Shown: piece by piece, positions 1-64,000 of the stretch
How positions within the stretch are numbered: the stretch's first letter is position 1
Layout of the letters: each line of letters opens with the position of its first letter
Assembly (NCBI RefSeq): GCF_054482595.1
Contig: NZ_CM137008.1
DNA length: 64,000 nt
Reading direction: 5' to 3' (one strand)
Program-made: the position numbers and the translations under genes
The notes under the pieces: generated by a model
What the model was told of the DNA's origin: nothing
Database searches by the model: none
Seen by the model: the letters and a program-made list of their open reading frames with translations, nothing else

Positions 1-593
1 CTATTACGCGGATTTTCTCGCTCAGTATTACCACCAACTGGCTGGGCTATATTTTACTGGCAGGGATTATCTTTACCGCAGGCGTGGTGGAGTTGCCGGA
101 CCACTGGTATGTCGATCAAACCACGCTGCGCATTCTCGGCATTGGCTTACTGATGATTATCGCGGTTTATTTGTGGTTTTGCGCTTTCGCGAAGCACCGC
201 CATATGACCATCAAAGGGCAAAAGTTGGTGCTGCCCTCATGGAAATTCGCCCTCGCCCAGATGCTGATTTCCAGCGTTAACTGGATGGTCATGGGAGCGA
301 TTATCTGGCTGTTACTTGGTCAAAGCGTGAACTATTTCTTTGTACTGGGCGTGTTGCTGGTTAGTAGTATTGCCGGCGTCATCGTGCATATTCCGGCGGG
401 GATTGGTGTGCTGGAAGCGGTATTTATCGCATTACTGGCAGGGGAGCATACATCCAAAGGCACAATTATCGCCGCCCTGCTCGCTTACCGTGTGCTGTAT
501 TACTTTATCCCGCTGCTGCTGGCGCTGATCTGTTACCTGTTGCTGGAAAGCCAGGCGAAGAAGCTACGGGCGAAAAATGAAGCGGCGATGTGA
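1..593 (+). CDS. ybhN: Inner membrane protein YbhN, C-terminal part (5' end upstream of window)
   Basis: Open frame from window edge to stop at 591-593; multi-TM hydrophobic translation; assignment by conserved K-12 gene order next to ybhM-ybhL-moa. Confidence 0.6.
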   Translation, partial: ITRIFSLSITTNWLGYILLAGIIFTAGVVELPDHWYVDQTTLRILGIGLLMIIAVYLWFCAFAKHRHMTIKGQKLVLPSWKFALAQMLISSVNWMVMGAIIWLLLGQSVNYFFVLGVLLVSSIAGVIVHIPAGIGVLEAVFIALLAGEHTSKGTIIAALLAYRVLYYFIPLLLALICYLLLESQAKKLRAKNEAAM

Positions 594-628
594 AGTTCAG
601 TTAAGTTCTTTAGTATGTGCATTTACGA

Positions 629-1342
629 CTAATGAAAAAAACGCGTATGCCTTTGCCAGACAAGCGTTATAGCTATCGCGGCAAGTATCCCAAAGAAGCC
701 GATAAAATAGTAATAGAGTGTTAATGCACCTGTAAAAGCGCAACGAACCGGACTCCACAACTCTTCACTATGGCATTTCCCCGCCAATTCAAGGAGCTTA
801 TTTCGTCCATGCGAGATAATGCCTGACCATAACACAATCATTAAGCAACTTATTACCCAAATGGGCCGTTCACTCATTAATGCGGCATTCACGATGATTA
901 CCAGGGCCAACCCTGTCAACGTCATCATAATCATAAAACGGTGAGAACCAGGATCAATATTAAATAATAAACCGGCCAGCATACTGATTAAAAACATCGC
1001 GCCCGCAGTGCTGAACACGACGATAATGGCAGGTACAGGAGCTAAACTAGCAACGACAATCGCCACCAAAGAGAGTAAAAACAGATATATTACGCCTGCG
1101 ATGGCGGCATTTATCTTGTTGATATCCTTACTTAAGCCATACATACAAAGTAATAATAACCCTATGGCGACATACATTGGTGGTGAATCATATTTGGTTG
1201 CCGTAATTTCGAGATACTTAGCACCCCAGGCCAGCCCTGCGGTTGCCACCAAACCTAAAGCGGTAATGAGCCATATACCGTTTAATATCCTGGTCTCGTG
1301 CTGAAAATCTAATTTATTGCTGTTTTGCAAGTATGATTCCAT
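629..1342 (-). CDS. ybhM: Inner membrane protein YbhM (237 aa)
   Basis: 237-aa ORF, polytopic membrane protein; size and position match K-12 ybhM. Confidence 0.65.
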   Translation of the reverse strand: MESYLQNSNKLDFQHETRILNGIWLITALGLVATAGLAWGAKYLEITATKYDSPPMYVAIGLLLLCMYGLSKDINKINAAIAGVIYLFLLSLVAIVVASLAPVPAIIVVFSTAGAMFLISMLAGLLFNIDPGSHRFMIMMTLTGLALVIIVNAALMSERPIWVISCLMIVLWSGIISHGRNKLLELAGKCHSEELWSPVRCAFTGALTLYYYFIGFFGILAAIAITLVWQRHTRFFH

Positions 1343-1549
1343 TCTTTTAGTTGTCCTTATAGAAAAATATTAATATTCATCATGAATAAATTTAAACCCA
1401 CGCATACAAAATACTTTTGTATTTATGGATACGGAAAACGCTTCCGCTCGGCCATAAGGCATATTTTATACCTGGTACTTGTTAAGTGTCGTTTTTAGTA
1501 AGAAAAAAAATCCCGACACATGGCCGGGATATTGATGGTGAAAAAAGAA

Positions 1550-2254
1550 TTAACGGCGGTTGCCAAAAATTCGCAGCAACATCAGGAACAGGTTGATGAA
1601 GTCCAGATACAAGGTTAACGCGCCAAGAATGGAATATTTGCGCAGGTTCGACGCGTCGCGGGTATCTATCTGCTCACCCATATTTTTCAGTTTCTGGGTG
1701 TCATACGCCGTCAATCCGACAAAGACAATCACGCCGATATAGGTGACTGCCCACATCAACGCTTCGCTTTTCAGCCAGAAGTTGACCAGCGATGCCAGCA
1801 CAATGCCGATTAACGCCATAAACAGCATATTGCCAAAGCCACTTAAATCGCGCTTCGTGGTGTAACCGTACAGGCTCATTGCGCCGAACATCCCGGCAGT
1901 AACGACGAAGGTACTGGCGATAGAAGCAGCGGTATAAACAATGAAAATACTGGAAAGCGTAAGACCCGTCAGCGCCGAATAAAGCATAAAGAGCATCGTC
2001 GTTACACCTGCGCTCAGCTTTTGAATCATCGCTGATAACACAATAACCAATGCTAATTGCGCGATGATCAGACCGATTAAAAAGACACGGTTAGTGAACA
2101 ACAGCTCCATCACGGCCGCGGAATTAGCCGCATACCAGGCAACAAATGCGGTCAGCAACAAGCCAACGGTCATCCAGCCATAGACTTGCGCCATATAAGT
2201 CTGCAAGCCAGCCCGGGGTTGTACAATTGAATCAGAACGTGGGAATCTGTCCAT
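1550..2254 (-). CDS. ybhL: Bax-inhibitor-1/YccA family inner membrane protein YbhL (234 aa)
   Basis: ORF 1550..2335 trimmed to internal ATG (MDRFPRSDS...) giving 234 aa; 7-TM profile; lies downstream of moaE as in K-12. Confidence 0.7.
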   Translation of the reverse strand: MDRFPRSDSIVQPRAGLQTYMAQVYGWMTVGLLLTAFVAWYAANSAAVMELLFTNRVFLIGLIIAQLALVIVLSAMIQKLSAGVTTMLFMLYSALTGLTLSSIFIVYTAASIASTFVVTAGMFGAMSLYGYTTKRDLSGFGNMLFMALIGIVLASLVNFWLKSEALMWAVTYIGVIVFVGLTAYDTQKLKNMGEQIDTRDASNLRKYSILGALTLYLDFINLFLMLLRIFGNRR

Positions 2255-2389
2255 GACGATCTCCTGAAGATATAAGGAATATCTTAAGGATACTGCAAAA
2301 TGATGAGGCTGTGCATCGACGCAGCGTAAACGCATGTACTGAGCGGTGAAATTGCCGGACGCAGCGGTGCCTTATCCGGCTAACAAAAA

Positions 2390-2842
2390 CTACCAGCGTT
2401 TTGCCGCCTGCTGATCGCTCTCCCGAGCTTCGACCCAGCGGTCGCCCTCCGGCGTGGCTTCGCGCTTCCAGAACGGTGCGCGGGTTTTGAGATAATCCAT
2501 AATAAACTGCCCGGCTTCAAACGCACTGCTGCGATGCGCACTGGTGACACCGACAAAAACGATTTCATCGCCCGGCCATAATTCCCCGATGCGGTGAATC
2601 ACCGTGACGCGCCCCAGCGGCCAGCGGTTACGCGCTTCATCGACAATTTCTGCCAGTGCTTTTTCAGTCATCCCCGGATAGTGTTCGAGGGTTAATGCTT
2701 TGACGCTGTCGCCCAGGTTATGGTTGCGCACCTTACCGGTAAAGGTGACTACCGCACCGTCTTCGTCACGCTCCGCCAGCCACGGGTACTCTTCTCCTAC
2801 GCTGAACGGCTGCGGACCAACAACAATTTTGGTTTCTGCCAT
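2390..2842 (-). CDS. moaE: Molybdopterin synthase catalytic subunit MoaE (150 aa)
   Basis: 150-aa ORF immediately after moaD; size and operon position. Confidence 0.9.
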   Translation of the reverse strand: MAETKIVVGPQPFSVGEEYPWLAERDEDGAVVTFTGKVRNHNLGDSVKALTLEHYPGMTEKALAEIVDEARNRWPLGRVTVIHRIGELWPGDEIVFVGVTSAHRSSAFEAGQFIMDYLKTRAPFWKREATPEGDRWVEARESDQQAAKRW

Positions 2843-2843
2843 C

Positions 2844-3089
2844 TTAACCTCCGGTTACCGGCGGGAAGAAAGCTACTTCGTCGCCGTCAGTCAGCGGATG
2901 GTCAAAACTCACCAGCGTCTGGTTGACGGCAGCCAGTAATTTGCCATCTTCCAGCGCCAGCGCCCAGCGATCGCTCTGCGCAGCCAGGTGCTGGCGTAAC
3001 GCTTCAACGGTTGGGAAATCCGCAGCCACTTCGGTTGCATCTGTTCCTACCAACTCGCGCACCTGGGCGAAAAAAAGAACTTTAATCAT
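2844..3089 (-). CDS. moaD: Molybdopterin synthase sulfur-carrier subunit MoaD (81 aa)
   Basis: ORF trimmed to [12 protein letters not shown]...; 81 aa ending in Gly-Gly (PVTGG) typical of MoaD/ThiS carriers. Confidence 0.9.
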
Positions 3090-3567
3090 CCGCTTCCACC
3101 TTAAAGTCACCCGACTTGCCGCCGCTCTTCGCCAGCAAACGTACCGGACCAATCACCATATCTTTTTGCACCGCTTTGCACATGTCATAAATGGTCAGCG
3201 CCGCCACGGAGGCCGCGGTTAACGCTTCCATTTCGACACCGGTTTTCCCGGTCAGGCGGCATAAGGTTTCTATACGCACCCGATTGTGCTCCGGCTCGGC
3301 CTGTAAATTGACTTCAACTTTGCTGAGCATCAGCGGATGACACAGCGGGATCAGATCCCAGGTGCGTTTTGCCGCCTGAATACCGGCAATACGCGCAGTG
3401 GCAAATACGTCGCCTTTGTGGTGGCGACCATCAATAATCATCGCCAGCGTCTCGCTGCGCATGGTGACAAAGGCTTCCGCCCGCGCTTCACGCACGGTTT
3501 CCGCTTTGGCGGAGACATCCACCATGTGCGCTTCGCCAGCGGCGTTGATATGGGTCAGTTGCGACAT
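3082..3567 (-). CDS. moaC: Cyclic pyranopterin monophosphate synthase MoaC (161 aa)
   Basis: 161-aa ORF in moaABCDE order; overlaps moaD start by 8 nt. Confidence 0.9.
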
Positions 3568-3569
3568 AC

Positions 3570-4082
3570 TTATTTCTTCAAATGTGGATGGAAATTACAC
3601 GGACGCGTACGGGCATCCAGCTGCGGCGCGATGATATTTTCCCATGCGGTACGGCACGCTTTGGTCGAACCCGGCATGGCGAAAATCAGCGTTTTGTTAG
3701 CGACGCCCGCTACCGCACGAGATTGCAACGTGGAAGTGCCAATCTCTTCAAACGACAACATACGGAACACTTCACCAAAACCTTCAACTTCACGGTCGAA
3801 CAACGGCAGCAATGCTTCGGGAGCCTGATCACCTTCCGTCAGGCCAGTCCCCCCCGTAATCAACACCACTTGTACATCGTCGCTGGCGATCCACGCAGAT
3901 ACCTGAGCGCGAATAGCGTAGCGGTTTTCTTTCACAATGGCTTTATCGACAACGTGATGGCCCGCTTCTTGCGCCGAATCGCGCAAATAGTGACCGGAGG
4001 TATCGTCTTCTTCACCGCGACGATTAGAAACCGTAAGAATAGCAATACGGGTCGGGATAAATTCAGTGCTTACCTGACTCAT
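3570..4082 (-). CDS. moaB: Molybdenum cofactor biosynthesis protein MoaB (170 aa)
   Basis: 170-aa ORF, MogA/MoaB-like translation, between moaA and moaC. Confidence 0.9.
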
Positions 4083-4103
4083 CTGATCTCTCCTTTTGAC
4101 GTT

Positions 4104-5093
4104 TTAGCCGCCAATGTACGATAAGTTTTGCGTAATACCGGTGTTGTTTTGATGCAGGAAATGGGTCTGTTTCTTCTCCCGCAGCGCCGCTGAAATACGC
4201 GCTTCCAGCACCTGTTGCTGGGTATCGTCTTCCAGCAGATCGCGCAGGTTAACGCCGCCTTCACCAAACAGGCAGAGATGGAGTTTACCAATGGAGGAAA
4301 CGCGCAGACGGTTGCAAGTGGCGCAGAAGTCTTTTTCATACGGCATGATAAGGCCAATCTCTCCGGCGTAATCCGGATGACAAAAGACTTGCGCGGGACC
4401 GTCGCTGCGTTGACGTAATTGGTGGATCCAGCCGCGACGCAGTAGCTCGTCACGCAGAACCTGACCAGAGATGTGATGCTTACGGAAGAGCTCGCTGCCC
4501 TCGCCCGTTTCCATCAGTTCGATGAAACGCAGCTGGATAGGGCGATGCTGGATCCAGTTCAGAAAGGTGTCGAGCTGGTGATGATTAACATCACGCATCA
4601 GCACGGTATTGACTTTGACCTTCTCAAAACCGGCCTCAAATGCAGCATCAATCCCTGCCATGACCTGGTTGAATTTATCCTGCCCGGTAATAGCGTGAAA
4701 CTGGCGGGCGTCCAGACTATCAACGCTGACGTTGATGCCAGTAAGTCCAGCATCGCGCCAGTTCGCCACATCGCGTTCCAGACGGTAACCATTGGTGGTG
4801 ACCGCTATCTGGCGAATAGCGTCGTTTTCTCGCACAGCGGCGATGATATCGGTAAAGTCGCGGCGTAAAGACGGCTCACCGCCTGTCAGGCGCACTTTTT
4901 CGGTGCCCAGACTGGCGAAGGCGCGCGTAACCCGGCGAATTTCATCGACGGTCAGAAAGCCTTTATTGGTGACGCCGCTCGGTTTGTAGCCATCCGGCAG
5001 GCAGTAGGTGCAACGAAAGTTACACACATCGGTAATCGACAGGCGCAAGTAGTAAAACTTACGCGCAAATGCATCAGTCAGTTGTGAAGCCAT
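4104..5093 (-). CDS. moaA: GTP 3',8-cyclase MoaA, radical SAM (329 aa)
   Basis: ORF trimmed to MASQLTDAF...; CNFRCTYC radical-SAM cysteine motif near N-terminus; 329 aa. Confidence 0.92.
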
Positions 5094-5240
5094 GTACACC
5101 TTTCCAGATACGGGAGGCGAAGTCATTTCTTCCTTCGCCCTGGTGGCAATCTTTACGAGCATTGTCACGGCCAAAGCACCATATCAGTTGACCCAGGTGC
5201 AGAGGCTAGAGTGTTTAGTGGTTAAGCCGATACTAGCGTG
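5094..5240 (-). ncRNA. moaA 5' leader, expected location of the Moco riboswitch
   Basis: Long untranslated leader upstream of moaA; the riboswitch is placed by established knowledge of the E. coli moaA leader, its conserved fold was not verified here. Confidence 0.35.
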
Positions 5241-5429
5241 TAAATGAGATTTTTACCATCCACACTTTCGCTATGTAATCATGTATATAGCGTCATGATC
5301 GTGCTATTTCGCTACAGAATAAGGGAAAATGGCGGTTTTACTTTGATATACATCATCAGGGAGGCATAGCGTGCATCGTCCTTTAGAGGTAGAAGAAAAT
5401 AGTTTGTATCCTCAATATTGGCAGGTTAA

Positions 5430-6398
<969 letters not shown>

Positions 6399-6455
6399 CG
6401 GAAATCCGAAGGAAAACTCCGGCTTCCTGTTGAAGACAAAGTGCGCGTTGTTTAT

Positions 6456-6552
6456 GCCGGATGCGGCGTGAACGCCTTATCCGGCCTACAAACCGCGCTA
6501 ATTCAATGTATTGCAGAATCATGTAGGCCTGATAAGCGTAGCACATCAGGCA
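6456..6552. repeat. REP/BIME element (two inverted REP units)
   Basis: gccggatgcggcgtgaacgccttatccggcctaca and inverted tgtaggcctgataagcgtagcacatcaggca between ybhK and uvrB. Confidence 0.8.
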
Positions 6553-6588
6553 ATTTTGCTTTTGTCATCTGTCTTCTTCGTTATCCTG

Positions 6589-8610
6589 TCACGAAGCCGC
6601 GATAAACAATTCACGCAGCTGATGCAACTGGTCACGAATTTGTGCCGCTTCTTCGAACTCCAGATTCTGCGCGTGTTGCATCATTAACCCTTCCAGCTCA
6701 TGGATTTTCTGTTGCAACGCTTTAGGCGACATATCCATCGGCACATTATCCGGCTCAACAATCGGTCGCGATTTTCCTCTGCCCTTCGCTTTGGTTTTAG
6801 CAATGTTCTGCCCCAACGCCAGGATATCGACCACTTTCTTGTTCAAGCCTTGCGGCGTAATGCCGTGTTCCTCGTTGTACTTCTGCTGTTTCTCGCGGCG
6901 ACGTTCGGTTTCGCCAATCGCTTTCGCCATTGATGGGGTGATCTTATCGCCGTAGAGAATCGCTTTACCGTTAACGTTACGTGCCGCACGACCAATGGTC
7001 TGGATCAACGAACGTTCGGAACGCAGGAAGCCTTCTTTGTCAGCGTCGAGGATCGCCACCAGCGAAACCTCCGGCATATCCAGACCTTCGCGCAGTAAGT
7101 TGATCCCCACCAGCACGTCGAACTCACCCAGACGCAAGTCGCGGATAATCTCCATACGTTCGACGGTGTCGATATCCGAGTGAAGATAACGCACGCGCTC
7201 GCCATGTTCTTCGAGATATTCGGTGAGATCTTCCGCCATCCGCTTGGTGAGTGTGGTGACCAGTACGCGTTCGTTAATTGCCGCTCGCTGACGAATCTCC
7301 GAAAGAAGATCATCAACCTGTGTCGCCACTGGCCGCACTTCGATAATCGGATCAAGCAATCCGGTTGGACGCACCACCTGATCCACCACATCGCCGCCGG
7401 ATTTTTCCAGCTCATAATTACCTGGCGTCGCCGAAACATAGATGGTTTGCGGCGCTAATGCTTCGAACTCTTCAAATTTCAGCGGACGGTTATCCAGCGC
7501 TGATGGCAGGCGGAAGCCGTACTCCACCAGTGTCTCTTTACGCGCCCGGTCACCGCGATACATGCCGCCAATTTGTGGAATGGTGACGTGAGATTCATCG
7601 ACCACCAGCAGCCCATCGGCAGGCAGGTAATCAAACAGCGTCGGCGGTGGCTCACCCGGTCCACGACCAGAGAGGAAGCGCGAGTAGTTTTCAATCCCCG
7701 AACAGTAGCCCAGCTCGTTCATCATCTCCAGATCAAACTGGGTACGCTGGGTCAGCCGCTGCTCTTCCAGCAGTTTGTTGTTTTCCAACAGCACTTTGCG
7801 TCTGGCGGCCAGCTCTTCTTTGATCTCCTCCATCGCCTGTACGATGCGCTCGCGCGGTGTGACGTAGTGCGTTTTCGGGTAGATGGTAAAACGTGGAATA
7901 GTGGAAACAATCTGCCCGGTCAGCGGGTCAAATAACGACAATCGTTCCACTTCCTCGTCAAACAGTTCCACGCGAAGTGCAATGTCATCCGATTCTGCCG
8001 GGAATATATCAATCACCTCGCCACGAACGCGGAAAGTACCGCGCTGGAATGCCTGATCATTACGAGCGTATTGCAGCTCCGCCAGTCGGCGCAGAATCGC
8101 GCGCTGATCGATAATCATACCGACCGTGAGATGGAGCATCATCTTGAGATATAAATCAGGATCGCCCAGACCATAAATCGCGGAAACAGACGCGACCACA
8201 ACCACATCACGCCGCTCCAGCATCGCTTTGGTGGCGGACAAACGCATCTGTTCGATATGTTCGTTTACCGAGGCATCTTTCTCAATGAAGGTGTCGGAAC
8301 TCGGTACATAGGCTTCTGGCTGATAGTAGTCGTAGTAGGAGACGAAATATTCCACCGCGTTTTCCGGGAAGAACTCTTTCATTTCGCCATACAGCTGGGC
8401 CGCCAGCGTTTTGTTGGGCGCAAGTACCATGGTAGGGCGCTGAAGGTCAGCAATGACATTGGCAATGGTGAAGGTTTTCCCGGAACCAGTCACACCAAGT
8501 AACGTCTGGTGCGCCAGGCCATCTTCCAGCCCCTCTTCGAGACGTCGAATCGCCTCTGGCTGATCGCCAGAAGGTTTAAAAGCGGAATTCAGTTTGAACG
8601 GTTTACTCAT
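6589..8610 (-). CDS. uvrB: Excinuclease ABC subunit B UvrB (673 aa)
   Basis: 673-aa ORF; Walker A GVTGSGKT; helicase motifs; C-terminal UvrC-interaction region. Confidence 0.95.
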
Positions 8611-8684
8611 GAGTCGCTACCTGAAGGAGTTGGGCGGGCAGGTATGTAATTTTACTCGTCGTACTTAATTATGCCAACAAATTA

Positions 8685-8704
8685 TACTGGATAAAAAAAC
8701 AGTT
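8685..8704. promoter_or_regulatory. LexA (SOS) box of the uvrB promoter
   Basis: tactggataaaaaaacagtt = CTG-N10-CAG LexA consensus upstream of uvrB start. Confidence 0.75.
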
Positions 8705-9006
8705 CATCACCATAATATTTCTGTTACAGCGTAAACTCCGCTGTCAATCATGAGCAAAATTTACTCTGTGGCGAGATAAAACTCGGACCTTACCGGGTTA
8801 TCCCCAAAGCAACGGCTTTTTTAACATTTGTCAAGATGAGTGATGTCAGTTTTATGGCAAGAGATGCCTGTTCAGTGACTGCCATTGCAATTATCTAACC
8901 AGTTAAAAAATAAAAGATATTTCTTTGAGCCGTCTTTAACGCCAATTCGCGTGCAAGCCGCGTATTCTCTCGCTTGCCTCGTGTTTTCTAACTCTAATAC
9001 ACATGG

Positions 9007-9029
9007 TTATCCACAGGAATAGTGGATAA
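9007..9029. promoter_or_regulatory. Inverted pair of DnaA boxes in uvrB upstream region
   Basis: ttatccaca ggaat agtggataa; two TTATNCACA-type boxes in inverted orientation. Confidence 0.5.
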
Positions 9030-9188
9030 CTGTCTGCAGCCCCTATCCCCCGCCGCCTGGGCAATTCCCACATTCGCCGCATGATGCGGAAGTAAAATTT
9101 TTTTCATGATTATTTTAGAATTTAATTGGTTAAATTGCAGTCAATCGAAGACGCGATCTCGCTCGCAATTTAACCAAATACAGGATGG

Positions 9189-9866
9189 CTACAACAAGGC
9201 AAGGTTTATGTACTTTCCGGTTGCCGCATTTTCTGGATTTTCTGCAAGCCAGGGGATCTCTCCCAGCAGCGGCGCGGGAATCATGCGGGTGAGCGTGGTC
9301 ATATATTCAGCGTGACGTTTTCCCGGAGGCGTGACATCATTCGCCACCCAACCCGCCAGCGTCAGTCCGGCGTGTTGTATTGCCTGTGCAGTCAACATCG
9401 CGTGATTAATACAGCCGAGTTTCACGCCAACCACCAGTATTACCGGCAGTTGTTCCTGTGTTACCCAATCCGCAAAAGTGAAAGTGTCGGAAAGGGGCGT
9501 AAACCAGCCGCCAGCGCCTTCCACTAACACCCAGTCAGCCTGTTGTTCAAGCGCGCGTAATCCGGCGCTCATTACCGATGATTCTATCGGCCTGCCCTCT
9601 TGCGCGCTGATGATGTGCGGTGAGGTGGGTTCTGCGAAGGTGTAAGGATTTACCGTTGCGTAATCCAGCAGAAGGCTGCTGTTGCGCTGTAACGCCAACG
9701 CGTCACTATTACGTAAACCCTCCGGGGTCTTTTCGCTGCCAGAGGCGACCGGTTTATAACCTGCCGTCCGATAACCTACTGCCTTTGCGGCTTGTAAAAG
9801 TGCACAACTGGCGACAGTTTTCCCCACTTCGGTATCCGTTCCGGTGACAAAATAACGTTTACTCAC
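9189..9866 (-). CDS. bioD: Dethiobiotin synthetase BioD (225 aa, GTG start)
   Basis: ORF 9189..9872; K-12-like N-terminus [19 protein letters not shown] preceded by GTG at 9864-9866; P-loop GTDTEVGKT. Confidence 0.9.
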
Positions 9867-10614
9867 GAACAATCACTCCCAAAAAAAGATGATACGTCAG
9901 AGGATATCGCCCCTGTTGTTGCGGCCAGGCCAGTTGCAATCGCTGCAACTGTGAACGCGTTAATATTCGCTGGTCGCGCCCTTCATGAAGATGCGTGGCA
10001 CCGATGCCTTTCAGCGAACGCATGGCACTGAGCGCATCATCAAACCACAGCGTGATGGGCTGAATATGATGTCGATAATGCACGCCGTTCAGTGACTGTT
10101 CGATTTCATCTGGCGGTAAAAAGCGATTAGCATGCGGGCGCTCGTCCACCGCCTGCCACGCCTGATGCAGTTCGGGTAACGATCCCTGCACCAGCGTGGT
10201 AAACGCGACCACGCCTCCGGGGCGCACCACCCGATACAGCTCGCGGAGTGCCGTTGATAAATTACCGCACCACTGCACCGCGAGATTGCTCCATGCAAGA
10301 TCGAACGTCGCAGTCGCTAACGGCAGGGATTCGATATCTCCCGCCAGATAATGGTCTGCAGCATCTTTCTGGCGGGCTTGCGCAAGCATTGGCGGCGAGA
10401 GATCTAACGCCGTCACCTGCGCGTGACGCTCTCGCCAGTGGCGGCTCATCCAGCCAGGCCCACACCCCGCGTCCAGTACGTGGGTGTATTTACGCTGTGG
10501 GAGCATTGCCAGTAAGACATCAGCACTCTGGCGCTGTAACTCTGCGTGTTGCTCATAGTGCGCGGCTGCCCGACCAAATGCCGCTGCAATGGCTTGTTTA
10601 TTAACCGTTGCCAT
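9859..10614 (-). CDS. bioC: Malonyl-ACP O-methyltransferase BioC (251 aa)
   Basis: ORF trimmed to [17 protein letters not shown]...; SAM-binding LDAGCGPG motif. Confidence 0.9.
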
Positions 10615-11755
10615 GCAGCACCTCCAGCAGACGGTCGATATCCTGCATTTCATGCGCTGCGGTTAGCGTTAAGCGCAGTCGCGCAGTACCAGAGGGTACG
10701 GTTGGCGGGCGAATCGCCGTGACCCGGCAGCCTTGCTGGCGCAGTTTTTCTGCCAGTTGTAACGCACGGCTGTTATCACCGACGATCAATGGCTGGATGG
10801 CGCTGCATGAATCAGCAAGCGTAAACGGCAAATCCTGTACTCCGGCACGAAAACGCGTAATGAGTGCCGCCAGTTTTTCGCGCCGTGCATCACCCTCATC
10901 ACTGCGAATTACCGCCAGTGACGCACGTAATGCCTGCGCCTGAGCGGGCGGCATACTGGTGCTGTAGATAAGATGGCGGGCGAATTGCAGCAGATAATCC
11001 GCCACCGTACTGGAGCAAAGCACCGCAGCCCCGCTGACGCCAAATCCTTTGCCAAAAGTCACTACCAGCAATTCTGGTTTTACCTTTTTCAACCAGCAGG
11101 TGCCGCGCCCCTGCTCCCCGATAACGCCCGTGCCGTGGGCATCATCGACCATCAACCAGCCATTGTGCTGTTGCGTTACCTGCTGGATTTCCGCCAGTGG
11201 CGCACTATCGCCGTCCATGCTGAACACGCCTTCTGTCACCACCAGTTGCTGCCCCGGACAGGGGGAAGCAAGCAGTCGCGCCAGATGAGTGACATCGTTA
11301 TGAAAAAAACGGCGAAGCTGCGACGGGCTTAAACTGGCAGCCTCCAGCAATGAGGCATGGCTTAGCCGGTCAGCGACAATGCGGTCCTCTTTTGCCATCA
11401 TCGCGGCAATGACCGCCTGATTAGCGGCAAAACCAGAGATAAACAGCAGTGCCCGCGAATAGCCCAGCCACTCGGCCAGTTCTTCTTCCAGCGCCTGATG
11501 TGCCACGCTATAACCGCTGACGTGACCGGAGCCGCCGCTACCGACGCCAAATTGCTCCGCCCCCTGCTTCCAGGCACGGATAATTTGCGGATGATGGCTT
11601 AAACCTAAATAATCGTTACTGGAAAAGTTCAGATACTGGCGATCGTCCGCCACCAGCCAGCGTCCGGCTCCTTGCGCCACTGGATAACGGCGACGCAGGG
11701 CATCGGCAGCACGCCGCGCATCGAGCGCCGCGTTGATTTTCTCCTGCCAGCTCAT
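10601..11755 (-). CDS. bioF: 8-amino-7-oxononanoate synthase BioF (384 aa)
   Basis: 384-aa PLP-dependent aminotransferase class II translation in bio operon order. Confidence 0.92.
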
Positions 11756-12792
11756 AGTGCTGCCGCGTTGTAATATTCGTCAGTGTCCGGGGTCATCAGT
11801 GCCTGTTCCAGACGCTGCTGTTGTTCGTTATCGCCCGCCAGCACGGCAGTTTGCTGCGGATTTAGCCCCAGTTTGCGGAACAGTTGCAGGTCTTTATCTT
11901 CTTCCGGATTCGGCGTGGTTAGCAGTTTACAACCGTAGAAAATCGAGTTTGCGCCAGCCATAAAGCACATTGCCTGAGTCTGTTCGTTCATCTGCTCGCG
12001 TCCGGCAGAAAGGCGTACGTAAGAGGTCGGCATCATGATCCGCGCTACGGCAATGGTGCGAATAAAATCAAAGGCATCGACATCATCGTTATCCGCCAGC
12101 GGCGTGCCTTTCACCTTCACCAGCATGTTGATTGGTACGCTTTCCGGCGGCGTCGGCAGGTTTGCCAGTTGCAGCAATAATCCGGCGCGATCTTTTACCG
12201 TTTCGCCTAAGCCCACAATCCCACCTGAGCAGACTTTGATCCCGGCATCGCGCACTTTTTCCAGCGTATCGAGGCGTTCCTGATAAGTGCGTGTGGTGAT
12301 GATATTGCCGTAAAACTCCGGCGAGGTGTCGAGGTTGTGGTTGTAGTAATCCAGCCCGGCGTTCGCAAGGCGCTGCGCCTGAGATTCACTCAACGTGCCC
12401 AGCGTCATACACGCCTCCAGCCCCATCGCTTTTACCCCCTGCACCATTTGTTCCAGGTACGGCATATCGCGTTCGTGGGGATTCTTCCACGCCGCGCCCA
12501 TACAGAAACGCGTCGATCCTGCCGCTTTCGCTTTGCGCGCCGACTCCAGCACCTGTTCAACTTCCATCAACCTCTCGGCTTCCAGCCCGGTTTTGTAGCG
12601 CGAGCTTTGCGGGCAGTATTTGCAATCTTCCGGACAAGCTCCGGTCTTAATCGACAGCAACGTGCTGACCTGCACCTGACGAGGATCGAAATGCTGGCGA
12701 TGGACCTGCTGCGCTTCAAACAGCAGATCCAGCAACGGTTTTTCAAATAATTCTGTGACTTGCGACAATGTCCAGCGTGGGCGGTGAGCCAT
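11752..12792 (-). CDS. bioB: Biotin synthase BioB (346 aa)
   Basis: 346-aa ORF; radical [11 protein letters not shown] motif; first gene of bioBFCD. Confidence 0.95.
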
Positions 12793-12836
12793 GGGGCTTC
12801 TCCAAAACGTGTTTTTTGTTGTTAATTCGGTGTAGA

Positions 12837-12876
12837 CTTGTAAACCTAAATCTTTTCAATTTGGTTTACAAGTCGA
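12837..12876. promoter_or_regulatory. bio operator (BirA binding palindrome) between divergent bioA and bioBFCD promoters
   Basis: ttgtaaacctaaatcttttcaatttggtttacaag; imperfect palindrome TTGTAAACC...GGTTTACAA. Confidence 0.8.
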
Positions 12877-12878
12877 TT

Positions 12879-14168
12879 ATGACAACGGACGATCTTGCCT
12901 TTGACCAACGCCATATCTGGCACCCATACACATCCATGACCTCCCCGTTACCGGTTTATCCGGTGGCAAGCGCCGAAGGTTGCGAGCTAATTTTGTCTGA
13001 TGGCAGACGCCTGGTTGACGGTATGTCGTCCTGGTGGGCGGCGATCCACGGCTACAATCACCCGCAGCTTAATGCGGCGATGAAGACGCAAATTGATGCC
13101 ATGTCGCATGTGATGTTTGGCGGTATCACTCATGCGCCAGCCATTGAGCTGTGCCGCAAACTGGTGGCGATGACGCCGCAACCGCTGGAGTGCGTTTTTC
13201 TCGCGGACTCCGGCTCCGTAGCGGTGGAAGTGGCGATGAAAATGGCGTTGCAGTACTGGCAGGCCAAAGGCGAAGCGCGCCAGCGTTTTCTGACCTTCCG
13301 CAATGGTTATCATGGCGATACCTTTGGCGCGATGTCGGTGTGCGATCCGGACAACTCAATGCACAGCCTGTGGAAAGGCTATCTGCCAGAAAACTTGTTT
13401 GCTCCCGCCCCGCAAAGCCGCATGGATGGTGAATGGGATGAGCGCGATATGGTGGGCTTTGCCCGCCTGATGGCGGCGCATCGTCATGAAATCGCGGCGG
13501 TGATCATTGAACCGATTGTCCAGGGCGCAGGCGGGATGCGCATGTACCATCCGGAATGGTTAAAACGAATCCGCAAAATGTGCGATCGCGAAGGTATCTT
13601 GCTGATTGCCGACGAGATCGCCACCGGATTTGGTCGTACTGGCAAACTGTTTGCCTGTGAACATGCAGAAATCGCGCCGGACATTTTGTGCCTCGGTAAA
13701 GCCTTAACCGGCGGCACAATGACCCTTTCCGCCACACTCACCACGCGCGAGGTTGCGGAAACCATCAGTAACGGCGAAGCCGGCTGCTTTATGCACGGGC
13801 CAACTTTTATGGGCAATCCGCTGGCCTGCGCAGCAGCAAACGCCAGCCTGGCGATTCTCGAATCTGGCGACTGGCAGCAGCAGGTGGCGGCTATTGAAGT
13901 ACAGCTGCGCGAGCAACTGGCACCAGCCCGTGATGCCGAAATGGTTGCCGATGTGCGCGTACTGGGGGCAATCGGTGTGGTCGAAACCACTCGTCCGGTG
14001 AATATGGCGGCGCTGCAAAAATTCTTTGTCGAACAGGGTGTCTGGATCCGGCCTTTTGGCAAACTGATTTACCTGATGCCGCCCTATATTATTCTCCCGC
14101 AACAGTTGCAGCGTCTGACCGCAGCGGTTAACCGCGCGGTACAGGATGAAACATTTTTTTGCCAATAA
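12879..14168 (+). CDS. bioA: Adenosylmethionine-8-amino-7-oxononanoate aminotransferase BioA (429 aa)
   Basis: ORF 12768..14168 trimmed to [20 protein letters not shown]...; class III PLP aminotransferase. Confidence 0.93.
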
Positions 14169-14226
14169 CGGGAAGTCAGCGTGAGGGTTTCTGGCTACAC
14201 TTTCTGCAAACTAGAAAGGAGGGTTT

Positions 14227-14703
14227 ATGAAACTCATCAGTAACGATCTGCGCGATGGCGATAAGTTGCCGCATCGTCATGTCTTTAACGGCATGGGTTA
14301 CGATGGCGATAATATTTCACCGCATCTGGCGTGGGATGATGTTCCTGCGGGAACGAAAAGTTTTGTTGTCACATGCTACGACCCGGATGCGCCAACCGGC
14401 TCCGGCTGGTGGCACTGGGTAGTTGTTAATTTACCCGCTGATACCCGCGTATTACCGCAAGGGTTTGGCTCTGGTCTGGTAGCAATGCCAGACGGCGTTT
14501 TGCAGACGCGTACCGATTTTGGTAAAACCGGATACGATGGCGCAGCGCCACCGAAAGGCGAAACCCATCGCTACATTTTTACCGTTCACGCGCTGGATGT
14601 AGAGCGTATTGATGTCGATGAAGGAGCCAGCGGCGCGATGGTCGGGTTTAACGTTCATTTCCACTCTCTGGCAAGCGCATCGATTACCGCGATGTTTAGT
14701 TAA
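14227..14703 (+). CDS. ybhB: PEBP/kinase-inhibitor family protein YbhB (158 aa)
   Basis: 158-aa ORF downstream of bioA; last host gene before the prophage junction. Confidence 0.85.
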   Translation: MKLISNDLRDGDKLPHRHVFNGMGYDGDNISPHLAWDDVPAGTKSFVVTCYDPDAPTGSGWWHWVVVNLPADTRVLPQGFGSGLVAMPDGVLQTRTDFGKTGYDGAAPPKGETHRYIFTVHALDVERIDVDEGASGAMVGFNVHFHSLASASITAMFS

Positions 14704-14793
14704 TCACTCTGCCAGATGGCGCAATGCTATCTGGTATCACTTAAAGGTATTAAAAACAACTTTTTGTCTTTTTACCTTCCCGTTTCGCTCAAG

Positions 14794-14808
14794 TTAGTAT
14801 AAAAAAGT
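14794..14808. other. attR core (P-O-B' junction, tailspike side)
   Basis: ttagtataaaaaagt = reverse complement of lambda core GCTTTTTTATACTAA with one substitution at the phage-side end; preceded by host cgctcaag, followed by lambda-P-arm-like sequence. Confidence 0.85.
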
Positions 14809-14954
14809 TGAATGTGAAACGGTAAAAACAATTAATATCAACAGCTTATAATTGATTCAGTCTAAAAAATAGACTGCATAATGCTACAAAACACAACATA
14901 TCCAGTCACTATGAATCAACCACTTAGATGGTATTAGTGACCTGTAACAGAGCA

Positions 14955-14996
14955 TTAGCGCAAGGTGATTTTTTTGTCTTCTTGCGCTAATTTTTT
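14955..14996. terminator. lambda sib/tI-like hairpin in residual b-region
   Basis: ttagcgcaag N20 cttgcgctaa followed by tttttt; resembles lambda sib retroregulator region as recalled. Confidence 0.5.
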
Positions 14997-15340
14997 GTCA
15001 ACACACTGGGTTAGCTGAATTTACAACCATGCTCAGTATCTCGATAAGCGCAGAGAAATGATGCAGTGGTGGGCGGATTGGCTTGATGAAAAAGTAGAGT
15101 GAGCGACCTTAATAACTATCGAATAGCACAAAGCCTTGCAGTCCAGTACAAAGCTTTGTGTGCATCAGTTTTGTCTTATCAACCACAGCAAGTCATCGAT
15201 CGATTGAGACTTGGATGATAGACTTCATGTCTTTGATTATTAGCTGACAAAAGAAATGTTAAAGCTATTTGCAAAGTACACCTCGATTGGCGTGCTGAAC
15301 ACACTTATACACTGGGTGCAACGGAATCCCAGGCGCACTA

Positions 15341-17266
15341 TTATTTAGCTTGAACCGTTAATATTTTCCCTCCAGAATATTCTGTAAGATTACTTATTTC
15401 ATTAGCCAAAAGCGCTTTGAACATATTTCGGTCCTGCCCGAAAACAACGCCAGAAAAGAAAGTCCCAAGGTTGCGGTAGCCGCCTACGGTCGGCATACGG
15501 ATAAACAGGTAAGACGTACCCTCGTACGTGCCGGTAAACCAAGCATCATAATCTGTGAGAGATTGGTTATCACAGTGAGCAGCTCTAACTAATTTTGCGC
15601 GGGTAGAGATATTGCTGCCTACTGTATTAAGGTCATACGCACCCGATATAGGATTAAGATCTTCCCCGCTGCGTAATGTATAAATAGTCCCAATGCACCC
15701 TCGTTTCCCATACTGACCACCAACGATACGATAATACGGCCCAGCAGACTGGTCTGGATTCGGCAACGCCATATCCCGACACATAGTGGTACTGAACGTT
15801 GGTATGGTTGCCAGCCCACCAAGATTACCTAATGTAGCGAAAGTTGCAGTTTTCGTGTCGTATGAATTCCTTTGAGGCCACGACGTTTCAAACTTATTGC
15901 TGTACACGATTTCTAACTTAGCACCGTTAGTTAAACGGGCCATCGCGCCATTGAAAGTAGTGGTCGAGCTGGCAATTAGTTGCTTAATACTTACTTTAGC
16001 ATAACCAGATAGGTCAAACATGTAGCTACCTGCAGCCTGCGTTTGATCGTACAGATGTATATTATCTATCTGTAAGTTAGCCCCGGTGCCCTTAATAATC
16101 GTACCGCTGTTCTGACGTGAAGGTTGTTCACAACCTAAAGACGAAATGCTGTACGAGCCTGCGTTAAAAATATACGGAATCCCAGCGCAATCGTCAGCGG
16201 CTAATGGACCAATTTCACAATATGAGCCCGTCAACTCAAAGGCACAGTAGTTTGTTTTAAACGCGTTACATTGGGATACTACGTAGCTTGCCCCCCCATG
16301 TATATGAATACCACCATATATCCCGGTAGCGTCGGAACCTTGGACAACGATTTCGCGGATGGAAACACCAACGAAGGTATTGCCGCCAAAATACATCCCC
16401 CATTTTTGCGCAAGGATAAACAGATCACTAAATTCCTGGTATACGGCGGTATTGGGAGTGTAATACCCGTAACTATCCGTTGTATCGTCCAGGATGCGTA
16501 GTCCACGGACAACATTACCACGTTTACCCTTGTTATAGAAAACAGCGTTAATATCCTGAGTTCCTACCGCCGTTTTGCGAATAATGGATGCACGACCCTC
16601 CCCGACGAATCGGCTACCATTTGGTTGATAGTATTTCTCATTGTAAACATCTTCCAAATCGTAAAGAAGAATAGAGTCCGATATCTCATATTCGCCAGCG
16701 GGCACAAATATAGTTTTTCCCAGTTGCGCGGATACAAGCGATGCTCGATTAAAAGAGAGCGTCCAATCTGGATCTGAATCCAGTTTAAAGTCCAGTACAG
16801 AAATAGTTTCAGAGTTTTTCTGGTGTTGCGTTCGATTTACGGCCCCGTTAAATGGTTGCCGAACAGCTATCTTCGCATCATTAACAATAGTAGGACCATA
16901 GTCTTGCGCCAACTCTGACCTTAGTTGATCAGGGTCATACTTAAGCACATTCGGAAAATAGAACTGCTGTGCACCATATGCATCATAAACAGCCATAGAA
17001 TGGCCTTGCACAGTTACGAACTTGGCAATCTGTCCGTTATATACAGGATACCCGCCAGCGTTAATGATGATTGGCTGTGCAACAGGAACGTGAGAACCGT
17101 CTTCATTCTCTACATAAACCTGAATCTGGTTTTCAGGATTTACCGGGTCAGTGTCAATTTTTCCGATATAAATTTTGCCATTGGCAACCGCTTTAAAAGA
17201 ACGCGCCATAGTGAAGAGTTGCGAAGGCATACTCACTACAACATTGGCATTTATTGAATCTGTCAT
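15341..17266 (-). CDS. P22-type tailspike (641 aa): conserved N-terminal head-binding domain, divergent receptor-binding body
   Basis: N-terminus [62 protein letters not shown]... closely parallels the P22 gp9 head-binding domain (recalled); remainder is beta-helix-like with different sequence. Confidence 0.85.
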
Positions 17267-17465
17267 TTAATTTGCTCCAGATACAAGGAATCGCCGCAGC
17301 ATGGCTACGGTTGATGTTTGTTGCATACCGAAATGGTACGATTGTTGATTTGTACAGTAGGTTTTACGATGCCATTCCACCCATTTGGTGAGGCATTGAT
17401 GATGTACAGCAAATACGATGAGGCGCAGTTCCACTTCGGCATAATGCCATATTTTTTCTTTGCCA

Positions 17466-18194
17466 TTATGCAACATTACTCCCATGAATCAGGTGTTGTA
17501 GTGCTTTAACACCTTCCTCATTGTAGCGGAATGCTTCCACCTGTTTGCTGGAATGCGCAGATTTATCCAGGAAGAACTTCCCGTACTGCTCAGTTTTGAG
17601 GTTGTTTGCGTTAGCAATGCGACCAATCTTGTTGGCCGTTACCCCAAGCTGCTCTGCAACCTCCCCTGCTGAGTAGTAATGCTCTTCTATTGCTGGAAGA
17701 GGTATTGCATTAAAACCAACGATCGGGTTGATTATGCTTGCTGCCGCAGTCTGCTTTGCTTCCGGCGCAAGATTTGGCATCAAATCGAACAGATTGGTAA
17801 CAGCTTCAACCGTCATTTTCAATGTTCGCGCCTGGCGATACTCAACAAGTCCACTAGACGATTTACCGCTTTTAATGTGCGCTTCTTGCATACTTTCAAG
17901 TTGGTCTACAAGTGAGCGGCGAACAGCTTTAGATTCACGAGCAGCCACTCGAAGGGCTTGCTTAATTGACATAACAACTTTTTCAGAAGTTGTCTTGTTT
18001 GATTTTTGAACTACGAAAATTTCGTAGTGCTCACCTTCAAGTTCATCCTTAATGCGTGCAATAAAGTCGTTATTGCGGACTTCTTTTTCCCCGCACTGTC
18101 TACGAGCATGATTGACCATCTCTAACAGGTACTGGCTATCAATGGTTTTATCCGTGACAACGGATCCGATGTTTGCTACATTCTTAAAAGTCAT
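17466..18194 (-). CDS. Putative antirepressor-like/regulatory protein (243 aa)
   Basis: ORF 17466..18245 trimmed to ATG at 18194 with AAGGA RBS; C-terminal region loosely resembles KilA-C/ORF6C-type antirepressor tails; sits between ant and tailspike. Confidence 0.35.
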   Translation of the reverse strand: MTFKNVANIGSVVTDKTIDSQYLLEMVNHARRQCGEKEVRNNDFIARIKDELEGEHYEIFVVQKSNKTTSEKVVMSIKQALRVAARESKAVRRSLVDQLESMQEAHIKSGKSSSGLVEYRQARTLKMTVEAVTNLFDLMPNLAPEAKQTAAASIINPIVGFNAIPLPAIEEHYYSAGEVAEQLGVTANKIGRIANANNLKTEQYGKFFLDKSAHSSKQVEAFRYNEEGVKALQHLIHGSNVA

Positions 18195-18282
18195 TAGGCA
18201 TTCCTTATGTGGTAGTAAGGGTGTGACATAGGCCGCCAGCAGCACACTGGCGGTTTTCTTTTTGCGCCGTCCGGCGCACCAA

Positions 18283-18909
18283 TCAATGAATCCATTCCTC
18301 GCCGCGCAGTTTTGCCAGCATTGGCTGAGCGTTCTTTACGACAAAATTGTTGGTATCAAGATTCTTCATTTCACGAAGAAGTGATTTCTTGGTTTCTTCT
18401 GACATGTAGCGAGTCTCATATGCAATATCGTAAATCCTTCCTGAAAGCTCAGAACCAATTTGCTTCATTCCTGGGTAGATGTGTTTGCACATTTGTTGAC
18501 TCTTCTCCATCCACAATTGTAAGTAGCAGAGATTAACCAGTTCTTCGTCAGTAAACTGTTTTGCAATCGGTGAGCATTCTGCCTGCCGATCCAAAATATC
18601 CAGCACCCAGCGGCGGAACTCTTTGGCTACCTGAGTGCGAGCAAACATCGCGATTAGGTGGGCACCGCGTAGTGAGAAAACACGCACTTTTTTGCGATAA
18701 TTTCCTGAGGTACTCACTTCGAGTACCTGAGTCATTCCGGCGCTAAACTCATCGCTATACTTGTTATAAATCATTGTTACTGCACGACTATTTGCGTATT
18801 TAAGTGCAGATGCAATATTAGATGATGTAAACCAAACACCATGCATATCACGGGTGGGCACCAATTCAACTCCGTGGAAGTTATAATCTGATTTTGCTAC
18901 AATATTCAT
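18283..18909 (-). CDS. ant: Antirepressor with Bro-N domain (about 208 aa; start uncertain)
   Basis: FHGVELVPTRDMHGVWFTSSNIASALKY...FSLRGAHLIAMFARTQVAKEFRRWVLDIL is Bro-N-like; ATG at 18909 has AAGGAA RBS; longer frame to 18993 would overlap arc. Confidence 0.6.
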   Translation of the reverse strand: MNIVAKSDYNFHGVELVPTRDMHGVWFTSSNIASALKYANSRAVTMIYNKYSDEFSAGMTQVLEVSTSGNYRKKVRVFSLRGAHLIAMFARTQVAKEFRRWVLDILDRQAECSPIAKQFTDEELVNLCYLQLWMEKSQQMCKHIYPGMKQIGSELSGRIYDIAYETRYMSEETKKSLLREMKNLDTNNFVVKNAQPMLAKLRGEEWIH

Positions 18910-18982
18910 GTTAGTTTCCTTGCATACGGTTACTGACATAGAGGCCCGGTTTGTGTTCACGCACTGCCGGGCTTCACTATTT

Positions 18983-19156
18983 TTACTGGGCATTAGCTCT
19001 TTCCTCTCTCAGGCTTTTAGCCAGTCGCTGCACAATCGCAGAGTTGATAGAAATTCCATCCATTTCAGCAACACGTCTAATCTCCTCCTTCATTCGCGCT
19101 GGCAAACGAAGCTGGAAACTTTGACTTTTACGACCTGTGTAAAGCACATCTTTCAT
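18983..19156 (-). CDS. arc: Arc-like ribbon-helix-helix repressor (57 aa)
   Basis: MKDVLYTGRKSQSFQLRLPARMKEEIRRVAEMDGISINSAIVQRL resembles P22 Arc (MetJ/Arc RHH fold). Confidence 0.7.
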   Translation of the reverse strand: MKDVLYTGRKSQSFQLRLPARMKEEIRRVAEMDGISINSAIVQRLAKSLREERANAQ

Positions 19157-19183
19157 AAGTAATCCTCCCACAATGATACCAAC

Positions 19184-19199
19184 TTGGTTCTAGAACCAA
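19184..19199. promoter_or_regulatory. immI operator candidate: perfect 16-bp palindrome
   Basis: TTGGTTCTAGAACCAA in the divergent arc-mnt intergenic region. Confidence 0.6.
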
Positions 19200-19267
19200 T
19201 TTAACACCATTTATTTTGATGTCAAGTTGGTGCTATTGTTTAGCGAACATCTTTACGTTGAGGTCAT

Positions 19268-19588
19268 ATGAGCAAGTTCCCTAGTCATGAAATGGATAGG
19301 TTCAATATCAGGCTTCCTGCAGGAATGCGGGATGCTATAGCTGAACGAGCCAAACGTAACGGCAGATCAATGAACTCAGAGATTGTTCAGATACTGGAAG
19401 ATGCCTTGAATGCAGAAAATACACTCGGGGAAATAGCAGATAAAATCAACAGCGTCTCGGTTCCGCTAAATGTTGATGCGCTAGTTCAACTTCAAGCCCA
19501 GGTTATCGCCATGCAAAAAGAAATACAGGAAAAGTTCAGAGAGCAGAACGAAAAGTTGAGAGAACTGCTAAACAAAAAAACCACCTGA
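19268..19588 (+). CDS. mnt: Mnt-like repressor (106 aa)
   Basis: N-terminal RHH motif FNIRLPAGMRDAIAERAKRNGRSMNSEIVQILEDAL and C-terminal coiled coil ending KKTT, as in P22 Mnt (recalled). Confidence 0.75.
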   Translation: MSKFPSHEMDRFNIRLPAGMRDAIAERAKRNGRSMNSEIVQILEDALNAENTLGEIADKINSVSVPLNVDALVQLQAQVIAMQKEIQEKFREQNEKLRELLNKKTT

Positions 19589-19612
19589 CGGTGGGTTAAT
19601 TTTTGCCTTTTT
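19579..19612 (+). terminator. Rho-independent terminator after mnt
   Basis: aaaccacc tgac ggtgggtt followed by T-rich tract. Confidence 0.6.
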
Positions 19613-19686
19613 TGGACCATATTGACTACTCATAAAATGAGATCAATATTTAATCGCCCAATAACGGGTGCATGTTGAGGTATATC

Positions 19687-19866
19687 ATGGCGAAAAAACC
19701 AGGTGAAAACACAGGAAAAAACGGCGGAATATACCAAGAAGTTGGCCCGCGCGGAGGTAAGAAAGACAATTTTGCCACCGTCAAGGACAACGAAAGGCTT
19801 CCGCCAACAACAAAGCCAGGTCATGGCTGGGTATTAGATAAGCGAACTCCAGACAGCAAAAAGTAA
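19687..19866 (+). CDS. Small Gly/Lys-rich protein, YjzC-like (59 aa)
   Basis: ATG at 19687 with GAGG 6 nt upstream; MAKKPGENTGKNGGIYQEVGPRGG...LPPTTKPGHGWVL resembles YjzC-family small proteins (recalled, low certainty). Confidence 0.45.
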   Translation: MAKKPGENTGKNGGIYQEVGPRGGKKDNFATVKDNERLPPTTKPGHGWVLDKRTPDSKK

Positions 19867-19879
19867 TAATCAAGCCGGG

Positions 19880-20245
19880 TCACTCCGGCTTTTTGATATG
19901 TCGCTCGCAGAACTCAACAAGCCTGCTCATTAAGTAGCAGTAAGTCTCGTTGGCTCTTCCTGGTTCAACATCAACGCCGACCCTTGAGCAGATATCGAAT
20001 GCCATGTGAGCGCACTCATGGGCAATAGTAGATAGTTTGCCATTGAACACACCTATCACATGCAAAACACCATTCTCGCTGCTCATTGTATGAGACGCTC
20101 CGTTGGCATCCGAGTCCTGCACGTCCACGCCAAGTTTTTGATGCAGGCGTTGCCATTCTGGAAAGTCTCTGCAAAACACAATTGTACCGCTCTCAAAGAG
20201 CGGAACGAGCATTTTTGGTACGTTTCCAATGTTAACTTTTTTCAT
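19880..20245 (-). CDS. Hypothetical 121-aa protein with HExxH motif (possible minimal zinc metallopeptidase)
   Basis: ATG at 20245 with AGGA RBS; translation contains IAHECAHMAFD (HExxH) and a downstream Glu; no TM segment; stop lies inside hairpin 19871..19893. Confidence 0.5.
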   Translation of the reverse strand: MKKVNIGNVPKMLVPLFESGTIVFCRDFPEWQRLHQKLGVDVQDSDANGASHTMSSENGVLHVIGVFNGKLSTIAHECAHMAFDICSRVGVDVEPGRANETYCYLMSRLVEFCERHIKKPE

Positions 20246-20275
20246 GGTATCCTGCTCAAAACTAAGGAGGTTGGT

Positions 20276-20464
20276 GTGAAGAAAAAATTTGTAAACGTTG
20301 CAAAGTGCGCAATTTTTATATTTTTTATGACCTTTTACGGATTTAGTGCCGGAGAAGGTTTCGATCGTGATGCCAATGCATTCAGTTTCTTTTGTCTGTC
20401 TATAGTGGTCATAATTGTATGGGTGGAATTAAAGCAAACATTGTTTCATGTGCTAGGGAAATAA
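20276..20464 (+). CDS. Small membrane protein (62 aa, GTG start)
   Basis: AAGGAGG 5 nt upstream of GTG at 20276; two hydrophobic helices (AKCAIFIFFMTFYGF, FFCLSIVVIIVWV). Confidence 0.4.
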   Translation: MKKKFVNVAKCAIFIFFMTFYGFSAGEGFDRDANAFSFFCLSIVVIIVWVELKQTLFHVLGK

Positions 20465-20481
20465 CCATCCATGGCATTTAG

Positions 20482-22347
20482 TCACTGCTGTGTTGCCTCA
20501 GTGGCAAGCAGCGGTCTGATGGCATTTGCAGCGTTACTTAATGCTCTTTCATAGGCTGGCGTTCCTGCTTTGGTGTTTGCCAGACGTAAGAGCGCATTCC
20601 TGGCCATAGGGCTTTCATAAACCCTCGACATAAGGCCAATCCCTGTTTCCCCAGCCAATAGCGCGCCTCCGGTTTTTAGGTTACCAATAACCCTTACCAA
20701 AGGCGCGAGTGTCATGCCAGTCTTCGTCACAACATTAGCCTCAGATGCTCTTTTGGTAGCATCGAGAATAGATAACATCCCCTCTATCTCTTTTCCGTTC
20801 TTCCCACCAAATACAGTTTTAAACACCTGACCATTTGCTTGTTTTTGCAGCTTGCCAAGCTCGGTCATCATTTTCTGAGGGCTGTCACCTACCTTGTCAG
20901 CTATTTTGCTGATATATGCCGCCCTTAGCATGTCTTTACCTTTTTGATCGAGTTTCCCGTACAATCGAGCTATATCTGACCCATATTGTCCATACACAAT
21001 GGTATTTACAGCCTCGGGAGTTAAATCTCCTTTGTTTAGAACGTTTTTAAGGCGCGTTTGAGTTGCATGTGTTGCCATTTTTGCATAATCAGCTTTTCCC
21101 GCTCTCCATGCTGAAGCATCTTTTGGGCTAAGTCCTTTCGCTATAGATTTACTAAGGCTATTGGTTAGCGAGTTATAGACCCTGTCGACCATTGTTTGCG
21201 ACATTGATGGCAGAACTGTACGATCGCCTTTTACGTCAATGCGGAACTGAGTTCTCAGCTTATCAAGTAACTCAAAGGCATCATCTCCATTTGTTATCTC
21301 CTGAATGGCATTCTTATAATCATTAAGCGCAGAAATGGTCTGGGTGTCAGAAACACCTTTAAGTTTCCCAAGTTCGTTTACTGCTCCGTCGATAGCTCTT
21401 ATGGCGCCACTTGTATCAACTGGCTTTCCAACCATTCTTCCTGACAGGCTGTTTAGTTTTGACTTGGCTAACGATTTTTCCCTTGCAACGCCTGACTTTA
21501 GACTATCAACGACTACAGATGGATCGTAGTCGCCGTATTTTTCGGTGAAGCGATTAACAAGCTTGGTTCTGGCATCCTGCTGTGCGGCTCTCATTGGTCC
21601 AGTACCAGCTATGACTCCTTCTGAGTAACCCTGCAGTTGATTGCCAAGTTTTGTTTTTGGAGGAACTACATCTGATGTCATAACTGGTACATCTGCCGCA
21701 GCGGCACGCTTGAGCAATTGCTGATCTGCTGGTGATATTTCGCCACGAACAGCAGTAATTCCACGCCCTATTCCCTTTGCTGCTGCGGAAAGAACACCCT
21801 GAGCGGCAAGGTTAACTCCGGCATTTTTAGCTGCATTTTGTGCGAAATCGCCTTTCTGATTTGCGGCCTCTGCCAGTGATCCAATAGCCATGCTTCCTGC
21901 CGTTCCAACTCCTGGAACTAAATACCCGCCAATTGTTTCTCCAGCTTGCGCATAAGGGTCTGTCGGTCGCTCGACAGGGCGATAAACATCATCCAAAACC
22001 TTGGGGCCGCCAAGCCCCTGGCTGATTGCATTAATCAGACTTGCGCCACCCTGCAATACGTCAAATGGTATGTTTACCAGACCGCGACCAGCCTGCTCTG
22101 CAATTTGCCCTGCACTTTGACCACCAGTGAGCCAATCGCCAGCTTGTTGCATCAATGATGGTTCTTCTTTCTGCTGCTGAGGCGGAGGGTATGCTGCATA
22201 AAACTGATCTCTTGCTTCAGCCCATTTGTCACCAGCCTTAGGGGCAACAACCTCATCAAAATATTGCGCTTGAGCCTGTGCTTTCTGTTCTTCAGTTAAC
22301 GCCTGATACTGTGGAGAGGCGATAACATCTTTCCATGCTTTAGCCAT
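20482..22347 (-). CDS. P22 gp16-like ejection (internal virion) protein (621 aa)
   Basis: Size and order after gp20; last gene of the P22-type ejection-protein set. Confidence 0.75.
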   Translation of the reverse strand: MAKAWKDVIASPQYQALTEEQKAQAQAQYFDEVVAPKAGDKWAEARDQFYAAYPPPQQQKEEPSLMQQAGDWLTGGQSAGQIAEQAGRGLVNIPFDVLQGGASLINAISQGLGGPKVLDDVYRPVERPTDPYAQAGETIGGYLVPGVGTAGSMAIGSLAEAANQKGDFAQNAAKNAGVNLAAQGVLSAAAKGIGRGITAVRGEISPADQQLLKRAAAADVPVMTSDVVPPKTKLGNQLQGYSEGVIAGTGPMRAAQQDARTKLVNRFTEKYGDYDPSVVVDSLKSGVAREKSLAKSKLNSLSGRMVGKPVDTSGAIRAIDGAVNELGKLKGVSDTQTISALNDYKNAIQEITNGDDAFELLDKLRTQFRIDVKGDRTVLPSMSQTMVDRVYNSLTNSLSKSIAKGLSPKDASAWRAGKADYAKMATHATQTRLKNVLNKGDLTPEAVNTIVYGQYGSDIARLYGKLDQKGKDMLRAAYISKIADKVGDSPQKMMTELGKLQKQANGQVFKTVFGGKNGKEIEGMLSILDATKRASEANVVTKTGMTLAPLVRVIGNLKTGGALLAGETGIGLMSRVYESPMARNALLRLANTKAGTPAYERALSNAANAIRPLLATEATQQ

Positions 22348-23711
22348 TAATCACCCCATAGTGAAGAAAAGTTACTGCCGGCTGCTGGCTGTGATACCTG
22401 TGTAGGTTGAGATTGCTGCCGCTGAGATTTACCAACATTAACGTTATATTGTTGGTTGTAATTGTCGGTATATTGCTGAATGTCGCGCATTGATTGTTGC
22501 AGTGCTTCAGGGCTTGAGAAATCAACCTGTGGCATACCTTGAAAATACATCTTTGCTTCTGCAACGGTGTTGATACCGGATGCCCCCATGTCTCTGGCTG
22601 CTGCAATGCCCTGATTCTGCATCTTTCCTTGGATTCGCTGTGCAGCGTTGTATAGTTTCCTCTGATCACCACCAGATGCACGGCTACGAATATCTGCACC
22701 AAGAGCAGGAGAACCTGAAGAGCCTGTAATGCCAGTCATGAAGCCAAGATCGTCAATTGATGCACCAGAAATTGCATCAAGATCTTTCTTCATTGCGTAA
22801 TTCTGCGCACTTGCTGCCGATGTAGCCGGAGCGGCAATAGAGCCAGCAGGAACGCGAACCATATTCCCCTCGTTGTCGATACCTTCGTAGAACGCATTAG
22901 CCCCAGCGCCGTGAAGCTTCCCGCCTACCGTTACAGTTCTGCCATCTGCTAACTGAACTGTACGCTCATTATTCCCAACCGACCCTTTCATTGATGCTCT
23001 CTGCATCGATAAATCCTGACCGCGCATCGTGATATTCTGACCACGTGCTGTTAGCGCCTCTCCAGCCTTATTGCTGCGGATTGTCTCTGCCAGCTGGCCT
23101 CGGTCAATCTCACGACCAACCATCTTATCCTGAACAGCAAACGCCTTTTCTGGCCCAAGTGCACCGAGAGACATAGTAGTCAGCATGTGTGATAACTGCT
23201 CTGGATTCTGGATACCTGTCTGAATCATCCAGTCAGCATTCGCACCCACGCGATTTAACCTGTCCTTGTTGTCAGTAATGAATTTACTGTAGGCTTCCGG
23301 TCCCTGAGAAAGAGCAACGTTAGCCCTCATGGCTAAATCGCCCATATCGTTGCGTTGCTGCTCATTAAGACCGGAAAACGCCTGTTGTGCCTGTGCAACA
23401 AACGCTGGATTTTCCTGGGCAAACTTAAATAGTCCCGATGGATCACCAGAAGCCCATGCATCAGCGTGAACCTTATTGAACGCACTAATCGCTTTCTGTT
23501 GCTGTTCCTGCTTATAAATATCAGCAACTCCAGCCAGACCACGTAACGCGGTCAGACCAACGTTATTTGCACCTGAGCGAGCCAGTTCATTGTTTTCGCG
23601 GATCAGACCAAGCGTTGCGTTAATGTCGCTTGCCTTTGGCGCATTCTCATTTTGCGTACCGATGCCAGCCAGAAAACCACCAGAATTAATACCCTGTTGC
23701 CACGTAGCCAT
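22347..23711 (-). CDS. P22 gp20-like ejection protein (454 aa)
   Basis: Position between gp7 and gp16; Gln/Ala-rich translation. Confidence 0.7.
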
Positions 23712-23721
23712 TGATTACCCC

Positions 23722-24414
23722 TTAAAACAACGAGCCAAGCAGACCAAGACCGCCGCCGATCGCAGCCCCCCACGGAGTTGATGAACCAATTAATTTCGCA
23801 AGTCCGGCCCCAGCAATAGCACCAGACGCACCTCCGCCAATAGCAGATTGCATTGCTGATGGTCTGTTGGCATTTGCCGCTGCAAGAGCCGCACTTTGCT
23901 GCGAAATCTGACTCATATTGTTGGCATATGTTTGCCCGGCGTTTGCCTGACCTTGCAGTGCGCCAAGACCAATATTTGCCAGATTCTGGTAGTTGTTCAT
24001 CTGACCAGATAGCCATTGCTGACCAAGCGTTGGTGCGATTGTTGCTAACTGATTACCGGTTGCAGTGGAACCCAATCCACCTGTTGCTTCCGCTGCCGCC
24101 AGACTCTGATAGCGAGCCTGACCAGCAAGATCTTTGTACTGCTGAGAGTTGTAATACTGGTTAAGTGCCTGACCTTGCCCTTCCAGAGACGATAAGTTCT
24201 CGAGGCTGTCGACATACTTATCAGCCAGAGGAGTAAACGGCTTCAGGTTGTTCATGATGGTGTTGAACTGCTGATTTTGCAGGTCTGCGGCATACTTCTG
24301 GGCTTCTGCTGCATACTTTGCGCTTTTATCAGAGCTACCACCTTTCCCGCCTTTTTCAGGGCAATAAGGTTCCTCGCCGCGCAGTTTTCTGCCCAGCTTA
24401 AATGCATATAACAT
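23722..24414 (-). CDS. P22 gp7-like ejection protein (230 aa)
   Basis: 230 aa, Gln/Ala-rich with Gly-rich hydrophobic C-terminus; position after gp14. Confidence 0.7.
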   Translation of the reverse strand: MLYAFKLGRKLRGEEPYCPEKGGKGGSSDKSAKYAAEAQKYAADLQNQQFNTIMNNLKPFTPLADKYVDSLENLSSLEGQGQALNQYYNSQQYKDLAGQARYQSLAAAEATGGLGSTATGNQLATIAPTLGQQWLSGQMNNYQNLANIGLGALQGQANAGQTYANNMSQISQQSAALAAANANRPSAMQSAIGGGASGAIAGAGLAKLIGSSTPWGAAIGGGLGLLGSLF

Positions 24415-24416
24415 GG

Positions 24417-24872
24417 CTATCTCCCGTGATTCAGGAAGTCGATTAGTTCTTCGCGTGTGGCGCTGTAAAACGTCACGTCATCCACGCCTTTGAAGTATTT
24501 CTTGATGGTTCCTACACGATTAAGGCCAATCATTGCGCAATACATCTGACCGTGGCGGAATTTGCGTGCGGCGAACGATGTGACGCACTGAACGGTGGTG
24601 TTAGTCAGAATGTATCGCCAGAACGCCAGCCCGATTTCCTTGCTGAATCCACGAACCTCTGGCAGGTACATGGCGTGGCAATCGAATGTCAGCGGCTGAA
24701 TCTCCTGATAGTAAACAATGCCGCCGAACTGCCCGTGCACGTTCACCTCAAAGTAACGGCAATCATGTTTATAGTCGTATCCATCACCGTTGTTGCTCCC
24801 GGCAATAATGTCAGGGTGATTTCCGACTGCTTCTATCAGGTCGATGTTTCGCGTTGGTTTGAATGTAATCAT
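24417..24872 (-). CDS. gp14-position virion protein (151 aa)
   Basis: Position between tail needle gp26 and gp7 in the P22 gene order; assignment positional only. Confidence 0.5.
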   Translation of the reverse strand: MITFKPTRNIDLIEAVGNHPDIIAGSNNGDGYDYKHDCRYFEVNVHGQFGGIVYYQEIQPLTFDCHAMYLPEVRGFSKEIGLAFWRYILTNTTVQCVTSFAARKFRHGQMYCAMIGLNRVGTIKKYFKGVDDVTFYSATREELIDFLNHGR

Positions 24873-25573
24873 CAGTCAATCAACCCATGAGTCCGTAATG
24901 CATCTTCCAGAGCTTTGATACGCTGCCGCGCCTGCTGCAATCCTGTAGCCATAGCCGACACCTCAGACCGTGTGTATGTGGCACTTACCGTGTATGTCTG
25001 GTTAGCGTTGAATGAGCCGCGAAGAGCTGTACCTGTAGCCGCTGTCCACCCTGTCTGACGAGCACCAATAACCTTGGTGCCGCCGACCGAATAGGATGTT
25101 GTTACATTGAGGGGAGATGCCAGCGATTGTGTTGCAGTGGCTGTTTTCGATACATAGTCGTCCTGTAATGCAGAAATGTTGCTCTCAGCAGTCGTAACCC
25201 GGCCATCAAGAGCGCTGACGTCAGCCTGTAAAGTGACTATTTCTCCTTCAGCCGTGGTTAGTCTGACATCCAGCGCTGCAATTGCCGCAGTATTCGCAGC
25301 AATACGGATTTCATGGTCATCTACTTCAATGCGGAGCTGACGAATTCTTTCTTCGTGATCGACCAGAATCACATCCTGCTCATCATTCCTGACTTGTGCG
25401 TCATAAGCGCCCTGTCCGGCCTCGTTGGCCTTGTTCGCCACGTTACCAACATCAGTACCCTGTGCGATAACGTACAGCAGATACGACTGCGAGAAGATAT
25501 TACGTGGAAGTATTGATGTATCGAGCCGCGTCGCCTGGATGATTACCGGCACATTGAGATTCGAATCCGCCAT
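24872..25573 (-). CDS. P22 gp26-like tail needle (233 aa)
   Basis: [43 protein letters not shown]...[13 protein letters not shown] parallels P22 gp26 along its length (recalled). Confidence 0.85.
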
Positions 25574-26991
25574 TACTCAATCCTTATCTGAGCGCCAGAC
25601 AGAGTGACAGGTGACTTCGTGATAACGCGCAATTTGAAGCCAATGTTTTTCCTGATGCGCCCTACTTTCTTCCACAAAACGCGTTTGTCGTAAACGAACG
25701 GTTCATTCTGCTCAATCATCTGCTCACGACCGTAATTGATGCCGTCAGTGGTTGCAGAGAGGAACAGGCGGTCAGCGTACTGCGCAACGCCAGTTGACGA
25801 TTCAACCTCAAAGTCAAACACTCTGGCGTTATCCGCTTTGAACAACGGAGTAAACAGCAGGTGTTCCTGCTGCTTGTCGTACTGGCTGCTGATATCGAAC
25901 TGCAGTTTCCCGGTAACAGATTCCAGCTTATCGCCGCACGTTATCTGATTGCCTTCGTAAATGAAGTCGATAGCGCGGTACACATCGTCATACAGGCCTG
26001 TTTTCAGTACACACCATTGCGGACCATTGGAGCTTGAAGATGCGTCGTACACCAGAACATGGCGCGGAAGATGGATAATCAGCAGCTCATGCGCATCAAA
26101 TCGCAGAGACTCCATCACACCATCAGCCAGTTCATCAGCAGTGTAGGAGCGGAGAATTTTCTCAATGCTCGCGCTGGCGATTGGTGATACCTGACCGGAG
26201 CCGATGATATACACAGACGGCGCACCTGTTGCCGGATTGCTGATGAACGCATACGAATCAGCAAACGGCGTTTTGCAGTAAGTCCCGGCAATGCCTTTCT
26301 GCACCATCAGCGATGGCTGTGCGACATACAAAGCGGCACCAACGGTGGTTGCCCCCGTCAGGGAGAAATATTCAATCGTCGATGAACCAAAGCAGACGAT
26401 GAAGTCTCGCCATGTGCCGATGCCGATGATGCCGTCCGGCTGCGATTCTGCGCGATATTGTGCGCTGTAACGGTCAGGATGCGATTCGTCTTCAAGGTCA
26501 GTGATAAACCATGAATCAGTACCGTCTTTTGACCACGCATAACGCCCACGTAAGCGTGTAATGTCGCGGACTGAACCTAACTCATACTGCGTAAATCCTC
26601 TGTCTGTAGGCCAGTTTGAGACGGTTTTAACCGTGCCATCATAGCGATACTCGACCAGTTGACCATTAACGCCTACTGCCTGTGATGTCCTACCGTGTGC
26701 CATTGATACGCGACCACTTCCGGCAACATCACCGACCTCGCTTTCGCCCTTATACAGCTTGCCGCCACACACGCGATATACAGCATTCTGCGCCATGTTG
26801 TACTCGACGCCGCGCGATACACCGTTCACATCAGATCGTTTGGCAATGCCCGGGAATGAGCGAAGATATCCGCTGCTGTTGAGGATTTCTTTGGGTGTAG
26901 CCAACATATTCACTGGCAGATAGTCGGTATAGTCGGAGTTTCGAAAGTCTTTGCCGACACCTTTCATAAGCGGAAGTTGCTGAATCGGCAT
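25573..26991 (-). CDS. P22 gp10-like tail hub protein (472 aa)
   Basis: 472 aa, same length as P22 gp10; position between gp4 and gp26. Confidence 0.75.
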
Positions 26992-27492
26992 TTATTCGCT
27001 CCCGTTATCGCAAGGTTCCTTCCGGTGGAAGTAATTCCAACCGTTCCACTTCGCCAACTGATTACCGCTACCAACAGGCATACGGTTTGGATAACCGGAC
27101 TTACATTTAGCAGCTTTTGCTCTGTCCATTGCAGACAGTTTGACGAGTCGCTCTTTCCCGTATCTGGCAGTGGTTATAAGTTTTGCAGACGCTTCCAGCG
27201 CATAATCTGGAGCAATGCGGCAGGCAAGGTTGAAAATGACGGCATTTATAGCGTTATTTGATAAGCCGTGCTCATCGCCCGGATCTGGAGCGACATCTGC
27301 ATCAGCAAAAATGTAGCCAACGTTGATCCCAGGTGACGCATCACCGCCAAGCCATTCAGCCATCATCATTTCAAGGTCGTTGACGCCGTCTTCCATAGAC
27401 TGCGGTTCGACATCGGTTAACGTGGCATTTGATGCCACACCGAGCTTACGTAATGCCGCAAGAACTAAATCACCCTTCGTTGTCAGGTTCAT
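26992..27492 (-). CDS. P22 gp4-like tail adaptor protein (166 aa)
   Basis: ORF trimmed to [33 protein letters not shown]..., parallels P22 gp4 (recalled). Confidence 0.75.
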
Positions 27493-27706
27493 CTGCTGCC
27501 GCCTTAGGTTTTCGACCAGGCTTTTTACGCTGTTTTTCTTCTGGCTCTGGCTCCGGCTCTGCAACATCCTTCAAAAGGTCATCAGGATGTGAAAACCAGC
27601 CAGCATCCAGATATTCCTGAAGCTCTTCGGCTTTCACGATTTCAAAGTCGTATCCAACGCCTTTCCATTTCTTCATGTCGCCATGACGAAAGATCATGTG
27701 TGTCAT
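27470..27706 (-). CDS. Small charged protein (78 aa) between coat and gp4
   Basis: ATG at 27706 with GGAGA RBS directly after the coat terminator; Pro/Glu/Lys-rich tail; overlaps gp4 start by 23 nt. Confidence 0.4.
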
Positions 27707-27718
27707 GCTTGTCTCCAG

Positions 27719-27743
27719 ATAAAAAAGGGAGCCGAAGCTCCCT
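27719..27743 (-). terminator. Rho-independent terminator immediately downstream of coat gene
   Basis: minus strand gggagc ttcg gctccc followed by tttttt. Confidence 0.7.
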
Positions 27744-27750
27744 CTGGTTA

Positions 27751-29046
27751 TCACGCGGTCTGGTTAGGCAGACCAACACCAATTGCCTCTGGTCGTACAG
27801 CACATGCTGAATACCACACAGCAATACGGCACTTACCAGACAGAGTGTTGATATCACCCTGCGTTGCGAAGATGCCGTTAACACCAATGCCAGGAATGCT
27901 GAAGGAAGACGTTTTCATACCAGCAAACAGTTCATGGGTTACCGGGATAGGCTGAGACAGCAGACGGATTGAGTCATCAGCCCAGAACACGTTAGCGGTG
28001 GTCGTTGCCACGTTCAGAACGTTTACCGGAGTGGTATCAGCAAGAGAGGTGTTTACGTTAGCGTAAGCCTTCTCTTCTTTTGTCAGTGACGCGTCATCCA
28101 GTGCAATCGGTTTCGGCGTGATTTCGATGTGAGTACCATCGATCACACGGGTGATTGAGAAAGTCGCATCATCAGTCAGCACGTTCTTCGCCATCTGAGA
28201 CAGGAATTTCACACCAGTGAAACTGATTTTGTCGCCGCGCTTAAATCCGGTGGTGGAGGATACGGTCACCGTTGCAACACGGTTGTCGACGTTCTCTTTG
28301 TTACCATCGGTATCAAGGGTGTATGCCTGCGGCTTAAACTTCTGCGCACCAGAAACAGTTACACCAGTAGCGGTTGACTTGGTAACTGCCGGAAGTTTCG
28401 GTGAGCGAAGAATTTCATCAAAGCCAGCAATCTGACGCTGAATAGTACCGTTGTGATACGCATCTTCAGGAACGCGCCCGAAGATGTCACCATCTACAAG
28501 ATTGCGGCCTGCTTTGCGGTAATCGTCAGGGTTCAGGAAGTAACTGATACCCATGTCGCGGTTGAGTTCGCGGGAGAACATCAGTCGCTCTGCATCAGAC
28601 ACAAAATCCCAGCCAGACAGGCCAGTAGATGGACCAATTGCGCGGGTATCGTGAACAACAAGTGAGCCCATTTCGGTTGCCTGTTTGGCAATTGCTGACT
28701 CAATGTTATTCGCCAGTTTTTTGGCGGATGCCTGGATGCGGCGACGGTAAGAACGCTCATCACGCAGGTCATCTGCACGAAGCTCGAAGAAATCGTTATC
28801 CGGATCGCCCATGTTGCACTTCACGGAGAGTTCCAGAATCCCGGTTGCGTTGCCAGTTAAATCCCAGCCAGTCTGGGTTGGCGCTTCCTGCTCAACAGGC
28901 ATCCACACGGTGTTGCTTGAACGCTGCATGGATTCTGCCGGAGGGGTGTATTTTGTCACTTTGGACGCCATTGGCGTCAGGTTCTGGACGGTTTCGATGA
29001 TTTCATCCAGAGCATACGTGACCAGTTGACCTTCATTTAATGCCAT
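27751..29046 (-). CDS. P22-type major coat protein gp5 (430 aa)
   Basis: [54 protein letters not shown]... parallels P22 coat protein throughout (recalled). Confidence 0.9.
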
Positions 29047-29957
29047 TATCGAATTCCTTTATTCAGTTGCGCCTTAAGCTTGCGGTACGTCTCTACATCC
29101 CCTTTGTTTGCTGCCGCTTCCATCTGCTTTTCAATCGCAGAGATATTTGCAGCAACAGCGTGTCCCTGAATGGGTTCATCAGGTAACGGGGCTTCTGAAA
29201 CAGGCTTGGCTCGAGGCTTGAGAGTTAAACGTTCTGACAGTCGAGTGAGTTCAATCAGCGCGGATTGCCCGTCCATCGCCAGCAACTGGCGTGTTTTCTC
29301 AGGATTAGCACCAAGGTGATACATGAGAGCAGCGGATTTCTCCGGGAAGAGGCGCATGATGTCGGCACCGACTGCTGGCGGCACCAGTTGCATGAATGCA
29401 TCCTCTTTCTCCTGATAGTCAGGGATATTGAGCTTTTCCGCTGCGTCGTAGTGCTTACGGGCTGCCTCGACGTATTGCGCTGATTGCTGGGTGAACTCCT
29501 GAGTTTTGCGACCCTGCTCGGCGACAGCCTGGCTTCGTGCGTCCATAGCCTTGATCTGCCATTCACTGTTTGCCTGCTGGAAGGCAGCCAGTGCTCGGCT
29601 CTGGTCATAGTCGTACTTAGCCAGCGCATCTTCGGAAAGATAATCGTTAGGGTCTGGTTGTTTTGGTAACTCAGGGTTCACCCGCAGGTGCTCCGGCAAC
29701 TCCCCACGCTTAACCGCTTCCATCTGCTGCTCAAGCTCACGCTGGCGTTTGCGTTCGATGCGGCGACGGGCAAATTCAGCATTAGTTGCCGGGTCTTGTT
29801 TTGGTTTCTCATCGTCTTTCAGGACAATCTCGAAGCCTTCTTCCTGACCTGCGTTGTCGTTGGCATTATCGACAACTAAGCCATCAGCAGATGCCGCTGC
29901 ATGATTGCCGGGCAGGGTTAATTCTTCAGAAGCCTGAATGTCGGTGGTTTGGTCCAT
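29046..29957 (-). CDS. P22-type scaffolding protein gp8 (303 aa)
   Basis: 303 aa, highly charged helical protein directly upstream of coat. Confidence 0.8.
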
Positions 29958-29970
29958 GGTTAACTCTCTC

Positions 29971-32136
29971 TTATTGAGGTGTCTCGGCTACTCCGCCGGA
30001 GGGGATTTGAACTTGACGCATAAGATTCGCGAAATCCATGCGTTGTGAATGAGTCTGGTCTGCATCTTTAAGAAGCAGCTCAGCGTTAGCACGAGCATCT
30101 TTGCTGCGCTGTTGCTGGAATTGACCTACGAGCTTGAGGTACTCACGCAGTTCTGCCTGCTTGTCGAGGTCCATATTGTTGAAGATTTCCGCAATCTTCG
30201 CGGCGTTGAGTTGGTTTTGGGCTTCAACCTTGGCGGCTTCAACCTGAATCTGCGCCTGTTGGTTCTCTGCCTTGAGCAATTCAGCCTGACCTTGCAGAAG
30301 GATACCCTGCGCCTGAATTTGCTCTGCTGATGGCTGCTGCGGCTGCTGTTGCGCCTGTTGTACCATCTCCATCTCTTCAGGTGTTTCTGGTTTCTTCAGC
30401 CCCATCATCACCAGTTGCTTGTTCGCGTACTCTCGCATCATCTCGACGCCTTTACCGTCAAGCAGCGTGAAGTATTGCAGCATCAGTATCTGGAACTCTG
30501 GAGTACCTTGCGGAACCTTGGTTAGTAATTCCTGAATCTCTGCGCGGTTCTGTTCCTTCATGCTCTGGAAGGATGGTCCAACGTCTGTATAGCACTCATA
30601 GCGACCACGAATGTCGTTGAGTGTGACCACATTGCCGGACTGGTAATCGACAACTTGCGCATAGAGTTGAACGTCTTTCTCGCTTCCATCTTCAAGTGTC
30701 AGCGTTACATGACGAGGAACGTCATAAATATCATTGACCATTGAGGCATAAATCTCGCCATCACGCCGCATTGCGGTAGCCAGGTTATCCTGAAACACGT
30801 ATGTCTCAAGGTCTGCCCGCATGTTCAGTTGATTGACAGTATCGAAAGCGACCTGAGAGTTTGCTGCCTGCGCATCCACGCCAAGACTAGCCACCTCTTT
30901 CACTGCGTTGGTGGCAGCCTCAAGCATGTAAGCGTTGGCTTGCGGCACTTCAGGGTTTTCCATGTAGGAGATTGGACCAATCGGCAGGTCGTTGCCGTTT
31001 TCATCGGTCTTGTTCTGCAAATAGTACGGATAGTCATCATTTCCACCGTACATGTATTCGTAGCCTTCGATTTGCTCAGGGAAGAAGGTCGGTTTCTTCT
31101 TCGGTGAACGAGCAACAATATCGGCGTTGAATGACATGATCATGTTACGAAGGCGTTGACCGTCTTTCGTCAGCCTTACCACTCCTTCGTAGCACTCCTT
31201 GTCACCAGCGAATGACCATTCTCCATACACTGGAACGATTGGAATATGCTCTCCGGCTATCTTCTCGCGGTCTTTCAGTATCTGCGTGCAGGTGATGATC
31301 GACTTATACACACGCCGACGCTTCACCTTGCGCTCTGCTACCTTCATGAATCCACGATTAGCCAGGTCGTCGATGACGTCTTTGATATCCTGCTGGTAAT
31401 AGCTGACCGGCTCACCTGTCAGCGGGTCGCGGTAGATGAAGACCTTCTCTTTCTTCTCTTCTACCTCGTAATACTCAGCGACGTAGACGACATCATTCGA
31501 TACCCACGGAAACAGCCATGTGTCGTTCGGATTCTGGAAAGATGGCAGGGTGTCAGGATCAATACCGTAATCCTCTGCGAACTCTTTCCAGCCATTGCGT
31601 GACAAAGCGTTAATCACCGTGCAGTGCTTAGCGTCGCTCTTATCCATCTGCTTGCTGTTGGCGTCCCATATGACGTGTGAGCAGGCTTCATGGATTGGCA
31701 GGCGTCGGATTACCTGATTGTTGCTTGTTGGATCGTTGTCTTCGTACTGCGTGACCAGACGCCATGCACCAACGCCAGACTCTATCTGCTCACGAACGCC
31801 AACGTTAACAGCAATCTTTGCCGTGTTATGGCGCATATCAGTACGATACATCCCCATCAACACATCGGCTGCATCAGGATTAGCTCCGTCTTTTGGTCTG
31901 AATAGAACGTCGATAGGGTTCCGGCGCATCTCTGCGACCAGTTTCCTGACCACTGGGCGAACAACATCGAATTGTCCGCGATATTGCAGGGTGGTGTAGT
32001 TTGATAGCCAGTCATCCCATTGCGACACTCGGCTAAAAAACAGGTCATTTGTCGCCTCGGTTCTGGCTTCATCGCTCGCCATCCAGTCTGCGTCAAACTT
32101 ACACAGAATGGAATTGAGTCTGTTTTCGTCGGCCAT
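29971..32136 (-). CDS. P22-type portal protein gp1 (721 aa)
   Basis: [45 protein letters not shown]... parallels P22 portal, including Gln-rich C-terminal barrel region. Confidence 0.9.
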
Positions 32137-33636
32137 TTAAGTTCTCCGTGCGATGGGCCTGATTGGGGCTGGTATCTTTTTCTCTTTTGGTTTTTTGATG
32201 TCGCGCATCATTTTGGCGAAGCGGCGCATCATGTATGCATAGCGAACAGCTGAGAGAACGTCGTCGTTAAGCTTGACGATTTTCCCGTTTTCATCACGGT
32301 GATAGAGGCGGAACTCCTCAAAGAATGGCTCACAGGTGTTGAATACTTTGAAGCGACCGTCGAGCATCATGTCTCGCAATTCAGTGATGCCAGGCTCAAC
32401 AGCATTACCGCCATCAGGCCATGTCGCATGCTCCTGCAACATCATAAATCCAGCGTCTGCATACTGCCCTTTGAGCTGCTCACCGCCGCCCTTCTCGTGC
32501 TGGTTTCCGTCATGAGGCCATGCTGTTGGCACTTTATGCGCCCATGATTTAACCGCTCCCCATGCCTGAACGGCTGTTTTTTCTTTCGCCTTCCACACGC
32601 GTGAAACGTAGATTGTGTCTGCGTCCTTATCCCACCAAATCTGAACCTGCGCCTGCGGGTGATCCCATCCGAAATCCATCCCGCCAATTACGTAGAAGTG
32701 ATCAGGACACTCGAACGGCTGACACTTAATCGTCTCTTCCGGTATCTGGAAGATTCGACCACTACCCATCGTAGGAATACCGCGAGCACGCGCCTCTCTC
32801 TCATGCTCAGGATAGGATGCGATGATTTGCTCTTTCTGCTCGTCGGTATAGTGCTCAGCGTCATAGATGGTCATGTTGACCACTTTCTGCGACTTGCTGG
32901 GATTCTTCAGGAACTTGGTAACAACGTCAGACATCCCCATCAGCGGGGTAAATGTCAGAATTGAGAATTGCCCGTATTTGTTGGTACGGGTAAGACCTTC
33001 GCCATAAATGCTGTATGGTGGCTCTTCGTCAAACCACACGCCGTGGATTGTGTCACCCTGCCAGCGAGCACGGCCTTGCGAGTATGGCTTGAAGTAGCAG
33101 ATTGAAATGCCATCTTCAACGCCATCAGCCGTGTGATGCTTAACCAGAAGATGATCAACAAGGTTCGGAAAGAAAGGAGACTTCTTCCAGCTAATGATGT
33201 CTTCTTTCGGTATGGAACCGTAGCCAGGCTCATCATTCTCTTCGATACGACCGCACAGGATGCGTTGAGTCGTTTTGGTTACAGTCTCGTTTGTCTCTCC
33301 ACCAATCCAGAAGACAACAGGCTCATAGAAACGCTTACCTTTCCACTCACCGCCATATTTACCATCAGCAGGATAGCCTTTTGTGCCCGGATAACGACCG
33401 GTAAGGTGAAACGCGACTTCAGCAGCACCAGTAAATGACTTACCAAGCTGGTTACCAGCCATAAAACATCGCTCTGGATAGTCATGCCCGGCGTCGATGA
33501 ACTCACGCTGCTTGCTGTATGGCGTAAATTCATATAGCAGGTGTGTGTTCCGGTAGTTCTCTTCTTCTTCGAGTAGCTCGAGCAACTCGATTTGCTCTTC
33601 GTCGCTCAGGTTATCAAGAATCGCGTCCAGTTCCAC
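32137..33636 (-). CDS. Terminase large subunit, P22 gp2-like (499 aa)
   Basis: 499 aa; ATPase and nuclease domains; position between terS and portal. Confidence 0.88.
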
Positions 33637-34102
33637 GGTTGAATAGCTCCTTGATACGAGAGCGCCGCTTATCGCGATCTCCCTTATCAGGTGTCACGTC
33701 TTCAACTTGCGACTGCTCTTTGAGGCCCAAATCACGGGCGATGATGTTAGCGTTGAGAAGGTCAGCGGCTGCGCCAGAGAATTTCTGGTCGTAGATGACC
33801 TGTTCTGCTCGCGTAACGACTTCAGATAAATCTTCTCGCAGGCGATATGTGCGCCATGTTTCAAGCGTCACATCAATGAACAGAGTGAGGCCGGTAATGG
33901 TCATCGCTCGCATCTTGGCGATAGGCTCTTGTATTACTTCACCCTGATACGAGAACGCCTTCATCTCCCATAGCGGGTTAGCTTCCACCCACTCGAAGTA
34001 TTCACAACAAGCAGCCCACAGCGCCTCAGGCGATTCGAATTTAGGATTTCGCCCATGACTACTGCGGGCCTCCCAAAATCGGTTGCCCTTTGGTGCTGCC
34101 AT
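33614..34102 (-). CDS. Terminase small subunit, P22 gp3-like (162 aa)
   Basis: [55 protein letters not shown]... matches P22 gp3 as recalled. Confidence 0.88.
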
Positions 34103-34181
34103 ATTGATTATTTCCCTTCTGCTTGCTTATCCCATTCATCGCGGAATTTGGATGGGTTGTCGAAACCTTGAGTTGCCATGT

Positions 34182-34424
34182 TTATGCTCCTGTAGTGAAC
34201 AGATCTAACGCTTCCTTCGATTTACGCACCGCTTCGATAGTGCGGGTCGTGATATCTGAATTAGCGCCGCCTGACTGGAAGTGAATTTTGAATAGCTCAA
34301 GCTTCAACTCGTCAGTGCCAATGAACTGAAATGCTTCTTCTGCGGCTGCGTTCTGGTTCATGACCAGTTTGTAAATCTCTAACTGGAATTTCTGTTCTTC
34401 AGTCATGGGAATAATCTCTGCCAT
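34182..34424 (-). CDS. Hypothetical protein (80 aa)
   Basis: Compact ORF upstream of terS; no recognisable motif. Confidence 0.4.
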   Translation of the reverse strand: MAEIIPMTEEQKFQLEIYKLVMNQNAAAEEAFQFIGTDELKLELFKIHFQSGGANSDITTRTIEAVRKSKEALDLFTTGA

Positions 34425-34571
34425 TGTTGGCTCCGTTTATCCGTTAAAAGGGATATCAGTTAAGTTATCCCGTGTAGGGTATAAGCCATTATCAAAGCCA
34501 CTCTGTAGGGAATGGCTTTTGTGATGGCAATAAAAAAGGCCGCCTAAGCGACCTTTCATTTTTCATCCGTT

Positions 34572-34790
34572 TTAATCATCTGGGTAATTAAGCGGCATCC
34601 AGTGTGTAACCTTGCTTGCTCCTGAATCGATGAATGCCTTGGTTCTCTGCCAGTAAGAGCCCATACATGATAGTTTGAACACGTCACCAGTATCAGTAAG
34701 AGCTATAACCTCTTTAGACCACATCCCTTCTTTGCTTTCTGGTAGCCGGTGTTCAACATTGATCCATTGGTTTCCGTTATCATCCATCAC
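34572..34790 (-). CDS. DUF551-like phage protein (72 aa)
   Basis: WINVEHRLPESKEGMWSKEVIALTDTGDVF...THWMPLNYP resembles the DUF551 domain common in enterobacterial phages. Confidence 0.5.
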   Translation of the reverse strand: MMDDNGNQWINVEHRLPESKEGMWSKEVIALTDTGDVFKLSCMGSYWQRTKAFIDSGASKVTHWMPLNYPDD

Positions 34791-35226
34791 AACCTCGTCT
34801 AGTTGTTCGTCATAGATTCAGTGGCTGGCGGTGACGATTCCGCTTTTCGGGAGCTACCCTAGCCACTGTTTTATTCTATCCGATGTCTTTCCATCAGTCC
34901 GCCACCACAAAGAATCTTTTTTGCCATAAGGCAGGAGGTTCATCTTTCAGTGGCTGCCAGTGTTATTTCCCCACCTACTGGCTTGGGTTGTTTCGCTGTA
35001 CTGCCGTAACTGGTTGCCCAGAATAAATTCCGGTTTCATTATCAAGCCCACCCGTAGATAGGCTTTGTAATGAACCGGCTCTTATCTCAACGCAGCCCCT
35101 TACCGCGCGCCAGATGCTCAATATCAAGCATCAGCAATGAGATGTTTAATCTGGATTCACTCCAGAAGTGATCACCACCCTGTCTACAGAGCCAGATGTG
35201 AAGGATGATGAGTAAAATTATCGCTA

Positions 35227-35664
35227 TCATCGAAGGCATTGCGTCCTGATGTATTCCTGCAGGTAGTCAACCTGCGCGGTTATCCTGTCGATTCCACTTC
35301 GGAGACGGTAATAATTGAGTTCAGCATCTGCTGTAAGTCTTGGGCTTTCTCCATTGCCCATGCCGCTGGCTCCGGTCGTTGACTTTGCACAGGTGGCGGC
35401 GACTTGCAGGCGCTTACGACCAGCAGAAACATCAGCACGGAGACTTTCGATAGTCGCGTTAGCATCAGCAAGCTCCTTTGTGTATCTGGCGTCAAGTTCT
35501 GCTACATCACGTTGACGCTTCTGCATGTCAGCGATTGTGGATGTGGCTTTATCACGTTGCTCTTTGTAGGCGATGGCGTTATCACGGTAATGATTAACAG
35601 CCCATGACAGGCAGACGATGATGCAGATAACCAGAGCGGAGATAATCGCGGTTACTCTGCTCAT
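35227..35664 (-). CDS. Rz: i-spanin Rz (145 aa)
   Basis: [31 protein letters not shown]... N-terminal TM plus coiled coil, lambda Rz-like. Confidence 0.88.
35280..35465 (-). CDS. Rz1: o-spanin Rz1 lipoprotein (61 aa), embedded in Rz in +1 frame
   Basis: [20 protein letters not shown] lipobox followed by Pro-rich segment; fully inside Rz. Confidence 0.8.
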
Positions 35665-36137
35665 ACCTCAATCTCTCTGACCGTTCCGCCTGCTTCTTTG
35701 AATTTTGCAATCAGGTTGTCAGCCTTATGCTCGAACTGACCATAACCAGCACCCGGCAACGAAGCCCAGATATTGCTGCAACGGTCGATTGCCTGACGGA
35801 TGTCACCGCGATCAATCATCGGTAAAGCGCCACGCTCTTTAATCTGTTGCAATGCCACAGCGTCCTGGCTTTTGGGAGAGAAGTCTTTCAGGCCAAGTTG
35901 CTTGCGGTAGGCATCCCACCAACGTGAAAGAAGCTGGTAACGTCCGGCGGCTGTTGATTTGAGCTTTGGGTTTAGCGTGACACGTTTGCGAGGGTGATCG
36001 GAGTAATCAGTGAATAGCTCTCCGCCAACAATGACGTCATAACCATGATTTCTGGTTTTCTGACGTCCGTTATCAGTTCCCTCCGACCACGCCAGCATAT
36101 CGAGGAACGCCTTACGTTGATTATTGATTTCCACCAT
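35661..36137 (-). CDS. R: Endolysin R, lambda-type lytic transglycosylase (158 aa)
   Basis: [51 protein letters not shown]... near-identical to lambda R as recalled. Confidence 0.93.
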
Positions 36138-36444
36138 CTTCTACTCCGGCTTTTTTAGCAGCGAAGCGTTTGATAAGCGAACCTATCGAGTCAGTACCGA
36201 TGTAGCCGATAAACACGCTCGTTATATAAGCGAGATTGCTACTTAGTCCGGCGAAGTCGAGAAGGTCACGAATGAACCAGGCGATAATGGCGCACATCGT
36301 TGCGTCGATTACTGTTTTTGTAAACGCACCGCCATTATATCTGCCGCGAAGGTACGCCATTGCAAACGCAAGGATTGCCCCGATGCCTTGTTCCTTTGCC
36401 GCGAGAATGGCGGCTAACAGGTCATGTTTTTCTGGCATCTTCAT
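36121..36444 (-). CDS. S: Holin S, lambda-type with dual start (107 aa)
   Basis: [64 protein letters not shown] matches lambda S105/S107. Confidence 0.93.
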
Positions 36445-36689
36445 GTCTTACCCCCAATAAGGGGATTTGCTCTATTTAATTAGGAATAAGGTCGATTACT
36501 GATAGAACAAATCCAGGCTACTGTGTTTAGTAATCAGATTTGTTCGTGACCGATATGCACGGGCAAAACGGCATGAGGTTGTTAGCGCAGCCTCTTGCCA
36601 CCCGCTTTCACGAAGGTCATGTGTAGAAGGCCGCAGCATAACTATCACTGATGAATTCAGGACAGCTAGTGGCTACGGCTCAGTTTGGG

Positions 36690-36761
36690 TTGTGGCGGCC
36701 GGAATCGAACCGGCTTCCATCGGTGCGCTGCCGATTGCAGTACGCGCGGCGGTCAGCTACA
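36690..36761 (-). ncRNA. tRNA-like remnant (intact T-arm and anticodon-arm-like hairpin; degenerate acceptor and D stems)
   Basis: minus strand GCCGG-TTCGATT-CCGGC T-arm; ATCGG-CAGCGCA-CCGAT hairpin; acceptor pairs 5 of 7; position 33 is A not U. Confidence 0.3.
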
Positions 36762-36980
36762 TGACTAGTATTTTCACTATCGCCTATCTGCTAGCTCGCC
36801 ATTGAGCTTCACCACAACGATAAGAGCACTGCGCGGCACCTTTCACCAATTCCGCGAGGTCTGCGGGTTCAATGCTCTTACCTGTTGTGCAAATAAAAAA
36901 GCCACCGTTGCAACTTAAGAGTCACTAACGGCAGCTTATGCGAATAGTGTTGCTCATTTGTTCAATGATGTCAACACGTT

Positions 36981-37469
36981 CTATGCTACATGTTTAATTT
37001 TCTCTACACGTTTCCGGTTTTTAAACGCACTATCCAGAACTGGGTAAATCATAAACAACGAAGCATTGAGGATTTCGTCAACTTCCCGGCGACAGGTTGC
37101 GAGCGATGGTTTTTGAATACGCCCGCCGCCCCGGCATAACATCTTGCGAGGTCTTGCGACACGATGATAGTAAGATGCAATGGCATGCTTGGAAGATCCA
37201 TGAGCGTAGTAGCTGAGGAGGATGCCAAAGGCTTTCTTGTCAATGCACATGACGGAATCGACGACCTGAGAAATCAACATTCCATCATCATCATTACACA
37301 TTGGCCTTGTCATAACTCTTCCCGGCTCTACGCTCTCCATGAACTTCGCTATTACGCTGCTCATGCGCTTTTCCAGGCGACCTGAATAAACCCATGCGCC
37401 CCACAGTTCAAGCCAGCCATTCAGCCACTCGTGCTGTTCTTTGGTGAGGTTTAGTTCTCTTATGCTCAT
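36981..37469 (-). CDS. Q: Late-gene antiterminator Q (162 aa, short Q21-like type)
   Basis: Position after ninH and upstream of the S holin with a 536-bp pR'/qut-type gap; Cys/His-containing translation. Confidence 0.6.
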   Translation of the reverse strand: MSIRELNLTKEQHEWLNGWLELWGAWVYSGRLEKRMSSVIAKFMESVEPGRVMTRPMCNDDDGMLISQVVDSVMCIDKKAFGILLSYYAHGSSKHAIASYYHRVARPRKMLCRGGGRIQKPSLATCRREVDEILNASLFMIYPVLDSAFKNRKRVEKIKHVA

Positions 37470-37654
37470 CGCCTTCCCCTCTTGCCCTGTTTGACCATCA
37501 GGACGCCGTTAACTATTACGTGACGCTCACCTTTGCTGTCTCGGTTGTACTTGAGCACTGTTCCTCTTGCACAGGAAAGCATCCTTGCCACTTCGGTCTG
37601 ATTGCCTCGTGTCTGGATAAGAAGCTCTGGTATCGTTTGAATTGTGGCGTTCAT
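37466..37654 (-). CDS. ninH: NinH-like protein (62 aa)
   Basis: MNATIQTIPELLIQTRGNQTEVARMLSCARGTVLKYNRDSKGERHVIVNGVLMV parallels lambda NinH (recalled). Confidence 0.75.
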   Translation of the reverse strand: MNATIQTIPELLIQTRGNQTEVARMLSCARGTVLKYNRDSKGERHVIVNGVLMVKQGKRGRR

Positions 37655-38013
37655 ACGTTCTCCAGTTCGGTGATTTTTATTCCAAGCCTTCCGCCTGGTA
37701 CTTTCACACCACGAATTACGCGAATGTCATCGAATTGCTCGTCGTCTTCCGCAAATCCGGCGTGGATAAGGGAGTCGAGTAAACCCTTCAGGATGTTATC
37801 GAGGTCGCGGCGGCGGGAGTCTGGAACGTCTGCGATGACTTTGATGCGGAGTCGTGATTTGGTGAAAATGTCTAACTTGAGTTGGCGGATGATTTGCTGA
37901 ACGTCTTTTCGGTATTTCTGGCCTTTATCGCTGATGTAGTATTGGCTTCCCCGTCTTCGCCAGTAGGTGTTCACCGACGGCGGGTAAGGAAGCACAAACT
38001 GATATTCGTTCAT
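37651..38013 (-). CDS. rusA: Holliday junction resolvase RusA (120 aa)
   Basis: LPYPPSVNTYW...DVPDSRRRDLDNILKGLLDSL...RLGIKITE matches RusA family motifs. Confidence 0.85.
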   Translation of the reverse strand: MNEYQFVLPYPPSVNTYWRRRGSQYYISDKGQKYRKDVQQIIRQLKLDIFTKSRLRIKVIADVPDSRRRDLDNILKGLLDSLIHAGFAEDDEQFDDIRVIRGVKVPGGRLGIKITELENV

Positions 38014-38300
38014 GACTTAATCTTCCCCTCCTTCAGCAGTATCGCCTGCGTCCTGATTACGCCTTCGAGGTGGTAAAGTCTGGCGTCTTTGTTGTCGAGA
38101 TTATGGGTGCGTCGGTCGATCTCCGCGTGGCAGTCACTACAAGCCCATGCGCCGATCAGGTCGTCAGGCTTCATTCCCGTTCCGCAAATTCCAGCCATCC
38201 GGTAATGTGCCAGAACTGTAGTTTCAGGGTTGCCATTGCATACGCCGTAAATACGTACCTGACATTCTCTTCCGCGCGCTTCTTTGCGTAGGTTAGCCAT
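38010..38300 (-). CDS. DUF1364-family protein (YbcO-like, 96 aa)
   Basis: Cys-rich 96-aa protein immediately upstream of rusA, as in DLP12-type nin regions. Confidence 0.6.
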   Translation of the reverse strand: MANLRKEARGRECQVRIYGVCNGNPETTVLAHYRMAGICGTGMKPDDLIGAWACSDCHAEIDRRTHNLDNKDARLYHLEGVIRTQAILLKEGKIKS

Positions 38301-39022
38301 TAAGCAGCCTCCCCTGTTACTTTCAGCATTCCGTTATCGAGCAGCTTTCTGGTCAGCCACTGTTGACCACGCCCGGTGATTTTTGTGGTAAACGATATCT
38401 GTATTCCGTGATTTGTGTTGACCGCTGTTTCTTTCACTGTGAAATAGCCGCGATCCATATATTCCTGCATTGGCACATTGCGCCGGGAACCTGAAGCAAT
38501 AAGGATTTTGTGATCGCGCATCCATGCAAACAGTTTGTTTGGACCAATACCAACAACCTTTGCATAGTTTCCAATCAAAATTCCGCTGGCCTCGCCAACT
38601 CGATCGGCAAACTCAACTTTAGGTGCGGCAATTGCGAGCTGGTTTTCCAGTTGCATTTTCTGCTCAGCAAGATCAGCAGCAAGGCGCAACGCTTCCGGTA
38701 ACGTTTTGGGGATATTAACCGCAGTTTCTTCAAGCTCTCGCCAACGGTCAACAAGACGAGCGGTGAATTCCGGCGACAACTGGGCTACAACGACAATACT
38801 GTCTCGCTTTCCTTGTTCGCCTTCGAAGACGTAAGCCTCGACACTACGGCGCAGCCCTAAGTTATTGATTTTTTCGAAAACCTGCAATGCAGGAAGTTGA
38901 ATAACTCCAGATTTAGCCAGGCGCTCTATTGATATTTTTACGTTATCTGGACGACTTCCCACCAACTCAGCGATTTCAATGCTTGTCATTTTGATGGCAT
39001 TGCCATTTATTAACTCATTCAT
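38300..39022 (-). CDS. Rha-family phage regulatory protein with KilA-C-like C-terminal domain (240 aa)
   Basis: N-terminus MTSIEIAELVGSRPDNVKISIERL (Rha/ORF6N-like) and C-terminal KilA-C-like region. Confidence 0.65.
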   Translation of the reverse strand: MNELINGNAIKMTSIEIAELVGSRPDNVKISIERLAKSGVIQLPALQVFEKINNLGLRRSVEAYVFEGEQGKRDSIVVVAQLSPEFTARLVDRWRELEETAVNIPKTLPEALRLAADLAEQKMQLENQLAIAAPKVEFADRVGEASGILIGNYAKVVGIGPNKLFAWMRDHKILIASGSRRNVPMQEYMDRGYFTVKETAVNTNHGIQISFTTKITGRGQQWLTRKLLDNGMLKVTGEAA

Positions 39023-39191
39023 CGTCTTCTTCCTCGTACATTGAGCTATTCGGATCGCTCATCAGTTCTGCGCAGCAGTGCTTACACACGTGAACTTCCA
39101 GCACATGCAGCTTCTGACCGCAGTTAGCGCACGTTAAAGCTCGCTCGACGCTTTCTTTCTGGTATTGAAGGGATTGGGATGGGCTAAGCAT
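39015..39191 (-). CDS. ninF: NinF-like zinc-ribbon protein (58 aa)
   Basis: [43 protein letters not shown]...; start overlaps upstream stop (TAATG); below ORF-track size cut-off, found by manual translation. Confidence 0.6.
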   Translation of the reverse strand: MLSPSQSLQYQKESVERALTCANCGQKLHVLEVHVCKHCCAELMSDPNSSMYEEEDDE

Positions 39192-39568
39192 TATTGGATT
39201 CTCTGCATCATGAGAAAGACAATCATGGCGGCGCGGAGAGGTCTGGTATCAAATATTGGGCTTACACCTTTTGCATCCACACACCATTCAGTTAACTGGT
39301 CTAAGATAGAAATCCGGTATTTCTCAATAATCGGCCATGAGGCGCTCGGATCATTGCAGTAGTCAGGTAAAGGGTTTAATGGCTCAAGACTTGTATCAGA
39401 ATTTCCGTAATACCATTTATTGGTGTTATTCCCTGATGTTTCCGGTTTACATGCCCAAAGGCCTTTAAAAATTATGTCTCCTACCATTCTGTTAATTTCA
39501 AAATCACTTAACTGTGAATAATCCATTGTCATTTCCTCGCACGATGTATTAGCCACCGGATATCCCAC
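39191..39568 (-). CDS. Hypothetical nin-region protein (up to 125 aa; start uncertain)
   Basis: ORF between ninC-like and ninF; no recognised motif. Confidence 0.45.
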
Positions 39569-39701
39569 AGGTGAGCCGTGTAGTTGAATGTTTTTACGTC
39601 AGATTCTTTTGGGATTGGCTTGGGTTTATTTCTGGAGCGTTTCGTTGGAAGGTATTTGCAGTTTTCACAGATTATGTCGGTGATGCTTCGTCGCTGTCGT
39701 C

Positions 39702-40547
39702 TCATGCCGCATCCTCAAAATTAAATCCAAGCTGACATGAAAATGCTTCACATGATTCAGAACACGAACCTGAATCATACTGTCGCATTGATGTCATTCT
39801 TGAGGCTAACTCATCTCTTGATATATCACTAAACAAGGCAATCAGTGATTTAAGTGTATTATTCCCTCGATACATAACCGGTTCCTTTCCTGTTTTTATT
39901 TCTGTATCAAGGATGTTGATAAATGCATCTGCAAGTTCTGGCTCATCCATGGCTGCCAGCGCAACCTTTTGCATACTTTTTTTTATACAGAAAACACAAT
40001 TACCAAGATGCTCCTGTATGCCAAGATCAAACTTCTGCCCACTCCACCAATCAAGCACATCCTGTTTTTCAAAATCGCTTATATCAGCCAGGTACCGAAA
40101 ACCATTAGCCCTTTTAAGCCTGTTTGGTTCATCTGTGCGAATGCCAAGCCATGTGATGTAATTTCCTTTCCCAAACTTTTCCTGACAATATTTGGTGAAT
40201 GGAACAGACTTCATTCTGTCGGTACAGAACGCACCGCCGATATATGGATGTCCGTATTTATTTAACATCCTTTTCCACGGTATAAGATCTGGACCAATAT
40301 CATTGACACCTATCTCTTCATAACTACTGGCCTTCCCCATTTCTGGATTAGGTATTACACGAAGGCAATGTAAGTCTATTTTCCAGTTACTGACGATATT
40401 TCGGATGAACTCATATGTTTTAGGGTGCTCTGCCCCTGTATCCATGAAAACGTAATGCACGTCTTCACCTGACTGTCGCTTTTGCTCCATTAGCCAGAGC
40501 AAATATGCTGACGTCCTGCCACCTGAGAAACTAACGACATTTACCAT
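39702..40547 (-). CDS. PAPS reductase-like protein (NinC/Orf290 family, 281 aa)
   Basis: ORF trimmed to [22 protein letters not shown] (SGGxxS PP-loop-type motif). Confidence 0.7.
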
Positions 40548-41071
40548 GCAGCCCTCCTGACGCCCTGCCCGATCGCCATCAATGCCGCTTTGGATACGGT
40601 AGTAAACATCCGTCGAGGACTGATGAACGGTCGCCAAATCAGCAGCATGGAGCCTTTGCTGTTTCCCTTCTTCTCCAGCCCTGTCGATGGTTCGATAAAA
40701 TTAATCCGTCCATCAGTGATGATGCGAACTTCGTCAATACTCTCCAGAGCCTTGCTGAACCATCCGACAGACATATCCTCTGGCACAAGCATCACTACCG
40801 TCTGTCGCTGTTGTATGCACTGCTCAGCGGCTTTTTCCACCCACGGCCTGATATTGCTGTACGGTGGGTTATTCCAGATTGCACCGTGGCTTATCCACTC
40901 AGAATTTAGCGCGTCGTCGGCCTCAGTTAACCAGTGAGCGCACAGAGCATTTTTGTCGCTCGCTGCCGAATCCAGCCAGAATCCAAACTCAATATCCAGT
41001 GCATCAAAAAGCCAAAGCGGCGTTTGCCAGCAGTCCTTGTCGTGTGCTGGCGTATTTGATTTGATAGTCAT
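40541..41071 (-). CDS. Phage DNA N6-adenine methyltransferase (Dam family, 176 aa)
   Basis: ORF trimmed to MTIKSNTPAHDKDCWQTPLWLFDAL...; catalytic NPPY motif; start overlaps ninB stop (ATGA). Confidence 0.75.
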   Translation of the reverse strand: MTIKSNTPAHDKDCWQTPLWLFDALDIEFGFWLDSAASDKNALCAHWLTEADDALNSEWISHGAIWNNPPYSNIRPWVEKAAEQCIQQRQTVVMLVPEDMSVGWFSKALESIDEVRIITDGRINFIEPSTGLEKKGNSKGSMLLIWRPFISPRRMFTTVSKAALMAIGQGVRRAAW

Positions 41072-41508
41072 GCAGCCCGATCTCCCCATCTCGCTTTCCA
41101 CTCCAGAGCCAGTCTCGCTTCGTCTGACCACTTAACGCCACGCTCTGTACCGAATGCCTGTATAAGCTCTAATAGCTCCGCAAATTCGCCTACACGCATC
41201 CTGCTGGTTGACTGGCCTATTACCACAAAGCCATTCCCGGCAAGGTTAGGAACAACATCCTGCTGCTTTAATGCTGCGGTAAACACACACTTCCAGCTTT
41301 CTGCATCCAGCCAGCGACCATGCCATTCAACCTGACGAGAGACGTCACCAAGGCAAGCCCAAAGCTTTCGATTCTGGTCTAAGCTGCGGTTGCGTTCCTG
41401 AATGGTTACTACGATTGGTTTGGTTGGGTCTGGAAGAATTTGCTGTACCGCGTGAATAGCGTTTTGCTGATGTGCTGGAGATCGAATTTCAAAGGTTAGT
41501 TTTTTCAT
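41068..41508 (-). CDS. ninB: NinB (Orf-family recombination mediator, 146 aa)
   Basis: MKKLTFEIRSPAHQQNAIHAVQQILPDPTKPIVVTIQERNRSLDQNRKLWACLGDVSRQVEWHGRW... matches lambda NinB as recalled. Confidence 0.88.
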   Translation of the reverse strand: MKKLTFEIRSPAHQQNAIHAVQQILPDPTKPIVVTIQERNRSLDQNRKLWACLGDVSRQVEWHGRWLDAESWKCVFTAALKQQDVVPNLAGNGFVVIGQSTSRMRVGEFAELLELIQAFGTERGVKWSDEARLALEWKARWGDRAA

Positions 41509-41584
41509 GACTTCCCTCTCCCCCAAATAAAAAGGCCTGCGATTACCAGCAGGCCTGTTATTAGCTCAGTGATGTAGATGGTCA

Positions 41585-43021
41585 TCAGAATCCTCCTTTC
41601 TTCTTGGACTGCGGTTCCTCGCGTTCACGTCGGCGCATTTCAGCAGACTGTTGGTCTGTGTCATAAATAGCGCCATTTGCCTGAATGCAATACACCGTGC
41701 CGGTATTGCCATGACGATTGAGACGAAGGATTAGTTCGGTTTCACCAGGCGGAACACTGTCATCAAAAGCACCTTCACGATGGATCCCCACCCAATAATC
41801 GCAATCCTGTTCAATCTGCCCTGTATCGCGCGAGTCACTTGGTAATGGGCGTTTATTGGTTCGGCTTTCCAGTGCGCGGTTAAGCTGCGTCAGAAGCACA
41901 ACAACGCAATCAAGCTCTTTGGCAAGGTTCTTCAGTCCTTTGGTGATCATGCCGTAAGCAAGGTCGTTGCGATCGGCCTTCTCAGCGGTCATTAGTGTCA
42001 GGTAATCGACCAGAATCATGCCAACACATCCTTTTTCTCGCTTGATTCGACGGCTTTCGCTGACGATTTGAGCCAGAGATAATCCCGGCGTGTCGTCGAT
42101 GTAAAGCAGGTCGATTTCACTCAAGCGATTGGCTGTTTCGATCGCCCTGTTGAAGTCACCATCGTAATCACCCTGATAGCCGTCATCAGCGTCATTTGTC
42201 GCCGGAAGGTAAAAAATATTCGGGTTAACACCTGACTTCTGTCCCACCAGTTTTTCCAGTATCTGGTCACCTGGCATTTCAAGGCTGAACATCAGAGCGG
42301 GCTTTTTCTCATGCACTGCGCAGTTGATTGCCATCTGGCTGTATAGCGTCGTTTTCCCCATCTTAGGGCGAGCGCCAATGACAAACAGAGAGCCTTTCAC
42401 CAGACCTTTCGGTGACAGCATCCTGTCCAGCGATGGGATCCCTGTGCTCATTCCCCGTTGTTCGCCTGATGGGTCAAATCGCTTCTCAAGGTCGCTAACC
42501 CAGTCTTCCATGACCTCACCAAATGAACGAAGGCCGCGACGCGATCCGGTTTTTGCATGGTCTGTCAGTTGCGTGAAAATCGACTGAATAGCTTCGTACT
42601 TCTGCGTTGCAGTCATTCCGTTGCGGGAATAGAGCAATTCCGTCGCTTCAGTCATGCGGTTGATGGCGTAGCGTTCCATTGCGGTTTCACGAACCTGCAT
42701 TGCATAGGCAACGATGTTTGCGGCGCTTGGCGTGTTCTTTGCGATCTCAGCGATATAAGCAAAACCGCCAACAGACGCCGTTAACGATTTACGCTCCAGT
42801 TCATCGAAAAGCGTCAGGCCATCTACTGGCTTTTGCTCCCGGTGCATTCTGGTTATTTCTTCGAAAAGGATTTTGTGTGGCCGGCTGTAAAATGAGTCAG
42901 GCTTCAGCATCGCCAGAACTTTCTGGACGCGCTCACTGCTGTCATCATCCAGAAGCAATCCACCAATCACCGCCTGCTCTGCCTCGATGCTATGGGGCGG
43001 CGCATAAAAATTATCGGTCAT
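41585..43021 (-). CDS. Replicative DNA helicase, DnaB-type (P22 gene 12-like, 478 aa)
   Basis: ORF trimmed to MTDNFYAPPHSIEAEQAVIGGLLLD (DnaB N-terminal signature); Walker A GARPKMGKT. Confidence 0.88.
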   Translation of the reverse strand: MTDNFYAPPHSIEAEQAVIGGLLLDDDSSERVQKVLAMLKPDSFYSRPHKILFEEITRMHREQKPVDGLTLFDELERKSLTASVGGFAYIAEIAKNTPSAANIVAYAMQVRETAMERYAINRMTEATELLYSRNGMTATQKYEAIQSIFTQLTDHAKTGSRRGLRSFGEVMEDWVSDLEKRFDPSGEQRGMSTGIPSLDRMLSPKGLVKGSLFVIGARPKMGKTTLYSQMAINCAVHEKKPALMFSLEMPGDQILEKLVGQKSGVNPNIFYLPATNDADDGYQGDYDGDFNRAIETANRLSEIDLLYIDDTPGLSLAQIVSESRRIKREKGCVGMILVDYLTLMTAEKADRNDLAYGMITKGLKNLAKELDCVVVLLTQLNRALESRTNKRPLPSDSRDTGQIEQDCDYWVGIHREGAFDDSVPPGETELILRLNRHGNTGTVYCIQANGAIYDTDQQSAEMRRREREEPQSKKKGGF

Positions 43022-43901
43022 CGTGTTCACCCTCACGAACTTTCAGGTAGGTATTGTCGTTAAGCAGGAAATCAAATCCCTTTTTGTGCCAGACGGTTCC
43101 GCGTTGATGGTTTGGACGCTCTTCGAACATCCATCGGCAATTTTCGCCTACGTAGCTCAAATAATTTCTCCAGTCCTGCATCGTGAACCCATGCCCGTCA
43201 AGCTGGCGGGTTATCACTCCGGCTTTGCGCCAGAACGTTCGGATCTGGTTTTTACGCTTGTCATTCAGTGCGCGGATTCTTGGCGCTTCAGGAAGGATTT
43301 CGTGGTAAGCATCGACAACATCCTGACAGCTGACGGAAGGTTTTTTCTTGTCAGACTTTTTGTCTGCTGTGGCACTCTCTAATACGTCAGTATTAGAGAT
43401 ATTATTTATATTATTGTTTATGGACAACCGTTGGACAACCGTTGGACAATCTCCGCTGAGAGCCGCACCATTACTGGTGTTTGCGTTGGACAACTGTTGG
43501 ACAACCGTTGGACAATTTTTTGCCTGAAAATCGTCATATTTAACGATTGTAAACAGGCTAAATTTCTTCCCCATCGAGCAAATATTAAGCATACCTTTCG
43601 ACTCAAAAGTCCGTAATAAGCTCCGAACTTTGTTGTCGGGGATGAATGTTTCTCTGACCAGCGACGGGCGTCCAGTTATCATCTGACCGCGATCAACAGT
43701 TATCGGACCGATATCCGTATTGACGACAGTAGATTCGTGATTAGCCTTGAGGATTAAGTGAAGCCAAAGATGTACTGCCTGAGAGTCCTTATAGAGCCTG
43801 CTGTCCATAAACTGGCGGTGTATAGAGACATACCCCATACTGGATGCCTCCTGATGTTGTACAGGGTTATGCCTGTAATCAGCTAACTTAACGACGCCCA
43901 T
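43011..43901 (-). CDS. O: Replication initiator O-type protein (296 aa)
   Basis: AGGAG RBS before ATG at 43901; gene contains iterons encoding repeated CPTVVQQLSN/CPTVVQRLS segments. Confidence 0.75.
   Translation of the reverse strand: MGVVKLADYRHNPVQHQEASSMGYVSIHRQFMDSRLYKDSQAVHLWLHLILKANHESTVVNTDIGPITVDRGQMITGRPSLVRETFIPDNKVRSLLRTFESKGMLNICSMGKKFSLFTIVKYDDFQAKNCPTVVQQLSNANTSNGAALSGDCPTVVQRLSINNNINNISNTDVLESATADKKSDKKKPSVSCQDVVDAYHEILPEAPRIRALNDKRKNQIRTFWRKAGVITRQLDGHGFTMQDWRNYLSYVGENCRWMFEERPNHQRGTVWHKKGFDFLLNDNTYLKVREGEHDDR
43419..43527. repeat. Phage origin of replication iterons inside O gene
   Basis: Six copies of CCGTTGGACAA-type units in two clusters (43423..43455 and 43484..43516) followed by an AT-rich stretch. 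Confidence 0.8.
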
Positions 43902-44083
43902 GTTTCACTCCTGCTTTGGCTAGTCTGTAAACACCAACAAGGCGCTCTGCGAACGCCCTGTTATTTGCTGCGGCTACCACTAATCCCTCAGGTGAATCAG
44001 GGTGTCGAATCTCTTCTTTTTCCTGGTATTTCTTACGACGTTTTGTCATAATTACTCCTGTGGATTGATCCAGTCTTTCTACA

Positions 44084-44362
44084 TCAGGCCTCGAAGAATT
44101 CGCCGTTCTTCGGGGCTTTTTCTTTTGTCAGCATTCTGGCTACTTTCTTAGCCAGTTCCGCCAACTCCTCGTCTTCAACACCCCATTCAAGAACAGCCAG
44201 AAGCATTCCCATTTTTGGGATGAAGCTGTCTTTCCATCGCGAAATTTGCGATTCATTAATCCCTAATGCATCAGCAACCTTTCGCTGACCACGTACAGCA
44301 ATTCGATTCAGGATGTTGCTTGTAATTGCATTCGCTTTCTTGCGAGTACTTGTAAGTTGCAT
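44084..44362 (-). CDS. cII: CII-type transcriptional activator (92 aa; start chosen downstream of nutR)
   Basis: ...RKVADALGINESQISRWKDSFIPKMGMLLAVLEWGVEDEELAELAKKVARMLT parallels lambda CII HTH and C-terminal region. Confidence 0.75.
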   Translation of the reverse strand: MQLTSTRKKANAITSNILNRIAVRGQRKVADALGINESQISRWKDSFIPKMGMLLAVLEWGVEDEELAELAKKVARMLTKEKAPKNGEFFEA

Positions 44363-44420
44363 ATGTAAGTATTTCCTTAACAAATAAGAAGTTATGCGCA
44401 TCAACTTATGCGCGTTGTAT

Positions 44421-44464
44421 TCCCGCATTTCGGCGGGAATGAGGACCATGACTGTTAAAGAGCG
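44421..44464 (-). promoter_or_regulatory. nutR (boxA + boxB) between cro and cII
   Basis: minus strand boxA CGCTCTTTAACA (44464..44453) then boxB hairpin TCCCGC-CGAAAT-GCGGGA (44438..44421). Confidence 0.7.
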
Positions 44465-44471
44465 GTGTTAC

Positions 44472-44696
44472 TTATGCTGCCTGATTCGGTTTTGGAAACA
44501 GGTGTGGCAAATCGGGGCGAATTTCGTAAGCCTTGATCTGCCCTCCAGTGGCGTTAACGATGGCGGTAACTTTCTCTGGAGAGACCAACCCGCCTTTCAG
44601 CCATTTGTGTACTGCTGGCTGCGTTACACCACACTTGTCGGCAAGACGCTTTTGGCTACCGACAATTTTCAAGGCTCGTTGAATTACTAAATTCAT
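44472..44696 (-). CDS. cro: Cro-type repressor (74 aa)
   Basis: ORF 44472..44717 trimmed to ATG at 44696 (AAGAGG 7 nt upstream); HTH QKRLADKCGVTQPAVHKWLKG. Confidence 0.75.
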   Translation of the reverse strand: MNLVIQRALKIVGSQKRLADKCGVTQPAVHKWLKGGLVSPEKVTAIVNATGGQIKAYEIRPDLPHLFPKPNQAA

Positions 44697-44717
44697 GAGC
44701 ATACCTCTTGTGGTCAT

Positions 44718-44807
44718 TACTTATAACCAAAGATAACTCAAGTTATAAAAATTAGCAATAACCTTTGTTATTTTACTTTGGATAACCGTAGTTATAGATT
44801 TGTGGGT
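44718..44807. promoter_or_regulatory. OR operators with divergent pR/pRM promoters
   Basis: Repeated imperfect palindromes with ATAAC...GTTAT half-sites (ataactcaagttat, aataacctttgttatt, ataaccgtagttat). Confidence 0.6.
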
Positions 44808-45515
44808 ATGAAAACATTCGCAGAAAGACTAAATGCAGCCATGAGCTCAGCAGGGGTATCACAATCACAGCTTGCTGACATGGTTGGAATATCTCAGCCA
44901 GCCATACAGAAGATGTCGTCCGGTAAAACAAACGGATCTCGCAAGATGGTTGAATTAGCCAATGCTTTAAAAGTGCGTCCTGAATGGCTTAGTTCTGGTA
45001 TTGGTGAAATGAGGGATGGTGCACATGAAGAACCATCCAATGTCCGTGAGTCATCTTTAAAAGCTGTGGTATGGGAAGACATTAAAAGAAACGATGACGA
45101 GTTTGTTGCGTTGCCTCTTCTTAACGTTTCGCTTTCAGCTGGAAGCGGTAGCTGCGAGCTAGAGGAATCATCGGAGTTCTCTTTGGTTTTCAGAAAGCAC
45201 TATCTGAAAAAGATGGGAGTATCTGAAAGATCAGCCAAGCTAGTTAGGGTTGTAGGGCAAAGCATGGAACCAACGCTTCACGATGGCGATGTTGTTGGTG
45301 TTAACACGCAAGATACCACAATCAGAGATGGTAAAACCTACGCTATTTGCCAGTCTGATTTGTTACGAGTAAAAACATTAATCGCCACCCCTACATCGGT
45401 GATAATCAGATCAATAAATCGCGAAGAGTACCCGGATGAAGTAATGGATAGAGATGAATTTCATAAAACCGTAAGGATTATTGGCAGAGTATTCTGGTCG
45501 TCTCATAGTTGGTAA
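44808..45515 (+). CDS. cI: CI-type prophage repressor, HTH + S24 LexA-like autopeptidase domain (235 aa)
   Basis: ORF 44778..45515 trimmed to MKTFAERLNAAMSSAGVSQSQLADMVGISQPAIQKM; C-terminal GQSMEPTL with Ser and later Lys of S24 peptidases. Confidence 0.85.
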   Translation: MKTFAERLNAAMSSAGVSQSQLADMVGISQPAIQKMSSGKTNGSRKMVELANALKVRPEWLSSGIGEMRDGAHEEPSNVRESSLKAVVWEDIKRNDDEFVALPLLNVSLSAGSGSCELEESSEFSLVFRKHYLKKMGVSERSAKLVRVVGQSMEPTLHDGDVVGVNTQDTTIRDGKTYAICQSDLLRVKTLIATPTSVIIRSINREEYPDEVMDRDEFHKTVRIIGRVFWSSHSW

Positions 45516-45757
45516 CCGATAATCAGAAGAAGACTTACGGAAGTGCGGAGGGATAATGGAATTTCTGATAGTTTTTGTTGTTGTTTTGGTCATCATTCTT
45601 TTTGTTTTGCTAAGCATTAGCAAAAAGCTATCTCAAATGATTGAACATAGCTCTAATCGCGCAAAATAGACTGGCCCCCTGAATCTCCAGACAACCAATA
45701 TCACTTATTTAAGTGATAGTCTTAATACTAGTTTTTAGACTAGTCATTGGAGAGCAG

Positions 45758-46123
45758 ATGATTGATGTCTTAGGACCGGAGAAACGCAGACGGCGTACTA
45801 CACAGGAAAAGATCGCTATTGTTCAGCAGAGTTTTGAACCGGGAATGACAGTCTCCCTTGTTGCCCGGCAACACGGTGTGGCAGCCAGCCAGTTATTTCT
45901 CTGGCGCAAGCAATACCAGGAGGGAAGTCTTACTGCTGTGGCCGCAGGAGAACAGGTCGTTCCTGCCTCTGAACTTGCTGCCGCCATGAAGCAGATTAAA
46001 GAACTCCAGCGCCTGCTCGGCAAAAAAACGATGGAAAATGAACTCCTTAAAGAAGCCGTTGAATACGGGCGTGCAAAAAAGTGGATAGCGCACGCGCCCT
46101 TATTGCCCGGGGATGGGGAGTAA
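45758..46123 (+). CDS. insC: IS2 transposase OrfA (InsC, 121 aa)
   Basis: [58 protein letters not shown]3-family HTH OrfA. Confidence 0.9.
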
Positions 46124-46986
46124 GCTTAGTCAGCCGTTGTCTCCGGGTGTCGCGTGCGCAGTTGCACGTCATTCTCAGACGAACCGATGACTGGAAAGAT
46201 GGTCGCCGCAGCCGTCACTCAGATGATACGGATGTGCTTCTCCGTATACACCATGTTATCGGAGAGCTGCCCACATATGGTTATCGTCGGGTATGGGCGC
46301 TGCTTCGCAGACAGGCCGAACTTGATGGTATGCCTGCGATCAATGCCAAACGTATTTACCGGATCATGCGCCAGAATGCGCTGTTGCTTGAGCGAAAACC
46401 CGCTGTACCGCCATCGAAACGGGCACATACCGGCAGAGTGGCTGTGAAAGAAAGTAATCAGCGATGGTGCTCTGACGGGTTCGAGTTCCGCTGTGATAAC
46501 GGAGAAAAACTGCGAGTCACGTTCGCGCTGGACTGCTGTGACCGTGAGGCACTGCACTGGGCGGTCACTACGGGCGGCTTCAACAGTGAAACAGTACAGG
46601 ACGTCATGCTGGGAGCGGTGGAACGCCGTTTCGGCAACGAGCTTCCGGCGTCTCCAGTAGAGTGGCTGACGGATAATGGTTCATGCTACCGGGCTAATGA
46701 AACACGGCAGTTTGCCCGGATGTTGGGGCTTGAACCGAAGAACACGGCGGTGCGGAGTCCGGAGAGTAACGGCATAGCAGAGAGCTTCGTGAAAACGATA
46801 AAGCGTGACTACATCAGTGTCATGCCCAAACCAGACGGGTTAACGGCAGCAAAGAACCTTGCAGAGGCATTCGAGCATTATAACGAATGGCATCCGCATA
46901 GTGCACTGGGTTATCGCTCGCCACGGGAATATCTACGGCAGCAAGCCAGTAATGGGTTAAGTGATAACAGGTGTCTGGAAATATAG
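46081..46986 (+). CDS. insD: IS2 transposase OrfB (InsD, 301 aa; expressed as InsCD by frameshift)
   Basis: DDE integrase-type translation overlapping orfA 3' end in a different frame. Confidence 0.9.
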
Positions 46987-47191
46987 GGGCAAATCCACAA
47001 AAGAAGAAGAGCATCTAATTGATATAAAAGAGATTCTATCTGATATAAAAATCACATTAGATGAAATAAAATACACAACAGATCTAATTGAACAGTATAA
47101 AATACCAACCCCAAACGAGAGAAAAGCAATAGATCAATATCGTATTGACTTAGAAATCGACGAAATGCTAAGCAAAAGAAAAGACTAAAAA

Positions 47192-47220
47192 CACCCGGCC
47201 TCAGCGCCGGGTTTTCTTTT
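47192..47220 (+). terminator. Rho-independent terminator after the IS2-split gene
   Basis: cccggcc tcag cgccggg followed by ttttctttt. Confidence 0.7.
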
Positions 47221-47349
47221 CCTGCCGTTCACCACCCAATCACCCATCATCATCATAGACAAGCATCAAGCCAAAGGTAACACCTTCACCCCGCACGCAA
47301 GCCCTCAAACACCAATCAATCAGCAACATTTACAAAAATAAAATACATT

Positions 47350-47426
47350 TGTTATCCATCACTTATAACTTATTTACCACAAAATATAAGTTAGGTTATT
47401 GACCACACCTATAACCTAAGTTATCT
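47350..47426. promoter_or_regulatory. OL operators / pL region
   Basis: Same half-site family as OR (ataagttaggttat, ataacctaagttat) upstream of nutL and N. Confidence 0.55.
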
Positions 47427-47472
47427 TTAAGCCATCAGCAGGACGCTGGTAGCCAAACGGAACAGATTGGCA

Positions 47473-47514
47473 GGCTCTTTAACATTGATGGGATTGTCCC
47501 GCCGAAATGCGGGA
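47473..47514 (+). promoter_or_regulatory. nutL (boxA + boxB)
   Basis: boxA GGCTCTTTAACA (47473..47484) and boxB TCCCGC-CGAAAT-GCGGGA (47497..47514), identical to nutR boxB. Confidence 0.7.
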
Positions 47515-47708
47515 ACCAAAGAGTAGTTGGCTTTGGGATTGGATGAATGAGCAGGCTGATGCTCGACCAATGTATAAACAGCGCTCATGGCAAGCAGTAA
47601 CCAATCTGCGCCTCAAGACAGCGTCACTGGTAGTGCGGGCGCTCTAACCAGTAAGCCGGAATTCAGCACCGGCCATCCAATCACCAAAGTCAATCATCGG
47701 AGGTCAAC

Positions 47709-48008
47709 ATGACAGTAGTCATTACATATCTGGCTGACGATAACGCCAGAAATCGCCGCAGAGCACGCAGACAGACTCAACGTGAACAGGCAATGCAAGA
47801 GCAGCGACTGGCGCGAAAAATTGCGCTAAAGCTCTCTGGTTGCGTCAGAGCAGATAAAGCAGCATCACTCGGAAGCCTTCGCTGCAAGAAGGCAGAAGAA
47901 GTCGAGCGTAAACAGAACCGTATTTACTACCGCAAGCCACGCAGTGAAATGGGTGTGACTTGTGTTGGTCGCCAGAAAATGAAATTAGGCAGCAAACCAC
48001 TTATTTGA
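47709..48008 (+). CDS. N: Antiterminator N (99 aa)
   Basis: Arg-rich N-terminus (NARNRRRARRQTQREQ) and C-terminus RIYYRKPRSEMGVTCVGRQKMKLGSKPLI paralleling lambda N. Confidence 0.8.
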   Translation: MTVVITYLADDNARNRRRARRQTQREQAMQEQRLARKIALKLSGCVRADKAASLGSLRCKKAEEVERKQNRIYYRKPRSEMGVTCVGRQKMKLGSKPLI

Positions 48009-48016
48009 GGTGAGAT

Positions 48017-48439
48017 GTGGAAGAACAAGCAAACAAGATTCTCGTAGAACTACTGCAAAAAGCCAGCAATGGAATAGACGCGGCTGTTTCATTTAGCCAG
48101 GCACAGATTCCTGATGTTGTTCATCAGTTGCTAATATGGAGTTTTGTCCATAGCGCACTTTTCCAAGTGACTGGGTTGTTGCTTTTAATTGCAGCAATGA
48201 AACTTCCTAGTTTTGCAAGAACGGCAAGAAATAATGGCGAGAGATGGACGTCTTTCGATGGATGTCCAAATGATGGATATTTTATATCTTCGTTTTATTA
48301 CGATATATGCACTGTATTTGCTCCTGTATTTGGCCCAATTATTGGCGTTTTAATTATTGCCTTCAATTTCGAATGGTTGAAGATTTGGCTTGCACCTAAG
48401 TTATTCCTAATTGAATATGCAGCGTCATTGGTTAAGTAA
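48017..48439 (+). CDS. Hypothetical membrane protein (140 aa, GTG start) directly after N
   Basis: GAGG 7 nt upstream of GTG 48017; two or three predicted TM helices. Confidence 0.5.
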   Translation: MEEQANKILVELLQKASNGIDAAVSFSQAQIPDVVHQLLIWSFVHSALFQVTGLLLLIAAMKLPSFARTARNNGERWTSFDGCPNDGYFISSFYYDICTVFAPVFGPIIGVLIIAFNFEWLKIWLAPKLFLIEYAASLVK

Positions 48440-48625
48440 TTTCAGGCCGAATATTCGGCCTTTATTTTTAGCATAAACAACAGAGGTGAATATGAACGCA
48501 GTTGAATTTACAAAATGGATGGCAGAGCAAGATATCACAGGAGCCGACGAAAAGGCTGTGTACTACATGGCTATGCTATGGATTCACAAAGCAAAAGAGG
48601 CTGCAAATGCTCTTGGAGGTGAGTG

Positions 48626-48826
48626 ATGTGCGAGTTTTATGAAGCAGATATCAAACGCCCAGAAATGGCAAGTGATGCGACATTACGTGATTACTTCGCA
48701 GCAAAGGCTATGCAAGCAATGATTAGCAATCCATCGATTATCGATAATGATTCTGATGGAGATGTTAATTATGCAGCAAGCGCTGCATATAAGTTTGCAG
48801 ACGCAATGCTCAAAGCTCGCGAATAA
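48626..48826 (+). CDS. Hypothetical protein (66 aa)
   Basis: ATG at 48626 preceded by GGAGG; acidic translation. Confidence 0.4.
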   Translation: MCEFYEADIKRPEMASDATLRDYFAAKAMQAMISNPSIIDNDSDGDVNYAASAAYKFADAMLKARE

Positions 48827-48921
48827 GCACTGTGTATTCATTCCAACGAGTGAATACACGGAGCAATGTCGCTCGTAACTAAACAGGAGCCGACTTGTTC
48901 TGATTGTTGGAAATCTTCTTT

Positions 48922-48949
48922 GCCCTCCAGTGTGAGGGCAATTTTTTTT
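48922..48949 (+). terminator. Rho-independent terminator within pL operon (antitermination target)
   Basis: gccctc cagtgt gagggc followed by aattttttttg. Confidence 0.65.
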
Positions 48950-48961
48950 GATGGAGGATAT

Positions 48962-49930
48962 ATGAGTGAAGTAACAGATTTAGTTGTTATTGAAAAAGCA
49001 AATGCAATGACTGTATTTCAGTCTGCCGACCAGATTGAAGAAATTCTCCAAAAGGTTGAACGTGAAGTTATGTCATTTGTGCCTGATATCACAACGGCAA
49101 AGGGCAGAAAGGAGATCGCTTCTCTGGCGTATAAAGTTGCGCAGACGAAAACATATCTCGATGGTCTTGGCAAAGACCTTGTTGCTGAACTGAAGGAAAT
49201 TCCAAAGCTAATTGATGCCAACCGCAAGACAGTGCGCGATCGCCTTGATGAACTGAAAGCCAAGGCGCGCCAGCCTCTTACTGATTATGAGGAAGAACAG
49301 GCGCGGATTAAAGCCGAAGAAGAAGCTAAGGCAGCAGCTGAAGCTCTCGCAAAGCAAATTGAGTCTGACCATGAAATAGCGATTTTGATGGATCGCGAAT
49401 TTGACCGCCAAAGAGAAGAGGCAAGACTCAAAGCGGAGCAGGAAAAGCGAGAGCATGAAGAACGATTAAAAAGAGAAGCTGAAGAGAAAGCCAGAGCTGA
49501 AGCCGAAGCAAAGGCAAAAGCCGAAATTGAAGCAGCAGCAAGACGAGAAGCAGAGGCTAAGGCCGCAGCGGAACGTGCAGAGCGTGAACGCATTGAAGCC
49601 GAGCAACGAGCACAGCGCGAAGCAAAAGAGGCAGCAGAACGAGCTGAAAGAGAAAAGCATGCGGCAATTGAAGCAGAACGCCGTAAAGCACAGGAGGAGG
49701 CAGAACGAATCCGGCGCGAGGCTGAAGCAAAAGAGCAAGCCAGAATAGCAGAAGAAAAAAGAATCAAGGACGAAGAAGAGCGTAGAGCAAAGGATAAAGC
49801 TCACCGGAAAGAAGTAAATAACAAAATACTTGCTGACCTTATCAAGGTTGGCGCATCAGAAGATGTTGCTAAAAATATCATAACAGCCATCGTAAAAGGC
49901 GAAGTATTCGCAACAAAAATAACCTACTAA
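48962..49930 (+). CDS. Hypothetical protein with long Ala/Glu/Lys/Arg coiled coil (TolA-like central region, 322 aa)
   Basis: GGAGG RBS then ATG 48962; about 150 residues of EAKAKAE/AERAERE-type repeats. Confidence 0.55.
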   Translation: MSEVTDLVVIEKANAMTVFQSADQIEEILQKVEREVMSFVPDITTAKGRKEIASLAYKVAQTKTYLDGLGKDLVAELKEIPKLIDANRKTVRDRLDELKAKARQPLTDYEEEQARIKAEEEAKAAAEALAKQIESDHEIAILMDREFDRQREEARLKAEQEKREHEERLKREAEEKARAEAEAKAKAEIEAAARREAEAKAAAERAERERIEAEQRAQREAKEAAERAEREKHAAIEAERRKAQEEAERIRREAEAKEQARIAEEKRIKDEEERRAKDKAHRKEVNNKILADLIKVGASEDVAKNIITAIVKGEVFATKITY

Positions 49931-49954
49931 TAAAACCAACATAAGGAACCACCC

Positions 49955-50086
49955 ATGATTTACGCAATCGCGGGAGGCGCTCGCATGGGTGCCTTCCAAT
50001 TAAATGAATCTTTACTTGAACGAATCACCCGTAAATTACGTGACGGATGGAAAAGAGTTGAGGTCTTATTATGCGCAATGAAATAG
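49955..50086 (+). CDS. cIII: CIII-like protease inhibitor (43 aa)
   Basis: MIYAIAGGARMGAFQLNESLLERITRKLRDGWKR; core LLERITRKLRDGWKR matches lambda CIII as recalled; found by manual translation. Confidence 0.7.
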   Translation: MIYAIAGGARMGAFQLNESLLERITRKLRDGWKRVEVLLCAMK

Positions 50087-50223
50087 CCATTAATCACCAG
50101 ATGCTTCGTGCGGCACAAAACAAAGCAGTAATAGCCAGATTTATTGGTGATTCCAAAATGTGGCTTGAAGCAAATAAAGCGATGAAATCAGCTATCAACC
50201 TTCCGTGGTATCGCAGGAAATGA
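50071..50223 (+). CDS. kil: Kil-like host-killing protein (50 aa)
   Basis: MRNEIAINHQMLRAAQNKAVIARFIGDSKMWLEANKAMKSAI resembles lambda Kil; overlaps cIII end. Confidence 0.5.
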   Translation: MRNEIAINHQMLRAAQNKAVIARFIGDSKMWLEANKAMKSAINLPWYRRK

Positions 50224-50477
50224 GTTTTACAGATAACTGGTCAGACGAAGAATTCATTCGTCAGATGAAAGATTTAATCGGTAACGAAGGAGATATTCAT
50301 GTCACTTGCAACCACAGTGAAGGAGAGCAAGTTACAGAGACGCATGTACACGCAGAAAGCTCTCTGGTATCGCCATAATGGCGACCGCGAAGGAATGCGG
50401 GTATGCCTTAATTTGTCCCGAGTCGAAGTATTAAATCAGCGTTATTTCCTTGGGCCATGTCCATTCTGAGGTGAATT

Positions 50478-51185
50478 ATGGATTTGAATAAATTCGATGA
50501 GCCATTCAGCCCTGAAGATATCGAATGGCGAATACAGCAAAGCGGTAAAACACGCGATGGCAAAGTGTGGGCTATGGTGCTGGCTTATGTCACGAACCGG
50601 GCAATCATGAAACGCCTGGACGATGTTTGCGGCAAAGCAGGATGGCGCAATGAATACCGCGATATTCCCAACAACGGCGGCGTTGAATGCGGCATATCAA
50701 TAAAGATTGATTCCGAATGGGTAACCAAATGGGATGCTGCTGAAAACACGCAGGTAGAAGCCGTCAAAGGTGGTCGTTCCGGTGCAATGAAGCGCGCTGC
50801 CGTTCAGTGGGGAATCGGTAGGTATCTGTATAACCTTGAGGAAGGTTTCGCACAAACATCTCTCGATAAAAAGCAGGGGTGGCACAGGGCAAAACTCAAG
50901 GATGGAACAGGATTTTACTGGCTCCCTCCATCGCTGCCGGGATGGGCAATCCCAGCATCAGATAACAAACCATCACCAGAAAATACCAACCAGAAATCTC
51001 CATCGGTTAACTGCGAACAAATCCTGAAAGACTTCAGCGATTATGCGTCAACAGAAACTGACAAGAAAAAACTCATCGAGCGTTATCAGCGTGACTGGCA
51101 ATTAATGGCTGGCAACGAGGAGGCGCAGGCTAAATGCGTTCAGGTAATGAACATCAGAGTTAACGAGCTAAAACAGGCGGCATAA
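50478..51185 (+). CDS. Rad52-type single-strand annealing protein (Sak-like, 235 aa)
   Basis: DIEWRIQQSGKTRDGKVWAMVLAYVTNRAIMKRLDDVCGKAGWRNEY...AVKGGRSGAMKRAAVQWGIGRYLY, Rad52/Rad22-like. Confidence 0.75.
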   Translation: MDLNKFDEPFSPEDIEWRIQQSGKTRDGKVWAMVLAYVTNRAIMKRLDDVCGKAGWRNEYRDIPNNGGVECGISIKIDSEWVTKWDAAENTQVEAVKGGRSGAMKRAAVQWGIGRYLYNLEEGFAQTSLDKKQGWHRAKLKDGTGFYWLPPSLPGWAIPASDNKPSPENTNQKSPSVNCEQILKDFSDYASTETDKKKLIERYQRDWQLMAGNEEAQAKCVQVMNIRVNELKQAA

Positions 51186-51659
51186 ATGGCAAGTAGAGGC
51201 GTAAATAAGGTGATCATTATTGGTCGCCTTGGGCATGATCCAGAAATCAGATATTCACCATCAGGAACGGCATTTGCAAACCTTACAGTTGCTACGTCAG
51301 AACAATGGCGTGATAAGAAAACTGGAGAGCAAAAGGAGCAGACGGAGTGGCACCGCGTGGTAATGAGCGGGAAACTGGCAGAAATTGCCAGCGAATATCT
51401 GCGAAAAGGCTCTGAGGTTTATCTTGAAGGAAAATTGCGGACAAGAAAATGGCAGGATCAAAGCGGACAGGATAGGTTCACTACCGAAGTCATCGTGGGC
51501 GTTGGTGGAACCATGCAAATGCTTGGTGGCAAGCAAGGAGGCAATGAACAGTCTTCACCTCAGCGAAATAACGGTCAGCAACAAAGACAGCAATCTCAGC
51601 AGCAGGGGAATCACAGCGAACCACCTATGAACTTCGACGATTCGGATATTCCGTTCTAG
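51186..51659 (+). CDS. ssb: Single-stranded DNA-binding protein (157 aa)
   Basis: OB-fold N-terminus [36 protein letters not shown], Gln/Gly-rich linker, acidic tail DDSDIPF. Confidence 0.9.
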
Positions 51660-51668
51660 GAGCTGAAT

Positions 51669-52148
51669 ATGAAAATCTGCTCAAGATGCCATCAACAGAA
51701 GGAAGAAAGGGACTTTCAAATCAGAAGAGCATCCAGAGATGGATTAACTGCCGCTTGCCGGGCTTGCCTGGCTGAATATGACAAAGAGCGCGCGGGATTG
51801 CCACATCGAGTATCAGCAAGGAGAAAATATCAATCATCGGAACGCGGAAGAGAACGGTGTAACGCAGCCAAAAAGCGGTTCATTCAGAGCAACCCATGGA
51901 AAAGAAAAGCCCACATCATCGTGGGTAATTTTTTGCGCGACGGTAAGCTAATCCGACCACCACAATGTGAGTGCTGCGGATCAGAATGTAAACCACAGTC
52001 GCACCACTGCGACTACAGCAAACCAACCGATGTGATGTGGCTCTGCAAGTCATGTCATGTCGAGTGGCACAAACATAACAAACCTATCTACCCAGACGAG
52101 GAACCAGTAACTCTCCCCTTCCCTCGTCACGCTATTCACGCAATTTAA
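51669..52148 (+). CDS. HNH-type endonuclease-like Cys-rich protein (159 aa)
   Basis: CSRCH...CRAC and CECCGSE...HHCDYSKP...CKSCHVEWH zinc-binding HNH-like arrangement. Confidence 0.55.
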   Translation: MKICSRCHQQKEERDFQIRRASRDGLTAACRACLAEYDKERAGLPHRVSARRKYQSSERGRERCNAAKKRFIQSNPWKRKAHIIVGNFLRDGKLIRPPQCECCGSECKPQSHHCDYSKPTDVMWLCKSCHVEWHKHNKPIYPDEEPVTLPFPRHAIHAI

Positions 52149-52156
52149 GGACTTAC

Positions 52157-52705
52157 ATGAATCACTTGATGGTTGACCTTGAAACAATGGGCAACGGGCC
52201 ATACGCGCCAGTTATTTCTATTGGGGCGGTATTCTTTGATCCGAATACCGGAGAAACAGGAGAAGAGTTCTCGGTAAATATCTCGCTTGAATCATCAATG
52301 CGATATCGAGCGCGTCCTGACGCTTCAACGATTTTATGGTGGCTGGAACAGAGTGAAGAAGCCAGAAAATCGCTAACCAGCAACACTCAGGAGCTTTCAA
52401 CGGCTCTTTCATGGTTATCTGAATTCATCATAAAGAACGCTAACCACAAATTCGTTCAGGTTTGGGGGAATGGAGCATCATTTGACTGCGTTATTCTCCG
52501 AAACAGTTATTCGCTGACAGGGCAGCCAGTTCCGTGGCAGTGGTGGAATGACCGCGACGTAAGAACAATCGTCGAACTTGGGAAGGTAATAGGATTCGAC
52601 CCTAAGCGAGATATGCCATTCAAAGGAACTCGCCACAACGCTCTTGATGATGCCATTCACCAAGCCAAATACGTTTCAGCGATCTGGAAAAAGTTAGCTA
52701 AATAA
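52157..52705 (+). CDS. DnaQ-like 3'-5' exonuclease (DEDDh family, 182 aa)
   Basis: Exo I motif MVDLETMG, Exo III motif HNALDDAIHQAKY. Confidence 0.7.
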   Translation: MNHLMVDLETMGNGPYAPVISIGAVFFDPNTGETGEEFSVNISLESSMRYRARPDASTILWWLEQSEEARKSLTSNTQELSTALSWLSEFIIKNANHKFVQVWGNGASFDCVILRNSYSLTGQPVPWQWWNDRDVRTIVELGKVIGFDPKRDMPFKGTRHNALDDAIHQAKYVSAIWKKLAK

Positions 52706-52721
52706 TCAACAGGAGAAAACC

Positions 52722-53018
52722 ATGCCAGCGCCTCTGTATGGTGCGGATGACCCGCGCCGCTGTTCCGGCAATTCCGTATCGGAGGTGCTGGATAAATTCA
52801 GAAAAAACTACGATCGGATAATGTCGCTACCTCAGGAAACGAAAGAGGAAAAGGAATTTCGCCATTGTATATGGCTTGCAGAGAAAGAAGAACGCGAGCG
52901 AATTTACCAGACATCAATCCGACCATTCCGCAAAGCCACATATACCCACTTCCCTGAATATATCGACCCGCGCCTGCGTAATTACCGCTCACGCTATGGC
53001 GCTATCAGTAATGACTGA
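52722..53018 (+). CDS. Hypothetical protein (98 aa)
   Basis: ORF with no recognisable motif. Confidence 0.4.
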
Positions 53019-53189
53019 GGAATTTACCATGAGAGGACTTGCATACAATCCCGGCATTCTTCCGGCAGAAATGATTATTCGCCAACGCGTAAAGCCAATG
53101 CCATCGAGAGAGGGATTACTTAAGCGAAACTCGTTTCCATCAGTGAATCAAAACAAATATCTGAATGCGATGTGGCGGAGTGGGAAGAA

Positions 53190-53576
53190 ATGAAACAAAT
53201 GTCACTAATTGAGATGGATGGTTTTCTGAAAGGTAAATGCATCCCACGAGATTTAAAGGTTAACGAAACAAACGCTGAATATCTGGTGCGTAAATTTGCT
53301 GAAGCGGAGGCCAAGTGCGCGGCGCTGGCAGCGGATAATGCGGCGCTTAAACAGTCGGAGAAGGAATTTAATAACTTCTGTCGTCAGGAGTACTACGGTT
53401 GGGAGGACAACTTCACGGAAACCCCAGCCACCGATGCTTTCCTGGCTGAAGTACGGGCGCAGGGTGTGGAGATGGCTATGGAGCATATGCAGTCGAGCGG
53501 TTCGTTAACATTTGGAGATTGCTACATATCACTTAACGAGTTCGCCGCAGAGCTTCGCAAAGGAGGTAACCAGTGA
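53190..53576 (+). CDS. Hypothetical protein (128 aa; start uncertain)
   Basis: ATG at 53190 overlapping upstream stop; no recognised motif. Confidence 0.4.
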
Positions 53577-53872
53577 GTGTATATCTCATTGATAAACGCC
53601 GACGTGGGCAACAAATACCACCTGTAGGAATTCCGAATCACACATGGTTTTGCGTACTTGATATCGATGGCATGGATAAGTTTGTTGACACTCGTCATTA
53701 CTGCGATACCGCAACAGCTACTCCGGCGAAAGCAAAGAAAATGGCTGCTCTGATAGAAAACTGGACTCCACCTGATGGGTGGTGCAATGGGAATGATCGA
53801 GATTGGCATGAAAAAATGAAGGGCTATATCTGCGATTTCTTACGTAAATGCAACGGCTTCAGGGTGATGTGA
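53573..53872 (+). CDS. Hypothetical protein (99 aa)
   Basis: ORF coupled to flanking genes by overlapping start/stop. Confidence 0.4.
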   Translation: MSVYLIDKRRRGQQIPPVGIPNHTWFCVLDIDGMDKFVDTRHYCDTATATPAKAKKMAALIENWTPPDGWCNGNDRDWHEKMKGYICDFLRKCNGFRVM

Positions 53873-53873
53873 C

Positions 53874-54554
53874 ATGAACAAGATTGACTATCAGGCACTG
53901 CGTGAGGCAGCAGAAAAAGCAACGTGTGGTGCGTGGTCGCTCGAATATGGAGAGGAGAGATTTGATGCTGGTGATGCGCTAATTCATCGTGAAGTTGTTG
54001 GATATCTTCCCATTTGCAGAATTGAAGGAGCGCATCCTGAAAGCGGTTTCGATGAAGATTTCCAAATGGAACAGCAGGCCAATGCTGAATTCATCGCCGC
54101 AGCCAATCCGGCTACCGTCTTGGCGCTGCTTGATGAACTGGAAGCCGCAGAGAAGCGTATCGCTGAATTGGAGTCACTGACTGTACCACAGTTACCGCAG
54201 CAAGCGGTGCCGGATGAAATGCCGGAGCCAGATACCGCGAGAATGTTCTTTACCGATGCAGTTGTGGCAATAGCTAAGGTTCAAGGCTGGAACGCCTGCC
54301 GCGCTGCCATGCTTCATAGTGCCGAACCTGTAAGCCAGGCTTACAAGTTGAACGCGCTGGATGGCAACTCTCCGGTAACTCCGGATGGTTGGGTTATGGT
54401 GCCGAAGGAGTTAACGCCGGAAATGATGAGAGCCGTTCAGATTAGAAGTGAGCTTGGAGGGTATGCCACTTCCAATCTATCTGGTGCATACAATATGTTT
54501 TCTGAGTTCTGGAATGTTGCTGTCTCAGCTGCGCCTAAGGTGGATGATTTATGA
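53874..54554 (+). CDS. Ead/Ea22-like family protein (226 aa)
   Basis: N-terminus MNKIDYQALREAAEKATCGAWSLEY typical of Ead/Ea22-like prophage proteins. Confidence 0.6.
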   Translation: MNKIDYQALREAAEKATCGAWSLEYGEERFDAGDALIHREVVGYLPICRIEGAHPESGFDEDFQMEQQANAEFIAAANPATVLALLDELEAAEKRIAELESLTVPQLPQQAVPDEMPEPDTARMFFTDAVVAIAKVQGWNACRAAMLHSAEPVSQAYKLNALDGNSPVTPDGWVMVPKELTPEMMRAVQIRSELGGYATSNLSGAYNMFSEFWNVAVSAAPKVDDL

Positions 54555-54853
54555 ATCTCTATCGCTGCCCATTCTGTGGTTCCACTGTGCTTAACATCGG
54601 ATACTCATTCAGTATCAGAGGGAAAATGCGCTATGTGTCATGCAAATGTGGTGCCCAAGGACCAGAAAAACGAACTAGATCTGAAGCGATTTCTTCATGG
54701 AATAGTCGAATGAAAGTATGGGTTTATGATCCAGAAACCATATTAAACGCTGAAGAGCGCAGGAGAACGGAAGTCTATATTCATAACCTTAATGAAGATG
54801 GATTTACACCAGTGCTTGTAAAGGCTACTCCGCAGGAGGTTAACCATGGCTAA
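54551..54853 (+). CDS. Lar-family (restriction alleviation-like) zinc-ribbon protein (100 aa)
   Basis: CPFCGS...CKCGAQGP...EAISSWNSR resembles Lar family N-terminal domain. Confidence 0.5.
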   Translation: MNLYRCPFCGSTVLNIGYSFSIRGKMRYVSCKCGAQGPEKRTRSEAISSWNSRMKVWVYDPETILNAEERRRTEVYIHNLNEDGFTPVLVKATPQEVNHG

Positions 54854-54940
54854 CCTGCAACTTGACGTCAAAGGTGAATAACAATCCTCGCATTCGCGGG
54901 GATTTCTTTTATCTGAACTCGCTACGGCGAGTTTTATTTT

Positions 54941-55252
54941 ATGGAGATGATTATGACCTGTTCAACATTCAACCCTCTAACGTTACAGAAATACCAGCCA
55001 GACCCTGAAGATTTATGCTCACTGTGTGGCGGAAATCATGGTAAAGCCGCCATGATCGAATGTAAGGACAAAATCCACATTTGCCTTAATTGCGTTGATG
55101 TCCTCGTTGATATCAAAAATGAGAGAGAAGATAAAAAGCGTAGCGAGGCTGTTAGCGCCTTAGATTCATGGATGCGAGATGGGTATAGTGCCGCGCAAAT
55201 TTATGACTTAGCCATTTCAAAAGGCGAAATACCAGGAGTACGCATCGAATAA
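54941..55252 (+). CDS. Hypothetical Cys-rich protein (103 aa)
   Basis: CSLCGG...C-x-N-C pattern; no recognised family. Confidence 0.4.
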   Translation: MEMIMTCSTFNPLTLQKYQPDPEDLCSLCGGNHGKAAMIECKDKIHICLNCVDVLVDIKNEREDKKRSEAVSALDSWMRDGYSAAQIYDLAISKGEIPGVRIE

Positions 55253-55292
55253 GACATAACCGATATTCGAATTGAAGAACTGAAAGAACACC

Positions 55293-55318
55293 AAGCCGCC
55301 TGATGGCGGTTTTTTCTT
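55293..55318 (+). terminator. Rho-independent terminator upstream of xis
   Basis: agccgcc tgat ggcgg followed by ttttttctt. Confidence 0.6.
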
Positions 55319-55342
55319 GCGTGTAATTGCGGAGACTTTGCG

Positions 55343-55561
55343 ATGTACTTGACACTTCAGGAGTGGAACGCACGCCAGCGACGCCCAAGAAGCCTTGAAA
55401 CAGTTCGTCGATGGGTACGCGAGTGCAGGATATTCCCTCCTCCGGTTAAGGATGGAAGAGAGTATCTGTTCCACGAATCAGCGGTAAAGGTTGACTTAAA
55501 TCGACCAGTAACAGGTAGCCTTTTGAAGAGGATCAGAAATGGGAAGAAGGCGAAGTCATGA
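55343..55561 (+). CDS. xis: Excisionase Xis, lambda-type (72 aa)
   Basis: MYLTLQEWNARQRRPRSLETVRRWVRECRIFPPPVKDGREYLFHESAVKVDLNRP matches lambda Xis as recalled. Confidence 0.93.
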   Translation: MYLTLQEWNARQRRPRSLETVRRWVRECRIFPPPVKDGREYLFHESAVKVDLNRPVTGSLLKRIRNGKKAKS

Positions 55562-56609
55562 GCGCCGGGATTTACCCCCTAACCTTTATATAAGAAACAA
55601 TGGATATTACTGCTACAGGGACCCAAGGACGGGTAAAGAGTTTGGATTAGGCAGAGACAGGCGAATCGCAATCACTGAAGCCATACAGGCCAACATTGAG
55701 TTATTTTCAGGACACAAACACAAGCCTCTGACAGCGAGAATCAACAGTGATAATTCCGTTACGTTACATTCATGGCTTGATCGCTACGAAAAAATCCTGG
55801 CCAGCAGAGGAATCAAGCAGAAGACACTCATAAATTACATGAGCAAAATTAAAGCAATACGGGGGGGGCTGCCTGATGCTCCACTTGAAGACATCACCAC
55901 AAAAGAAATTGCGGCAATGCTCAATGGATACATAGACGAGGGCAAGGCGGCGTCAGCCAAGTTAATCAGATCAACACTGAGCGATGCATTCCGAGAGGCA
56001 ATAGCTGAAGGCCATATAACAACAAACCCTGTCGCTGCCACTCGCGCAGCAAAATCAGAGGTAAGGAGATCAAGACTTACGGCTGACGAATACCTGAAAA
56101 TTTATCAAGCAGCAGAATCATCACCATGTTGGCTCAGACTTGCAATGGAACTGGCTGTTGTTACCGGGCAACGAGTTGGTGATTTATGCGAAATGAAGTG
56201 GTCTGATATCGTAGATGGATATCTTTATGTCGAGCAAAGCAAAACAGGCGTAAAAATTGCCATCCCAACAACATTGCATGTTGATGCTCTCGGGATATCA
56301 ATGAAGGAAACACTCGATAAATGCAAAGAGATTCTTGGCGGAGAAACCATAATTGCATCTACTCGTCGTGAACCGCTTTCATCCGGCACAGTATCAAGGT
56401 ATTTTATGCGCGCACGAAAAGCATCAGGTCTTTCCTTCGAAGGGGATCCGCCTACCTTTCACGAGTTGCGCAGTTTGTCTGCAAGACTCTATGAGAAGCA
56501 GATAAGCGATAAGTTTGCTCAACATCTTCTCGGGCATAAGTCGGACACCATGGCATCACAGTATCGTGATGACAGAGGCAGGGAGTGGGACAAAATTGAA
56601 ATCAAATAA
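55539..56609 (+). CDS. int: Integrase Int, lambda-type tyrosine recombinase (356 aa)
   Basis: MGRRRSHERRDLPPNLYIRNNGYYCYRDPRTGKEFGLGRDRRIAITEAIQ... matches lambda Int as recalled; overlaps xis end. Confidence 0.95.
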   Translation: MGRRRSHERRDLPPNLYIRNNGYYCYRDPRTGKEFGLGRDRRIAITEAIQANIELFSGHKHKPLTARINSDNSVTLHSWLDRYEKILASRGIKQKTLINYMSKIKAIRGGLPDAPLEDITTKEIAAMLNGYIDEGKAASAKLIRSTLSDAFREAIAEGHITTNPVAATRAAKSEVRRSRLTADEYLKIYQAAESSPCWLRLAMELAVVTGQRVGDLCEMKWSDIVDGYLYVEQSKTGVKIAIPTTLHVDALGISMKETLDKCKEILGGETIIASTRREPLSSGTVSRYFMRARKASGLSFEGDPPTFHELRSLSARLYEKQISDKFAQHLLGHKSDTMASQYRDDRGREWDKIEIK

Positions 56610-56682
56610 TGATTTTATTTTGACTGATAGTGACCTGTTCGTTGCAACAAATTGATAAGCAATGCTTTTTTATAATGCCAAC

Positions 56683-56697
56683 TTAGTATAAAAAAGC
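56683..56697. other. attL core (B-O-P' junction, int side)
   Basis: ttagtataaaaaagc = reverse complement of GCTTTTTTATACTAA; 56610..56682 matches lambda P' arm as recalled; followed by host aggc... Confidence 0.9.
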
Positions 56698-56743
56698 AGG
56701 CTTCAACGGATTCATTTTTCTATTTCATAGCCCGGAGCAACCT

Positions 56744-58027
56744 GTGAACACATTTTCAGTTTCCCGTCTGGCGCTGGCATTGGCTTTTGGCGTGACGCTG
56801 ACCGCCTGTAGCTCAACACCACCCGATCAACGTCCTTCTGATCAAACTGCGCCTGGTACCTCTTCTCGCCCGATTCTGTCGGCAAAAGAAGCGCAGAATT
56901 TCGATGCTCAACACTATTTTGCATCCCTGACACCAGGTGCTGCAGCGTGGAATCCGTCCCCGATAACCCTGCCTGCGCAACCTGACTTTGTTGTCGGCCC
57001 GGCGGGTACTCAAGGTGTAACGCATACCACGATTCAGGCGGCGGTAGATGCGGCAATTATCAAGCGCACCAACAAGCGCCAGTATATTGCCGTGATGCCT
57101 GGTGAGTATCAGGGAACGGTGTATGTCCCTGCTGCTCCAGGTGGAATTACTCTGTACGGTACAGGTGAAAAACCGATTGATGTGAAGATTGGGCTTTCCC
57201 TTGATGGGGGCATGAGCCCTGCCGACTGGCGTCACGACGTCAACCCGCGCGGCAAATATATGCCAGGTAAACCAGCGTGGTATATGTACGATAGCTGCCA
57301 GAGCAAACGCAGCGACAGTATCGGTGTTCTGTGTTCTGCGGTCTTCTGGTCACAAAACAATGGCCTGCAACTGCAAAACCTGACCATCGAAAACACGCTG
57401 GGTGATAGCGTAGATGCGGGTAACCATCCGGCGGTGGCACTGCGTACTGACGGTGACCAGGTACAGATTAACAACGTTAACATTCTCGGTCGTCAGAACA
57501 CCTTCTTTGTCACCAACAGCGGTGTGCAGAACCGTCTGGAAACGAATCGTCAGCCGCGTACGCTGGTGACCAACAGCTACATTGAAGGGGATGTGGATAT
57601 CGTTTCTGGTCGCGGCGCAGTGGTGTTCGATAACACCGAATTCCGCGTGGTGAACTCACGTACTCAGCAAGAAGCGTATGTGTTTGCACCGGCTACGCTG
57701 TCCAACATTTACTACGGTTTCCTCGCCGTAAACAGCCGTTTCAATGCTTCCGGTGATGGCGTGGCACAACTGGGCCGCTCGCTGGATGTTGATGCCAATA
57801 CCAACGGTCAGGTGGTGATCCGTGATAGCGCCATCAACGAAGGTTTTAATACGGCTAAACCGTGGGGCGATGCGGTGATCTCTAATCGTCCGTTTGCGGG
57901 TAACACCGGCAGCGTTGACGATAGCGACGAAATACAGCGCAATCTGAATGACACTAACTACAACCGCATGTGGGAATACAATAACCGCGGCGTGGGTAGC
58001 AAAGTGGTTGCAGAGGCGAAGAAGTAA
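56744..58027 (+). CDS. ybhC: Pectinesterase-like outer membrane lipoprotein YbhC (427 aa)
   Basis: Signal peptide with lipobox LTAC; 427 aa; host gene on the gal side of attB-lambda. Confidence 0.88.
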   Translation: MNTFSVSRLALALAFGVTLTACSSTPPDQRPSDQTAPGTSSRPILSAKEAQNFDAQHYFASLTPGAAAWNPSPITLPAQPDFVVGPAGTQGVTHTTIQAAVDAAIIKRTNKRQYIAVMPGEYQGTVYVPAAPGGITLYGTGEKPIDVKIGLSLDGGMSPADWRHDVNPRGKYMPGKPAWYMYDSCQSKRSDSIGVLCSAVFWSQNNGLQLQNLTIENTLGDSVDAGNHPAVALRTDGDQVQINNVNILGRQNTFFVTNSGVQNRLETNRQPRTLVTNSYIEGDVDIVSGRGAVVFDNTEFRVVNSRTQQEAYVFAPATLSNIYYGFLAVNSRFNASGDGVAQLGRSLDVDANTNGQVVIRDSAINEGFNTAKPWGDAVISNRPFAGNTGSVDDSDEIQRNLNDTNYNRMWEYNNRGVGSKVVAEAKK

Positions 58028-58043
58028 GAGCTATTAACTATTT

Positions 58044-58152
<109 letters not shown>

Positions 58153-58167
58153 TTCACATGGCGCTTT

Positions 58168-60429
58168 TTACATCTGACGGTTTTTATTGAAGTTAATCAA
58201 ACTACCCGCCTTGATAATCTCGCGCTCTTCAGCAGTCAGACTTTCCATATAGAGCGTAATTTCCGTTACCGGCGCATCTTCATGGATCACATAACCTTTA
58301 AACGTCGTACCCGGATTATCCAGCGCCGCTTTAATGCCAGGGATGTAAATGTAATCCCCCACTTCAAAGGTTGGCACTTCCGCCATCTGCAGAGGTAACA
58401 TCCCCCAGTTGATGACGTTAGAACGGTAGCGTTTAGTCGCGTACTCCTCGGCAATATTCGCCAGACCGCCAATCACACGCTGACAACTCGCCGCCTGTTC
58501 ACGCGCAGAACCATCGCCTGGTTTCACCGCATAGACCATGCTGCCAATTTCAGTTTGCAGCGGATCAATATGCTCCTGACCAGCAATCTGCTTAATGCGC
58601 GCAAACACCTCTGTCAGCTCGCTGACATTCCCCGCCAGACGCTGATTTTCCAGCTCAGCAGTCGCTTTACTTCTGCCAACATAACCTGGATCGCGGCGTG
58701 ACAGGGTAAACTCCGCCAGACCAATCGGATTTGAACGATAAGAAGAGGTTTCACCGGAAGGAATCAGTTCGTCGGTGGTGGTCACTTCGTCGAGGATCTT
58801 CGAGCACACTTTGAGGACGATATTGTCAGTCAGCGCCCCCAATTCCGGCCAGTCTTTAATGTTCGGTCCGTAAATCAGCGGTTGCTGAGTTGCCCCTTTC
58901 ACAATGCCCTGATAAACACGGTTTTTATACGGCGTTACATCGAAGGCGTACTCCGGCACGTTGTCCCAGCAATCAAGTTCGCTGGCAGAGGTTAAATAGC
59001 CACCGTTTGCCGCAGTCGCAGCGATAGAACGAGCGTCCATCAACGCCACCGCTGACATCTGCCCATTAGCTGGCTTAGAGCCTTCGCGGTTCGGGAAGTT
59101 ACGCGTGGTGTGGCGAATACTCAAACCGTTGTTGATTGGCGTATCGCCCGCGCCAAAGCATGGGCCACAGAACGCGGTTCTGATAATTGCGCCTGCGCCA
59201 ATCAAATCTGCTACCACACCTTTTTTGGCTAAATCCATAAACACCGGCTGTGATGACGGGTAAACCGCCAGCGAGAAGGTGTCATTGCCACAGGATTGAC
59301 CGCGCAGTGCATTCGCCGCCGCGATGACGTTTTCGTAGTTACCGCCAGAACAGCCCGCGATAATCCCCTGCTGCACTTTCAGGCGACCATTTTCCACTTT
59401 ATCCAGCAGCGAGAGTTTGGCCTTACCGTGCGCCACGCGTTCGGACTCAATTTCAATCTCACGCAGAATGTCGGTCAGGTTCTGGTTCAGTGTGTCGATT
59501 TCATACACGTTGCTCGGGTGGAACGGCAGCGCAATCATTGGTTTGATGGCACTTAAATCAACGCTGATGCAGCCATCGTAGTACGCCATCGGTTGAGGGT
59601 TAAGCTGGCAGTAATCCTGGCCGCGACCGTGCAGCGTCAGCCAGTTATGGACTTCTTCATCGGTTTGCCAGACAGAACTTAAACAGGTCGTTTCAGTGGT
59701 CATAACGTCAACGCTGTTACGGAAATCGGTAGAGAGCGCAGCAACACCGGGACCTACGAATTCCATCACTTTGTTTTTGACGTAGCCGTTTTTGAACACG
59801 GCACCGATGATAGCCAGCGCCACATCCTGCGGCCCCACATACGGCGCTGGTTTTCCGGTCAGATGCACCGCAACAACTCCCGGATAGTCGATATCCCAGG
59901 TGTCATTAAGCAGCTGTTTTACCAACTCACCGCCGCCCTCACCGACTGCCATTGTCCCTAATGCACCGTAACGGGTGTGGCTGTCTGACCCGAGGATCAT
60001 TTTGCCCCCGCCTGCCATCATCTCACGCATATATTGATGGATGACCGCAATATGCGGAGGCACAAAAATACCGCCATAACGCTGAGCTGCCGATAAACCA
60101 AAAACATGGTCATCACCGTTAATGGTGCCGCCGACGGCGCAGAGTGAGTTATGGCAGTTGGTCAGCACATACGGCAGCGGGAAACGTTCCATTCCGGACG
60201 CTTTAGCGGTCTGTACAATACCAACAAAGGTAATATCGTGAGAGGCTAATGAATCAAACTTAATTTTAAGTTTATCCATATTTCCGGACGTATTATGAGA
60301 ATAGAGAATAGACCAGGCAATAGTGCCTTTTTTGGCTTCTTCTTTTTTAATTTCGCCGGTGAAATGTTCTTCGGCAATTATTTCGTTATTACTGGCGAGA
60401 AACACGCCTTTTTCAGATAACTTGATCAT
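58168..60429 (-). CDS. ybhJ: Aconitase-family protein YbhJ (753 aa)
   Basis: ORF 58168..60453 trimmed to [10 protein letters not shown]...; aconitase-like Fe-S hydro-lyase translation. Confidence 0.8.
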
Positions 60430-60611
60430 CAAATGCTCCAGACATCTGCGCACCGTGAAGTGCGCAGCAAGAAAATAAATGGATATACTCTAAATAATTC
60501 GAGTTGCAGGAAGGCGACAAGCGAGTGAATCCCCAGGAGCTTACATAAGTAAGTGACTGGGGTGAGCGAACGCAGACGCAGCACATGCAACTTGAAGTAT
60601 GACGAGTATAT

Positions 60612-62045
60612 TTACAGCATGTTCCAGCCGATCAGCATATTCCACCACCACACTCCGAGGGTGATATGCACCAGGAAGGTTAATATCGTCAGTACCGCAC
60701 CGACCAACCACCAGGATTTAATATCGTTGTAACCCACGCCAAAGATGACCGGACCTGCCGCGCCGCCATAGTGAGTAACCATGCCGCCATAGGAGTTGGA
60801 GAACAACAGTGCCAGCGCGGTTAACATTAACGGTGCGCCGGAGACGTTCGCCAGCATGGCAAATACCGGTAACATAGCAACGATATAGGCACTACCGGAA
60901 GCGAAGAAATAACGCACGATGATGCTGAGGAAAATAATAACGAAGAAAGCAACGTTACCGTGACCATCAAATGCCAGGTTATTTTTAAAGACTTCAGCTA
61001 ACCATTCGAAAAATTTAACTTTCGATAATAAGGAGCTTAAGCCGATAATACCGCCGTACCAGATTAAGGTATTCCAGCCGCCTTTATTTTTAACCACGTC
61101 TTCCCAGGTAACGATACCCAGCAGCAGCATAGTCGCCATAACAACGATTGCCACGGTGGATTCATCAACCCCCAGAGACTTACTGAAAATCCAGCCCAGC
61201 AGCGCCAGCACAAAGACACCGAGCAGCATTTTTTCGCGGATTTTCATCGGTCCCAGTTCGGCAAGGCCCGCTTTAGCGATGGTTTTGTTATCCACCTTCT
61301 TAATTTCTGGTGGATACATGGTGTAAATCACCAGCGGGGTGACCAGCAGCATAATGATGCCCGGCAATCCGGCGGCCAGCGCCCATCCACCCCAGCTAAT
61401 TTGCAGGTGCAGAATGTCGTTGATCATTTTCAGCGCCAGAATGTTCCCCGCCATTGCGGTAAAGAACATATAGCTGGTGGTTTTGGTGACCATGTAAATG
61501 GACATCATCAGGTAATGTCCGACACGACGCGGACTTTTTTCCGGTTCGGACCCCAAAGCCACCGCCACGCTGTTGATGATCGGTAACACAATGCCGCCCG
61601 CACGCGCGGTGTTAGACGGTGTTGCCGGAGCCAGTACCAGATCGAGGAAAACCGTAACGTAACCCAGACCCAGCGTGGTGTTACCGATTTTACCAATCAG
61701 CAGATAGGCAATACGTTTACCTAAACCGGTGGTCACAAATGCGGCGCTTAAGGTAAACGCCGAGAACACCAGCCAGGTAGTACCTGAAGAGTAACCGCTT
61801 AATACGGCGGTGGTTTTAAACGCACCGTCGGATAAGTTACCGACCACCACCATGGAGGCAGCAACGGCAATTAACAGTACGACAGGTTCCGGGAAAGGCT
61901 TGATAACCAGCCCCACAATGGCCGCCAGGTAAATACCAAAAAGCACCCACGCCAGTTCGCTTAATCCTGCCGGAGCTGGCATAAAGCCAATAATACATGG
62001 GATCGCTAATATCAGAATTAGCTTCCATAACGATTTCTTATTCAT
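60612..62045 (-). CDS. ybhI: DASS-family anion transporter YbhI (477 aa)
   Basis: 477-aa polytopic membrane protein in K-12 order. Confidence 0.8.
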   Translation of the reverse strand: MNKKSLWKLILILAIPCIIGFMPAPAGLSELAWVLFGIYLAAIVGLVIKPFPEPVVLLIAVAASMVVVGNLSDGAFKTTAVLSGYSSGTTWLVFSAFTLSAAFVTTGLGKRIAYLLIGKIGNTTLGLGYVTVFLDLVLAPATPSNTARAGGIVLPIINSVAVALGSEPEKSPRRVGHYLMMSIYMVTKTTSYMFFTAMAGNILALKMINDILHLQISWGGWALAAGLPGIIMLLVTPLVIYTMYPPEIKKVDNKTIAKAGLAELGPMKIREKMLLGVFVLALLGWIFSKSLGVDESTVAIVVMATMLLLGIVTWEDVVKNKGGWNTLIWYGGIIGLSSLLSKVKFFEWLAEVFKNNLAFDGHGNVAFFVIIFLSIIVRYFFASGSAYIVAMLPVFAMLANVSGAPLMLTALALLFSNSYGGMVTHYGGAAGPVIFGVGYNDIKSWWLVGAVLTILTFLVHITLGVWWWNMLIGWNML

Positions 62046-62120
62046 TTAAAATCCTGTTCTTTCTGTATGACTCATACAGAAGTCCTTTATTGATTGTCCT
62101 TATCCTGACAACGAATCTTT

Positions 62121-63173
62121 TCAGGGAAGATAAACTTCACCGGAAAATATTTTTCTGGTCGTCCGAATAACAGATGCGCGTAACGTCGTGGCATCCTGAC
62201 CTTCATTACTTAAATGAACGTCGAGCGCACCACTGGGGTGTTCAATATTGATATTGCCATATCCTACAGAAGGGATGATTTGTCGGGTGACGGTGCCTTC
62301 CAATGCACAACTACTGGAAATAGCAATAGCACCGGTTATCGCCAACGCGCGATGGCAAGAATGCGGCATAAAATAACGCACATTAATTGCCCCGCCTTTC
62401 TGCGCTGGAGAAATAAGCACAGGTTTAGGGATAACCATATTACTGACATCACCTAAGCCCATTGCTTTACCCGCTTGTAGACGGATAGATTCAATGCGGG
62501 CTAATAATGCTTTGTCGGCATCCAGTTCCGCCGGTAATTCATAGCCTGTTTTTCCCAGATATTCAGCCGGAATAATGACGACTGGCATCGCCATATCGAT
62601 ACAGGTCACCGGGACATCGTCAAAATAATCAATCTGATTATCAGTCGGGAAAACTTTTCCGGTTTTGGTTCCAGCGGCATTCAGGAAAGTGAGCGCAACC
62701 GGTGCGGCAGTACCCGGTACGCCGTCAATTCTGGCACTACCCTCGTACTCGACAACACCATTTGGCGTTTGCACATCAGCTTCGATGAACGTACCCGTAT
62801 TGACGTTGCGGATACGTACGCGGGTAACTGGCGAAGTCGCTGCAATCAAACCATTTTCAATGGCGAATGCCCCAACGCCAGACAGCATATTGCCGCAGTT
62901 AGGCGTGGTATCGACACGTTGCTCATGGACGATAACTTGAGCAAACAGATAATCAACATCAGCACGCGGATCGCTGGAACGGCTTATAATGGCGACTTTA
63001 CTGGTCAGTGGATTACCGCCGCCAATACCGTCAATTTCCAGATCGTTACCGGAACCCATAATTGCCATCAATATTTTATCGCGCTGCGTTTGATCTTCGG
63101 GTAAATGTTCCGCTAACAGGAACGCGCCCCTCGAGGTTCCACCTCGCATCATCACGCAGGGTATTTTTTTCAT
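62121..63173 (-). CDS. ybhH: PrpF-family isomerase YbhH (350 aa)
   Basis: 350-aa soluble protein in K-12 order. Confidence 0.8.
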   Translation of the reverse strand: MKKIPCVMMRGGTSRGAFLLAEHLPEDQTQRDKILMAIMGSGNDLEIDGIGGGNPLTSKVAIISRSSDPRADVDYLFAQVIVHEQRVDTTPNCGNMLSGVGAFAIENGLIAATSPVTRVRIRNVNTGTFIEADVQTPNGVVEYEGSARIDGVPGTAAPVALTFLNAAGTKTGKVFPTDNQIDYFDDVPVTCIDMAMPVVIIPAEYLGKTGYELPAELDADKALLARIESIRLQAGKAMGLGDVSNMVIPKPVLISPAQKGGAINVRYFMPHSCHRALAITGAIAISSSCALEGTVTRQIIPSVGYGNINIEHPSGALDVHLSNEGQDATTLRASVIRTTRKIFSGEVYLP

Positions 63174-63356
63174 AATAATGCCCTCAATTTAAAAACATAA
63201 CTTATTGCGATATGGTTACATTAAGGGCAAAGCATCTCTAATGACTTTAGCTCAACGATTAATAACATTTTTTCATTAATTTAAGTTGGCTAAATGCAGT
63301 TAAAATTTTTAACGGCCAGCCACCCAAAATCAACGCTTCCATTTTCCGGAGTAATA

Positions 63357-64000
63357 ATGAAGCATGAATTATCAAGTATGAAGGCATTTGTCATACTGGC
63401 AGAGTCCAGTTCATTTAACAATGCCGCTAAATTACTCAACATTACGCAACCTGCATTAACGCGAAGAATAAAAAAGATGGAGGAAGATTTACATATTCAA
63501 CTATTTGAGCGTACAACTCGCAAGGTTACGTTAACAAAAGCAGGAAAAAGGTTGCTCCCGGAGGCGCGGGAATTAATAAAGAAATTCGATGAAACGCTTT
63601 TTAATATTCGTGATATGAATGCTTATCATCGTGGTATGGTGACGTTAGCGTGTATTCCGACCGCAGTATTTTATTTTTTACCGCTGGCAATCGGTAAATT
63701 TAATGAGCTGTATCCCAATATTAAAGTGCGGATTCTGGAACAAGGCACGAATAATTGCATGGAATCGGTGCTATGTAACGAATCAGACTTTGGCATAAAC
63801 ATGAACAACGTCACAAATTCATCCATTGATTTTAGCCCACTGGTCAACGAGCCGTTCGTGCTGGCCTGTCGGCGTGACCATCCATTGGCCAAAAAGCAGC
63901 TTGTAGAATGGCAGGAGTTAGTGGGTTACAAAATGATTGGCGTACGCTCCTCCAGCGGCAACCGACTGTTGATAGAACAACAGCTAGCCGACAAGCCCTG
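63357..64000 (+). CDS. ybhD: LysR-type transcriptional regulator YbhD, N-terminal part (3' end beyond window)
   Basis: MKHELSSMKAFVILAESSSFNNAAKLLNITQPALTRRIKKMEEDL = LysR HTH; open to window end; absent from ORF track because no stop in window. Confidence 0.8.
   Translation, partial: MKHELSSMKAFVILAESSSFNNAAKLLNITQPALTRRIKKMEEDLHIQLFERTTRKVTLTKAGKRLLPEARELIKKFDETLFNIRDMNAYHRGMVTLACIPTAVFYFLPLAIGKFNELYPNIKVRILEQGTNNCMESVLCNESDFGINMNNVTNSSIDFSPLVNEPFVLACRRDHPLAKKQLVEWQELVGYKMIGVRSSSGNRLLIEQQLADKP

Follow-up and report, generated by a model that had tools for sequence, protein, structure and literature searches.

An apparently intact P22-like Escherichia coli prophage carrying a lambda-type integration cassette between ybhB and ybhC

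Results

Organization of the prophage

The window, a 64,000-nucleotide stretch of contig NZ_CM137008.1 (RefSeq assembly GCF_054482595.1), contains a 41.9-kb prophage (positions 14794-56697) between ybhB and ybhC, the products of which scored 343.8 bits (cut-off 226) and 733 bits (cut-off 436), respectively, against NCBIfam models. The prophage is delimited by two copies of the lambda att core GCTTTTTTATACTAA, which occurs exactly twice, once with one mismatch (14794-14808) and once exactly (56683-56697), where about 0.01 chance matches were expected. The features of the prophage are listed in Table 1.

Table 1. Features of the prophage in window coordinates
Feature	Position	Strand	Remarks
attR core (POB')	14794..14808	-	14/15 positions match lambda core
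Lambda-type P arm and sib/tI hairpin	14809..15006	-	P1 and P2 arm sites conserved
IntS-type integrase fossil	15019..15112	+	last ~30 codons, ending in QYLDKRREMMQWWADWLDEKVE and a stop; HK620/Sf6/CUS-3/CPS-53 type
Hairpin	15127..15163		common to region downstream of HK620 int and lambda ~27473-27517
gtrA 5' stub	15256..15318	+	63 bp, 21 codons, MLKLFAKYTSIGVLNTLIHWV; remainder of O-antigen conversion cassette deleted
Tailspike (641 aa)	15341..17266	-	P22 head-binding domain (aa 4-114) and rare receptor-binding domain
immI-type region	17466..19588	mixed	PHROG matches
Antirepressor	17466-18245	-	
Ant (BRO-N type)	18283-18993	-	
Arc-like	18983-19171	-	
Mnt-like	19268-19588	+	
Small genes between immI and gene 16	19672..20464		P22 ORF59-like (+), hkcC-like 121 aa (-), 62-aa membrane ORF (+)
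Small ORFs	19880-20245, 20276-20464, 48017-48439		
Ejection proteins gp16 (621 aa), gp20 (454 aa), gp7 (230 aa)	20482..24414	-	
gp14, tail needle gp26, gp10, gp4	24417..27567	-	
Coat gp5, scaffold gp8, portal gp1, large terminase gp2, small terminase gp3	27751..34102	-	
Lysis cassette Rz/Rz1, R, S	35227..36444	-	lambda type
Q antiterminator	36981..37469	-	Sf6/CUS-3/Huey type; phrog_943
nin region	37466..41526	-	ninH, rusA, HNH, roi, ninF, ninX-like, ninE, NinC-like PAPS reductase, Dam-like methyltransferase, ninB
Replication genes P (DnaB-like helicase) and O	41585..43901	-	98.7-99% to Sf6 and Huey
cII (-), cro (-), cI repressor (+, 245 aa)	44084..45515	mixed	
98-aa membrane-anchored ORF	45557..47188	+	phrog_18389; downstream of cI, split by IS2
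IS2 (1,331 bp)	45667..46997	+	imperfect terminal inverted repeats
Early-left operon	47709..55252	+	N, Sf6 gp34-like and gp33-like genes, cIII, kil, erf, ssb, endonuclease, DEDDh exonuclease (52157-52705), abc2, ea genes, Lar-like
Lambda xis	55343-55561	+	
Lambda int	55539-56609	+	
P' arm and attL core	56610..56697	-	P' arm identical to lambda in alignment; core exact

Integration cassette

The region 55252-56697 showed 98.8% nucleotide identity to lambda 29169-27724, and the Int and Xis products were 98.9% and 98.6% identical in amino acid sequence, respectively, to those of lambda over their full length. At attL the lambda P' arm adjoins int and xis, whereas the P arm at attR, which includes the sib hairpin, is of lambda type. 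The P1, P2 and P'1-3 arm-type Int sites and the sib site downstream of attP, all features of the lambda recombination module, are present. The P arm and sib (14790-15006) were 86% identical to lambda (27528-27742) and 90.5% identical to phage Huey (PQ850609, Lederbergvirus); the divergence from lambda falls between the conserved arm sites, and the IHF, Xis and Fis sites lie within the diverged stretch. The mismatch in the attR core is a G to A change at the P-side edge; it leaves the TTTATAC overlap region unaltered but affects a position of core-type Int binding. Integration and excision would follow the lambda scheme, in which Int is joined by Xis, IHF and Fis in excision, and int may be subject to sib retroregulation.

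Virion module

The cluster 3-2-1-8-5-4-10-26-14-7-20-16 is collinear with that of P22, and the tailspike gene 9 lies beyond it. The small and large terminases, portal, scaffold, coat, gp4, gp10, gp26, gp14, gp7, gp20 and gp16 were all full length and 52-100% identical to the P22 proteins (gp3 100%, gp2 92%, coat 73%). Nucleotide identity to P22 was ~79% over the virion genes as a whole, but a 500-bp identity profile rose abruptly to 96-97% in gene 3 and the first part of gene 2. The head genes (25344-34503) were 95-96.5% identical to those of IME10 and APC_JM3.2. The siphovirus head and tail genes of the lambda type (Nu1 to J) were absent, as no lambda match was found anywhere in 15007-35415. 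Because gp3 is identical to that of P22, DNA is predicted to be packaged by a headful mechanism from a P22-type pac site, and the 41.9-kb genome, IS2 included, should still fit a P22-size headful of ~43.4 kb.

Two parts of the original prediction, which was made from the sequence alone, were upheld by these comparisons: the lambda-like character of int, xis, the P' arm, S, R and NinB (97.5-100% identity for the proteins, the P' arm being identical), and the P22 type of the terminase, portal, scaffold, coat, needle, ejection proteins and tailspike. The att cores and the flanking genes likewise confirmed that this prophage with a podovirus-type virion module occupies the lambda attB between ybhB and ybhC.

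Early, immunity and lysis genes

The early genes follow the lambdoid layout N-cI-cro-cII-O-P-nin-Q-lysis upstream of the late operon, a hallmark of Lederbergvirus. The early, replication, nin and lysis genes formed a patchwork with 95-99% identity to Sf6, HK620, CUS-3, IME10, Huey and an Stx1a phage. The early-left operon was ~98.7% identical to Sf6, and the cII/cro/cI region was 99.5% identical to the Stx1a-converting phage Stx1a_10051. The lysis cassette showed 92.8% nucleotide identity to lambda and 96% to Sf6, and S, R and NinB were 99.1%, 97.5% and 100% identical, respectively, to the lambda proteins. However, S/R and nin genes of lambda type are standard among E. coli P22-like phages: those of the prophage were 95-99% identical to their counterparts in Sf6, HK620, CUS-3 and IME10, ordinary P22-like phages of E. 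coli and Shigella. Sf6, CUS-3 and Huey, which share the Q type of the prophage, have it annotated as 21-like. In tblastn at 1e-3, lambda Q, cI, cro, O and P, and P22 Ant, SieA, Int, Xis, c2, gp18 and gp19, had no match in the prophage. ARAGORN detected zero tRNA genes; the tRNA pair found downstream of Q in Sf6 and E. coli E9 is missing. The cIII product, predicted to be lambda-like, matched P22 (72%) at least as well as it matched lambda (69% over 33 aa).

The immI region keeps the P22 order (mnt-like, arc-like, then antirepressor) as predicted, but it contains two antirepressor genes, neither of which produced a BLAST match to P22 Ant; parts of 17249-18989 were 90-95% identical to phage JEP4. 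The adjacent small-gene region was 97% identical to P22 and HK620. The cI repressor would maintain lysogeny, and the Mnt/Arc/antirepressor region is a putative second control circuit.

IS2 was identified by its TnpA (276 bits, cut-off 229) and TnpB (710 bits, cut-off 597) and is flanked by a 5-bp target duplication, CAAAA, at 45662-45666 and 46998-47002. As the duplication is intact, the insertion appears to be recent.

Tailspike and the tailspike-att junction

The N-terminal domain of the tailspike (aa 4-114) matched PF09008, the P22 head-binding domain (E = 5.6e-65), and the N-domains of the P22 and Sf6 tailspikes in PDB. For the receptor-binding domain, the sole sequence similarity in PDB was a weak one, to the first part of the Sf6 beta-helix. 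Its DNA was found in three of 5,426 complete E. coli genomes, and its best match among 50,697 phage records was a protein of Salmonella phage SKML-39 with 37% identity. This domain is the sole rare part of the prophage. Adsorption is proposed to involve a glycan-cleaving tailspike, and the domain (~aa 130-641) could be a glycan depolymerase with a specificity absent from isolated phages, though the chances of this are slightly less than even; if so, the prophage would determine which hosts are infected among those with a rare type of O antigen or capsule.

Novel cargo had been expected at the Q/nin and tailspike-att junctions. Instead, the gap between tailspike and att is filled by the IntS-type fossil, a hairpin and a truncated gtrA, and Q/nin holds known nin genes, the Dam-like methyltransferase and the NinC-like PAPS reductase. 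In place of new cargo the junctions contain decay products, namely the IntS fossil, the gtrA stub and the IS2 in the small gene downstream of cI. The IntS fossil was 90-97% identical to the 3' ends of int of HK620, CUS-3 and Sf6, base-for-base identical in phage Huey, and annotated by PGAP as a pseudogene at the ybhB-ybhC locus of E. coli strains E9 (NZ_CP104500) and WL164 (NZ_CP128642). The shared hairpin region is annotated in HK620 as a terminator (38289..23). The gtrA stub was 97% identical to yfdG/gtrA in many genomes, and PGAP annotates it in WL164 as 'GtrA family protein, missing C-terminus'. These fossils, on which both the ancestral state and the order of events depend, point to an HK620/Sf6-type ancestor with xis-attP-intS-gtrABC adjoining the tailspike, in which the lambda cassette xis-int-attP-sib would then have displaced this segment, with intS surviving as its final ~30 codons and gtrA as its initial 21. 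The entry of IS2 into the small gene downstream of cI was probably a later event.

Comparison with known phages and prophages

In BLAST against classified phages, where coverage and identity only were compared, the highest single-phage coverage of the prophage was ~54% (IME10, at ~95-98% identity); P22 covered 41% at ~79%, Huey 37.5% and lambda 11% at the DNA level. When each half of the prophage was compared by megablast with 50,697 phage records and 5,426 complete E. coli genomes, no place covered at least 80% of the query. As no phage exceeds ~54% coverage and no complete RefSeq E. coli genome reaches 80% of either half, the prophage is a new mosaic within a known type. The predicted mosaicism therefore survives, since full-length collinearity with one known phage was sought and not found.

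P22 has a gene-for-gene collinear virion module and 98-99% identical ORF59 and ORF80, but differs in int, lysozyme, Q, O/P and immunity, integrates at thrW (PMC2629481), and carries sieA and gtrABC, both of which the prophage lacks. IME10 shares O/P, ninB and early-left genes at 98%; its integrase is IntS-type and that of APC_JM3.2 is of a different kind, both unlike the prophage, and the tailspikes, immI and immunity regions of both phages differ. Lambda shares Int, Xis, the attP arms, sib, S, R, NinB, NinE, NinF and the integration site, whereas its virion, replication, immunity, N and Q genes are missing from the prophage. Huey is similar in lambda int/xis/attP (99.2%), replication genes (99%), lysis genes (96%) and the IntS-fossil junction next to sib, but has a procapsid cluster of CUS-3/Sf6 type rather than P22/IME10 type, an O16 tailspike, a UmuD-like junction gene and a different immunity. 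The isolated Lederbergvirus phage JEP4 carries the lambda int/attP cassette at 98.6%. E9 and WL164 contain P22-like prophages at ybhB-ybhC with the same int fossil, each covering less than 80% of either prophage half in megablast; WL164 shares the gtrA stub and the tailspike (99.7%) but has a different immI region, while E9 carries a gene for an O-antigen polymerase and differs in its tailspike. In addition, the P22-like phage phiHS3 is reported to integrate on the upstream side of ybhC and to be inducible with mitomycin (bioRxiv 10.64898/2026.05.19.726188, 2026 preprint).

Discussion

Within the lambdoid phages, the P22-like phages have been described as a branch that is mosaic and includes several integrase specificities (PMC2629481). 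The combination of a P22-type virion with the lambda integrase and attB is real but known, and thus ordinary: it already occurs in Huey, JEP4, the E9 and WL164 prophages and phiHS3. The idea of a special lambda-P22 hybrid is not supported either, as lambda accounts for 11% of the DNA and the S/R and nin genes are common to ordinary P22-like phages.

We consider it very probable that the prophage is one complete P22-like (Lederbergvirus) temperate genome with lambda-type site-specific integration at attB between ybhB and ybhC. Lambda-identical segments at each end (14790-15006; 55252-56697) and internally (lysis genes and ninB) could also be expected if a lambda-type remnant lay next to a P22-like prophage, but there are only two att cores, every functional module is single-copy, lambda virion genes are absent, the 41.9-kb total corresponds to one P22-size genome, and Huey and JEP4, both isolated as phages, have this int/attP within packaged genomes of 38.6-39.2 kb, which makes two adjacent elements extremely unlikely.

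That the single genome is instead a defective, domesticated prophage no longer able to form particles is improbable. The IS2 insertion, the gtrA and intS pseudogene fragments and a 72-aa ORF (34572-34790) that matches just part of a longer PHROG profile may be read as decay; however, every gene homologous to an essential gene of P22 or lambda has its full length, IS2 lies in an accessory gene with its target duplication intact, and the fossils are common to the viable phage Huey. By its gene content, the P22-like prophage with its lambda integrase cassette therefore appears to be intact. New accessory or defence cargo at the module junctions is very doubtful. About 27% of the prophage had no match of at least 80% identity in eight reference phages, and the tailspike receptor-binding domain is rare, yet the unmatched segments resolved to known items (the tailspike domain, immI genes as in JEP4 and UPF_BP1, gp16, cro/cI of the Stx1a phage, IS2, the DEDDh exonuclease and the NinC-like gene), and all ORFs tested had strong PHROG matches to known phage families. 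PADLOC found nothing specific in ten accessory ORFs, its sole matches being generic PAPS-reductase and DEDDh domain similarities.

The prophage is another case of modular exchange in lambdoid phages, with little significance beyond cataloguing. Its practical value is that the prophage is fully mapped, is probably inducible and combines a rare tailspike with a small terminase identical to that of P22, which could be of interest for host-range engineering or for studies of lateral transduction at the bio/gal region. It also illustrates that the lambda int/attP cassette moves between siphovirus-type and podovirus-type lambdoid phages, here with a fossil of the displaced integrase gene. The fossil was considered as a counter of P22-like prophages at attB and rejected, because it also adjoins nleD/nleH effector-carrying and other non-P22 remnants; the 686 genomes in which it was found thus count an att-cassette variant, not a virion type.

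An E. coli prophage with a lambda-type integration module

Exactly two copies of the 15-bp lambda common core lie in the 64-kb window, both on the minus strand (chance expectation for core matches in the window, about 0.01), and the prophage that they bound measures 41,904 bp with both cores included. The flanking genes ybhB and ybhC both exceed NCBIfam curated cut-offs, and the homologous flank stretches in other genomes are annotated identically in RefSeq. The two cores and these scored genes confirm that the lambda attB between ybhB and ybhC is occupied. The prophage is oriented as a lambda lysogen: attL (BOP′) and int face ybhC and gal, and attR (POB′) and the virion end face bio. The attR and attL cores differ by a single base (ACTTTTTTATACTAA vs GCTTTTTTATACTAA), a G to A change in attR at the P-side edge, within the C core-type Int site and outside the 7-bp overlap region; lambda and the isolated Lederbergvirus Huey have G at this position. 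A Moco (molybdenum cofactor) riboswitch precedes the moa operon in the host flank, as expected for E. coli.

The region 55252-56697 showed 98.8% identity to lambda 29169-27724, and 14790-15006 showed 86% identity to lambda 27742-27528. Int and Xis matched their lambda counterparts over the full length at 98.9% and 98.6% amino acid identity. When attP was reconstructed from both prophage ends and aligned to lambda and Huey, the P′ arm had no differences from that of lambda, and conservation extended to the sib/tI hairpin and to arm-type sequences P1 and P2; the sequence between P2 and the core had diverged from lambda. The int, xis and P′ arm are thus lambda-like, as the original prediction stated.

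Table. Features of the prophage and its flanks (window positions)
Feature	Position	Strand	Remarks
Moco riboswitch	5081-5225	-	upstream of moa operon; 104.5 bits
Left flank, bio operon and ybhB	14227-14703 (ybhB)
Core copy, attR	14794-14808	-	14/15 match to lambda core
Lambda-type P arm and sib	14809-15006		junction
IntS-type integrase gene, last ~30 codons	15019-15112		junction; 90-97% to HK620, CUS-3, Sf6
Hairpin (GCACAAAGC...GCTTTGTGC)	about 15127-15163		junction
gtrA, first 21 codons	15256-15318		junction
Tailspike	15341-17266		641 aa; P22 head-binding domain PF09008 and PDB matches
int-alpA RNA motif (Rfam)	34807-34869	-	42 bits (gathering score 35.8)
S, R, Rz (lysis)	35227-36444		lambda 92.8%; Sf6, CUS-3, IME10 96-97%
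Q	36981-37469		Sf6/CUS-3/Huey type; phages annotated as 21-like
ninH, rusA, HNH, roi, ninF, ninX-like, ninE, NinC-like PAPS reductase, Dam-like methyltransferase, ninB	37466-41526		HK620, CUS-3, IME10 nearest
O and P	41585-43901		Sf6 and Huey 98.7-99%
cro, cI, gene stub behind cI	44380-45667		Stx1a-converting phage 99.5%
IS2	45667-46997		1,331 bp; imperfect terminal repeats, CAAAA target duplication
Early-left operon	47709-55252		Sf6 ~98.7%
Core copy, attL	56683-56697	-	exact match to lambda core
Right flank, ybhC	56744-58027

The P22-type virion module and tailspike

PHROG matches identified genes 16, 20, 7, 14, 26, 10, 4, 5, 8, 1, 2 and 3 as full-length P22 homologues in P22 order (20482-34102, minus strand). 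Protein identities to P22 were 100% for gp3, 92% for gp2, 77% for portal, 85% for scaffold, 73% for coat, 60% for gp4, 92.5% for gp10, 77% for gp26, 90% for gp14, 93% for gp7, 80% for gp20 and 52% for gp16, with about 79% DNA identity overall. Together with PF09008 in the tailspike, these collinear homologues establish the predicted P22 type of the terminase, portal, scaffold, coat, needle, ejection proteins and tailspike. Within 32800-34300, identity to P22 DNA was 96-97% over gene 3 and the beginning of gene 2, up to a break near 32.8 kb inside the large-terminase gene, whereas portal through coat showed 71-80%; this difference implies that Salmonella and E. coli phages have recently exchanged the pac-recognition module. 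The head genes come closest to those of IME10 and APC_JM3.2, two E. coli phages (95-96.5% over 25344-34503).

The tailspike receptor-binding domain (15341-16924) is the sole rare component of the prophage: it had no phage match by megablast, its best protein match in phage records was 37%, and its DNA was present in 3 of 5,426 complete E. coli genomes. The prophage of strain WL164 (NZ_CP128642) carries this DNA with 99.7% identity at the same chromosomal site.

A new combination in a known arrangement

Full-length collinearity with one known phage, which would speak against mosaicism, was looked for and not found. The best single phage, IME10, covered 54% of the prophage, followed by P22 (41%), APC_JM3.2 (40%), Sf6 (40%), Huey (38%), CUS-3 (34%), HK620 (32%) and lambda (11%). 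No phage record or complete RefSeq E. coli genome covered at least 80% of either prophage half, so the mosaic reading stands, and this exact module combination is new within those two collections.

The pairing of a lambda cassette with a P22-type virion is itself already on record and common. The literature places P22-like phages among the lambdoid phages as a branch with mosaic relationships; their early, nin, Q and lysis genes are shared with lambda-like phages, and their integrases have several specificities (PMC2629481). The lambda cassette is carried by the isolated Lederbergviruses Huey (int/xis/attP, 99.2%) and JEP4 (98.6%); P22-like prophages lie between ybhB and ybhC in strains E9 (NZ_CP104500) and WL164, that of E9 with a lambda-size xis and int adjoining ybhC; and, according to a 2026 preprint, the P22-like phiHS3 forms lysogens upstream of ybhC and can be induced (bioRxiv 10.64898/2026.05.19.726188). 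Eight of the 15 best-matching genomes gave an unbroken match from the ybhB flank into P22-type virion genes. The original interpretation was correct in substance, but the arrangement was known and no novel cargo was found at the junctions; the prophage is a new mosaic example of it.

The junction between attR and the tailspike

Where novel cargo had been expected, the gap between attR and the tailspike holds the P arm and sib, an int fossil, a hairpin and a gtrA stub, which is followed directly by the tailspike stop codon. All ORFs tested gave strong PHROG matches, PADLOC returned generic PAPS-reductase and DEDDh similarities and nothing else for the ten accessory ORFs scanned, and no tRNA genes were present. 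At the same locus, E9 and WL164 both have the int fossil marked by PGAP as a pseudogene; in WL164 the gtrA stub is annotated likewise. The hairpin can be aligned both to lambda ~27473-27517 and to the annotated terminator that follows HK620 int; it may be a conserved sequence that marks a boundary for module exchange.

Judged from its sequence, the junction reads as the result of cassette replacement. The starting state would have been an HK620/Sf6/CPS-53-type xis-attP-intS-gtrABC order facing the tailspike, in which a lambda xis-int-attP-sib cassette displaced most of intS and its attP, gtrABC presumably being lost later. The right-hand breakpoint falls in the stretch homologous to both lambda and Sf6, 55252-55323.

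The IntS fossil is identical base for base in Huey and absent from lambda. The composite ybhB-attR-P arm-sib-fossil junction occurs in 686 of the 5,426 complete E. coli genomes, among them non-P22-like prophage remnants, including nleD/nleH effector carriers. The fossil was therefore rejected as a marker of virion type, and it is part of a widely circulating lambda att cassette variant.

Early, lysis and immunity genes

Outside the integration and virion modules, the prophage is an ordinary lambdoid patchwork. Lambda-like S, R, NinB and cIII had been predicted; this held for the lysis genes and for NinB (100% identical to the lambda protein), but the 43-aa cIII is of Sf6 type (69% to lambda vs 72% to P22). 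Lambda Q as query found no match in the prophage. Side by side at 39702-41131 in the nin region lie the Dam-like DNA methyltransferase and the NinC-like protein, which has a PAPS-reductase domain, 56% amino acid identity to lambda NinC and weak similarity to SspD, BrxP and DndC domains. The early-left operon differs from that of Sf6 by a 561-bp insertion (52149-52709) containing the ORF for a 182-aa DEDDh 3′-5′ exonuclease (phrog_255; 52157-52705), flanked by abc2 and the Sf6 gp26-like endonuclease gene. The int-alpA motif, distant from every integrase or alpA gene, is part of the late region: Rz lies on one side of it and the terminase genes on the other, and a 72-aa ORF (34572-34790) follows 17 nt downstream.

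The immI region (17466-19588) follows the P22 layout: the Mnt-like gene is divergent, and after it come an Arc-like gene and antirepressor. Parts of the region are 90-95% identical to JEP4. The predicted P22 type thus applies to the layout, but the region codes for two antirepressors, neither with a BLAST match to P22 Ant.

Near-identity to characterised lambda and P22 components leads us to infer lambda-type integration and excision with sib retroregulation, lysogeny control by cI and immI, pac-initiated headful packaging of P22 specificity, and glycan recognition via the tailspike. As all essential-gene homologues are full length and P22-type headful packaging should accommodate 41.9 kb, the prophage is probably inducible.

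IS2 interrupts a 98-aa membrane-anchored ORF with no assigned function (phrog_18389; 45557-47188); downstream of IS2 are N and the pL operator region. This ORF follows cI directly, where lambda has rexAB, and when intact it could be an exclusion or moron gene.

Follow-up and report, generated by a model that had tools for sequence, protein, structure and literature searches.

The prophage in the window (by which we mean the whole 64,000-nucleotide stretch of DNA that was analysed) very probably carries, at its attR and in the corresponding attP, an ordinary, naturally occurring allele of lambda's attachment site, housed in a P22-like lambdoid genome. The allele is an established haplotype which lies two to four bases from those of the sampled element L032 and of phages mEp332 and PhiR70_1. 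A variable P arm beside a near-invariant P' arm is a general feature of the population and, as a result of this asymmetry, a canonical P' arm combined with a non-canonical P arm is to be expected in nearly every wild prophage of lambda type. The P' arm, int and xis look canonical because they are nearly invariant in nature.

The prophage is inserted at lambda attB, in the ybhB/ybhC interval, as judged from a reading of its two junctions and from comparison with E. coli MG1655. When the bacterial flanks are joined they give the uninterrupted MG1655 attB, and are collinear with it over 811 bp with 19 SNPs, none of which lies within 70 bp of the core. The host is an E. coli other than K-12. The left junction (+ strand, from position 14784) reads ...ttcgctcaag TTAGTATAAAAAAGT tgaatgtgaaacgg... 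and is the reverse complement of P-O-B'; the right junction (+ strand, from 56673) reads ...taatgccaac TTAGTATAAAAAAGC aggcttcaacgg... and is the reverse complement of B-O-P'. This orientation shows that the names attR and attL, which the first-pass annotation of the sequence had given to the two sites, are the right ones. In lambda orientation, that is on the minus strand of the window, attR is P-arm...TTCA-ACTTTTTTATACTAA-CTTGAGCG and attL is ...GAAGCCT-GCTTTTTTATACTAA-GTTGGCATTA... The sequence of the junctions suggests that the prophage ends are correctly placed and that the att sites look functional. The features of the prophage are collected in Table 1.

Table 1. Attachment-site elements and genes of the prophage, in window coordinates
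Feature	Position	Strand	Basis and remarks
Whole prophage	14794..56697	.	About 41.9 kb, between attR and attL; junctions and attB reconstitution
B' core-type half-site, bacterial	14790..14798	+	CAAGTTAGT; identical to MG1655
attR common core	14794..14808	-	ACTTTTTTATACTAA in lambda orientation; + strand TTAGTATAAAAAAGT
7-bp overlap	14797..14803	-	TTTATAC; identical in attR, attL, lambda attP and MG1655 attB
C core-type half-site, phage	14802..14810	-	CAACTTTTT; lambda CAGCTTTTT; variant at third base
Hypervariable P-arm stretch	14808..14887	-	-86 to -7; X1.5, X2/Fis, H2 and spacers, up to C
H2 IHF site (predicted)	14836..14848	+	TATCAACAGCTTA fits WATCAANNNNTTR; within-site differences from lambda at NNNN
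Fis site (predicted)	14860..14874	-	GTCTATTTTTTAGAC fits GNNYRNNWNNYRNNC; lambda GTCTGTTTTTTATGC
X2 Xis site (predicted)	14866..14880	-	TATGCAGTCTATTTT; 13 of 15 bases as in lambda
X1.5 Xis site (predicted)	14881..14887		GTAGCAT; lambda ACAGTAT
X1 Xis site (predicted)	14888..14900	-	TATGTTGTGTTTT; as in lambda
P2 arm-type Int site (predicted)	14903..14912	+	CAGTCACTAT; as in lambda
H1 IHF site (predicted)	14914..14926	+	AATCAACCACTTA fits WATCAANNNNTTR; one change, at NNNN
P1 arm-type Int site (predicted)	14933..14944	-	CAGGTCACTAAT; as in lambda
sib/tI hairpin, then U-run	14954..14997	+	Lambda alignment, RNA fold
HK620-type (P4-family) integrase 3' remnant	15019..15102	+	27 codons and stop; protein match
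Tailspike	15341..17266		PHROG match
Antirepressor, first	17466..18245	-	PHROG match
Antirepressor, second	18283..18993	-	PHROG match
DNA-transfer protein	20482..22347		PHROG match
Coat protein	27751..29046		PHROG match
Portal	29971..32136		PHROG match
Large terminase	32137..33636		PHROG match
DnaB-like helicase	41585..43036		PHROG match
CI-like repressor	44778..45515		PHROG match
xis, intact	55343..55561	+	72 aa; 6 nucleotide changes from lambda
int, intact	55539..56609	+	356 aa; 99.07% nucleotide identity to lambda
int codon 109	55863..55865	+	R109G
P' arm	56603..56682	-	100% identical to lambda
P'3 site	56606..56616	-	Lambda alignment
P'2 site	56617..56626	-	Lambda alignment
P'1 site	56627..56637	-	Lambda alignment
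H' site	56645..56657	-	Lambda alignment
C' half-site	56679..56687	-	CAACTTAGT
attL common core	56683..56697	-	GCTTTTTTATACTAA in lambda orientation; + strand TTAGTATAAAAAAGC
B half-site, bacterial	56691..56699		CTGCTTTTT; contains the attL G at -7

The genes of the prophage were named by their PHROG matches. Lambda's own virion, replication and immunity genes do not run through it, so that it is not phage lambda itself (Lambdavirus lambda). The closest phage records are P22-like: IME10, Huey, APC_JM3.2, UPF_BP1, P22 and the P22-like Salmonella phages, and no phage record covers at least 80% of either half of the prophage. It is a P22-like podovirus genome with a lambda-type sib-attP-int-xis module. 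The structural, replication and repressor ORFs which were sampled are full length and have strong family matches. The pair of antirepressor-family genes adjoins the tailspike gene, an arrangement which resembles the immI region of P22. A laboratory lambda or DE3-type lysogen was also considered, and is ruled out by the P22-like virion genes, the phage coverage and the 19 differences from K-12 in the 811 bp of flank.

Homology to lambda stops at about window position 15003, just past the sib/tI hairpin, the stems of which are those of lambda with a loop of seven A/T rather than five (two extra A). The RNA fold of this element has an energy of -31.3 kcal/mol (z = -3.1); a simple promoter and terminator scan called nothing at sib/tI, though the hairpin is clear both in the alignment and in the fold. 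The length of the loop run differs among natural alleles. Between the lambda-type sib and the tailspike gene sits an open frame, preceded by a stop codon, which encodes IYNHAQYLDKRREMMQWWADWLDEKVE and then a stop, and which has 100% amino acid identity to the C-terminus of the HK620 integrase. This remnant marks the left joint, where the lambda-type module entered a P22-like genome, and is a scar of module replacement. The same joint of sib with the HK620-type remnant occurs in PhiR70_1, mEp332, ev099 and IME10. The stretch from sib to the tailspike gene was also considered as a fossil attP of HK620 type; this was rejected, since the HK620 attP lies on the 5' side of int and only the int 3' end and what is downstream of it are left.

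For comparison with lambda (NC_001416) the phage attP was rebuilt by joining attR and attL within the overlap (...TTCAACTTTTTTATACTAAGTTGG...) and aligned to the reference. The site coordinates, the IHF consensus (WATCAANNNNTTR) and the Fis consensus are what we take to be those of the lambda literature, and the layout of attP sites followed here is reportedly that set out by Landy in 1989. The lambda attP has been described as a set of 16 sites (PMC4880445). In a BLASTN search the window segment 14794–15100 matched lambda with 86.4% identity over 213 nt (E = 4e-63), and the homology is therefore far beyond chance. The first-pass annotation had held that the core and P arm at attR are variants of lambda while the P' arm at attL is canonical, and aligning both junctions with lambda attP and E. 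coli attB bears this out: the P' arm is wholly lambda's, while the P arm, far from being identical, differs at 27 of 137 positions (-143 to -7), without a single indel. The differences are unevenly spread. Lambda 27645–27724, corresponding to -86 to -7, has 25 substitutions in 80 bases and no indels; lambda 27534–27644, which covers sib/tI, P1, H1, P2 and X1, has two substitutions in addition to the two extra A of the sib loop. P1 and the core lie 138 bp apart in the window, as they do in lambda.

The 27 differences spare the bases specified by the consensus in P1, H1, P2, X1, H2 and Fis, the exceptions being two in X2 (-75 and -69) and one in C (-7); the change at -69 remains a purine within the Fis consensus. 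P1, P2 and P'1 to P'3 have the sequence, arrangement and spacing found in lambda, and H1, H2 and H' all match the IHF consensus, which also fits H2 in 22 of 23 natural alleles. The 5-mers flanking the Fis site, GTCTA and TAGAC, are exact reverse complements.

The core of attR differs from that of lambda at base 14808 (T for C on the + strand), which is position -7 in what we take to be Landy's convention, in which the 15-bp common core spans -7 to +7. In lambda orientation this base is A in attR and G in lambda; in attL it is G. Phage and bacterial sites consequently share 14 of the 15 core bases, the full GCTTTTTTATACTAA being broken at -7. Strand exchange by lambda Int takes place at the two ends of the 7-bp overlap, -2 to +4. 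Inverted core-type half-sites flank this overlap in both phage (C/C') and host (B/B'), and read directly they are CAACTTT for C (CAGCTTT in lambda), CAACTTA for C', CTGCTTT for B and CAAGTTA for B'. The A at -7 is thus the base already present in C' and B', and it brings C and C' closer to a perfect inverted repeat. At the third position of C the base agrees, too, with the core-site consensus CAACTTNNT, reportedly due to Ross and Landy in 1983.

The first-pass annotation had set the two junctions against one another as a variant core and a canonical one. Because -7 falls outside the overlap TTTATAC, attR keeps the C site of the phage and attL the B site of the bacterium; the G of attL comes from that B site and not from the phage, and the junctions are therefore expected to differ at -7. 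The 15-bp shared core is a historical description of lambda and no mechanistic requirement.

We envisage that a lambda-type Int integrated the P22-like prophage at the classical lambda attB between ybhB and ybhC, with strand exchange confined to the overlap (-2 to +4). To the left of the overlap, attR (the C half-site with -7) would then be phage DNA and attL (the B half-site with its G) bacterial DNA, and excision would return the A to attP and the G to attB. The P-arm differences are confined mainly to the polymorphic stretch from X1 to C, and leave the arm-type Int, IHF and Fis motifs, the Xis site X1 and their spacing preserved. The attR/attL pair of the window is predicted to be still able to excise.

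The variability of the arms in nature was assessed in IMG/VR, which was sampled with probes on the bacterial flank and core only; probes internal to the arm, used earlier, were biased and gave the same result. All 73 attR sites sampled have lambda-type P arms. Positions -86 to -7 fall into 53 alleles with a mean pairwise identity of 0.80 among the 70 attR sites that can be aligned without gaps; the corresponding values for -144 to -87 in the same 70 sites are 23 alleles and 0.956, and for positions +8 to +87 of the P' arm, in 138 attL sites, 17 alleles and 0.994. For int there are 72 unique alleles, with a mean pairwise identity of about 0.978. Diversity in the 80-bp patch is some 30-fold that of the P' arm, and no linkage is seen between the patch and int, which in the phage form lie no more than about 100 bp apart. 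In groups of prophages at most about 1% apart over the adjacent 2.8 kb, 57 segregating sites lie in the patch and 82 in the adjacent 2800 bp, a 24-fold density; the binomial probability of this excess is about 1e-50, a value to be read in the light of the sites being non-independent. In two cases a single patch substitution is the sole or nearly sole difference over 4–5 kb. The variable P-arm columns are those which the binding-site consensus motifs leave free. P1 and the core are 138 bp apart in 70 attR sites and 137 bp apart in three. In these three (of 73) the P arm has lost 1 bp from the T-run between H2 and C, so that its length is conserved without being strictly invariant.

Several accounts of this pattern are candidates. 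The patch may be exchanged as a cassette by way of the conserved blocks that flank it, possibly with the help of Int at the core; it may be under diversifying selection which tunes the readiness to integrate and excise; or there may be a local mutation bias. We suggest, tentatively and with some doubt, that the 80 bp from X1 to the core form a hypervariable, length-conserved cassette in wild lambda-type prophages, subject to frequent exchange or diversifying selection. No description of this P-arm polymorphism was found in the searchable literature, which covers little of the older lambda work.

Of the accounts that might be set beside a natural allele, the one which survives best is an origin by recombination, in which a lambda-like P' arm and int were combined with a non-lambda P arm through exchange between two lambdoid phages. 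The crossovers would lie in the two conserved flanking blocks, sib-P1-H1-P2-X1 and core-P'-int, and the right-hand one may have been mediated by Int at the core. We regard such an origin as possible, though on balance rather unlikely. It is a statement about the history of the allele, and is compatible with the allele being a natural one. Several observations speak for it. The divergence from lambda ends exactly at -7 and is then zero for 327 bp (lambda 27725–28051, comprising the core from -6, the entire P' arm and the int 3' end). In the 23 elements for which both arms are available the patches diverge by 19.7% and int by 1.8%, and the two are uncorrelated (Spearman -0.02, p = 0.8). Prophages at most about 1% apart over the adjacent 2.8 kb show replacements of the whole patch, 18 to 21 of its 80 positions differing. 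Lastly, one patch family is shared by the lambda-like siphoviruses mEp332 and PhiR70_1 and the P22-like prophage of the window.

Against this, the core and P' arm are near-invariant in all wild elements, so that a sharp boundary would appear under any history and locates no crossover. The haplotype moreover already circulates (the patch of L032 is two bases away), and an event particular to this lineage is unnecessary. The first-pass suggestion of recombination within the arm therefore holds in a general form only: the -86 to -7 patch appears, from sequence comparison, to reassort freely against int, the P' arm and the neighbouring late genes in the population, and nothing calls for an event special to the prophage of the window.

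That the allele is an ordinary one is also seen from its distribution. Its C site (CAACT) is found in L015, L032, L157, L158, L161, PhiR70_1 (PV340577) and mEp332 (PV340541). In mEp332 the patch differs by three bases and in PhiR70_1 by four, and in both the P' arm is identical to that of the window. The GenBank record of mEp332 is cut at the prophage ends in MG1655; the phages of its set were maintained as prophages in that strain, with mitomycin C used for induction (PMC3442831). In IMG/VR, five attR sites besides the window have A at -7, all of related haplotypes (...TTTCACATTCAA), and among 70 wild attR sites, the window included, there is G at this position in 64 and A in six. The exact 90-bp attR (B', core and 65 nt of P arm) is present in four complete RefSeq E. 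coli genomes, and 206 of the 5426 complete E. coli genomes contain one of 95% identity or more. Lambda's own allele reaches the same threshold in about as many, 207, among which are many K-12 lysogens of laboratory origin.

The integration proteins are those of lambda with few changes. Xis has a single difference, G59S, in its C-terminal tail; the DNA-binding part is identical, and S59 is the majority allele in nature. Int has four: R109G, which is private, and H164P, A245T and I248V, which are the natural majority. The catalytic residues R212, K235, H308, R311, H333 and Y342 are unchanged, and the residues that distinguish the specificities of lambda and HK022 (N99, S282, G283, R287 and E319) are of lambda type. 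The HK022 counterparts are reportedly D99, P282, K283, K287 and R319, as listed by Dorgai and colleagues in 1995. Neither these residues nor the HK022 core and overlap are found in the window, its core and residues being those of lambda.

The A at -7 of the C site and the private R109G could together be taken as the beginnings of an att specificity that is new or relaxed, an idea which we consider improbable. R109G sets this Int apart from the 104 other lambda-type Int alleles in IMG/VR, and the exact protein is on record from one 5.1-Mb contig only. R109 is reported to contact the DNA backbone at the phosphate of the A that pairs with T20 in the 21-bp attB (PMC2831311), and by our numbering the T20 contact is at the second half-site position, beside the equivalent of -7; R109G has moreover been found in an Int selected in vitro with a changed target preference (PMC2831311). 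The substitution could weaken or alter core binding. On the other side, R109 is present in all five other elements with A at -7 and a known Int (L015/L146, L157/L224, PhiR70_1, mEp332, and c15 with its near-identical int), and among the Int alleles compared no residue covaries with -7A; R109G is therefore taken as a recent mutation and not as coevolution. Both the attB and the overlap used by the prophage are the standard ones, the specificity residues 99, 282, 283, 287 and 319 are of lambda type, and a substitution known from one genome is explained more simply as a mutation that arose recently in a resident prophage and is neutral or slightly deleterious. A lesser reading has R109G as an adaptive alteration of core recognition. 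Of the proposal first made for the site, that of a lambda-family att with an altered Int core-binding site, the family and the changed base in the C site stand; a change in specificity seems unlikely, given that the overlap is intact, that the A is the base of C' and B', and that working phages share it.

Slightly less probable again is that attR is the eroded site of a grounded, defective prophage which can no longer excise. The many P-arm differences from lambda and the private Int substitution are what decay might produce, but the differences pass over the bases which the binding sites specify and do not alter the spacing; alleles within two to four bases occur in inducible phages and in hundreds of genomes; and int and xis are full length, as are the structural, replication and repressor ORFs that were sampled, with strong family matches. 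An error of sequencing or assembly, at the core base as well as in the arm, is scarcely credible, the identical 90 bp being found in four independent complete genomes with close relatives in more than 200, and the same C site in GenBank phages and IMG/VR contigs.

Taken as a natural allele, the site can be compared with those of known phages. With lambda (NC_001416, about 27,480–27,820) it shares attB in the gal-bio interval, the overlap TTTATAC, the P1-to-core distance of 138 bp and the sib/tI hairpin, together with C', H', P'1–3, P1, H1, P2 and X1, which are identical or conform to the consensus; there are four amino acid differences in Int and one in Xis. It differs in having A rather than G at -7 (a 14-bp instead of a 15-bp common core), in 25 of the 80 bases between X1 and C, and in the P22-like nature of the rest of the genome. 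Phages mEp332 and PhiR70_1 are lambda-like siphoviruses of 46–49 kb whose Int has R109 and K264, where that of the window has G109 and E264. The attP of phage 434 (M60848; OL657226), which presumably shares the att specificity of lambda, is 89.5% identical to that of the window over 302 nt; this is closer than lambda, and its patch is a different allele. With 434, natural variation of the P arm in the lambda att family is already on record. The HK022 attP has the P1 block and arm layout seen in the window and differs in its core (ATCCTTTAGGTGAA...) and attB. As regards the HK620/Sf6-type module of P22-like phages, the virion genes in the window are P22/HK620-like and int is reduced to the 27-codon remnant; the HK620-type integration module is nonfunctional here, having been replaced by the lambda-type sib-attP-int-xis. 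For annotators, this is a P22-like phage using lambda's integration module.

The canonical sequence of laboratory lambda is one among many found in the wild, and it serves poorly as a reference for wild att sites. When natural elements are compared, lambda's P-arm patch, Fis site, Int H164 and I248, and Xis G59 all prove to be either unique or in the minority. The contrast which the P arm makes with the P' arm could be used to study how much change the att architecture tolerates and how modules are shuffled among lambdoid phages.

Some further observations may be recorded. Among the Int alleles from IMG/VR, laboratory lambda stands apart at H164 (P in 103 of 104) and at I248 (V in 102 of 104), and it is also unusual at Xis G59 (S in most) and in its Fis site (GTCTGTTTTTTATGC, as against GTCTATTTTTTAGAC in many wild alleles). 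In four of the sampled elements the P1 block is identical and the core is of HK022 type (ATCCTTTAGGTGAA...), the P-arm architecture thus spanning two core specificities. An attR probe made from lambda's allele matched 1631 of the 5426 complete E. coli genomes, which suggests that in roughly 30% of complete E. coli genomes the lambda attB is occupied by a prophage of lambda att type.

Follow-up and report, generated by a model that had tools for sequence, protein, structure and literature searches.

The classical attB of phage lambda lies between gal and bio. In the tI/sib hairpin of this phage (J02459, around 27,536-27,585), the closest described relative of the element studied here, pairing beyond the U tract makes the read-through RNA a substrate of RNase III. 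The logic of retroregulation by sib is summarised in passages of PMC2951348 and PMC5300877, which credit Schindler & Echols 1981, and a passage of PMC5371410 cites Plunkett & Echols 1989 on sib.

Studying a window of 64,000 nucleotides, by which we mean the whole stretch of DNA analysed and to which all positions refer, reveals an insert of approximately 41.9 kb between ybhC and ybhB, the lambda attachment site of E. coli. The prophage is not lambda itself but a podovirus of the P22-like kind that carries the integration module of lambda. With a probability of roughly 0.93, the hairpin discussed here is the tI terminator/sib site of a lambda-type int-xis-attP-sib module on this P22-like prophage at ybhC-ybhB. 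This reading is based on identity, position, strand, fold and partner elements, while termination, RNase III cleavage and decay are carried over from lambda. As such the hairpin is an ordinary, already characterised regulatory site and already known. The hairpin and its parts are the following.

14947-14998, plus strand: hairpin assigned to sib/tI by its fold, by alignment to lambda, 434 and O276, and by the annotated tI of O276 and terminator of 434
14947-14952 with 14993-14998, plus strand: lower stem of 6 bp, ACAGAG/UUUUGU
14954-14965 with 14980-14991, plus strand: main stem of 12 bp, AUUAGCGCAAGG/UCUUGCGCUAAU
14967-14969 with 14976-14978, plus strand: upper stem of 3 bp
14970-14975, plus strand: U-rich apical loop
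14991-14996, plus strand: U tract of 6 U, overlapping the 3' arm

The earlier note had placed the element at 14955-14996, where the letters are TTAGCGCAAGGTGATTTTTTTGTCTTCTTGCGCTAATTTTTT. This span does hold the GC-rich stem and the 6-T tract, but it leaves out the first A of the stem (14954), and the full dyad extends over 14947-14998. A repeat finder gives two arms of 18 nt each (14947-14964 and 14981-14998) that are 83% complementary, and the pairing of 14947-14998 is an interrupted hairpin of 21 bp followed by the U tract. The plus-strand RNA of 14935-15010 folds with -28.9 kcal/mol, compared to a mean of -14.1 kcal/mol for 200 dinucleotide shuffles (z = -5.54), none of which folds as well. 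The hairpin alone (14947-14998) reaches -23.8 kcal/mol, its lambda counterpart -23.6 kcal/mol. No ORF of 30 or more amino acids overlapping the hairpin was found.

The 12-bp main stem and the 6 U that follow it are those of an intrinsic terminator (tI), as predicted from the fold and from the annotation in relatives. A simple terminator scan with a loop rule of 3-8 nt did not list the hairpin, because the long loop and the interrupted upper stem break the rules of the scan. This miss is a limit of the scan and no evidence against the hairpin. The full 6-bp lower stem requires G14997 and U14998, which lie beyond the U tract. Because an RNA ending at 14996 can already form four of the six lower-stem pairs when folded in silico, terminated and read-through RNA are not clearly told apart by the fold alone.

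The position of the hairpin is best described together with the attachment sites, the recombination genes and the neighbouring tailspike gene.

14794-14808, minus strand: attR core (POB'), reading ACTTTTTTATACTAA, whose outermost base differs from lambda GCTTTTTTATACTAA
14809-14946, plus strand: P arm of attR, by alignment and by the lambda 'int 1'/'int 2' binding features
14903-14912: arm-type Int site P2, CAGTCACTAT, by lambda alignment
14930-14944: arm-type Int site P1, reverse complement CAGGTCACTAATACC, by lambda alignment
15341-17266, minus strand: tailspike of 641 aa with a P22-type head-binding N-terminus
55343-55561, plus strand: xis, 71/72 identical to lambda Xis
55539-56609, plus strand: int, 352/356 identical to lambda Int
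56610-56682, plus strand: P' arm of attL, identical to lambda
56683-56697, minus strand: attL core (BOP'), reading GCTTTTTTATACTAA, with host ybhC following at 56744

The att core TTTTTTATACTAA occurs exactly twice in the window (14794-14806 and 56683-56695), with 0.08 occurrences expected by chance. The left copy comes after bioA and ybhB and has a B'-O-P composition, and the right copy, before ybhC, is P'-O-B; the identities of bioA, ybhB and ybhC were taken from NCBIfam equivalogs. The hairpin starts 3 nt after P1, with the Int-binding sites called 'int 1' and 'int 2' in lambda directly upstream. What the earlier note had said about this geometry holds. The hairpin is indeed located beside attR, 139 nt inside it and with the core next to ybhB. 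The claimed 41 kb between hairpin and int correspond to 40.5 kb up to the start and 41.6 kb up to the stop of int, and the integration module is of the lambda type, as had been concluded, with Int and Xis 99% lambda and BOP'/POB' att sites at ybhC-ybhB (gal-bio). A host-derived hairpin was considered and excluded by the phage-side position at the attR core and by the identity in free phage genomes.

When attL and attR are rejoined in silico, 226 nt separate the int stop from the stem base, exactly the lambda spacing, and the hairpin is on the int-sense strand. In the reconstituted attP, P', core, P2/P1 and hairpin are conserved, whereas the central P arm has diverged from lambda and is nearer to 434. 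In lambda this central P arm is the place of the IHF, Xis and Fis sites. In the window it is only about 75-80% identical to lambda (14809-14900), although Int and Xis are at 99%, which is mosaicism inside attP itself.

The same geometry could give the hairpin an additional task in the lysogen, compatible with a sib function, as an insulator of the junction against read-through from ybhB/bioA that would run antisense into the tailspike gene. The gene ybhB, encoded on the strand of the hairpin, extends to 14703, which leaves 244 nt before the hairpin; a consensus scan shows no terminator-like site from its stop to the hairpin; tI is oriented to halt plus-strand transcription; and the tailspike gene (15341-17266, minus strand) is convergent. 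However, such an effect is a passive consequence of geometry, and the hairpin is equally conserved in free phage genomes, which have no host junction. We therefore regard this added role as unlikely.

The two strands of the hairpin are not equivalent. On the plus strand the stem contains three G.U pairs and is accompanied by the U tract, while on the minus strand the G.U pairs turn into A.C mismatches, the lower stem is lost and the U tract is absent. Because G.U pairs and U tract exist on the plus strand only, the strand specificity of the hairpin speaks for a function as RNA in the orientation of int. Transcription of the tailspike gene heads towards the hairpin, and the minus strand keeps a core stem of 11 bp (-20.9 kcal/mol for 66 nt, z = -4.4), so that a terminator or 3' stabiliser of this convergent late transcript on the minus strand was also considered. 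This is very improbable. The missing U tract and the lower stem abolished by A.C mismatches led us to reject a minus-strand terminator of the tailspike operon. Besides, the hairpin travels with int/attP and not with tail genes, being the same in lambda and 434 with their siphovirus tails, and in the 56 loci described below it is followed downstream by 17 different 10-mers, which fall into at least six unrelated types.

The earlier note had also claimed a resemblance to lambda sib/tI and had proposed an alignment with lambda sib as the check, with a lack of similarity as the outcome speaking against it. A four-way alignment of the window, lambda J02459, phage 434 and O276 confirms the resemblance: the arm sites P1 and P2 and the hairpin match lambda, and within the hairpin the only deviation from the three phages is an insertion of 2 T in the loop. 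The match spans from the P2 arm-type site (CAGTCACTAT, 14903) to ...TTTTTTGTCA (15000), and the only exceptions in 14903-15000 are a C/T difference at 14921, in the P arm between the arm sites, and the two extra T in the apical loop, where the T-run counts 7 T in the window versus 5 T in lambda and 434. Because all stem bases are those of wild-type lambda, a check of the positions of sib mutations and cuts is unnecessary for the identity claim. The phage records found by megablast of 14700-15300 include lambda, 434, lambda hybrids, HK106, HK629, HK630, O276, mEp332 and others. In O276 the same 40 nt carry the label 'Transcription terminator tI', and the curated record of 434 has them as 'terminator'.

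In phage DN1 (MF374379) a 162-nt 'antisense RNA' is annotated at 900-1061 on the minus strand, an annotation copied from BL21(DE3). It lies on the opposite strand, ends exactly at the end of the sib dyad and corresponds to the b region of lambda where it adjoins sib. An Rfam search of these 162 nt matched no family.

For the hairpin itself an Rfam search at a permissive E-value with the sequences from the window, lambda, 434 and DN1 gave no relevant match. Rfam contains no sib/tI family model, so there is no covariance-model score, and the name 'Sib' in Rfam and in the literature stands for an unrelated antitoxin sRNA.

In order to compare a larger number of loci, the 15-mer of the P1 arm, and not the hairpin, was used as anchor in IMG/VR, which gave 90 stretches. 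Together with the window, lambda, 434 and O276, these stretches yield 56 loci that have the hairpin, which occurs in 19 variants. A set of loci collected by Int was discarded as uninformative, since it consisted of at least about 80 near-identical copies, mostly apparent prophage ends beside host flank without sib. Among the 56 loci, 18 of the 21 pairs are invariant and 98.4% of the cells are paired, versus 42-63% with the partners slid. A covariation test on the 19 distinct variants found no compensatory pairs; the element is too conserved to give covariation support either way, and the structure rests on thermodynamics, conservation and the lambda precedent.

In the 56 loci, conservation breaks off right where the extended stem ends on its 3' side (...TTTTTTGTCA). 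Variation is found in the loop, whose T-run most often has 6 T (34 loci), less often 5 T (15 loci) and rarely 8 T (four loci) or 7 T (three loci); the 7-T loop of the window (14969-14975) is common to two other loci. This polymorphism looks like homopolymer slippage that is tolerated by the hairpin.

Of 5426 complete E. coli genomes, 945 contain a 100-mer that covers P2, P1 and the hairpin, and in the ten matches listed no annotated feature lies under it. The idea that the inverted repeat arose by chance in intergenic DNA has nothing in its favour beyond the AT-rich context; it is ruled out by the z-value of -5.5, the lambda identity and the 945 E. coli genomes, and its probability is practically negligible.

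The conservation also bears on the question whether the hairpin might be an intrinsic terminator (tI) only, with RNase III retroregulation inoperative in the P22-like background, either because the N-like factor fails to suppress tI or because the enlarged loop alters processing. The stem with its 6-U tract is a textbook terminator, the public records say only 'terminator', the antiterminator is not lambda N, and the loop is 2 nt off that of lambda. However, the RNase III substrate of lambda is unchanged at every paired position, and the conservation in the 56 loci covers the lower stem past the terminator and ends at its 3' end, which is not required for a terminator. The loop naturally varies from 5 to 8 T, and the same site is found in phage 434 and in imm21 and imm434 lambda hybrids. 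A function restricted to termination thus appears quite improbable to us.

For the preferred reading, a tI/sib site acting in retroregulation, partner elements are needed, and candidates for all of them are found in the early region and upstream of int.

44084-44449, minus strand: gene of a cII-like activator (phrog_191, E = 4e-37)
approximately 47340-47430: operator-like repeats and pL candidate, upstream of the nutL-like site
47474-47514, plus strand: nutL-like site, a candidate from position and consensus, by sequence and fold
47474-47484, plus strand: boxA-like GCTCTTTAACA
47497-47514, plus strand: boxB-like hairpin of 6 bp, by fold
47709-48008, plus strand: gene of an N-like antitermination protein (phrog_271, E = 1.6e-36)
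55296-55315: terminator-like hairpin with T tract just upstream of the CII repeat, by fold; a terminator is annotated in 434
55317-55330, plus strand: CII-binding repeat TTGC-N6-TTGC of pI, TTGCGTGTAATTGC, identical to lambda; 434 annotates pI and the CII site

The whole pI region, including the upstream hairpin and T tract, is identical to lambda. The early region harbours genes for an O-like replication protein, for cII-like, cro-like and cI-like regulators and for the N-like antiterminator, and every sizeable ORF between N and int is encoded on the plus strand, in an unbroken operon. As far as sequences can tell, the elements needed for retroregulation are all present. The antiterminator is N-like and not lambda N, and that it overrides tI is assumed here.

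An IS2-like element of 1331 bp (window 45667-46997), whose transposase ORFs belong to the IS3 family (phrog_151, phrog_157), sits between the cI-like repressor gene and pL, with the 5-bp target CAAAA duplicated on either side. Excising it in silico restores an ORF of 98 aa (45556 to 47188) whose product starts with a transmembrane helix; exclusion genes expressed in the lysogen usually occupy this position. The pL-N-int operon is uninterrupted by this insertion.

By analogy to lambda the following course of events can be proposed. In the circular genome, infecting or excised, the hairpin would lie 226 nt past the int stop, across attP and on the int-sense strand. The cII-like product would drive pI, and the CII-activated pI transcripts would stop at the stem and U tract (tI). 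The terminated pI RNA would keep a protective 3' hairpin, so that Int would be made without Xis and integration would be favoured. Transcripts from pL, antiterminated by N, would pass tI and form a longer duplex, in which ACAGAG pairs with UUUUGU below the main stem. This duplex would be cut by RNase III, and 3'-to-5' exonucleases would degrade the RNA back into int, which would keep Int low relative to Xis. That RNase III processes this particular hairpin is expected from its identity with lambda.

Integration would split attP, leaving the hairpin at attR and taking int to attL about 41 kb away. After induction the xis-int transcripts from pL would then enter ybhC and not sib, retroregulation would not take place, and this escape from sib would allow Int and Xis to be made together for excision.

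The region of 17.3-42 kb is 95% identical to the P22-like phages HZ41, IME10 and APC_JM3.2, in which P22 gene names are used. The tailspike protein is named "phage head-binding domain-containing protein" by PGAP in related genomes. Beside the tailspike gene (window 17466-19171, minus strand) there are ORFs resembling a P22 immI-type region, with candidates for a pair of antirepressor-like proteins, 259 aa and 236 aa long, and for an Arc/Mnt-like protein of 62 aa; at this position the annotation of a related genome has an 'Arc family DNA-binding protein'.

Directly after the hairpin, the window contains the 3' remnant of an IntS/P4-type integrase gene (15001-15102, plus strand; ...YLDKRREMMQWWADWLDEKVE followed by the stop at 15100-15102), which phage 434 has and lambda lacks. 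In the E. coli strains CH468, MB06022 and S43, the DNA homologous from window position 15019 on is the end of an intact intS, which adjoins gtrA and a tailspike gene. Because the homologous DNA is the end of an intact intS in these strains, it seems that the lambda int-att-sib module replaced an IntS module by recombination inside the 3' end of intS.

A second hairpin (CACAAAGCCTTG...CAAAGCTTTGTG, window 15127-15160, both strands) is conserved in the window, in 434 and in lambda (L001, around 1735-1775), where it follows sib after about 30 nt, compared to about 130 nt here. It folds better on the minus strand (-19.7 kcal/mol, z = -2.0) and may be the old terminator of intS or a terminator of the tailspike transcript. 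Further on, at 15256-15348 (plus strand), all that is left of a GtrA-family flippase gene (MLKLFAKYTSIGVLNTLIHWV...) is its start of about 20 codons, which abuts the tailspike gene at its end; the gtr module for O-antigen modification has been lost by deletion.

Beyond the classical role, the hairpin could be seen as an insulator of the lysogen junction and as the boundary of a recombination module at the 3' end of the stem, with the loop T-run (5-8 T) perhaps serving as a slippage-prone tuner of the strength of retroregulation, a combined proposal which we consider rather doubtful.

The assignment confirms the insert of about 41.9 kb as a complete prophage, in which lambda-type control of integration and excision appears intact on a P22-like chassis. 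Beyond annotation this is of little importance. Mildly notable are only that the chassis is P22-like, that a mosaic boundary coincides with the 3' end of the hairpin, and that the hairpin is missing from Rfam and unannotated in the E. coli records looked at. Building a sequence or covariance model of tI/sib would improve annotation with little effort and provide a convenient marker of lambda-type attR ends.

Comparing the hairpin with generic Rho-independent terminators, both have a GC-rich stem followed by 6 U, but here conserved pairing continues underneath the terminator stem, through the U tract and past it. Phage 434, mEp332 and PhiR70_1 have an attP-terminator region in which the hairpin is identical but for the length of the loop, and they share with the window the distal flank with the 3' remnant of the IntS-type integrase; mEp332 and PhiR70_1 are 98% identical over window 14790/14806-15100. 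Phage 434 differs in its virion module, which is that of a siphovirus and annotated as such, and in its loop T-run of 5.

With lambda tI/sib the hairpin has every paired position, the U tract and the abutment on the P1 arm-type site in common. Strand, the spacing of 226 nt from the int stop in attP, attB (ybhC-ybhB) and the separation from int in the prophage are likewise shared, Int and Xis are 99% identical, and the pI/CII site is the same. The differences to lambda are a loop T-run of 7 instead of 5, a central P arm which is about 75-80% identical and nearer to 434, a flank distal to the hairpin that is unrelated for about 105 bp, and a P22-like chassis with a non-lambda N-like antiterminator.

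Follow-up and report, generated by a model that had tools for sequence, protein, structure and literature searches.

The window (the whole 64-kb stretch of DNA that was analysed) contains a structurally complete, P22-like (Lederbergvirus-type) prophage of 41.9 kb that spans positions 14794–56697 and lies between ybhB and ybhC. Its tailspike gene was found exactly where the preliminary description had placed it, next to the attR end of the prophage. The features of the prophage and its flanks, apart from the short interval beside the tailspike that is listed further below, are as follows.

14227–14703: ybhB, flanking the attR side of the prophage
14794–14808, minus strand: attR core ACTTTTTTATACTAA, one mismatch, adjoining ybhB
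14809–15006, no strand assigned: lambda-type attP P arm and sib/tI terminator, with a hairpin at about 14957–14997
15341–17266, minus strand: tailspike gene, an intact open reading frame (from the ORF list) of 641 amino acids with an ATG start
15341–16924, minus strand: receptor-binding body, residues ~115–641, predicted right-handed parallel beta-helix and C-terminal beta domain
16925–17266, minus strand: region coding for the head-binding (anchor) domain, residues 1 to ~114
17466–18245: antirepressor-type gene (phrog_1726)
18283–18993: antirepressor-type gene (Bro-N and P22_AR_C)
18983–19171, minus strand: Arc-family gene, divergent from the next
19268–19588, plus strand: Arc-family gene, divergent from the previous one
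20482–22347: gp16 homologue, upstream of the immI-like region
55539–56609, plus strand: lambda-type integrase, functional integration module (PF09003, PF00589)
56683–56697, minus strand: attL core GCTTTTTTATACTAA, exact, adjoining ybhC
56744–58027: ybhC-like pectinesterase gene, flanking the attL side of the prophage

The prophage and the tailspike anchor

A pattern search for the att core returned two matches, cf. 0.01 expected. The attL core is exact, and the mismatch of the attR core relative to the canonical lambda core is at the first base (A for G). The integrase combined the lambda Int arm-binding domain (PF09003, E 7e-33) with PF00589 (E 2e-40), and this arm-binding integrase, the 15-bp cores at both ends and the ybhB–ybhC interval together make up a lambda-type integration module. 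At the tailspike end, window positions 14790–15006 aligned with lambda 27742–27528 at 86% identity over 218 bp (blastn), covering the core, the P arm and the sib/tI hairpin, which confirmed that the lambda att P-arm/sib homology noted earlier beside the tailspike is genuine. Divergence of the P arm from lambda was greatest near the core.

The virion genes (20482–34102, minus strand) followed P22 in order and size (16, 20, 7, 14, 26, 10, 4, coat, scaffold, portal and terminase), and related genomes annotate them as portal, terminase, coat, gp10 and gp16. As in P22, the tailspike is the last late/virion gene, located past the ejection-protein genes and immI. The immI-like region (17466–19588), with its two antirepressor-type and two Arc-family genes, lies just upstream of the tailspike. 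In addition to the complete virion module, the prophage retains lysis and replication regions, the lambda-type int and both att cores.

The 641-residue tailspike matched phrog_21710 over its full length (E 4e-272) and was 100% identical to a protein from an E. coli genome (P0001). Compared to ~80 relatives of 640–641 amino acids, the ORF is full length, and E. coli prophages carry ~80 near-identical copies of it. A consensus scan 3' of the gene returned no intrinsic terminator. Residues 4–114 carry the Head_binding domain PF09008 (E 4.8e-65; 217 bits, cf. a curated cut-off of 24 bits). Residues 1–110 were identical to Sf6 gp14 at 99 of 109 positions (91%) and to P22 gp9 at 81 of 109 (74%). A PDB sequence search returned the N-terminal domains of these same two proteins, and the anchor was also matched by fold when the modelled tailspike was compared with 1lkt in Foldseek (TMt 0.77). 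The likeness to P22 gp9 that had been described for the first ~110 residues was therefore borne out, but the anchor is closer to Sf6 gp14; judged from its sequence, the head-binding domain is the Sf6 allele, and "P22-type" is correct at the family level. Homology at the DNA level, to Sf6 gene 14 (88%) as well as P22 gene 9 (71%), ended at 16925/16926, which corresponds to codon ~114 of the tailspike. Residues 1 to ~114 make up the conserved anchor, through which the trimer would dock to the tail hub (the gp4/gp10 homologues).

Relics between the lambda sib region and the tailspike

Contrary to what had been described, the tailspike gene is not directly next to this lambda homology: 335 bp separate the end of the sib region from the tailspike stop codon, and this interval contains relics of an integrase gene and of gtrA.

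15014–15102, plus strand: 3' stub of an IntS integrase (Sf6/HK620-type, argW), stop codon included
15125–15163, no strand assigned: conserved hairpin-like 39-mer (GCACAAAGC...GCTTTGTGTGC), downstream of int
15256–15315, plus strand: gtrA 5' stub of 20 codons, MLKLFAKYTSIGVLNTLIHW; the open frame leaves homology and runs to 15348

The integrase stub preserves the last 26 codons of an IntS gene (15019–15096), which were 100% identical to residues 359–384 of the 385 of Sf6 IntS, and the stub was 95% identical at the DNA level to an intact intS. Residues 1–20 of P22 GtrA matched 15256–15315 at 100% identity (tblastn, E 1e-8). In the near-identical locus of E. coli WL164, both stubs are annotated by PGAP as pseudogene fragments, the gtrA stub being a "GtrA family protein, incomplete" there and in MB06022. 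The gtrA stub forms an open frame of 30 codons (15256–15348) that is convergent with the tailspike gene and shares 8 bp with its end, stop codon included.

The hairpin between the two stubs was 92% identical to lambda 27510–27472 and 77% identical to P22 21171–21217, the latter being located between attP and the gtrA promoter, and it also occurs in attλ prophages that carry other tailspikes. In the window, lambda and P22 it is found just downstream of int and att along the direction of int transcription. Its distance from sib is 18 bp in lambda and 118 bp in the window, where the intS stub intervenes. It might serve as a second terminator or as a linker for recombination. A relic of a tRNA-type attP had at first been expected between the IntS stub and gtrA; since an Sf6-type attP sits beyond int, no such relic is expected there, and this candidate was dropped.

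An intact gtr cluster comprises GtrA (~120 amino acids), GtrB (a GT2 protein) and a serotype-specific GtrC, and the first 20 residues of GtrA were the sole remnant found. Homologues of GtrB and GtrC were not detected by tblastn in the 64-kb window, nor was one of Oac in the prophage (all E > 0.3), and a hydrophobicity scan returned no polytopic membrane ORF anywhere in the prophage. One multi-transmembrane ORF (49466–49804, minus strand) runs antisense within a longer ORF and was taken as spurious. Overall, the reported lack of conversion genes next to the tailspike held insofar as the prophage has no intact gtr or oac gene, there or elsewhere, but a 20-codon gtrA stub is directly adjacent. 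P22 does carry gtrABC next to the tailspike and att, as the preliminary description had it: directly past gene 9 come gtrC, gtrB and gtrA, then a promoter, the attP core and int. In argW prophages, a tailspike that is 68% identical (P0084; L009/L010) is followed by intact gtrC (PF14264), gtrB (PF00535), gtrA (PF04138) and IntS. By comparison with this layout, the gtr deletion comprised ~2.6 kb, taking gtrA from codon 21 onwards and all of gtrB and gtrC. The prophage is thus one without a functional conversion cluster, whose ancestor had a gtr cluster at the tailspike.

In E. coli CH468 and MB06022, the same tailspike and gtrA stub adjoin an intact intS and tRNA-Arg at argW, and MB06022 was 100% identical to the window over 15019–15318. 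The presence of the gtrA stub beside an intact intS indicates that the gtr deletion was independent of the swap to the lambda module. In MB06022 (L008, 7346–11498) the tailspike lies in a prophage stump truncated by an IS3-family element, in which a group II intron (ltrA) sits; dsdX comes directly next. The junction between lambda sib and the IntS stub (window 14950–15070, at least 80% coverage needed) was found in 755 of 5426 complete E. coli genomes and is common to attλ prophages with other tailspike bodies. It is old and common, a fossil of an argW-type integrase in a very common attλ prophage lineage.

These observations bear on how the locus came to be without conversion genes. The preliminary description had attributed this to a lambda att module being joined directly to the tailspike, and the nearby lambda sib/P-arm homology, in a prophage devoid of intact gtr or oac, agrees with such an origin. 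However, the interval from the sib region to the tailspike contains the gtrA and IntS stubs, gtrA is truncated also where intS is intact (CH468 and MB06022), and the lambda/IntS junction is shared by prophages with other bodies; these three observations refute a direct join in its strict form, and we consider even a looser form highly improbable.

Decay of the gtr cluster could also be read as part of a wider decay, in which the tailspike gene would be a relic of a defective prophage and no functional tailspike would be made. In line with this, there is the mismatch in the attR core, and CH468 and MB06022 keep the gene in heavily degraded remnants (IS element, group II intron, truncated genes). 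However, the window ORF is as long as those of its ~80 relatives, the virion, lysis, replication and integration functions and both att cores listed above are all retained, and the WL164 copy of the body is 99.7% identical to that of the window. We therefore regard a decaying relic as improbable and treat the gene as the tailspike of a structurally complete prophage.

The receptor-binding body and its glycan target

Beyond residue ~120, global alignment gave an identity of ~22% to P22 and 29% to Sf6, values that, for all the sequence comparisons indicate, are noise except for residues ~118–293 relative to Sf6. These residues (118–293) matched the first beta-helix coils of the Sf6 tailspike (E 6e-8; profile E 2e-20). 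The P22 body and the HK620, Det7 and endosialidase structures gave no sequence match to the body, a profile search of PDB gained N-proximal matches only, and no similarity to the endorhamnosidase subtype of P22 gp9/Sf6 gp14 extended across the whole body. Apart from the Sf6 match, the body thus appears to have no sequence relative among characterised tailspikes. The divergence from P22 gp9 that had been described was hence upheld, and, as the body is unrelated to that of P22 gp9, a different glycan specificity can reasonably be inferred.

An AlphaFold2 monomer model built from 27 homologues was all-beta (mean pLDDT 79), with pLDDT > 90 across residues ~185–460 and moderate confidence only for the last 180 residues. 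When this model was searched against PDB with Foldseek, the top matches were the full-length Sf6 and P22 tailspikes, and no close relative of the body was found among solved structures. In the model, the body is thus of the right-handed parallel beta-helix class, the fold for which a check had been proposed. The body family is small (6 proteins at E < 1e-30 among 1.84 billion representative proteins). Four acidic residues in the beta-helix, D197, D260, E380 and D418, were conserved across all full-body relatives and are candidate catalytic residues.

By analogy with the P22, Sf6 and HK620 tailspikes, residues ~115–641 would bind and cleave a host surface polysaccharide, most likely O-antigen; trimer formation, enzymatic activity and the O-antigen target are all suggested by this analogy. 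The tailspike of a prophage usually matches the O type of its host. WL164, which has the same attλ locus, carries an O160-family wzx/wzy locus and an O9-family cluster, and CUWW10, with a 72%-identical body, carries an O160 locus, which is rare (15 of 5426 genomes). In contrast, MB06022 has an O159-family locus with a frameshifted wzy and CH468 an unnamed O-antigen cluster, and these two genomes carry prophage remnants only. Within WL164 (L012, 4278–28243), the O160-family wzx/wzy genes lie between galF and gnd, and the O9-family ABC-transporter polymannose cluster lies between wzzB and his. As the O-antigen loci differ among carriers of the body, the match between tailspike and host O type is not demonstrated for it. 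Carrier genomes (O160 with O9, O160, O159 and unnamed) gave no consistent link to a serogroup, so no target was assigned; O160 is a weak lead.

The three different O-antigen loci among the carriers could also mean that the substrate of the body is not O-antigen but a capsule or exopolysaccharide, such as colanic acid or a group 1/4 K antigen. A match of residues 2–454 to phrog_8280, described as a "tail spike protein with colanic acid degradation activity" (E 3e-113), points the same way, but a large share of that score comes from the common N-terminal anchor. Moreover, the ancestral cassette had gtrABC, which modifies O-antigen and is the usual partner of an O-antigen-specific tailspike; the rare O160 locus recurs in 2 of the 5 body carriers, one of them with a merely 72%-identical body; and the two hosts with discordant O loci hold nothing more than degraded prophage remnants. 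We consider a capsular or exopolysaccharide target unlikely and retain O-antigen as the probable one.

Taken together, we put the probability at roughly 0.85 that the gene codes for a tailspike, built from a conserved anchor and a beta-helix body, that belongs to a structurally complete, P22-like prophage at attλ, and that the region has a history of module exchange.

Cassette exchange and known systems

The receptor body was found in 5 of 5426 complete E. coli genomes. In other phages, it occurs at 85–92% identity fused to T7-type (PF03906) and TSP1/gp66-type (PF18668) anchors. Proteins with the body on non-P22 anchors at 72–92% identity (P0075–P0080, P0083 and P0085) include a 910-amino-acid "tail protein". 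Its presence on such anchors points to recent transfer, with temperate and probably lytic phages as the partners. Module exchange, which had been proposed at the joint with lambda, is indeed visible, but its boundaries are codon ~114 of the tailspike and the region downstream of the int stub, not the lambda joint. Since the lambda junction is shared with other prophages and the gtr deletion is independent of it, exchange involves a cassette away from that joint: the exchanged unit is the receptor body together with the remnant of the conversion region, bounded by two conserved flanks.

A sequence of events that would account for the locus starts from an ancestor with the Sf6-type layout, in which the tailspike gene converged on gtrC, gtrB, gtrA and intS, with attP beyond int. 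Loss of ~2.6 kb would then have left 20 codons of gtrA. Separately, a widespread lineage would have swapped most of intS and its attP for the sib-attP-int-xis segment of lambda, leaving 26 intS codons. Finally, receptor-body cassettes would trade by recombination between the head-binding region (up to codon ~114) and the int-stub/hairpin region. We infer the order of these events and their mechanism, namely homologous recombination at the flanks.

The tailspike is therefore of a textbook modular type in a common E. coli prophage, and its novelty is limited to a rare, uncharacterised subtype of the receptor domain; swappable receptor domains on conserved anchors and conversion genes beside tailspikes are established for P22-like phages. 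The locus illustrates cassette boundaries clearly (codon ~114 and the int-stub region) and shows how past module exchange can be read from pseudogene stubs. With its target identified, the rare subtype could be a source of a glycan-specific depolymerase or of a typing reagent. More tentatively, and with doubt outweighing confidence, the body might found a depolymerase subtype for a rare E. coli glycan, for which O160 is the sole lead, and the IntS stub and hairpin might serve as a downstream "landing pad" for cassette trade between prophages with argW IntS and those with attλ Int.

Among known systems, we compared the locus with that of Sf6, a Shigella phage whose gp14 is an endorhamnosidase tailspike (PDB 7sg7, 7ukj and 2vbk). 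The two share the anchor (91% identical), a weak but significant similarity over body residues 118–293, and an ancestral layout of tailspike, conversion gene(s), IntS and then attP beyond int. In contrast, outside that stretch the two bodies are unrelated in sequence, Sf6 has oac instead of gtrABC, and Sf6 resides at argW with an intact IntS, whereas the window prophage resides at attλ with lambda Int. P22 shares the head-binding domain of gp9 (74%), the position of the gene past immI (arc/mnt-like and ant-like genes) and the first 20 GtrA residues, which are identical to the gtrA stub. However, the body of gp9 has no detectable sequence similarity to that of the window tailspike, and P22 has its attP between gtrA and int, an intact gtrABC and an integrase of its own that acts at thrW.

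Among deposited phage proteins, the window tailspike body is covered solely by a hypothetical protein of Salmonella phage SKML-39 (residues 113–640, 37% identity, E 4e-89), which differs in its N-terminal anchor, is functionally uncharacterised and comes from a much larger phage genome (159.6 kb). The CUS-3 tailspike has an annotated boundary sequence where its anchor meets the body. E. coli Lederbergvirus tailspikes, including those of HK620 and CUS-3, combine a conserved anchor with an exchangeable receptor-binding domain (RBD) that is also transferred across phage genera, and the region downstream of the receptor-binding protein is variable and sometimes carries an O-antigen modification gene (Pas et al. 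2023, PMC10408124). The occurrence of the window body on several types of anchor is an instance of the same principle of anchor/RBD exchange.

Follow-up and report, generated by a model that had tools for sequence, protein, structure and literature searches.

ORF242, an antirepressor-like gene behind ant in a P22-type immunity I cassette, and a predicted antisense RNA over its start

Gene content of the immunity I region

P22 immunity I (immI) is a textbook example of layered control, in which two repressors and an antisense RNA act on one antirepressor. A cassette of this type is found in the window, by which we mean the whole 64,000-nucleotide stretch of contig NZ_CM137008.1 (RefSeq assembly GCF_054482595.1) that was analysed, within a P22-like prophage that adjoins ybhB-bioA, which we take to be the region of the lambda attachment site; about 640 bp (14703..15341) lie between ybhB and the stop of the tailspike gene. 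The features of the cassette are as follows, except for the antisense unit at the start of ORF242, which is listed further below.

15341..17266, minus strand: tailspike gene with a P22-type head-binding N domain, at the downstream end of the ant moron
17305..17466, minus strand: chimeric 53-aa ORF, whose first 10 codons equal those of orf73 (PHROG 4977) and whose remainder is out-of-frame sequence of the mnt2 region
17369..17434, plus strand: mnt2 remnant, the first 22 codons of a second Mnt-like gene that is intact in relatives
17466..18194, minus strand: ORF242, 729 nt (242 codons plus stop)
18206..18202, minus strand: Shine-Dalgarno AAGGA of ORF242, 7 nt before the ATG (18194..18192) and kept in immI-type relatives
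18283..18909, minus strand: ant, 208 aa, PHROG 245 Ant, immediately upstream of ORF242 and probably in the same operon
18905..18990, plus strand: arc-ant spacer RNA, probable sar counterpart, which lies antisense to the ant RBS and has a T-run and a strong hairpin (fold z -4.8)
18983..19156, minus strand: arc-like ribbon-helix-helix repressor gene, 57 aa from ATG
19172..19225, minus strand: Pant region, promoter then palindrome TTGGTTCTAGAACCAA, a candidate Mnt operator by analogy with the P22 layout
19225..19198, minus strand: Pant-like promoter TTGACA-16 nt-TAAATT, from a consensus scan
19268..19588, plus strand: mnt-like Arc-family repressor gene, divergent from arc

The cassette shares with P22 immI the divergent orientation of mnt and arc-ant, the Pant-like promoter with its adjacent palindrome, a probable antisense RNA that covers the RBS of ant, and a location between the tailspike gene and gene 16. 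It differs from P22 by a second regulator gene after ant, accompanied by a second predicted antisense unit, and full-length relatives add orf73 and a second mnt-like gene. The preliminary description of this DNA had correctly assigned the upstream ant to the Bro-N type: Pfam identifies Bro-N plus P22_AR_C, unlike the P22_AR_N type. It was likewise right that ant stands directly before the tailspike gene in P22, as the P22 record shows only a terminator followed by gene 9. ORF242 ends in TAATG, in which its stop overlaps the ATG of the orf73-derived ORF.

ORF242 is a genuine protein-coding gene

Behind ant, the preliminary description had reported a second ORF of 243 aa with an AAGGA RBS of its own; both the gene and its RBS were confirmed, with the length corrected to 242 aa. 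A longer version from an in-frame GTG at 18245 is unlikely, because similarity among homologues is lost altogether upstream of the conserved hairpin at 18233..18253 and because a 100% identical copy carries the 729-nt form in its RefSeq annotation. Searches of a collection of 5.8 billion proteins returned 2,099 homologues at E 1e-3 or better, and 936 representatives were matched in a 50%-clustered protein library. Among 5,426 complete E. coli genomes, 75 contain a near-full-length DNA copy; one of these copies is 100% identical and carries a 729-nt CDS annotation. Of 12 homologues compared, nine had unsaturated dS, and for these dN/dS (Nei-Gojobori) ranged from 0.04 to 0.25; ORF242 is under purifying selection and is a genuine protein-coding gene, beyond a chance reading frame.

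The opposite case, that ORF242 is a decaying pseudogene or merely the untranslated 3′ end of the ant transcript, is hardly credible. A deletion in the window has cut short the downstream orf73 and mnt2, so the cassette is partly decaying, but the ORF242 frame itself is uninterrupted and agrees at 100% identity with annotated copies from elsewhere, and the good RBS points the same way. The untranslated extension, which had been considered when the locus was first described, is effectively refuted by the number of homologues, the E. coli copies and the dN/dS values.

Synonymous divergence was discordant between the N and C halves of the gene in several pairs (L049, L077, L093), for example with a dS of 0.94 in the N half versus 0.08 in the C half, which indicates that ORF242 is itself mosaic, with recombination at the inter-domain linker within the family. 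A composition profile revealed no GC anomaly across the cassette, the content being uniform.

Transcription of ORF242 and a predicted antisense RNA over its start

The consensus scan found neither a sense-strand terminator nor a consensus promoter between ant and ORF242, and Pant (19225..19198) was the only good sense-strand promoter match. Because ORF242 has no such sense promoter or terminator of its own, we infer that it is the third cistron of the Pant operon, co-transcribed from Pant under Mnt/Arc control. It would be transcribed together with arc and ant, and also by late read-through, and would be silent in the lysogen under Mnt.

On the opposite strand, the start of ORF242 is overlain by a predicted antisense unit, which we call sar2.

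18154..18182, plus strand: predicted sar2 promoter, GTGACA-17 nt-TACATT with extended -10 TG, inside ORF242 codons 5-14
18189..18263, plus strand: sar2, a predicted sar-like RNA of about 75 nt that is antisense to the RBS and start codon of ORF242, with a 5′ hairpin over the anti-SD
18233..18253 (stem) and 18254..18263 (T-run), plus strand: sar2 intrinsic terminator, from a terminator scan (stem within 18230..18256, then TTTTCTTTTT)

The promoter scan overall was not enriched over shuffles (4 sites versus 5.1 expected), so the single sar2 promoter match is not significant alone, and the argument is carried by comparative data. Upstream regions of ORF242 fell into 41 distinct variants, 37 of which were of the immI type, and from the latter 31 distinct antisense-RNA sequences were derived. 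The hairpin and T-run are kept in all 31 of these, with conservation stopping exactly at the T-run, where the sequence joins three or more unrelated upstream genes. Across 19 distinct sequences, pairing in the eight-pair terminator stem is 100%, with two compensatory positions, one changing from GC to AU and the other from CG to AU or GU. The -35 element, the 17-nt spacing, the TG and the TAnnnT -10 occur at the same position in 37 of 37 immI-type variants, a conservation to which protein constraint contributes, since the -35 and -10 overlap conserved codons. The N-terminal peptide encoded over the promoter varies (MTFKNVAN..., MLTDNLAV..., MTEVTLAV..., MSEITLAN..., MTSLNLAP...), and the promoter is absent from all four variants that lack the antisense terminator (Stx-type and L091).

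A covariance model built on sar2 gave one match in the window, with 92 bits at the sar2 site. Neither the rest of the window nor P22 nor the distant homologue loci contained another copy, and the model left both P22 sar and the arc-ant spacer unmatched; as it misses P22 sar, sar2 is not detectably homologous to sar. Conversely, the Rfam sar model RF00262, which scores 97.8 bits on P22, had no match at E 1 or below in 17000..20000, so that neither antisense candidate of the window matches it. The arc-ant spacer candidate, undetected by RF00262, does have local similarity to the P22 sar region. Rfam as a whole assigned neither candidate to a family, and a weak match of its symR model at 18907..18978 was treated as chance. 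Given the miss at 18905..18990, RF00262 appears too narrow for E. coli P22-like phages.

The likeness of sar2 to P22 sar lies in the arrangement: in both, the promoter sits within the first codons of the target, an RNA of about 70-78 nt covers the RBS, and an intrinsic terminator lies in the upstream spacer. In the P22 record, Psar is inside ant at 15097..15125 and sar occupies 15021..15090, ending in a terminator. Judging from this architecture, which is present in the sequence, the predicted sar2 RNA probably works like sar yet stands outside the sar family. It would start in the first codons of ORF242, pair with the AUG and the SD, and end at the intrinsic terminator, and we infer that the predicted RNA thereby serves as a separate throttle on ORF242 translation. 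Our search of the literature turned up no earlier account of immI with a second sar-like antisense unit that is conserved independently. The conserved predicted sar2 unit is the most interesting result of this analysis and makes the family experimentally tractable; if it is borne out, it would extend the sar paradigm to a duplicated and modular arrangement.

Distribution of the cassette among phages

The interval from gene 16 to gene 9 has been described as a hypervariable "ant moron", of which sixteen genomes contain ten types (PMC2629481). For a view of ORF242 in this setting, reference proteins were mapped onto 80 IMG/VR loci that carry 69-100% identical ORF242 homologues and span about 3.5 kb on either side. 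The commonest layout was Mnt(-) Arc(+) Ant(+) ORF242(+) orf73(+) Mnt2(-) tailspike(+). In these loci ORF242 nearly always comes directly after an Ant gene, and does so across three Ant types: Bro-N plus P22_AR_C (the window and JEP4), Bro-N with another C domain (L048), and the P22_AR_N type (L078). The preliminary description had spoken of an extra gene inserted between ant and the tailspike gene and had proposed comparing immI regions. P22 indeed has no gene there, but "inserted" is misleading given the conserved ant-ORF242 linkage, and the comparison found in ORF242 a widespread part of the cassette, not a one-off insertion. From gene order and sequence, ORF242 is a regular component of a mobile P22 immunity-I variant, mnt / Pant-arc-ant-ORF242-(orf73) / (mnt2). 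A common natural immI variant in E. coli, Salmonella and Klebsiella prophages has a second regulator gene of the same broad class as ant, apparently accompanied by a sar-like RNA specific to it.

The block is not confined to P22-like genomes. In a Klebsiella contig (L010 2592..5052), mnt-arc-ant-ORF242 and a small ORF lie in a siphovirus-type prophage, with tail chaperone-like genes on one side and the tape-measure gene on the other; the presence of the whole block in a siphovirus tail cluster indicates that the immI variant moves as a unit between phage morphotypes. In JEP4-type loci (L001 1892..2806), the divergent guard consists of an HTH plus S24-peptidase repressor and a 57-aa ParD/RHH-like protein, which replace Mnt/Arc. 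This suggests a LexA/CI-like, potentially self-cleaving guard and an SOS-inducible version of the module. Stx2a phages have the ORF242 homologue near int, upstream of an Ant gene; it follows a different hairpin there and lacks the sar2 promoter. More distant homologues are located in nin or int-proximal early regions without sar2 or an Arc/Mnt guard, or behind Arc- or CI-like regulators.

Two IMG/VR loci (L021 and L083) have two tandem immI units before the tailspike gene, with Ant-ORF242-orf73-mnt2/mnt followed by mnt-arc-ant. On the strength of these tandem units, the lone mnt2 of most loci may be the remnant of a second cassette.

Family, modules and fold of the ORF242 protein

Full-protein scans produced no significant Pfam or NCBIfam match for ORF242. 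The N module had no match to Pfam PF02498, PF04383 or PF10543 (Bro-N, KilA-N, ORF6N), and the protein had none to Phage_pRha (PF09669), to ANT (PF03374), or to P22_AR_N and P22_AR_C (PF10547 and PF10548), for which the hhalign probabilities were 0.5% and 0.1%. The earlier statement that the N-terminal part has no recognisable Bro-N or Rha domain was therefore borne out. Searches of PDB sequences, both with the protein alone and with a profile, returned nothing better than insignificant HTH-like matches. By comparison, ORF242 matches the profile of PHROG 1726, "anti-repressor", at full length (E 9.4e-101; residues 1-242 on profile positions 1-264 of 264), and its identity to phage proteins of PHROG 1726 (Stx2a_F451 gp08, JEP4 gp17 "KilA", KP12 "KilA", PhiR12_3 "Roi") is 60-99%. 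The profile search proposed in the preliminary description thus returned an empty result in Pfam, a full-length PHROG match and, as detailed below, weak hhalign links to Rha and KilAC.

Relatives of ORF242 are labelled in GenBank as KilA (JEP4, KP12), anti-repressor (Stx2a_F451, Lyz12581Vzw), Roi (PhiR12_3) or hypothetical. We found no experimentally tested member of the ORF242/PHROG 1726 family, and "KilA", "Roi" and "anti-repressor" are transferred annotations; the clear homology to a characterised antirepressor that the preliminary description had contemplated did not emerge, the homologues being only annotated under these three names. ORF242 thus belongs to a catalogued but uncharacterised family in a common arrangement, and a family of more than 2,000 members with neither a Pfam model nor a tested member is a practical place to look for a new specificity of antirepressor or regulator.

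An AlphaFold2 model (pLDDT 80.6) has two domains joined by a flexible linker at residues 109-114, and the protein can be divided accordingly.

Residues ~15-108: N module, remotely Rha-like
Residues ~116-237: C module, ending in a MerR/excisionase-type winged HTH at ~170-236

The N-terminal region of about 130 residues that had been singled out earlier is therefore a distinct module, but of about 110 residues. Its alignment to Rha reached an hhalign probability of 54% (P 1.3e-4; 89 columns over residues 1-110), a weak match to a profile of four sequences, and other N-domain types reached 1.1% or less. The C domain is modelled as a MerR/excisionase-type winged HTH with a conserved basic surface, and this winged HTH matched KilAC weakly, with an hhalign probability of 28% (P 6e-4). 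The best fold matches (Foldseek, BFVD viral models) were full-length "antirepressor", "KilAC" and "KilA" proteins at E 5e-10 to 1e-5, with a "Rha family" protein further down the list.

Both modules recur in other proteins. The C module (residues ~110-240) is found elsewhere behind Bro-N, Phage_pRha, ORF6N, KilA-N and P22_AR_N, so that it takes the position of KilAC/ANT behind interchangeable N-terminal modules. Among proteins that match only residues ~1-110, three of 10 have KilAC/ANT behind the match and the other seven have no significant Pfam C-domain. As the modules recur beside canonical antirepressor domains, each half fills a slot in an antirepressor-like domain-shuffling repertoire, and by its sequence relationships ORF242 would be a two-module phage regulator of the Ant/Rha/KilA ("antirepressor-like") class.

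This modular make-up bears on the suggestion, also made when the locus was first described, that ORF242 is unrelated cargo that uses the immI transcript; such cargo could be a moron for defence, exclusion or anti-defence. The gene 16-gene 9 interval is a known moron hot spot (PMC2629481) and the N-terminal module has no assigned function, as such cargo would allow. Both modules, however, come from the shuffled antirepressor-class repertoire, ORF242 is linked to ant in several unrelated phage backbones, and there is no defence-family match beyond a weak HTH: PADLOC made no defence assignment and reported only a weak HTH match to mad1 (E 0.0023). Unrelated cargo is therefore disfavoured, and we consider it very improbable.

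Proposed function of ORF242

In our preferred reading, to which we assign a probability of about 55%, ORF242 is an Ant-class, sRNA-gated regulator of immI, most likely a second antirepressor-type switch protein. The preliminary description had listed a second antirepressor among its possibilities, and family (PHROG 1726), module architecture, position after ant and the predicted sar-like unit all speak for it. The protein would be a second trans-acting switch that favours lytic development, and would thus have a pro-lytic, anti-immunity role. Dedicated repressors and a private sRNA argue that unscheduled ORF242 expression would be harmful to lysogeny, as for Ant. Two routes can be envisaged: the protein could bind a CI/C2-type repressor in classic antirepression, possibly with a specificity other than that of the neighbouring Ant, or its winged-HTH C domain could act on DNA. 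In the model, the winged-HTH C domain with its basic surface is no less consistent with DNA binding than with repressor binding.

The second route shades into a separate explanation, in which ORF242 is a sequence-specific DNA-binding regulator, a Roi/Rha-like lytic-growth factor that tunes phage or host transcription, with the tailspike/late region and the cassette among the possible targets. HK022 Roi and Rha plus KilAC proteins share with ORF242 the plan of a winged-helix-like module at the N terminus and a winged HTH at the C terminus, joined by a helical linker. Roi differs in being a nin-region gene, not an immI gene, and in having no detectable pairwise sequence similarity to ORF242: the BLASTP alignment to HK022 Roi (E 0.13 over 45 residues) was out of register, and we rejected ORF242 as a Roi homologue. 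No candidate binding site was identified, the winged HTH domains of KilAC proteins also make protein contacts, and the place behind ant together with the tight double control better fits an anti-immunity function. We therefore regard a purely DNA-binding role as rather unlikely.

A host-directed function has its own precedents. Listeria phage AriS is a two-domain "putative anti-repressor" with an exchangeable N domain (AntA/B, Bro-N, pRha) before a conserved C domain (PMC9043618), and in this it resembles ORF242. In Listeria phages, C domains of the KilAC type, as in AriS, act as SOS inhibitors (PMC9043618), and growth inhibition of E. coli has been shown for the KilA-C domain of phi11 Gp07 (PMC5944126). 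With relatives annotated as KilA, and with layered repression of the kind that is typical of toxic prophage genes, ORF242 could be a KilA/AriS-type effector of division or growth arrest, or of RecA/SOS damping, kept off by Mnt and the antisense RNA as toxic. Against this, the C domain of AriS is a bona fide Pfam ANT/KilAC domain, whereas ORF242 has no Pfam ANT match and its C domain is only remotely KilAC-like at the 28% given above. Stx and nin-region relatives are found in ordinary early operons without a special guard, and there was no PADLOC or toxin-family match. A host-directed effector thus seems improbable to us, well behind the antirepressor-type switch protein as an account of the locus.

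The one experimentally studied Ant of an Stx phage that we found is Phi24B Ant, which shares with P22 Ant the C-terminal domain P22_AR_C (PMC3064807). The experiments on it were judged not applicable to ORF242, as Phi24B Ant, sharing P22_AR_C, is like the neighbouring ant and stands outside the ORF242 family.

A broader view of the same components is possible, and we put it forward tentatively as a doubtful idea: ORF242 and its private antisense RNA may form a self-contained mobile "second switch" that recombines behind any ant type, with a product that, unlike a classic Ant, does not bind a repressor but is a winged-HTH DNA-binding or host-directed regulator and has a target distinct from that of Ant. 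Possible targets would then be cross-induction of heteroimmune prophages, tailspike/late expression or SOS modulation. If this were true, many enterobacterial P22-like and siphoviral prophages would have a two-channel, double-sRNA-gated anti-immunity system.

Deletion downstream of ORF242 and other observations

Compared with the copy in E. coli SBF22, whose ORF242 is 100% identical, the window has lost about 430 bp in a clean deletion that is joined near 17436/17437 (for comparison, L006 4729..5252). The deletion takes away most of orf73 (PHROG 4977), a bidirectional terminator and three quarters of mnt2. It gave rise to the chimeric 53-aa ORF at 17305..17466, and as a result of it the presumed mnt2 promoter aims antisense through ORF242 toward the sar2 terminator.

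Between mnt and the gene 16 homologue lie two more small genes, one at 19672..19866 on the plus strand (PHROG 3202) and one at 19880..20245 on the minus strand (PHROG 1365), as additional ant-moron cargo. At the tailspike-side end, some relatives have GtrA or acyltransferase genes, or intS, nearby.

A 38-bp fragment of the coding sequence of the ORF242 N module (ORF242 nt 155..192) is present, at 95-100% identity, in unannotated DNA of about 280 complete E. coli genomes. At the one locus examined (L007 2491..2600, E. coli F5656C1), the fragment is flanked by a primase-helicase-type region on one side and a "phage DNA ejection protein" gene on the other, and a degraded ORF242 remnant spanning residues 49-88 was recognised there by tblastn.

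Follow-up and report, generated by a model that had tools for sequence, protein, structure and literature searches.

The P22 immI region and ribbon-helix-helix operators

The immI region of phage P22 is the closest described system to the locus considered here, with mnt divergent from arc-ant and the whole module placed between the gene-16-type and tailspike genes. Control of the antirepressor decides whether prophages carrying such a region stay silent. According to the GenBank annotation, from which the P22 operator positions were taken, the Arc operator (Oarc) lies inside the spacer between the -35 and -10 elements of the arc-ant promoter (Pant), and the Mnt operator (Omnt) is found just past the -10, ahead of arc. 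Arc, Mnt and AmrZ read DNA via three beta-strand residues, with two ribbon-helix-helix (RHH) dimers binding one face of the DNA helix. In the crystal structure of AmrZ on amrZ1, residues K18, V20 and R22 read two GGC half-sites lying 5 bp apart (PMC3325190). The site between the two genes that flank the P22 module has been termed the 'ant moron' (PMC2629481).

The arc-mnt module of the window

A module of the same type occurs in the window, by which the whole 64-kb stretch of DNA analysed is meant. As listed in Table 1, an antirepressor gene stands downstream of a short RHH gene (arc-like) on the same strand, and a longer RHH gene (mnt-like) diverges from them, all in the late region between the genes for a gene-16-type DNA transfer or ejection protein and for the tailspike. 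The interval ~17430-20300 has an identical counterpart in a prophage of E. coli SBF22, and the RefSeq gene calls there agree; the SBF22 match is restricted to this interval, and the genes outside it were checked directly in the window.

Table 1. Coordinates of the control-region elements and neighbouring genes in the 64-kb window
Feature	Position	Strand	Description
Tailspike gene	15344-17266	minus	
Second antirepressor-family gene	17466-18194	minus	phrog_1726 anti-repressor, E 9e-101
ant-like antirepressor gene	18283-18909	minus	Bro-N and P22AR C-terminal domains (P22AR_C)
arc-like gene	18983-19156	minus	57 aa, ribbon-helix-helix, PF03869, E 8e-12
Extended imperfect palindrome around O1	19172-19211	.	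20-nt arms 19172-19191/19192-19211, 75% complementary
O1, perfect 16-bp palindrome	19184-19199	.	TTGGTTCTAGAACCAA; proposed primary operator of the Mnt-like repressor
Predicted extended -10 of the arc-ant promoter (Pant-like)	19198-19206	minus	TGtTAAATT, 10/12 matches, TG present
Predicted -35 of the arc-ant promoter	19220-19225	minus	TTGACA, 16-nt spacer to the -10
Half-site-like copy	19227-19235	plus	TTGGTGCTA, 8/9 identical to the O1 half-site TTGGTTCTA
Predicted extended -10 for mnt	19232-19240	plus	TGCTATTGT, conserved TGCTAnnnT
mnt-like gene	19268-19588	plus	106 aa, PF03869, E 1.6e-20
DNA transfer protein gene (P22 gene-16-type)	20485-22347	minus	

The arc-like gene is the first of the operon under the promoter described below, and its product, WP_000655894.1, shares 42% identity with P22 Arc. 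The second antirepressor-family gene follows ant on the same strand and is probably co-transcribed with arc-ant, so that a single promoter may control two antirepressors. In the divergent direction, the mnt-like protein, WP_000033146.1, shows 54% identity by BLASTP to residues 8-44 of P22 Mnt (37 aa, the DNA-binding domain). Its N-terminal RHH domain contains the beta-strand DRFNIRLP, with reading residues R-N-R, and its matches in the PDB are AmrZ (the best), pArc and 1mnt (E 7e-8). Residues 7-96 match PHROG 795, which is also the best-scoring PHROG of P22 Mnt. The C-terminus has a helical heptad-like pattern and the KKTT end found in P22 Mnt, the BLASTP alignment covering the N-terminal domain only.

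Two further observations concern the surroundings of these genes. At ~17369-17435 (plus strand, within the ORF 17318-17509) there is a remnant of a second, P22-Mnt-like gene (MPFHPFGEALMMYSKYDEAQFH...), whose SBF22 counterpart is intact, encodes a 95 aa 'Arc family DNA-binding protein' and stands beside the tailspike gene; the remnant departs from the SBF22 gene after ~22 codons. The arc-ant junction of P22 carries the sar antisense RNA, and in the arc-ant gap of the window the plus strand at 18900-18995, opposite both genes, folds into two stable hairpins (-35.1 kcal/mol, z = -4.6). These lie at ~18908-18939 and 18941-18975 and are followed by TTCACTATTTTT, the second being terminator-like, and TGCTACAAT forms an extended -10 at 18896-18904. 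On these features the segment is a candidate sar-like antisense RNA; an Rfam search of 18900-18995 gave no sar match, its sole result being a symR match below threshold.

A perfect palindrome in the arc-mnt gap

The original prediction drew attention to a perfect 16-bp palindrome between arc and mnt, termed O1 here, and its sequence and self-complementarity have been verified. TTGGTTCTAGAACCAA equals its own reverse complement, the perfect symmetry breaking off at 19183/19200, and its pentamers TTGGT and ACCAA have their centres 11 bp apart. The palindrome had also been described as centred in a 111-bp interval. The length of the gap is correct (arc ATG at 19156 on the minus strand, mnt ATG at 19268 on the plus strand), but the placement is not: O1 has its centre at 19191.5 and the gap at ~19212, leaving 27 bp to the arc ATG and 68 bp to the mnt ATG.

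Two perfect 16-bp palindromes were seen in the 64-kb window, with 1.37 +/- 1.15 expected from first-order Markov simulations. As such a number is unremarkable, the count alone offers no argument for O1, and window-wide rarity was dropped as one. Other features do lift O1 above chance, namely its location in a regulatory gap, the enrichment of its pentamers together with the rarity of CTAG, and the retention of the outer TTGG/CCAA. Simple arithmetic gives a chance of 0.0015 for such a palindrome within the 111-bp gap (~96 positions x 4^-8). At least four TTGGT/ACCAA pentamers occur in only one 111-bp stretch of the 64 kb, which is the gap itself (Poisson 3e-4), where they lie at 19178, 19184, 19195 and 19227. 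CTAG is rare in the window, at 24 occurrences where base composition predicts ~250, a ten-fold under-representation of the kind typical of enterobacterial DNA; the core of O1 is one of the 24. No second copy of O1 better than 3 mismatches, which is chance level, was found in the 64-kb window.

The other long perfect palindrome of the window, AGGCCGAATATTCGGCCT, is an 18 bp GC-rich hairpin at 48444-48461, directly after the stop of the ORF 48017-48439. Because the ORF ends at 48439 and the T-run TTTATTTTT comes after the hairpin, it is read as an ordinary intrinsic terminator.

These counts bear on the reading in which O1 has no protein partner and is either a chance palindrome or an RNA or DNA hairpin (a terminator, for example, or a structure of the 5'-UTR). 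The number of perfect 16-bp palindromes in the 64 kb is within chance and the other one is a terminator, as such a reading would have it. The RNA hairpin predicted for O1 is, however, weak and no better than that of shuffled sequence (z = 0.24), O1 has neither a GC-rich stem nor a T-run, its outer bases persist in relatives with diverged flanks, and different Mnt types go with different motifs. The hairpin or terminator form of this reading was dropped on account of the fold and of an Rfam search for O1 that gave only sub-threshold noise, and a site without any partner is considered extremely improbable.

Position relative to the predicted promoters

A consensus promoter scan of the gap yielded one strong site, on the minus strand, which would drive arc-ant. 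Its -10 hexamer TAAATT extends from 19203 to 19198, the final two bases being the first two of O1 in minus-strand reading, and the start point implied by the consensus prediction (~19191) coincides with the centre of O1. The extended -10 is conserved among the aligned relatives, and the -35 of P22 Pant is likewise TTGACA. A dyad site of ~17 bp at or just past the -10 and start point of the consensus-predicted promoter is thus present, as with Omnt, and since in P22 Omnt follows the -10 and Oarc lies in the spacer, O1 occupies the slot of the Mnt operator. A position like that of Oarc was not found, O1 being downstream of the -10 apart from the two shared bases. On the other strand, the extended -10 predicted for mnt belongs to a stretch in which GGTGCTA is invariant among the relatives, and each variant hexamer after it fits TAnnnT in the alignment. 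Both promoters of the gap are predictions from consensus matches.

The motif follows the Mnt type

Relatives of the region were drawn from GenBank phages, E. coli genomes and IMG/VR, giving 158 loci with 72 distinct arc-mnt control regions, and these were classed by the three DNA-reading beta-strand residues of their Arc-like and Mnt-like proteins. This type of control region is known from prophages of E. coli and from a handful of sequenced phages of Salmonella and Klebsiella. At least 80% of a 751-bp query was found in 12 of 5,426 complete E. coli genomes, and only five GenBank phage records have the control region, these being Salmonella phage Oslo (two records) and Klebsiella phages KP12, KpnBHU6 and klb_E.

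The motif TTGG-N8-CCAA was found in 34 of the 35 distinct regions whose Mnt has the strand FN[IV]RLP (reading residues R-N-R), the lone exception reading CTGG, a single mismatch, and it was absent from all 37 with other Mnt strands. The sequence of the site is therefore matched to the Mnt reading residues, as would be expected of an Omnt-like operator. No such relationship was found with the Arc type, contrary to what an Oarc-like site would show. The Arc of the window (strand FQLRLP, reading residues S-Q-R) occurs in 30 regions with the motif and 16 without it; R-N-R Mnt and the motif are found together with four Arc reading sets (S-Q-R, A-N-R, V-N-R and Q-S-R); and S-Q-R Arc also stands beside four other Mnt reading sets (five strand sequences), none of which has the motif. 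E. coli PK5 is an instructive case. Its Arc differs from that of the window only at residues 2 and 7 of 57, nucleotide similarity between the two goes no further than the arc start codon, its Mnt is of the R-T-R type, and it holds ATGACATCAccaTGATGTCAT where the window has O1.

The original prediction had proposed the palindrome as a candidate RHH operator for antirepressor control, leaving Arc or Mnt open as its reader. The first part has held up, given the two PF03869 proteins, the antirepressors downstream and the overlap with the promoter, and the comparison now favours Mnt (34/35 against 0/37, with independence from the Arc type and the P22 Mnt slot). An Arc-operator reading, in which O1 would let the Arc-like protein shut off its own arc-ant operon as at P22 Oarc, draws on the closeness of O1 to arc (27 bp from the ATG), on the binding of Arc-family proteins to dyad sites as dimers of dimers, on the inverted TAGA boxes in the O1 centre, which recall the P22 Arc operator, and on the failure to find another Arc operator in the gap. 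Against it, the same Arc residues occur in 16 distinct motif-less regions (PK5 with a nearly identical Arc among them) and three other Arc types occur with the motif; P22 Oarc sits between -35 and -10 and not past the -10; and the TAGA boxes of O1 overlap, in a centre that is its least conserved part (CTAGAA, CTAAAA, CTACAA, CCAGAA). Were Arc the reader of O1, the common PK5-type recombinant would deprive it of an operator, and this reading is given a very low probability. The co-variation with Mnt could partly reflect linkage, given that the intergenic DNA tends to travel with mnt and that the joints lie at the arc start, but linkage leaves unexplained why the same Arc would tolerate the loss of its operator.

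A different joint was seen in Stx-type prophages. In L009 (E. coli TUM1880) and L147-L173, the C-terminal two-thirds of mnt has ~94-96% DNA identity to that of the window, whereas the N-terminal strand of the Mnt-like protein (K-N-R) and the control region differ, which places the recombination joint within mnt, where the DNA-binding domain meets the C-terminal one.

Other Mnt types have palindromes of their own at the position equivalent to O1. For some types the automated best-palindrome finder was noisy, and their palindromes were taken from the raw intergenic sequence. R-T-R Mnt goes with GACATCA-N3-TGATGTC, V-N-R Mnt (the nearest to the H-N-R of P22) with ACCCCACsGTGGGGT, K-M-R Mnt with ATGTCACsGTGACAT, P-G-R Mnt with the TCACGGTGA-type, and both K-V-R and K-T-R Mnt with GGC-N5-GCC. 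In all, at least eight Mnt reading-residue sets were found, each with its own palindrome at the same promoter position. The GGC-N5-GCC of the K-V-R and K-T-R classes is of the AmrZ type, and for this reason the AmrZ crystal structure supports the pairing of the palindromes with the long RHH protein, a support that is not fully exclusive, as the Arc of those GGC-N5-GCC loci is K-T-R.

Conserved elements and additional half-site-like copies

An alignment of 37 distinct R-N-R control regions has shown a conserved block at ~19178-19240 with diverging flanks. Within O1, TTGG, CTA and AACCAA are nearly invariant and positions 19189 and 19193 are free to vary, the variants including TTCTAAAA, TTCTACAA, TGCTACAA, TACTACAA and TGCCAGAA. 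Since these two positions vary, the conserved feature is the pair of outer elements 11 bp apart and not the perfect symmetry, and this spacing fits two RHH dimers on one helix face. One locus, L184 (on the same contig as L048), is very divergent elsewhere and has kept the full 16-mer.

The symmetry extends, less perfectly, beyond O1. The 40-bp imperfect palindrome around it (Table 1) adds outer ACCA-type elements, GATACCAA on the left and TAACACCAT on the right, ~11 bp from the inner ones, and its counterpart in Klebsiella phage KP12 reaches 81% complementarity. A further half-site-like copy, TTGGTGCTA, adjoins the Pant -35 and overlaps the predicted mnt extended -10, TGCTATTGT. In KP12, the left half of O1 and the TTGGTGCTA copy form a 16-nt direct repeat, TGTCAACTTGGTTCTA / TGTCAAGTTGGTGCTA, 43 bp apart. 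Three operator-like copies, built from their own half-sites, are also present at comparable spacings in the R-T-R and K-M-R classes (19 + 26 bp; 16 + 27 bp). The comparison suggests a recurring layout, with a strong site on the Pant start, a weaker one in the spacer and one on the Pant -35. The weaker copies of the window (19172-19183, 19203-19211 and 19227-19235) may have a role in cooperative binding or in mnt autoregulation, the TTGGTGCTA copy being a possible secondary Mnt site for the latter: as it overlaps the predicted mnt -10, Mnt could limit its own synthesis at high concentration.

An operator specific to Arc was sought in the same regions. A k-mer search (k = 6-8) over all regions with S-Q-R Arc, across Mnt types, returned only ATGTCA, TGTCAA and ATGTCAA; the last, the only 7-mer common to all of them, corresponds to the -35 element TTGACAT. 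When the spacer and the stretch upstream of the arc ribosome-binding site were inspected visually, no consistent Arc element emerged. With the Arc operator thus unlocated, there is room for Arc binding beside or over the Mnt site.

One way to fill this room is a shared site, with Mnt on the core and Arc on an overlapping or adjacent generic element, the 40-bp block serving both. Such an element could be the widely conserved CAATGGTG beside the -10, or the -35-proximal bases. Consistent with it, the k-mer search detected no Arc-type-specific element, AATGGTG/CACCATT (19205-19211) is kept across many Arc and Mnt types, and the symmetry reaches 40 bp. The TG of the extended -10 nonetheless forms part of the CACCA in that stretch, so that promoter function alone could explain the conservation of this element, and the Arc reading residues vary by type, a variation that speaks against a single generic site for Arc. 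The -35 offers a further hint: the three V-N-R Arc regions from IMG/VR (L122, L184 and L208), with two Mnt types among them, share ATGGTGTCAAGTA at the Pant -35, where regions with the Arc type of the window read (A/G)ATGTCAAGT. This difference, known from three V-N-R sequences, is a possible clue to the place of Arc binding. Taken together, a shared site is judged unlikely.

The half-site copies could also be read as a whole. The gap would then be an array of phased Mnt-type half-sites, comprising the 40-bp pseudo-palindrome over the Pant -10/+1 and the copy over the Pant -35/mnt -10, with Arc proteins swapping freely and holding no private operator. This reading is judged unlikely. If true, Arc would act via a generic element or via the Mnt sites in a large prophage family, and Mnt would be both the gatekeeper of the antirepressor and its own autoregulator.

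A proposed mechanism of antirepressor control

The reading preferred here is that O1 is the primary operator of the divergent Mnt-like RHH repressor and the functional equivalent of P22 Omnt, which, on the sequence comparisons above, is considered quite likely. Two Mnt-like dimers, probably joined as a tetramer via their C-terminal helices as in P22 Mnt, would contact the outer TTGGT and ACCAA with beta-ribbons inserted into the major groove. Because O1 covers both the last two bases of the -10 and the predicted start point, a bound repressor would exclude RNA polymerase. In the lysogen, the Mnt-like repressor on 19184-19199 would bar the polymerase from the arc-ant promoter, and arc, ant and the second antirepressor gene would stay silent. 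Once the promoter fires, Arc from the same transcript would shut it again, as in P22. Binding of Mnt to O1, its oligomeric state and the transcription start points are all inferred. In Kapi1, a P22-like E. coli phage whose mnt-arc-ant is similar, but not identical, to that of P22, mnt transcripts were undetected in lysogens (PMC12922286), and thus Mnt-like genes may not always be maintenance repressors.

O1 offers a concrete and testable candidate operator for an uncharacterised Mnt-like repressor. The comparative series of reading residues and palindromes is perhaps more useful than O1 itself, as a natural data set for the RHH recognition code and as a source of orthogonal repressor-operator pairs.

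Comparison with AmrZ and P22

Among proteins of solved structure, the best match of the Mnt-like protein is AmrZ of Pseudomonas aeruginosa bound to amrZ1 (PDB 3QOQ). AmrZ reads two inverted half-sites as a dimer of dimers, through three beta-strand residues (PMC3325190), a mode of binding like that proposed here for the Mnt-like protein. AmrZ is, however, a chromosomal regulator of alginate and motility genes, whereas the protein of the window belongs to phage immunity, and the reading residues (K-V-R in AmrZ, R-N-R here) and the half-sites differ.

The likeness to P22 immI is closer. The gene order is the same, and, like Omnt, O1 is a dyad-symmetric site of 16-17 bp just after the arc-ant -10 and before arc. 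Likeness to P22 Arc and Oarc extends to the protein family, the control region and the binding of Arc as a dimer of dimers to a dyad site, but Oarc has no more than partial symmetry and is situated between -35 and -10, and the motif of the window is not linked to the Arc type. Several differences from Omnt have also been noted. The operator sequences, TTGGTTCTAGAACCAA in the window and AGGTCCACGGTGGACCT in P22, are unrelated and showed no similarity when compared, and the Mnt reading residues are R-N-R as opposed to H-N-R; on both grounds the window represents a different specificity class. O1 lies ~8 bp nearer to the -10 than Omnt does, and its core is flanked by extra half-site-like copies, unlike that of Omnt. 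The Mnt-like protein has 106 aa and P22 Mnt 83 aa, and the predicted mnt promoter of the window is back-to-back with Pant, whereas that of P22 overlaps Pant fully. The 16-mer TTGGTTCTAGAACCAA had no occurrence in the literature searched, and the papers on epsilon34, phage L and Kapi1, which describe immI variability, contain no operator of the O1 type. The locus can accordingly be regarded as a new sequence version of the known P22 switch, with a biology that is otherwise as P22 would predict.
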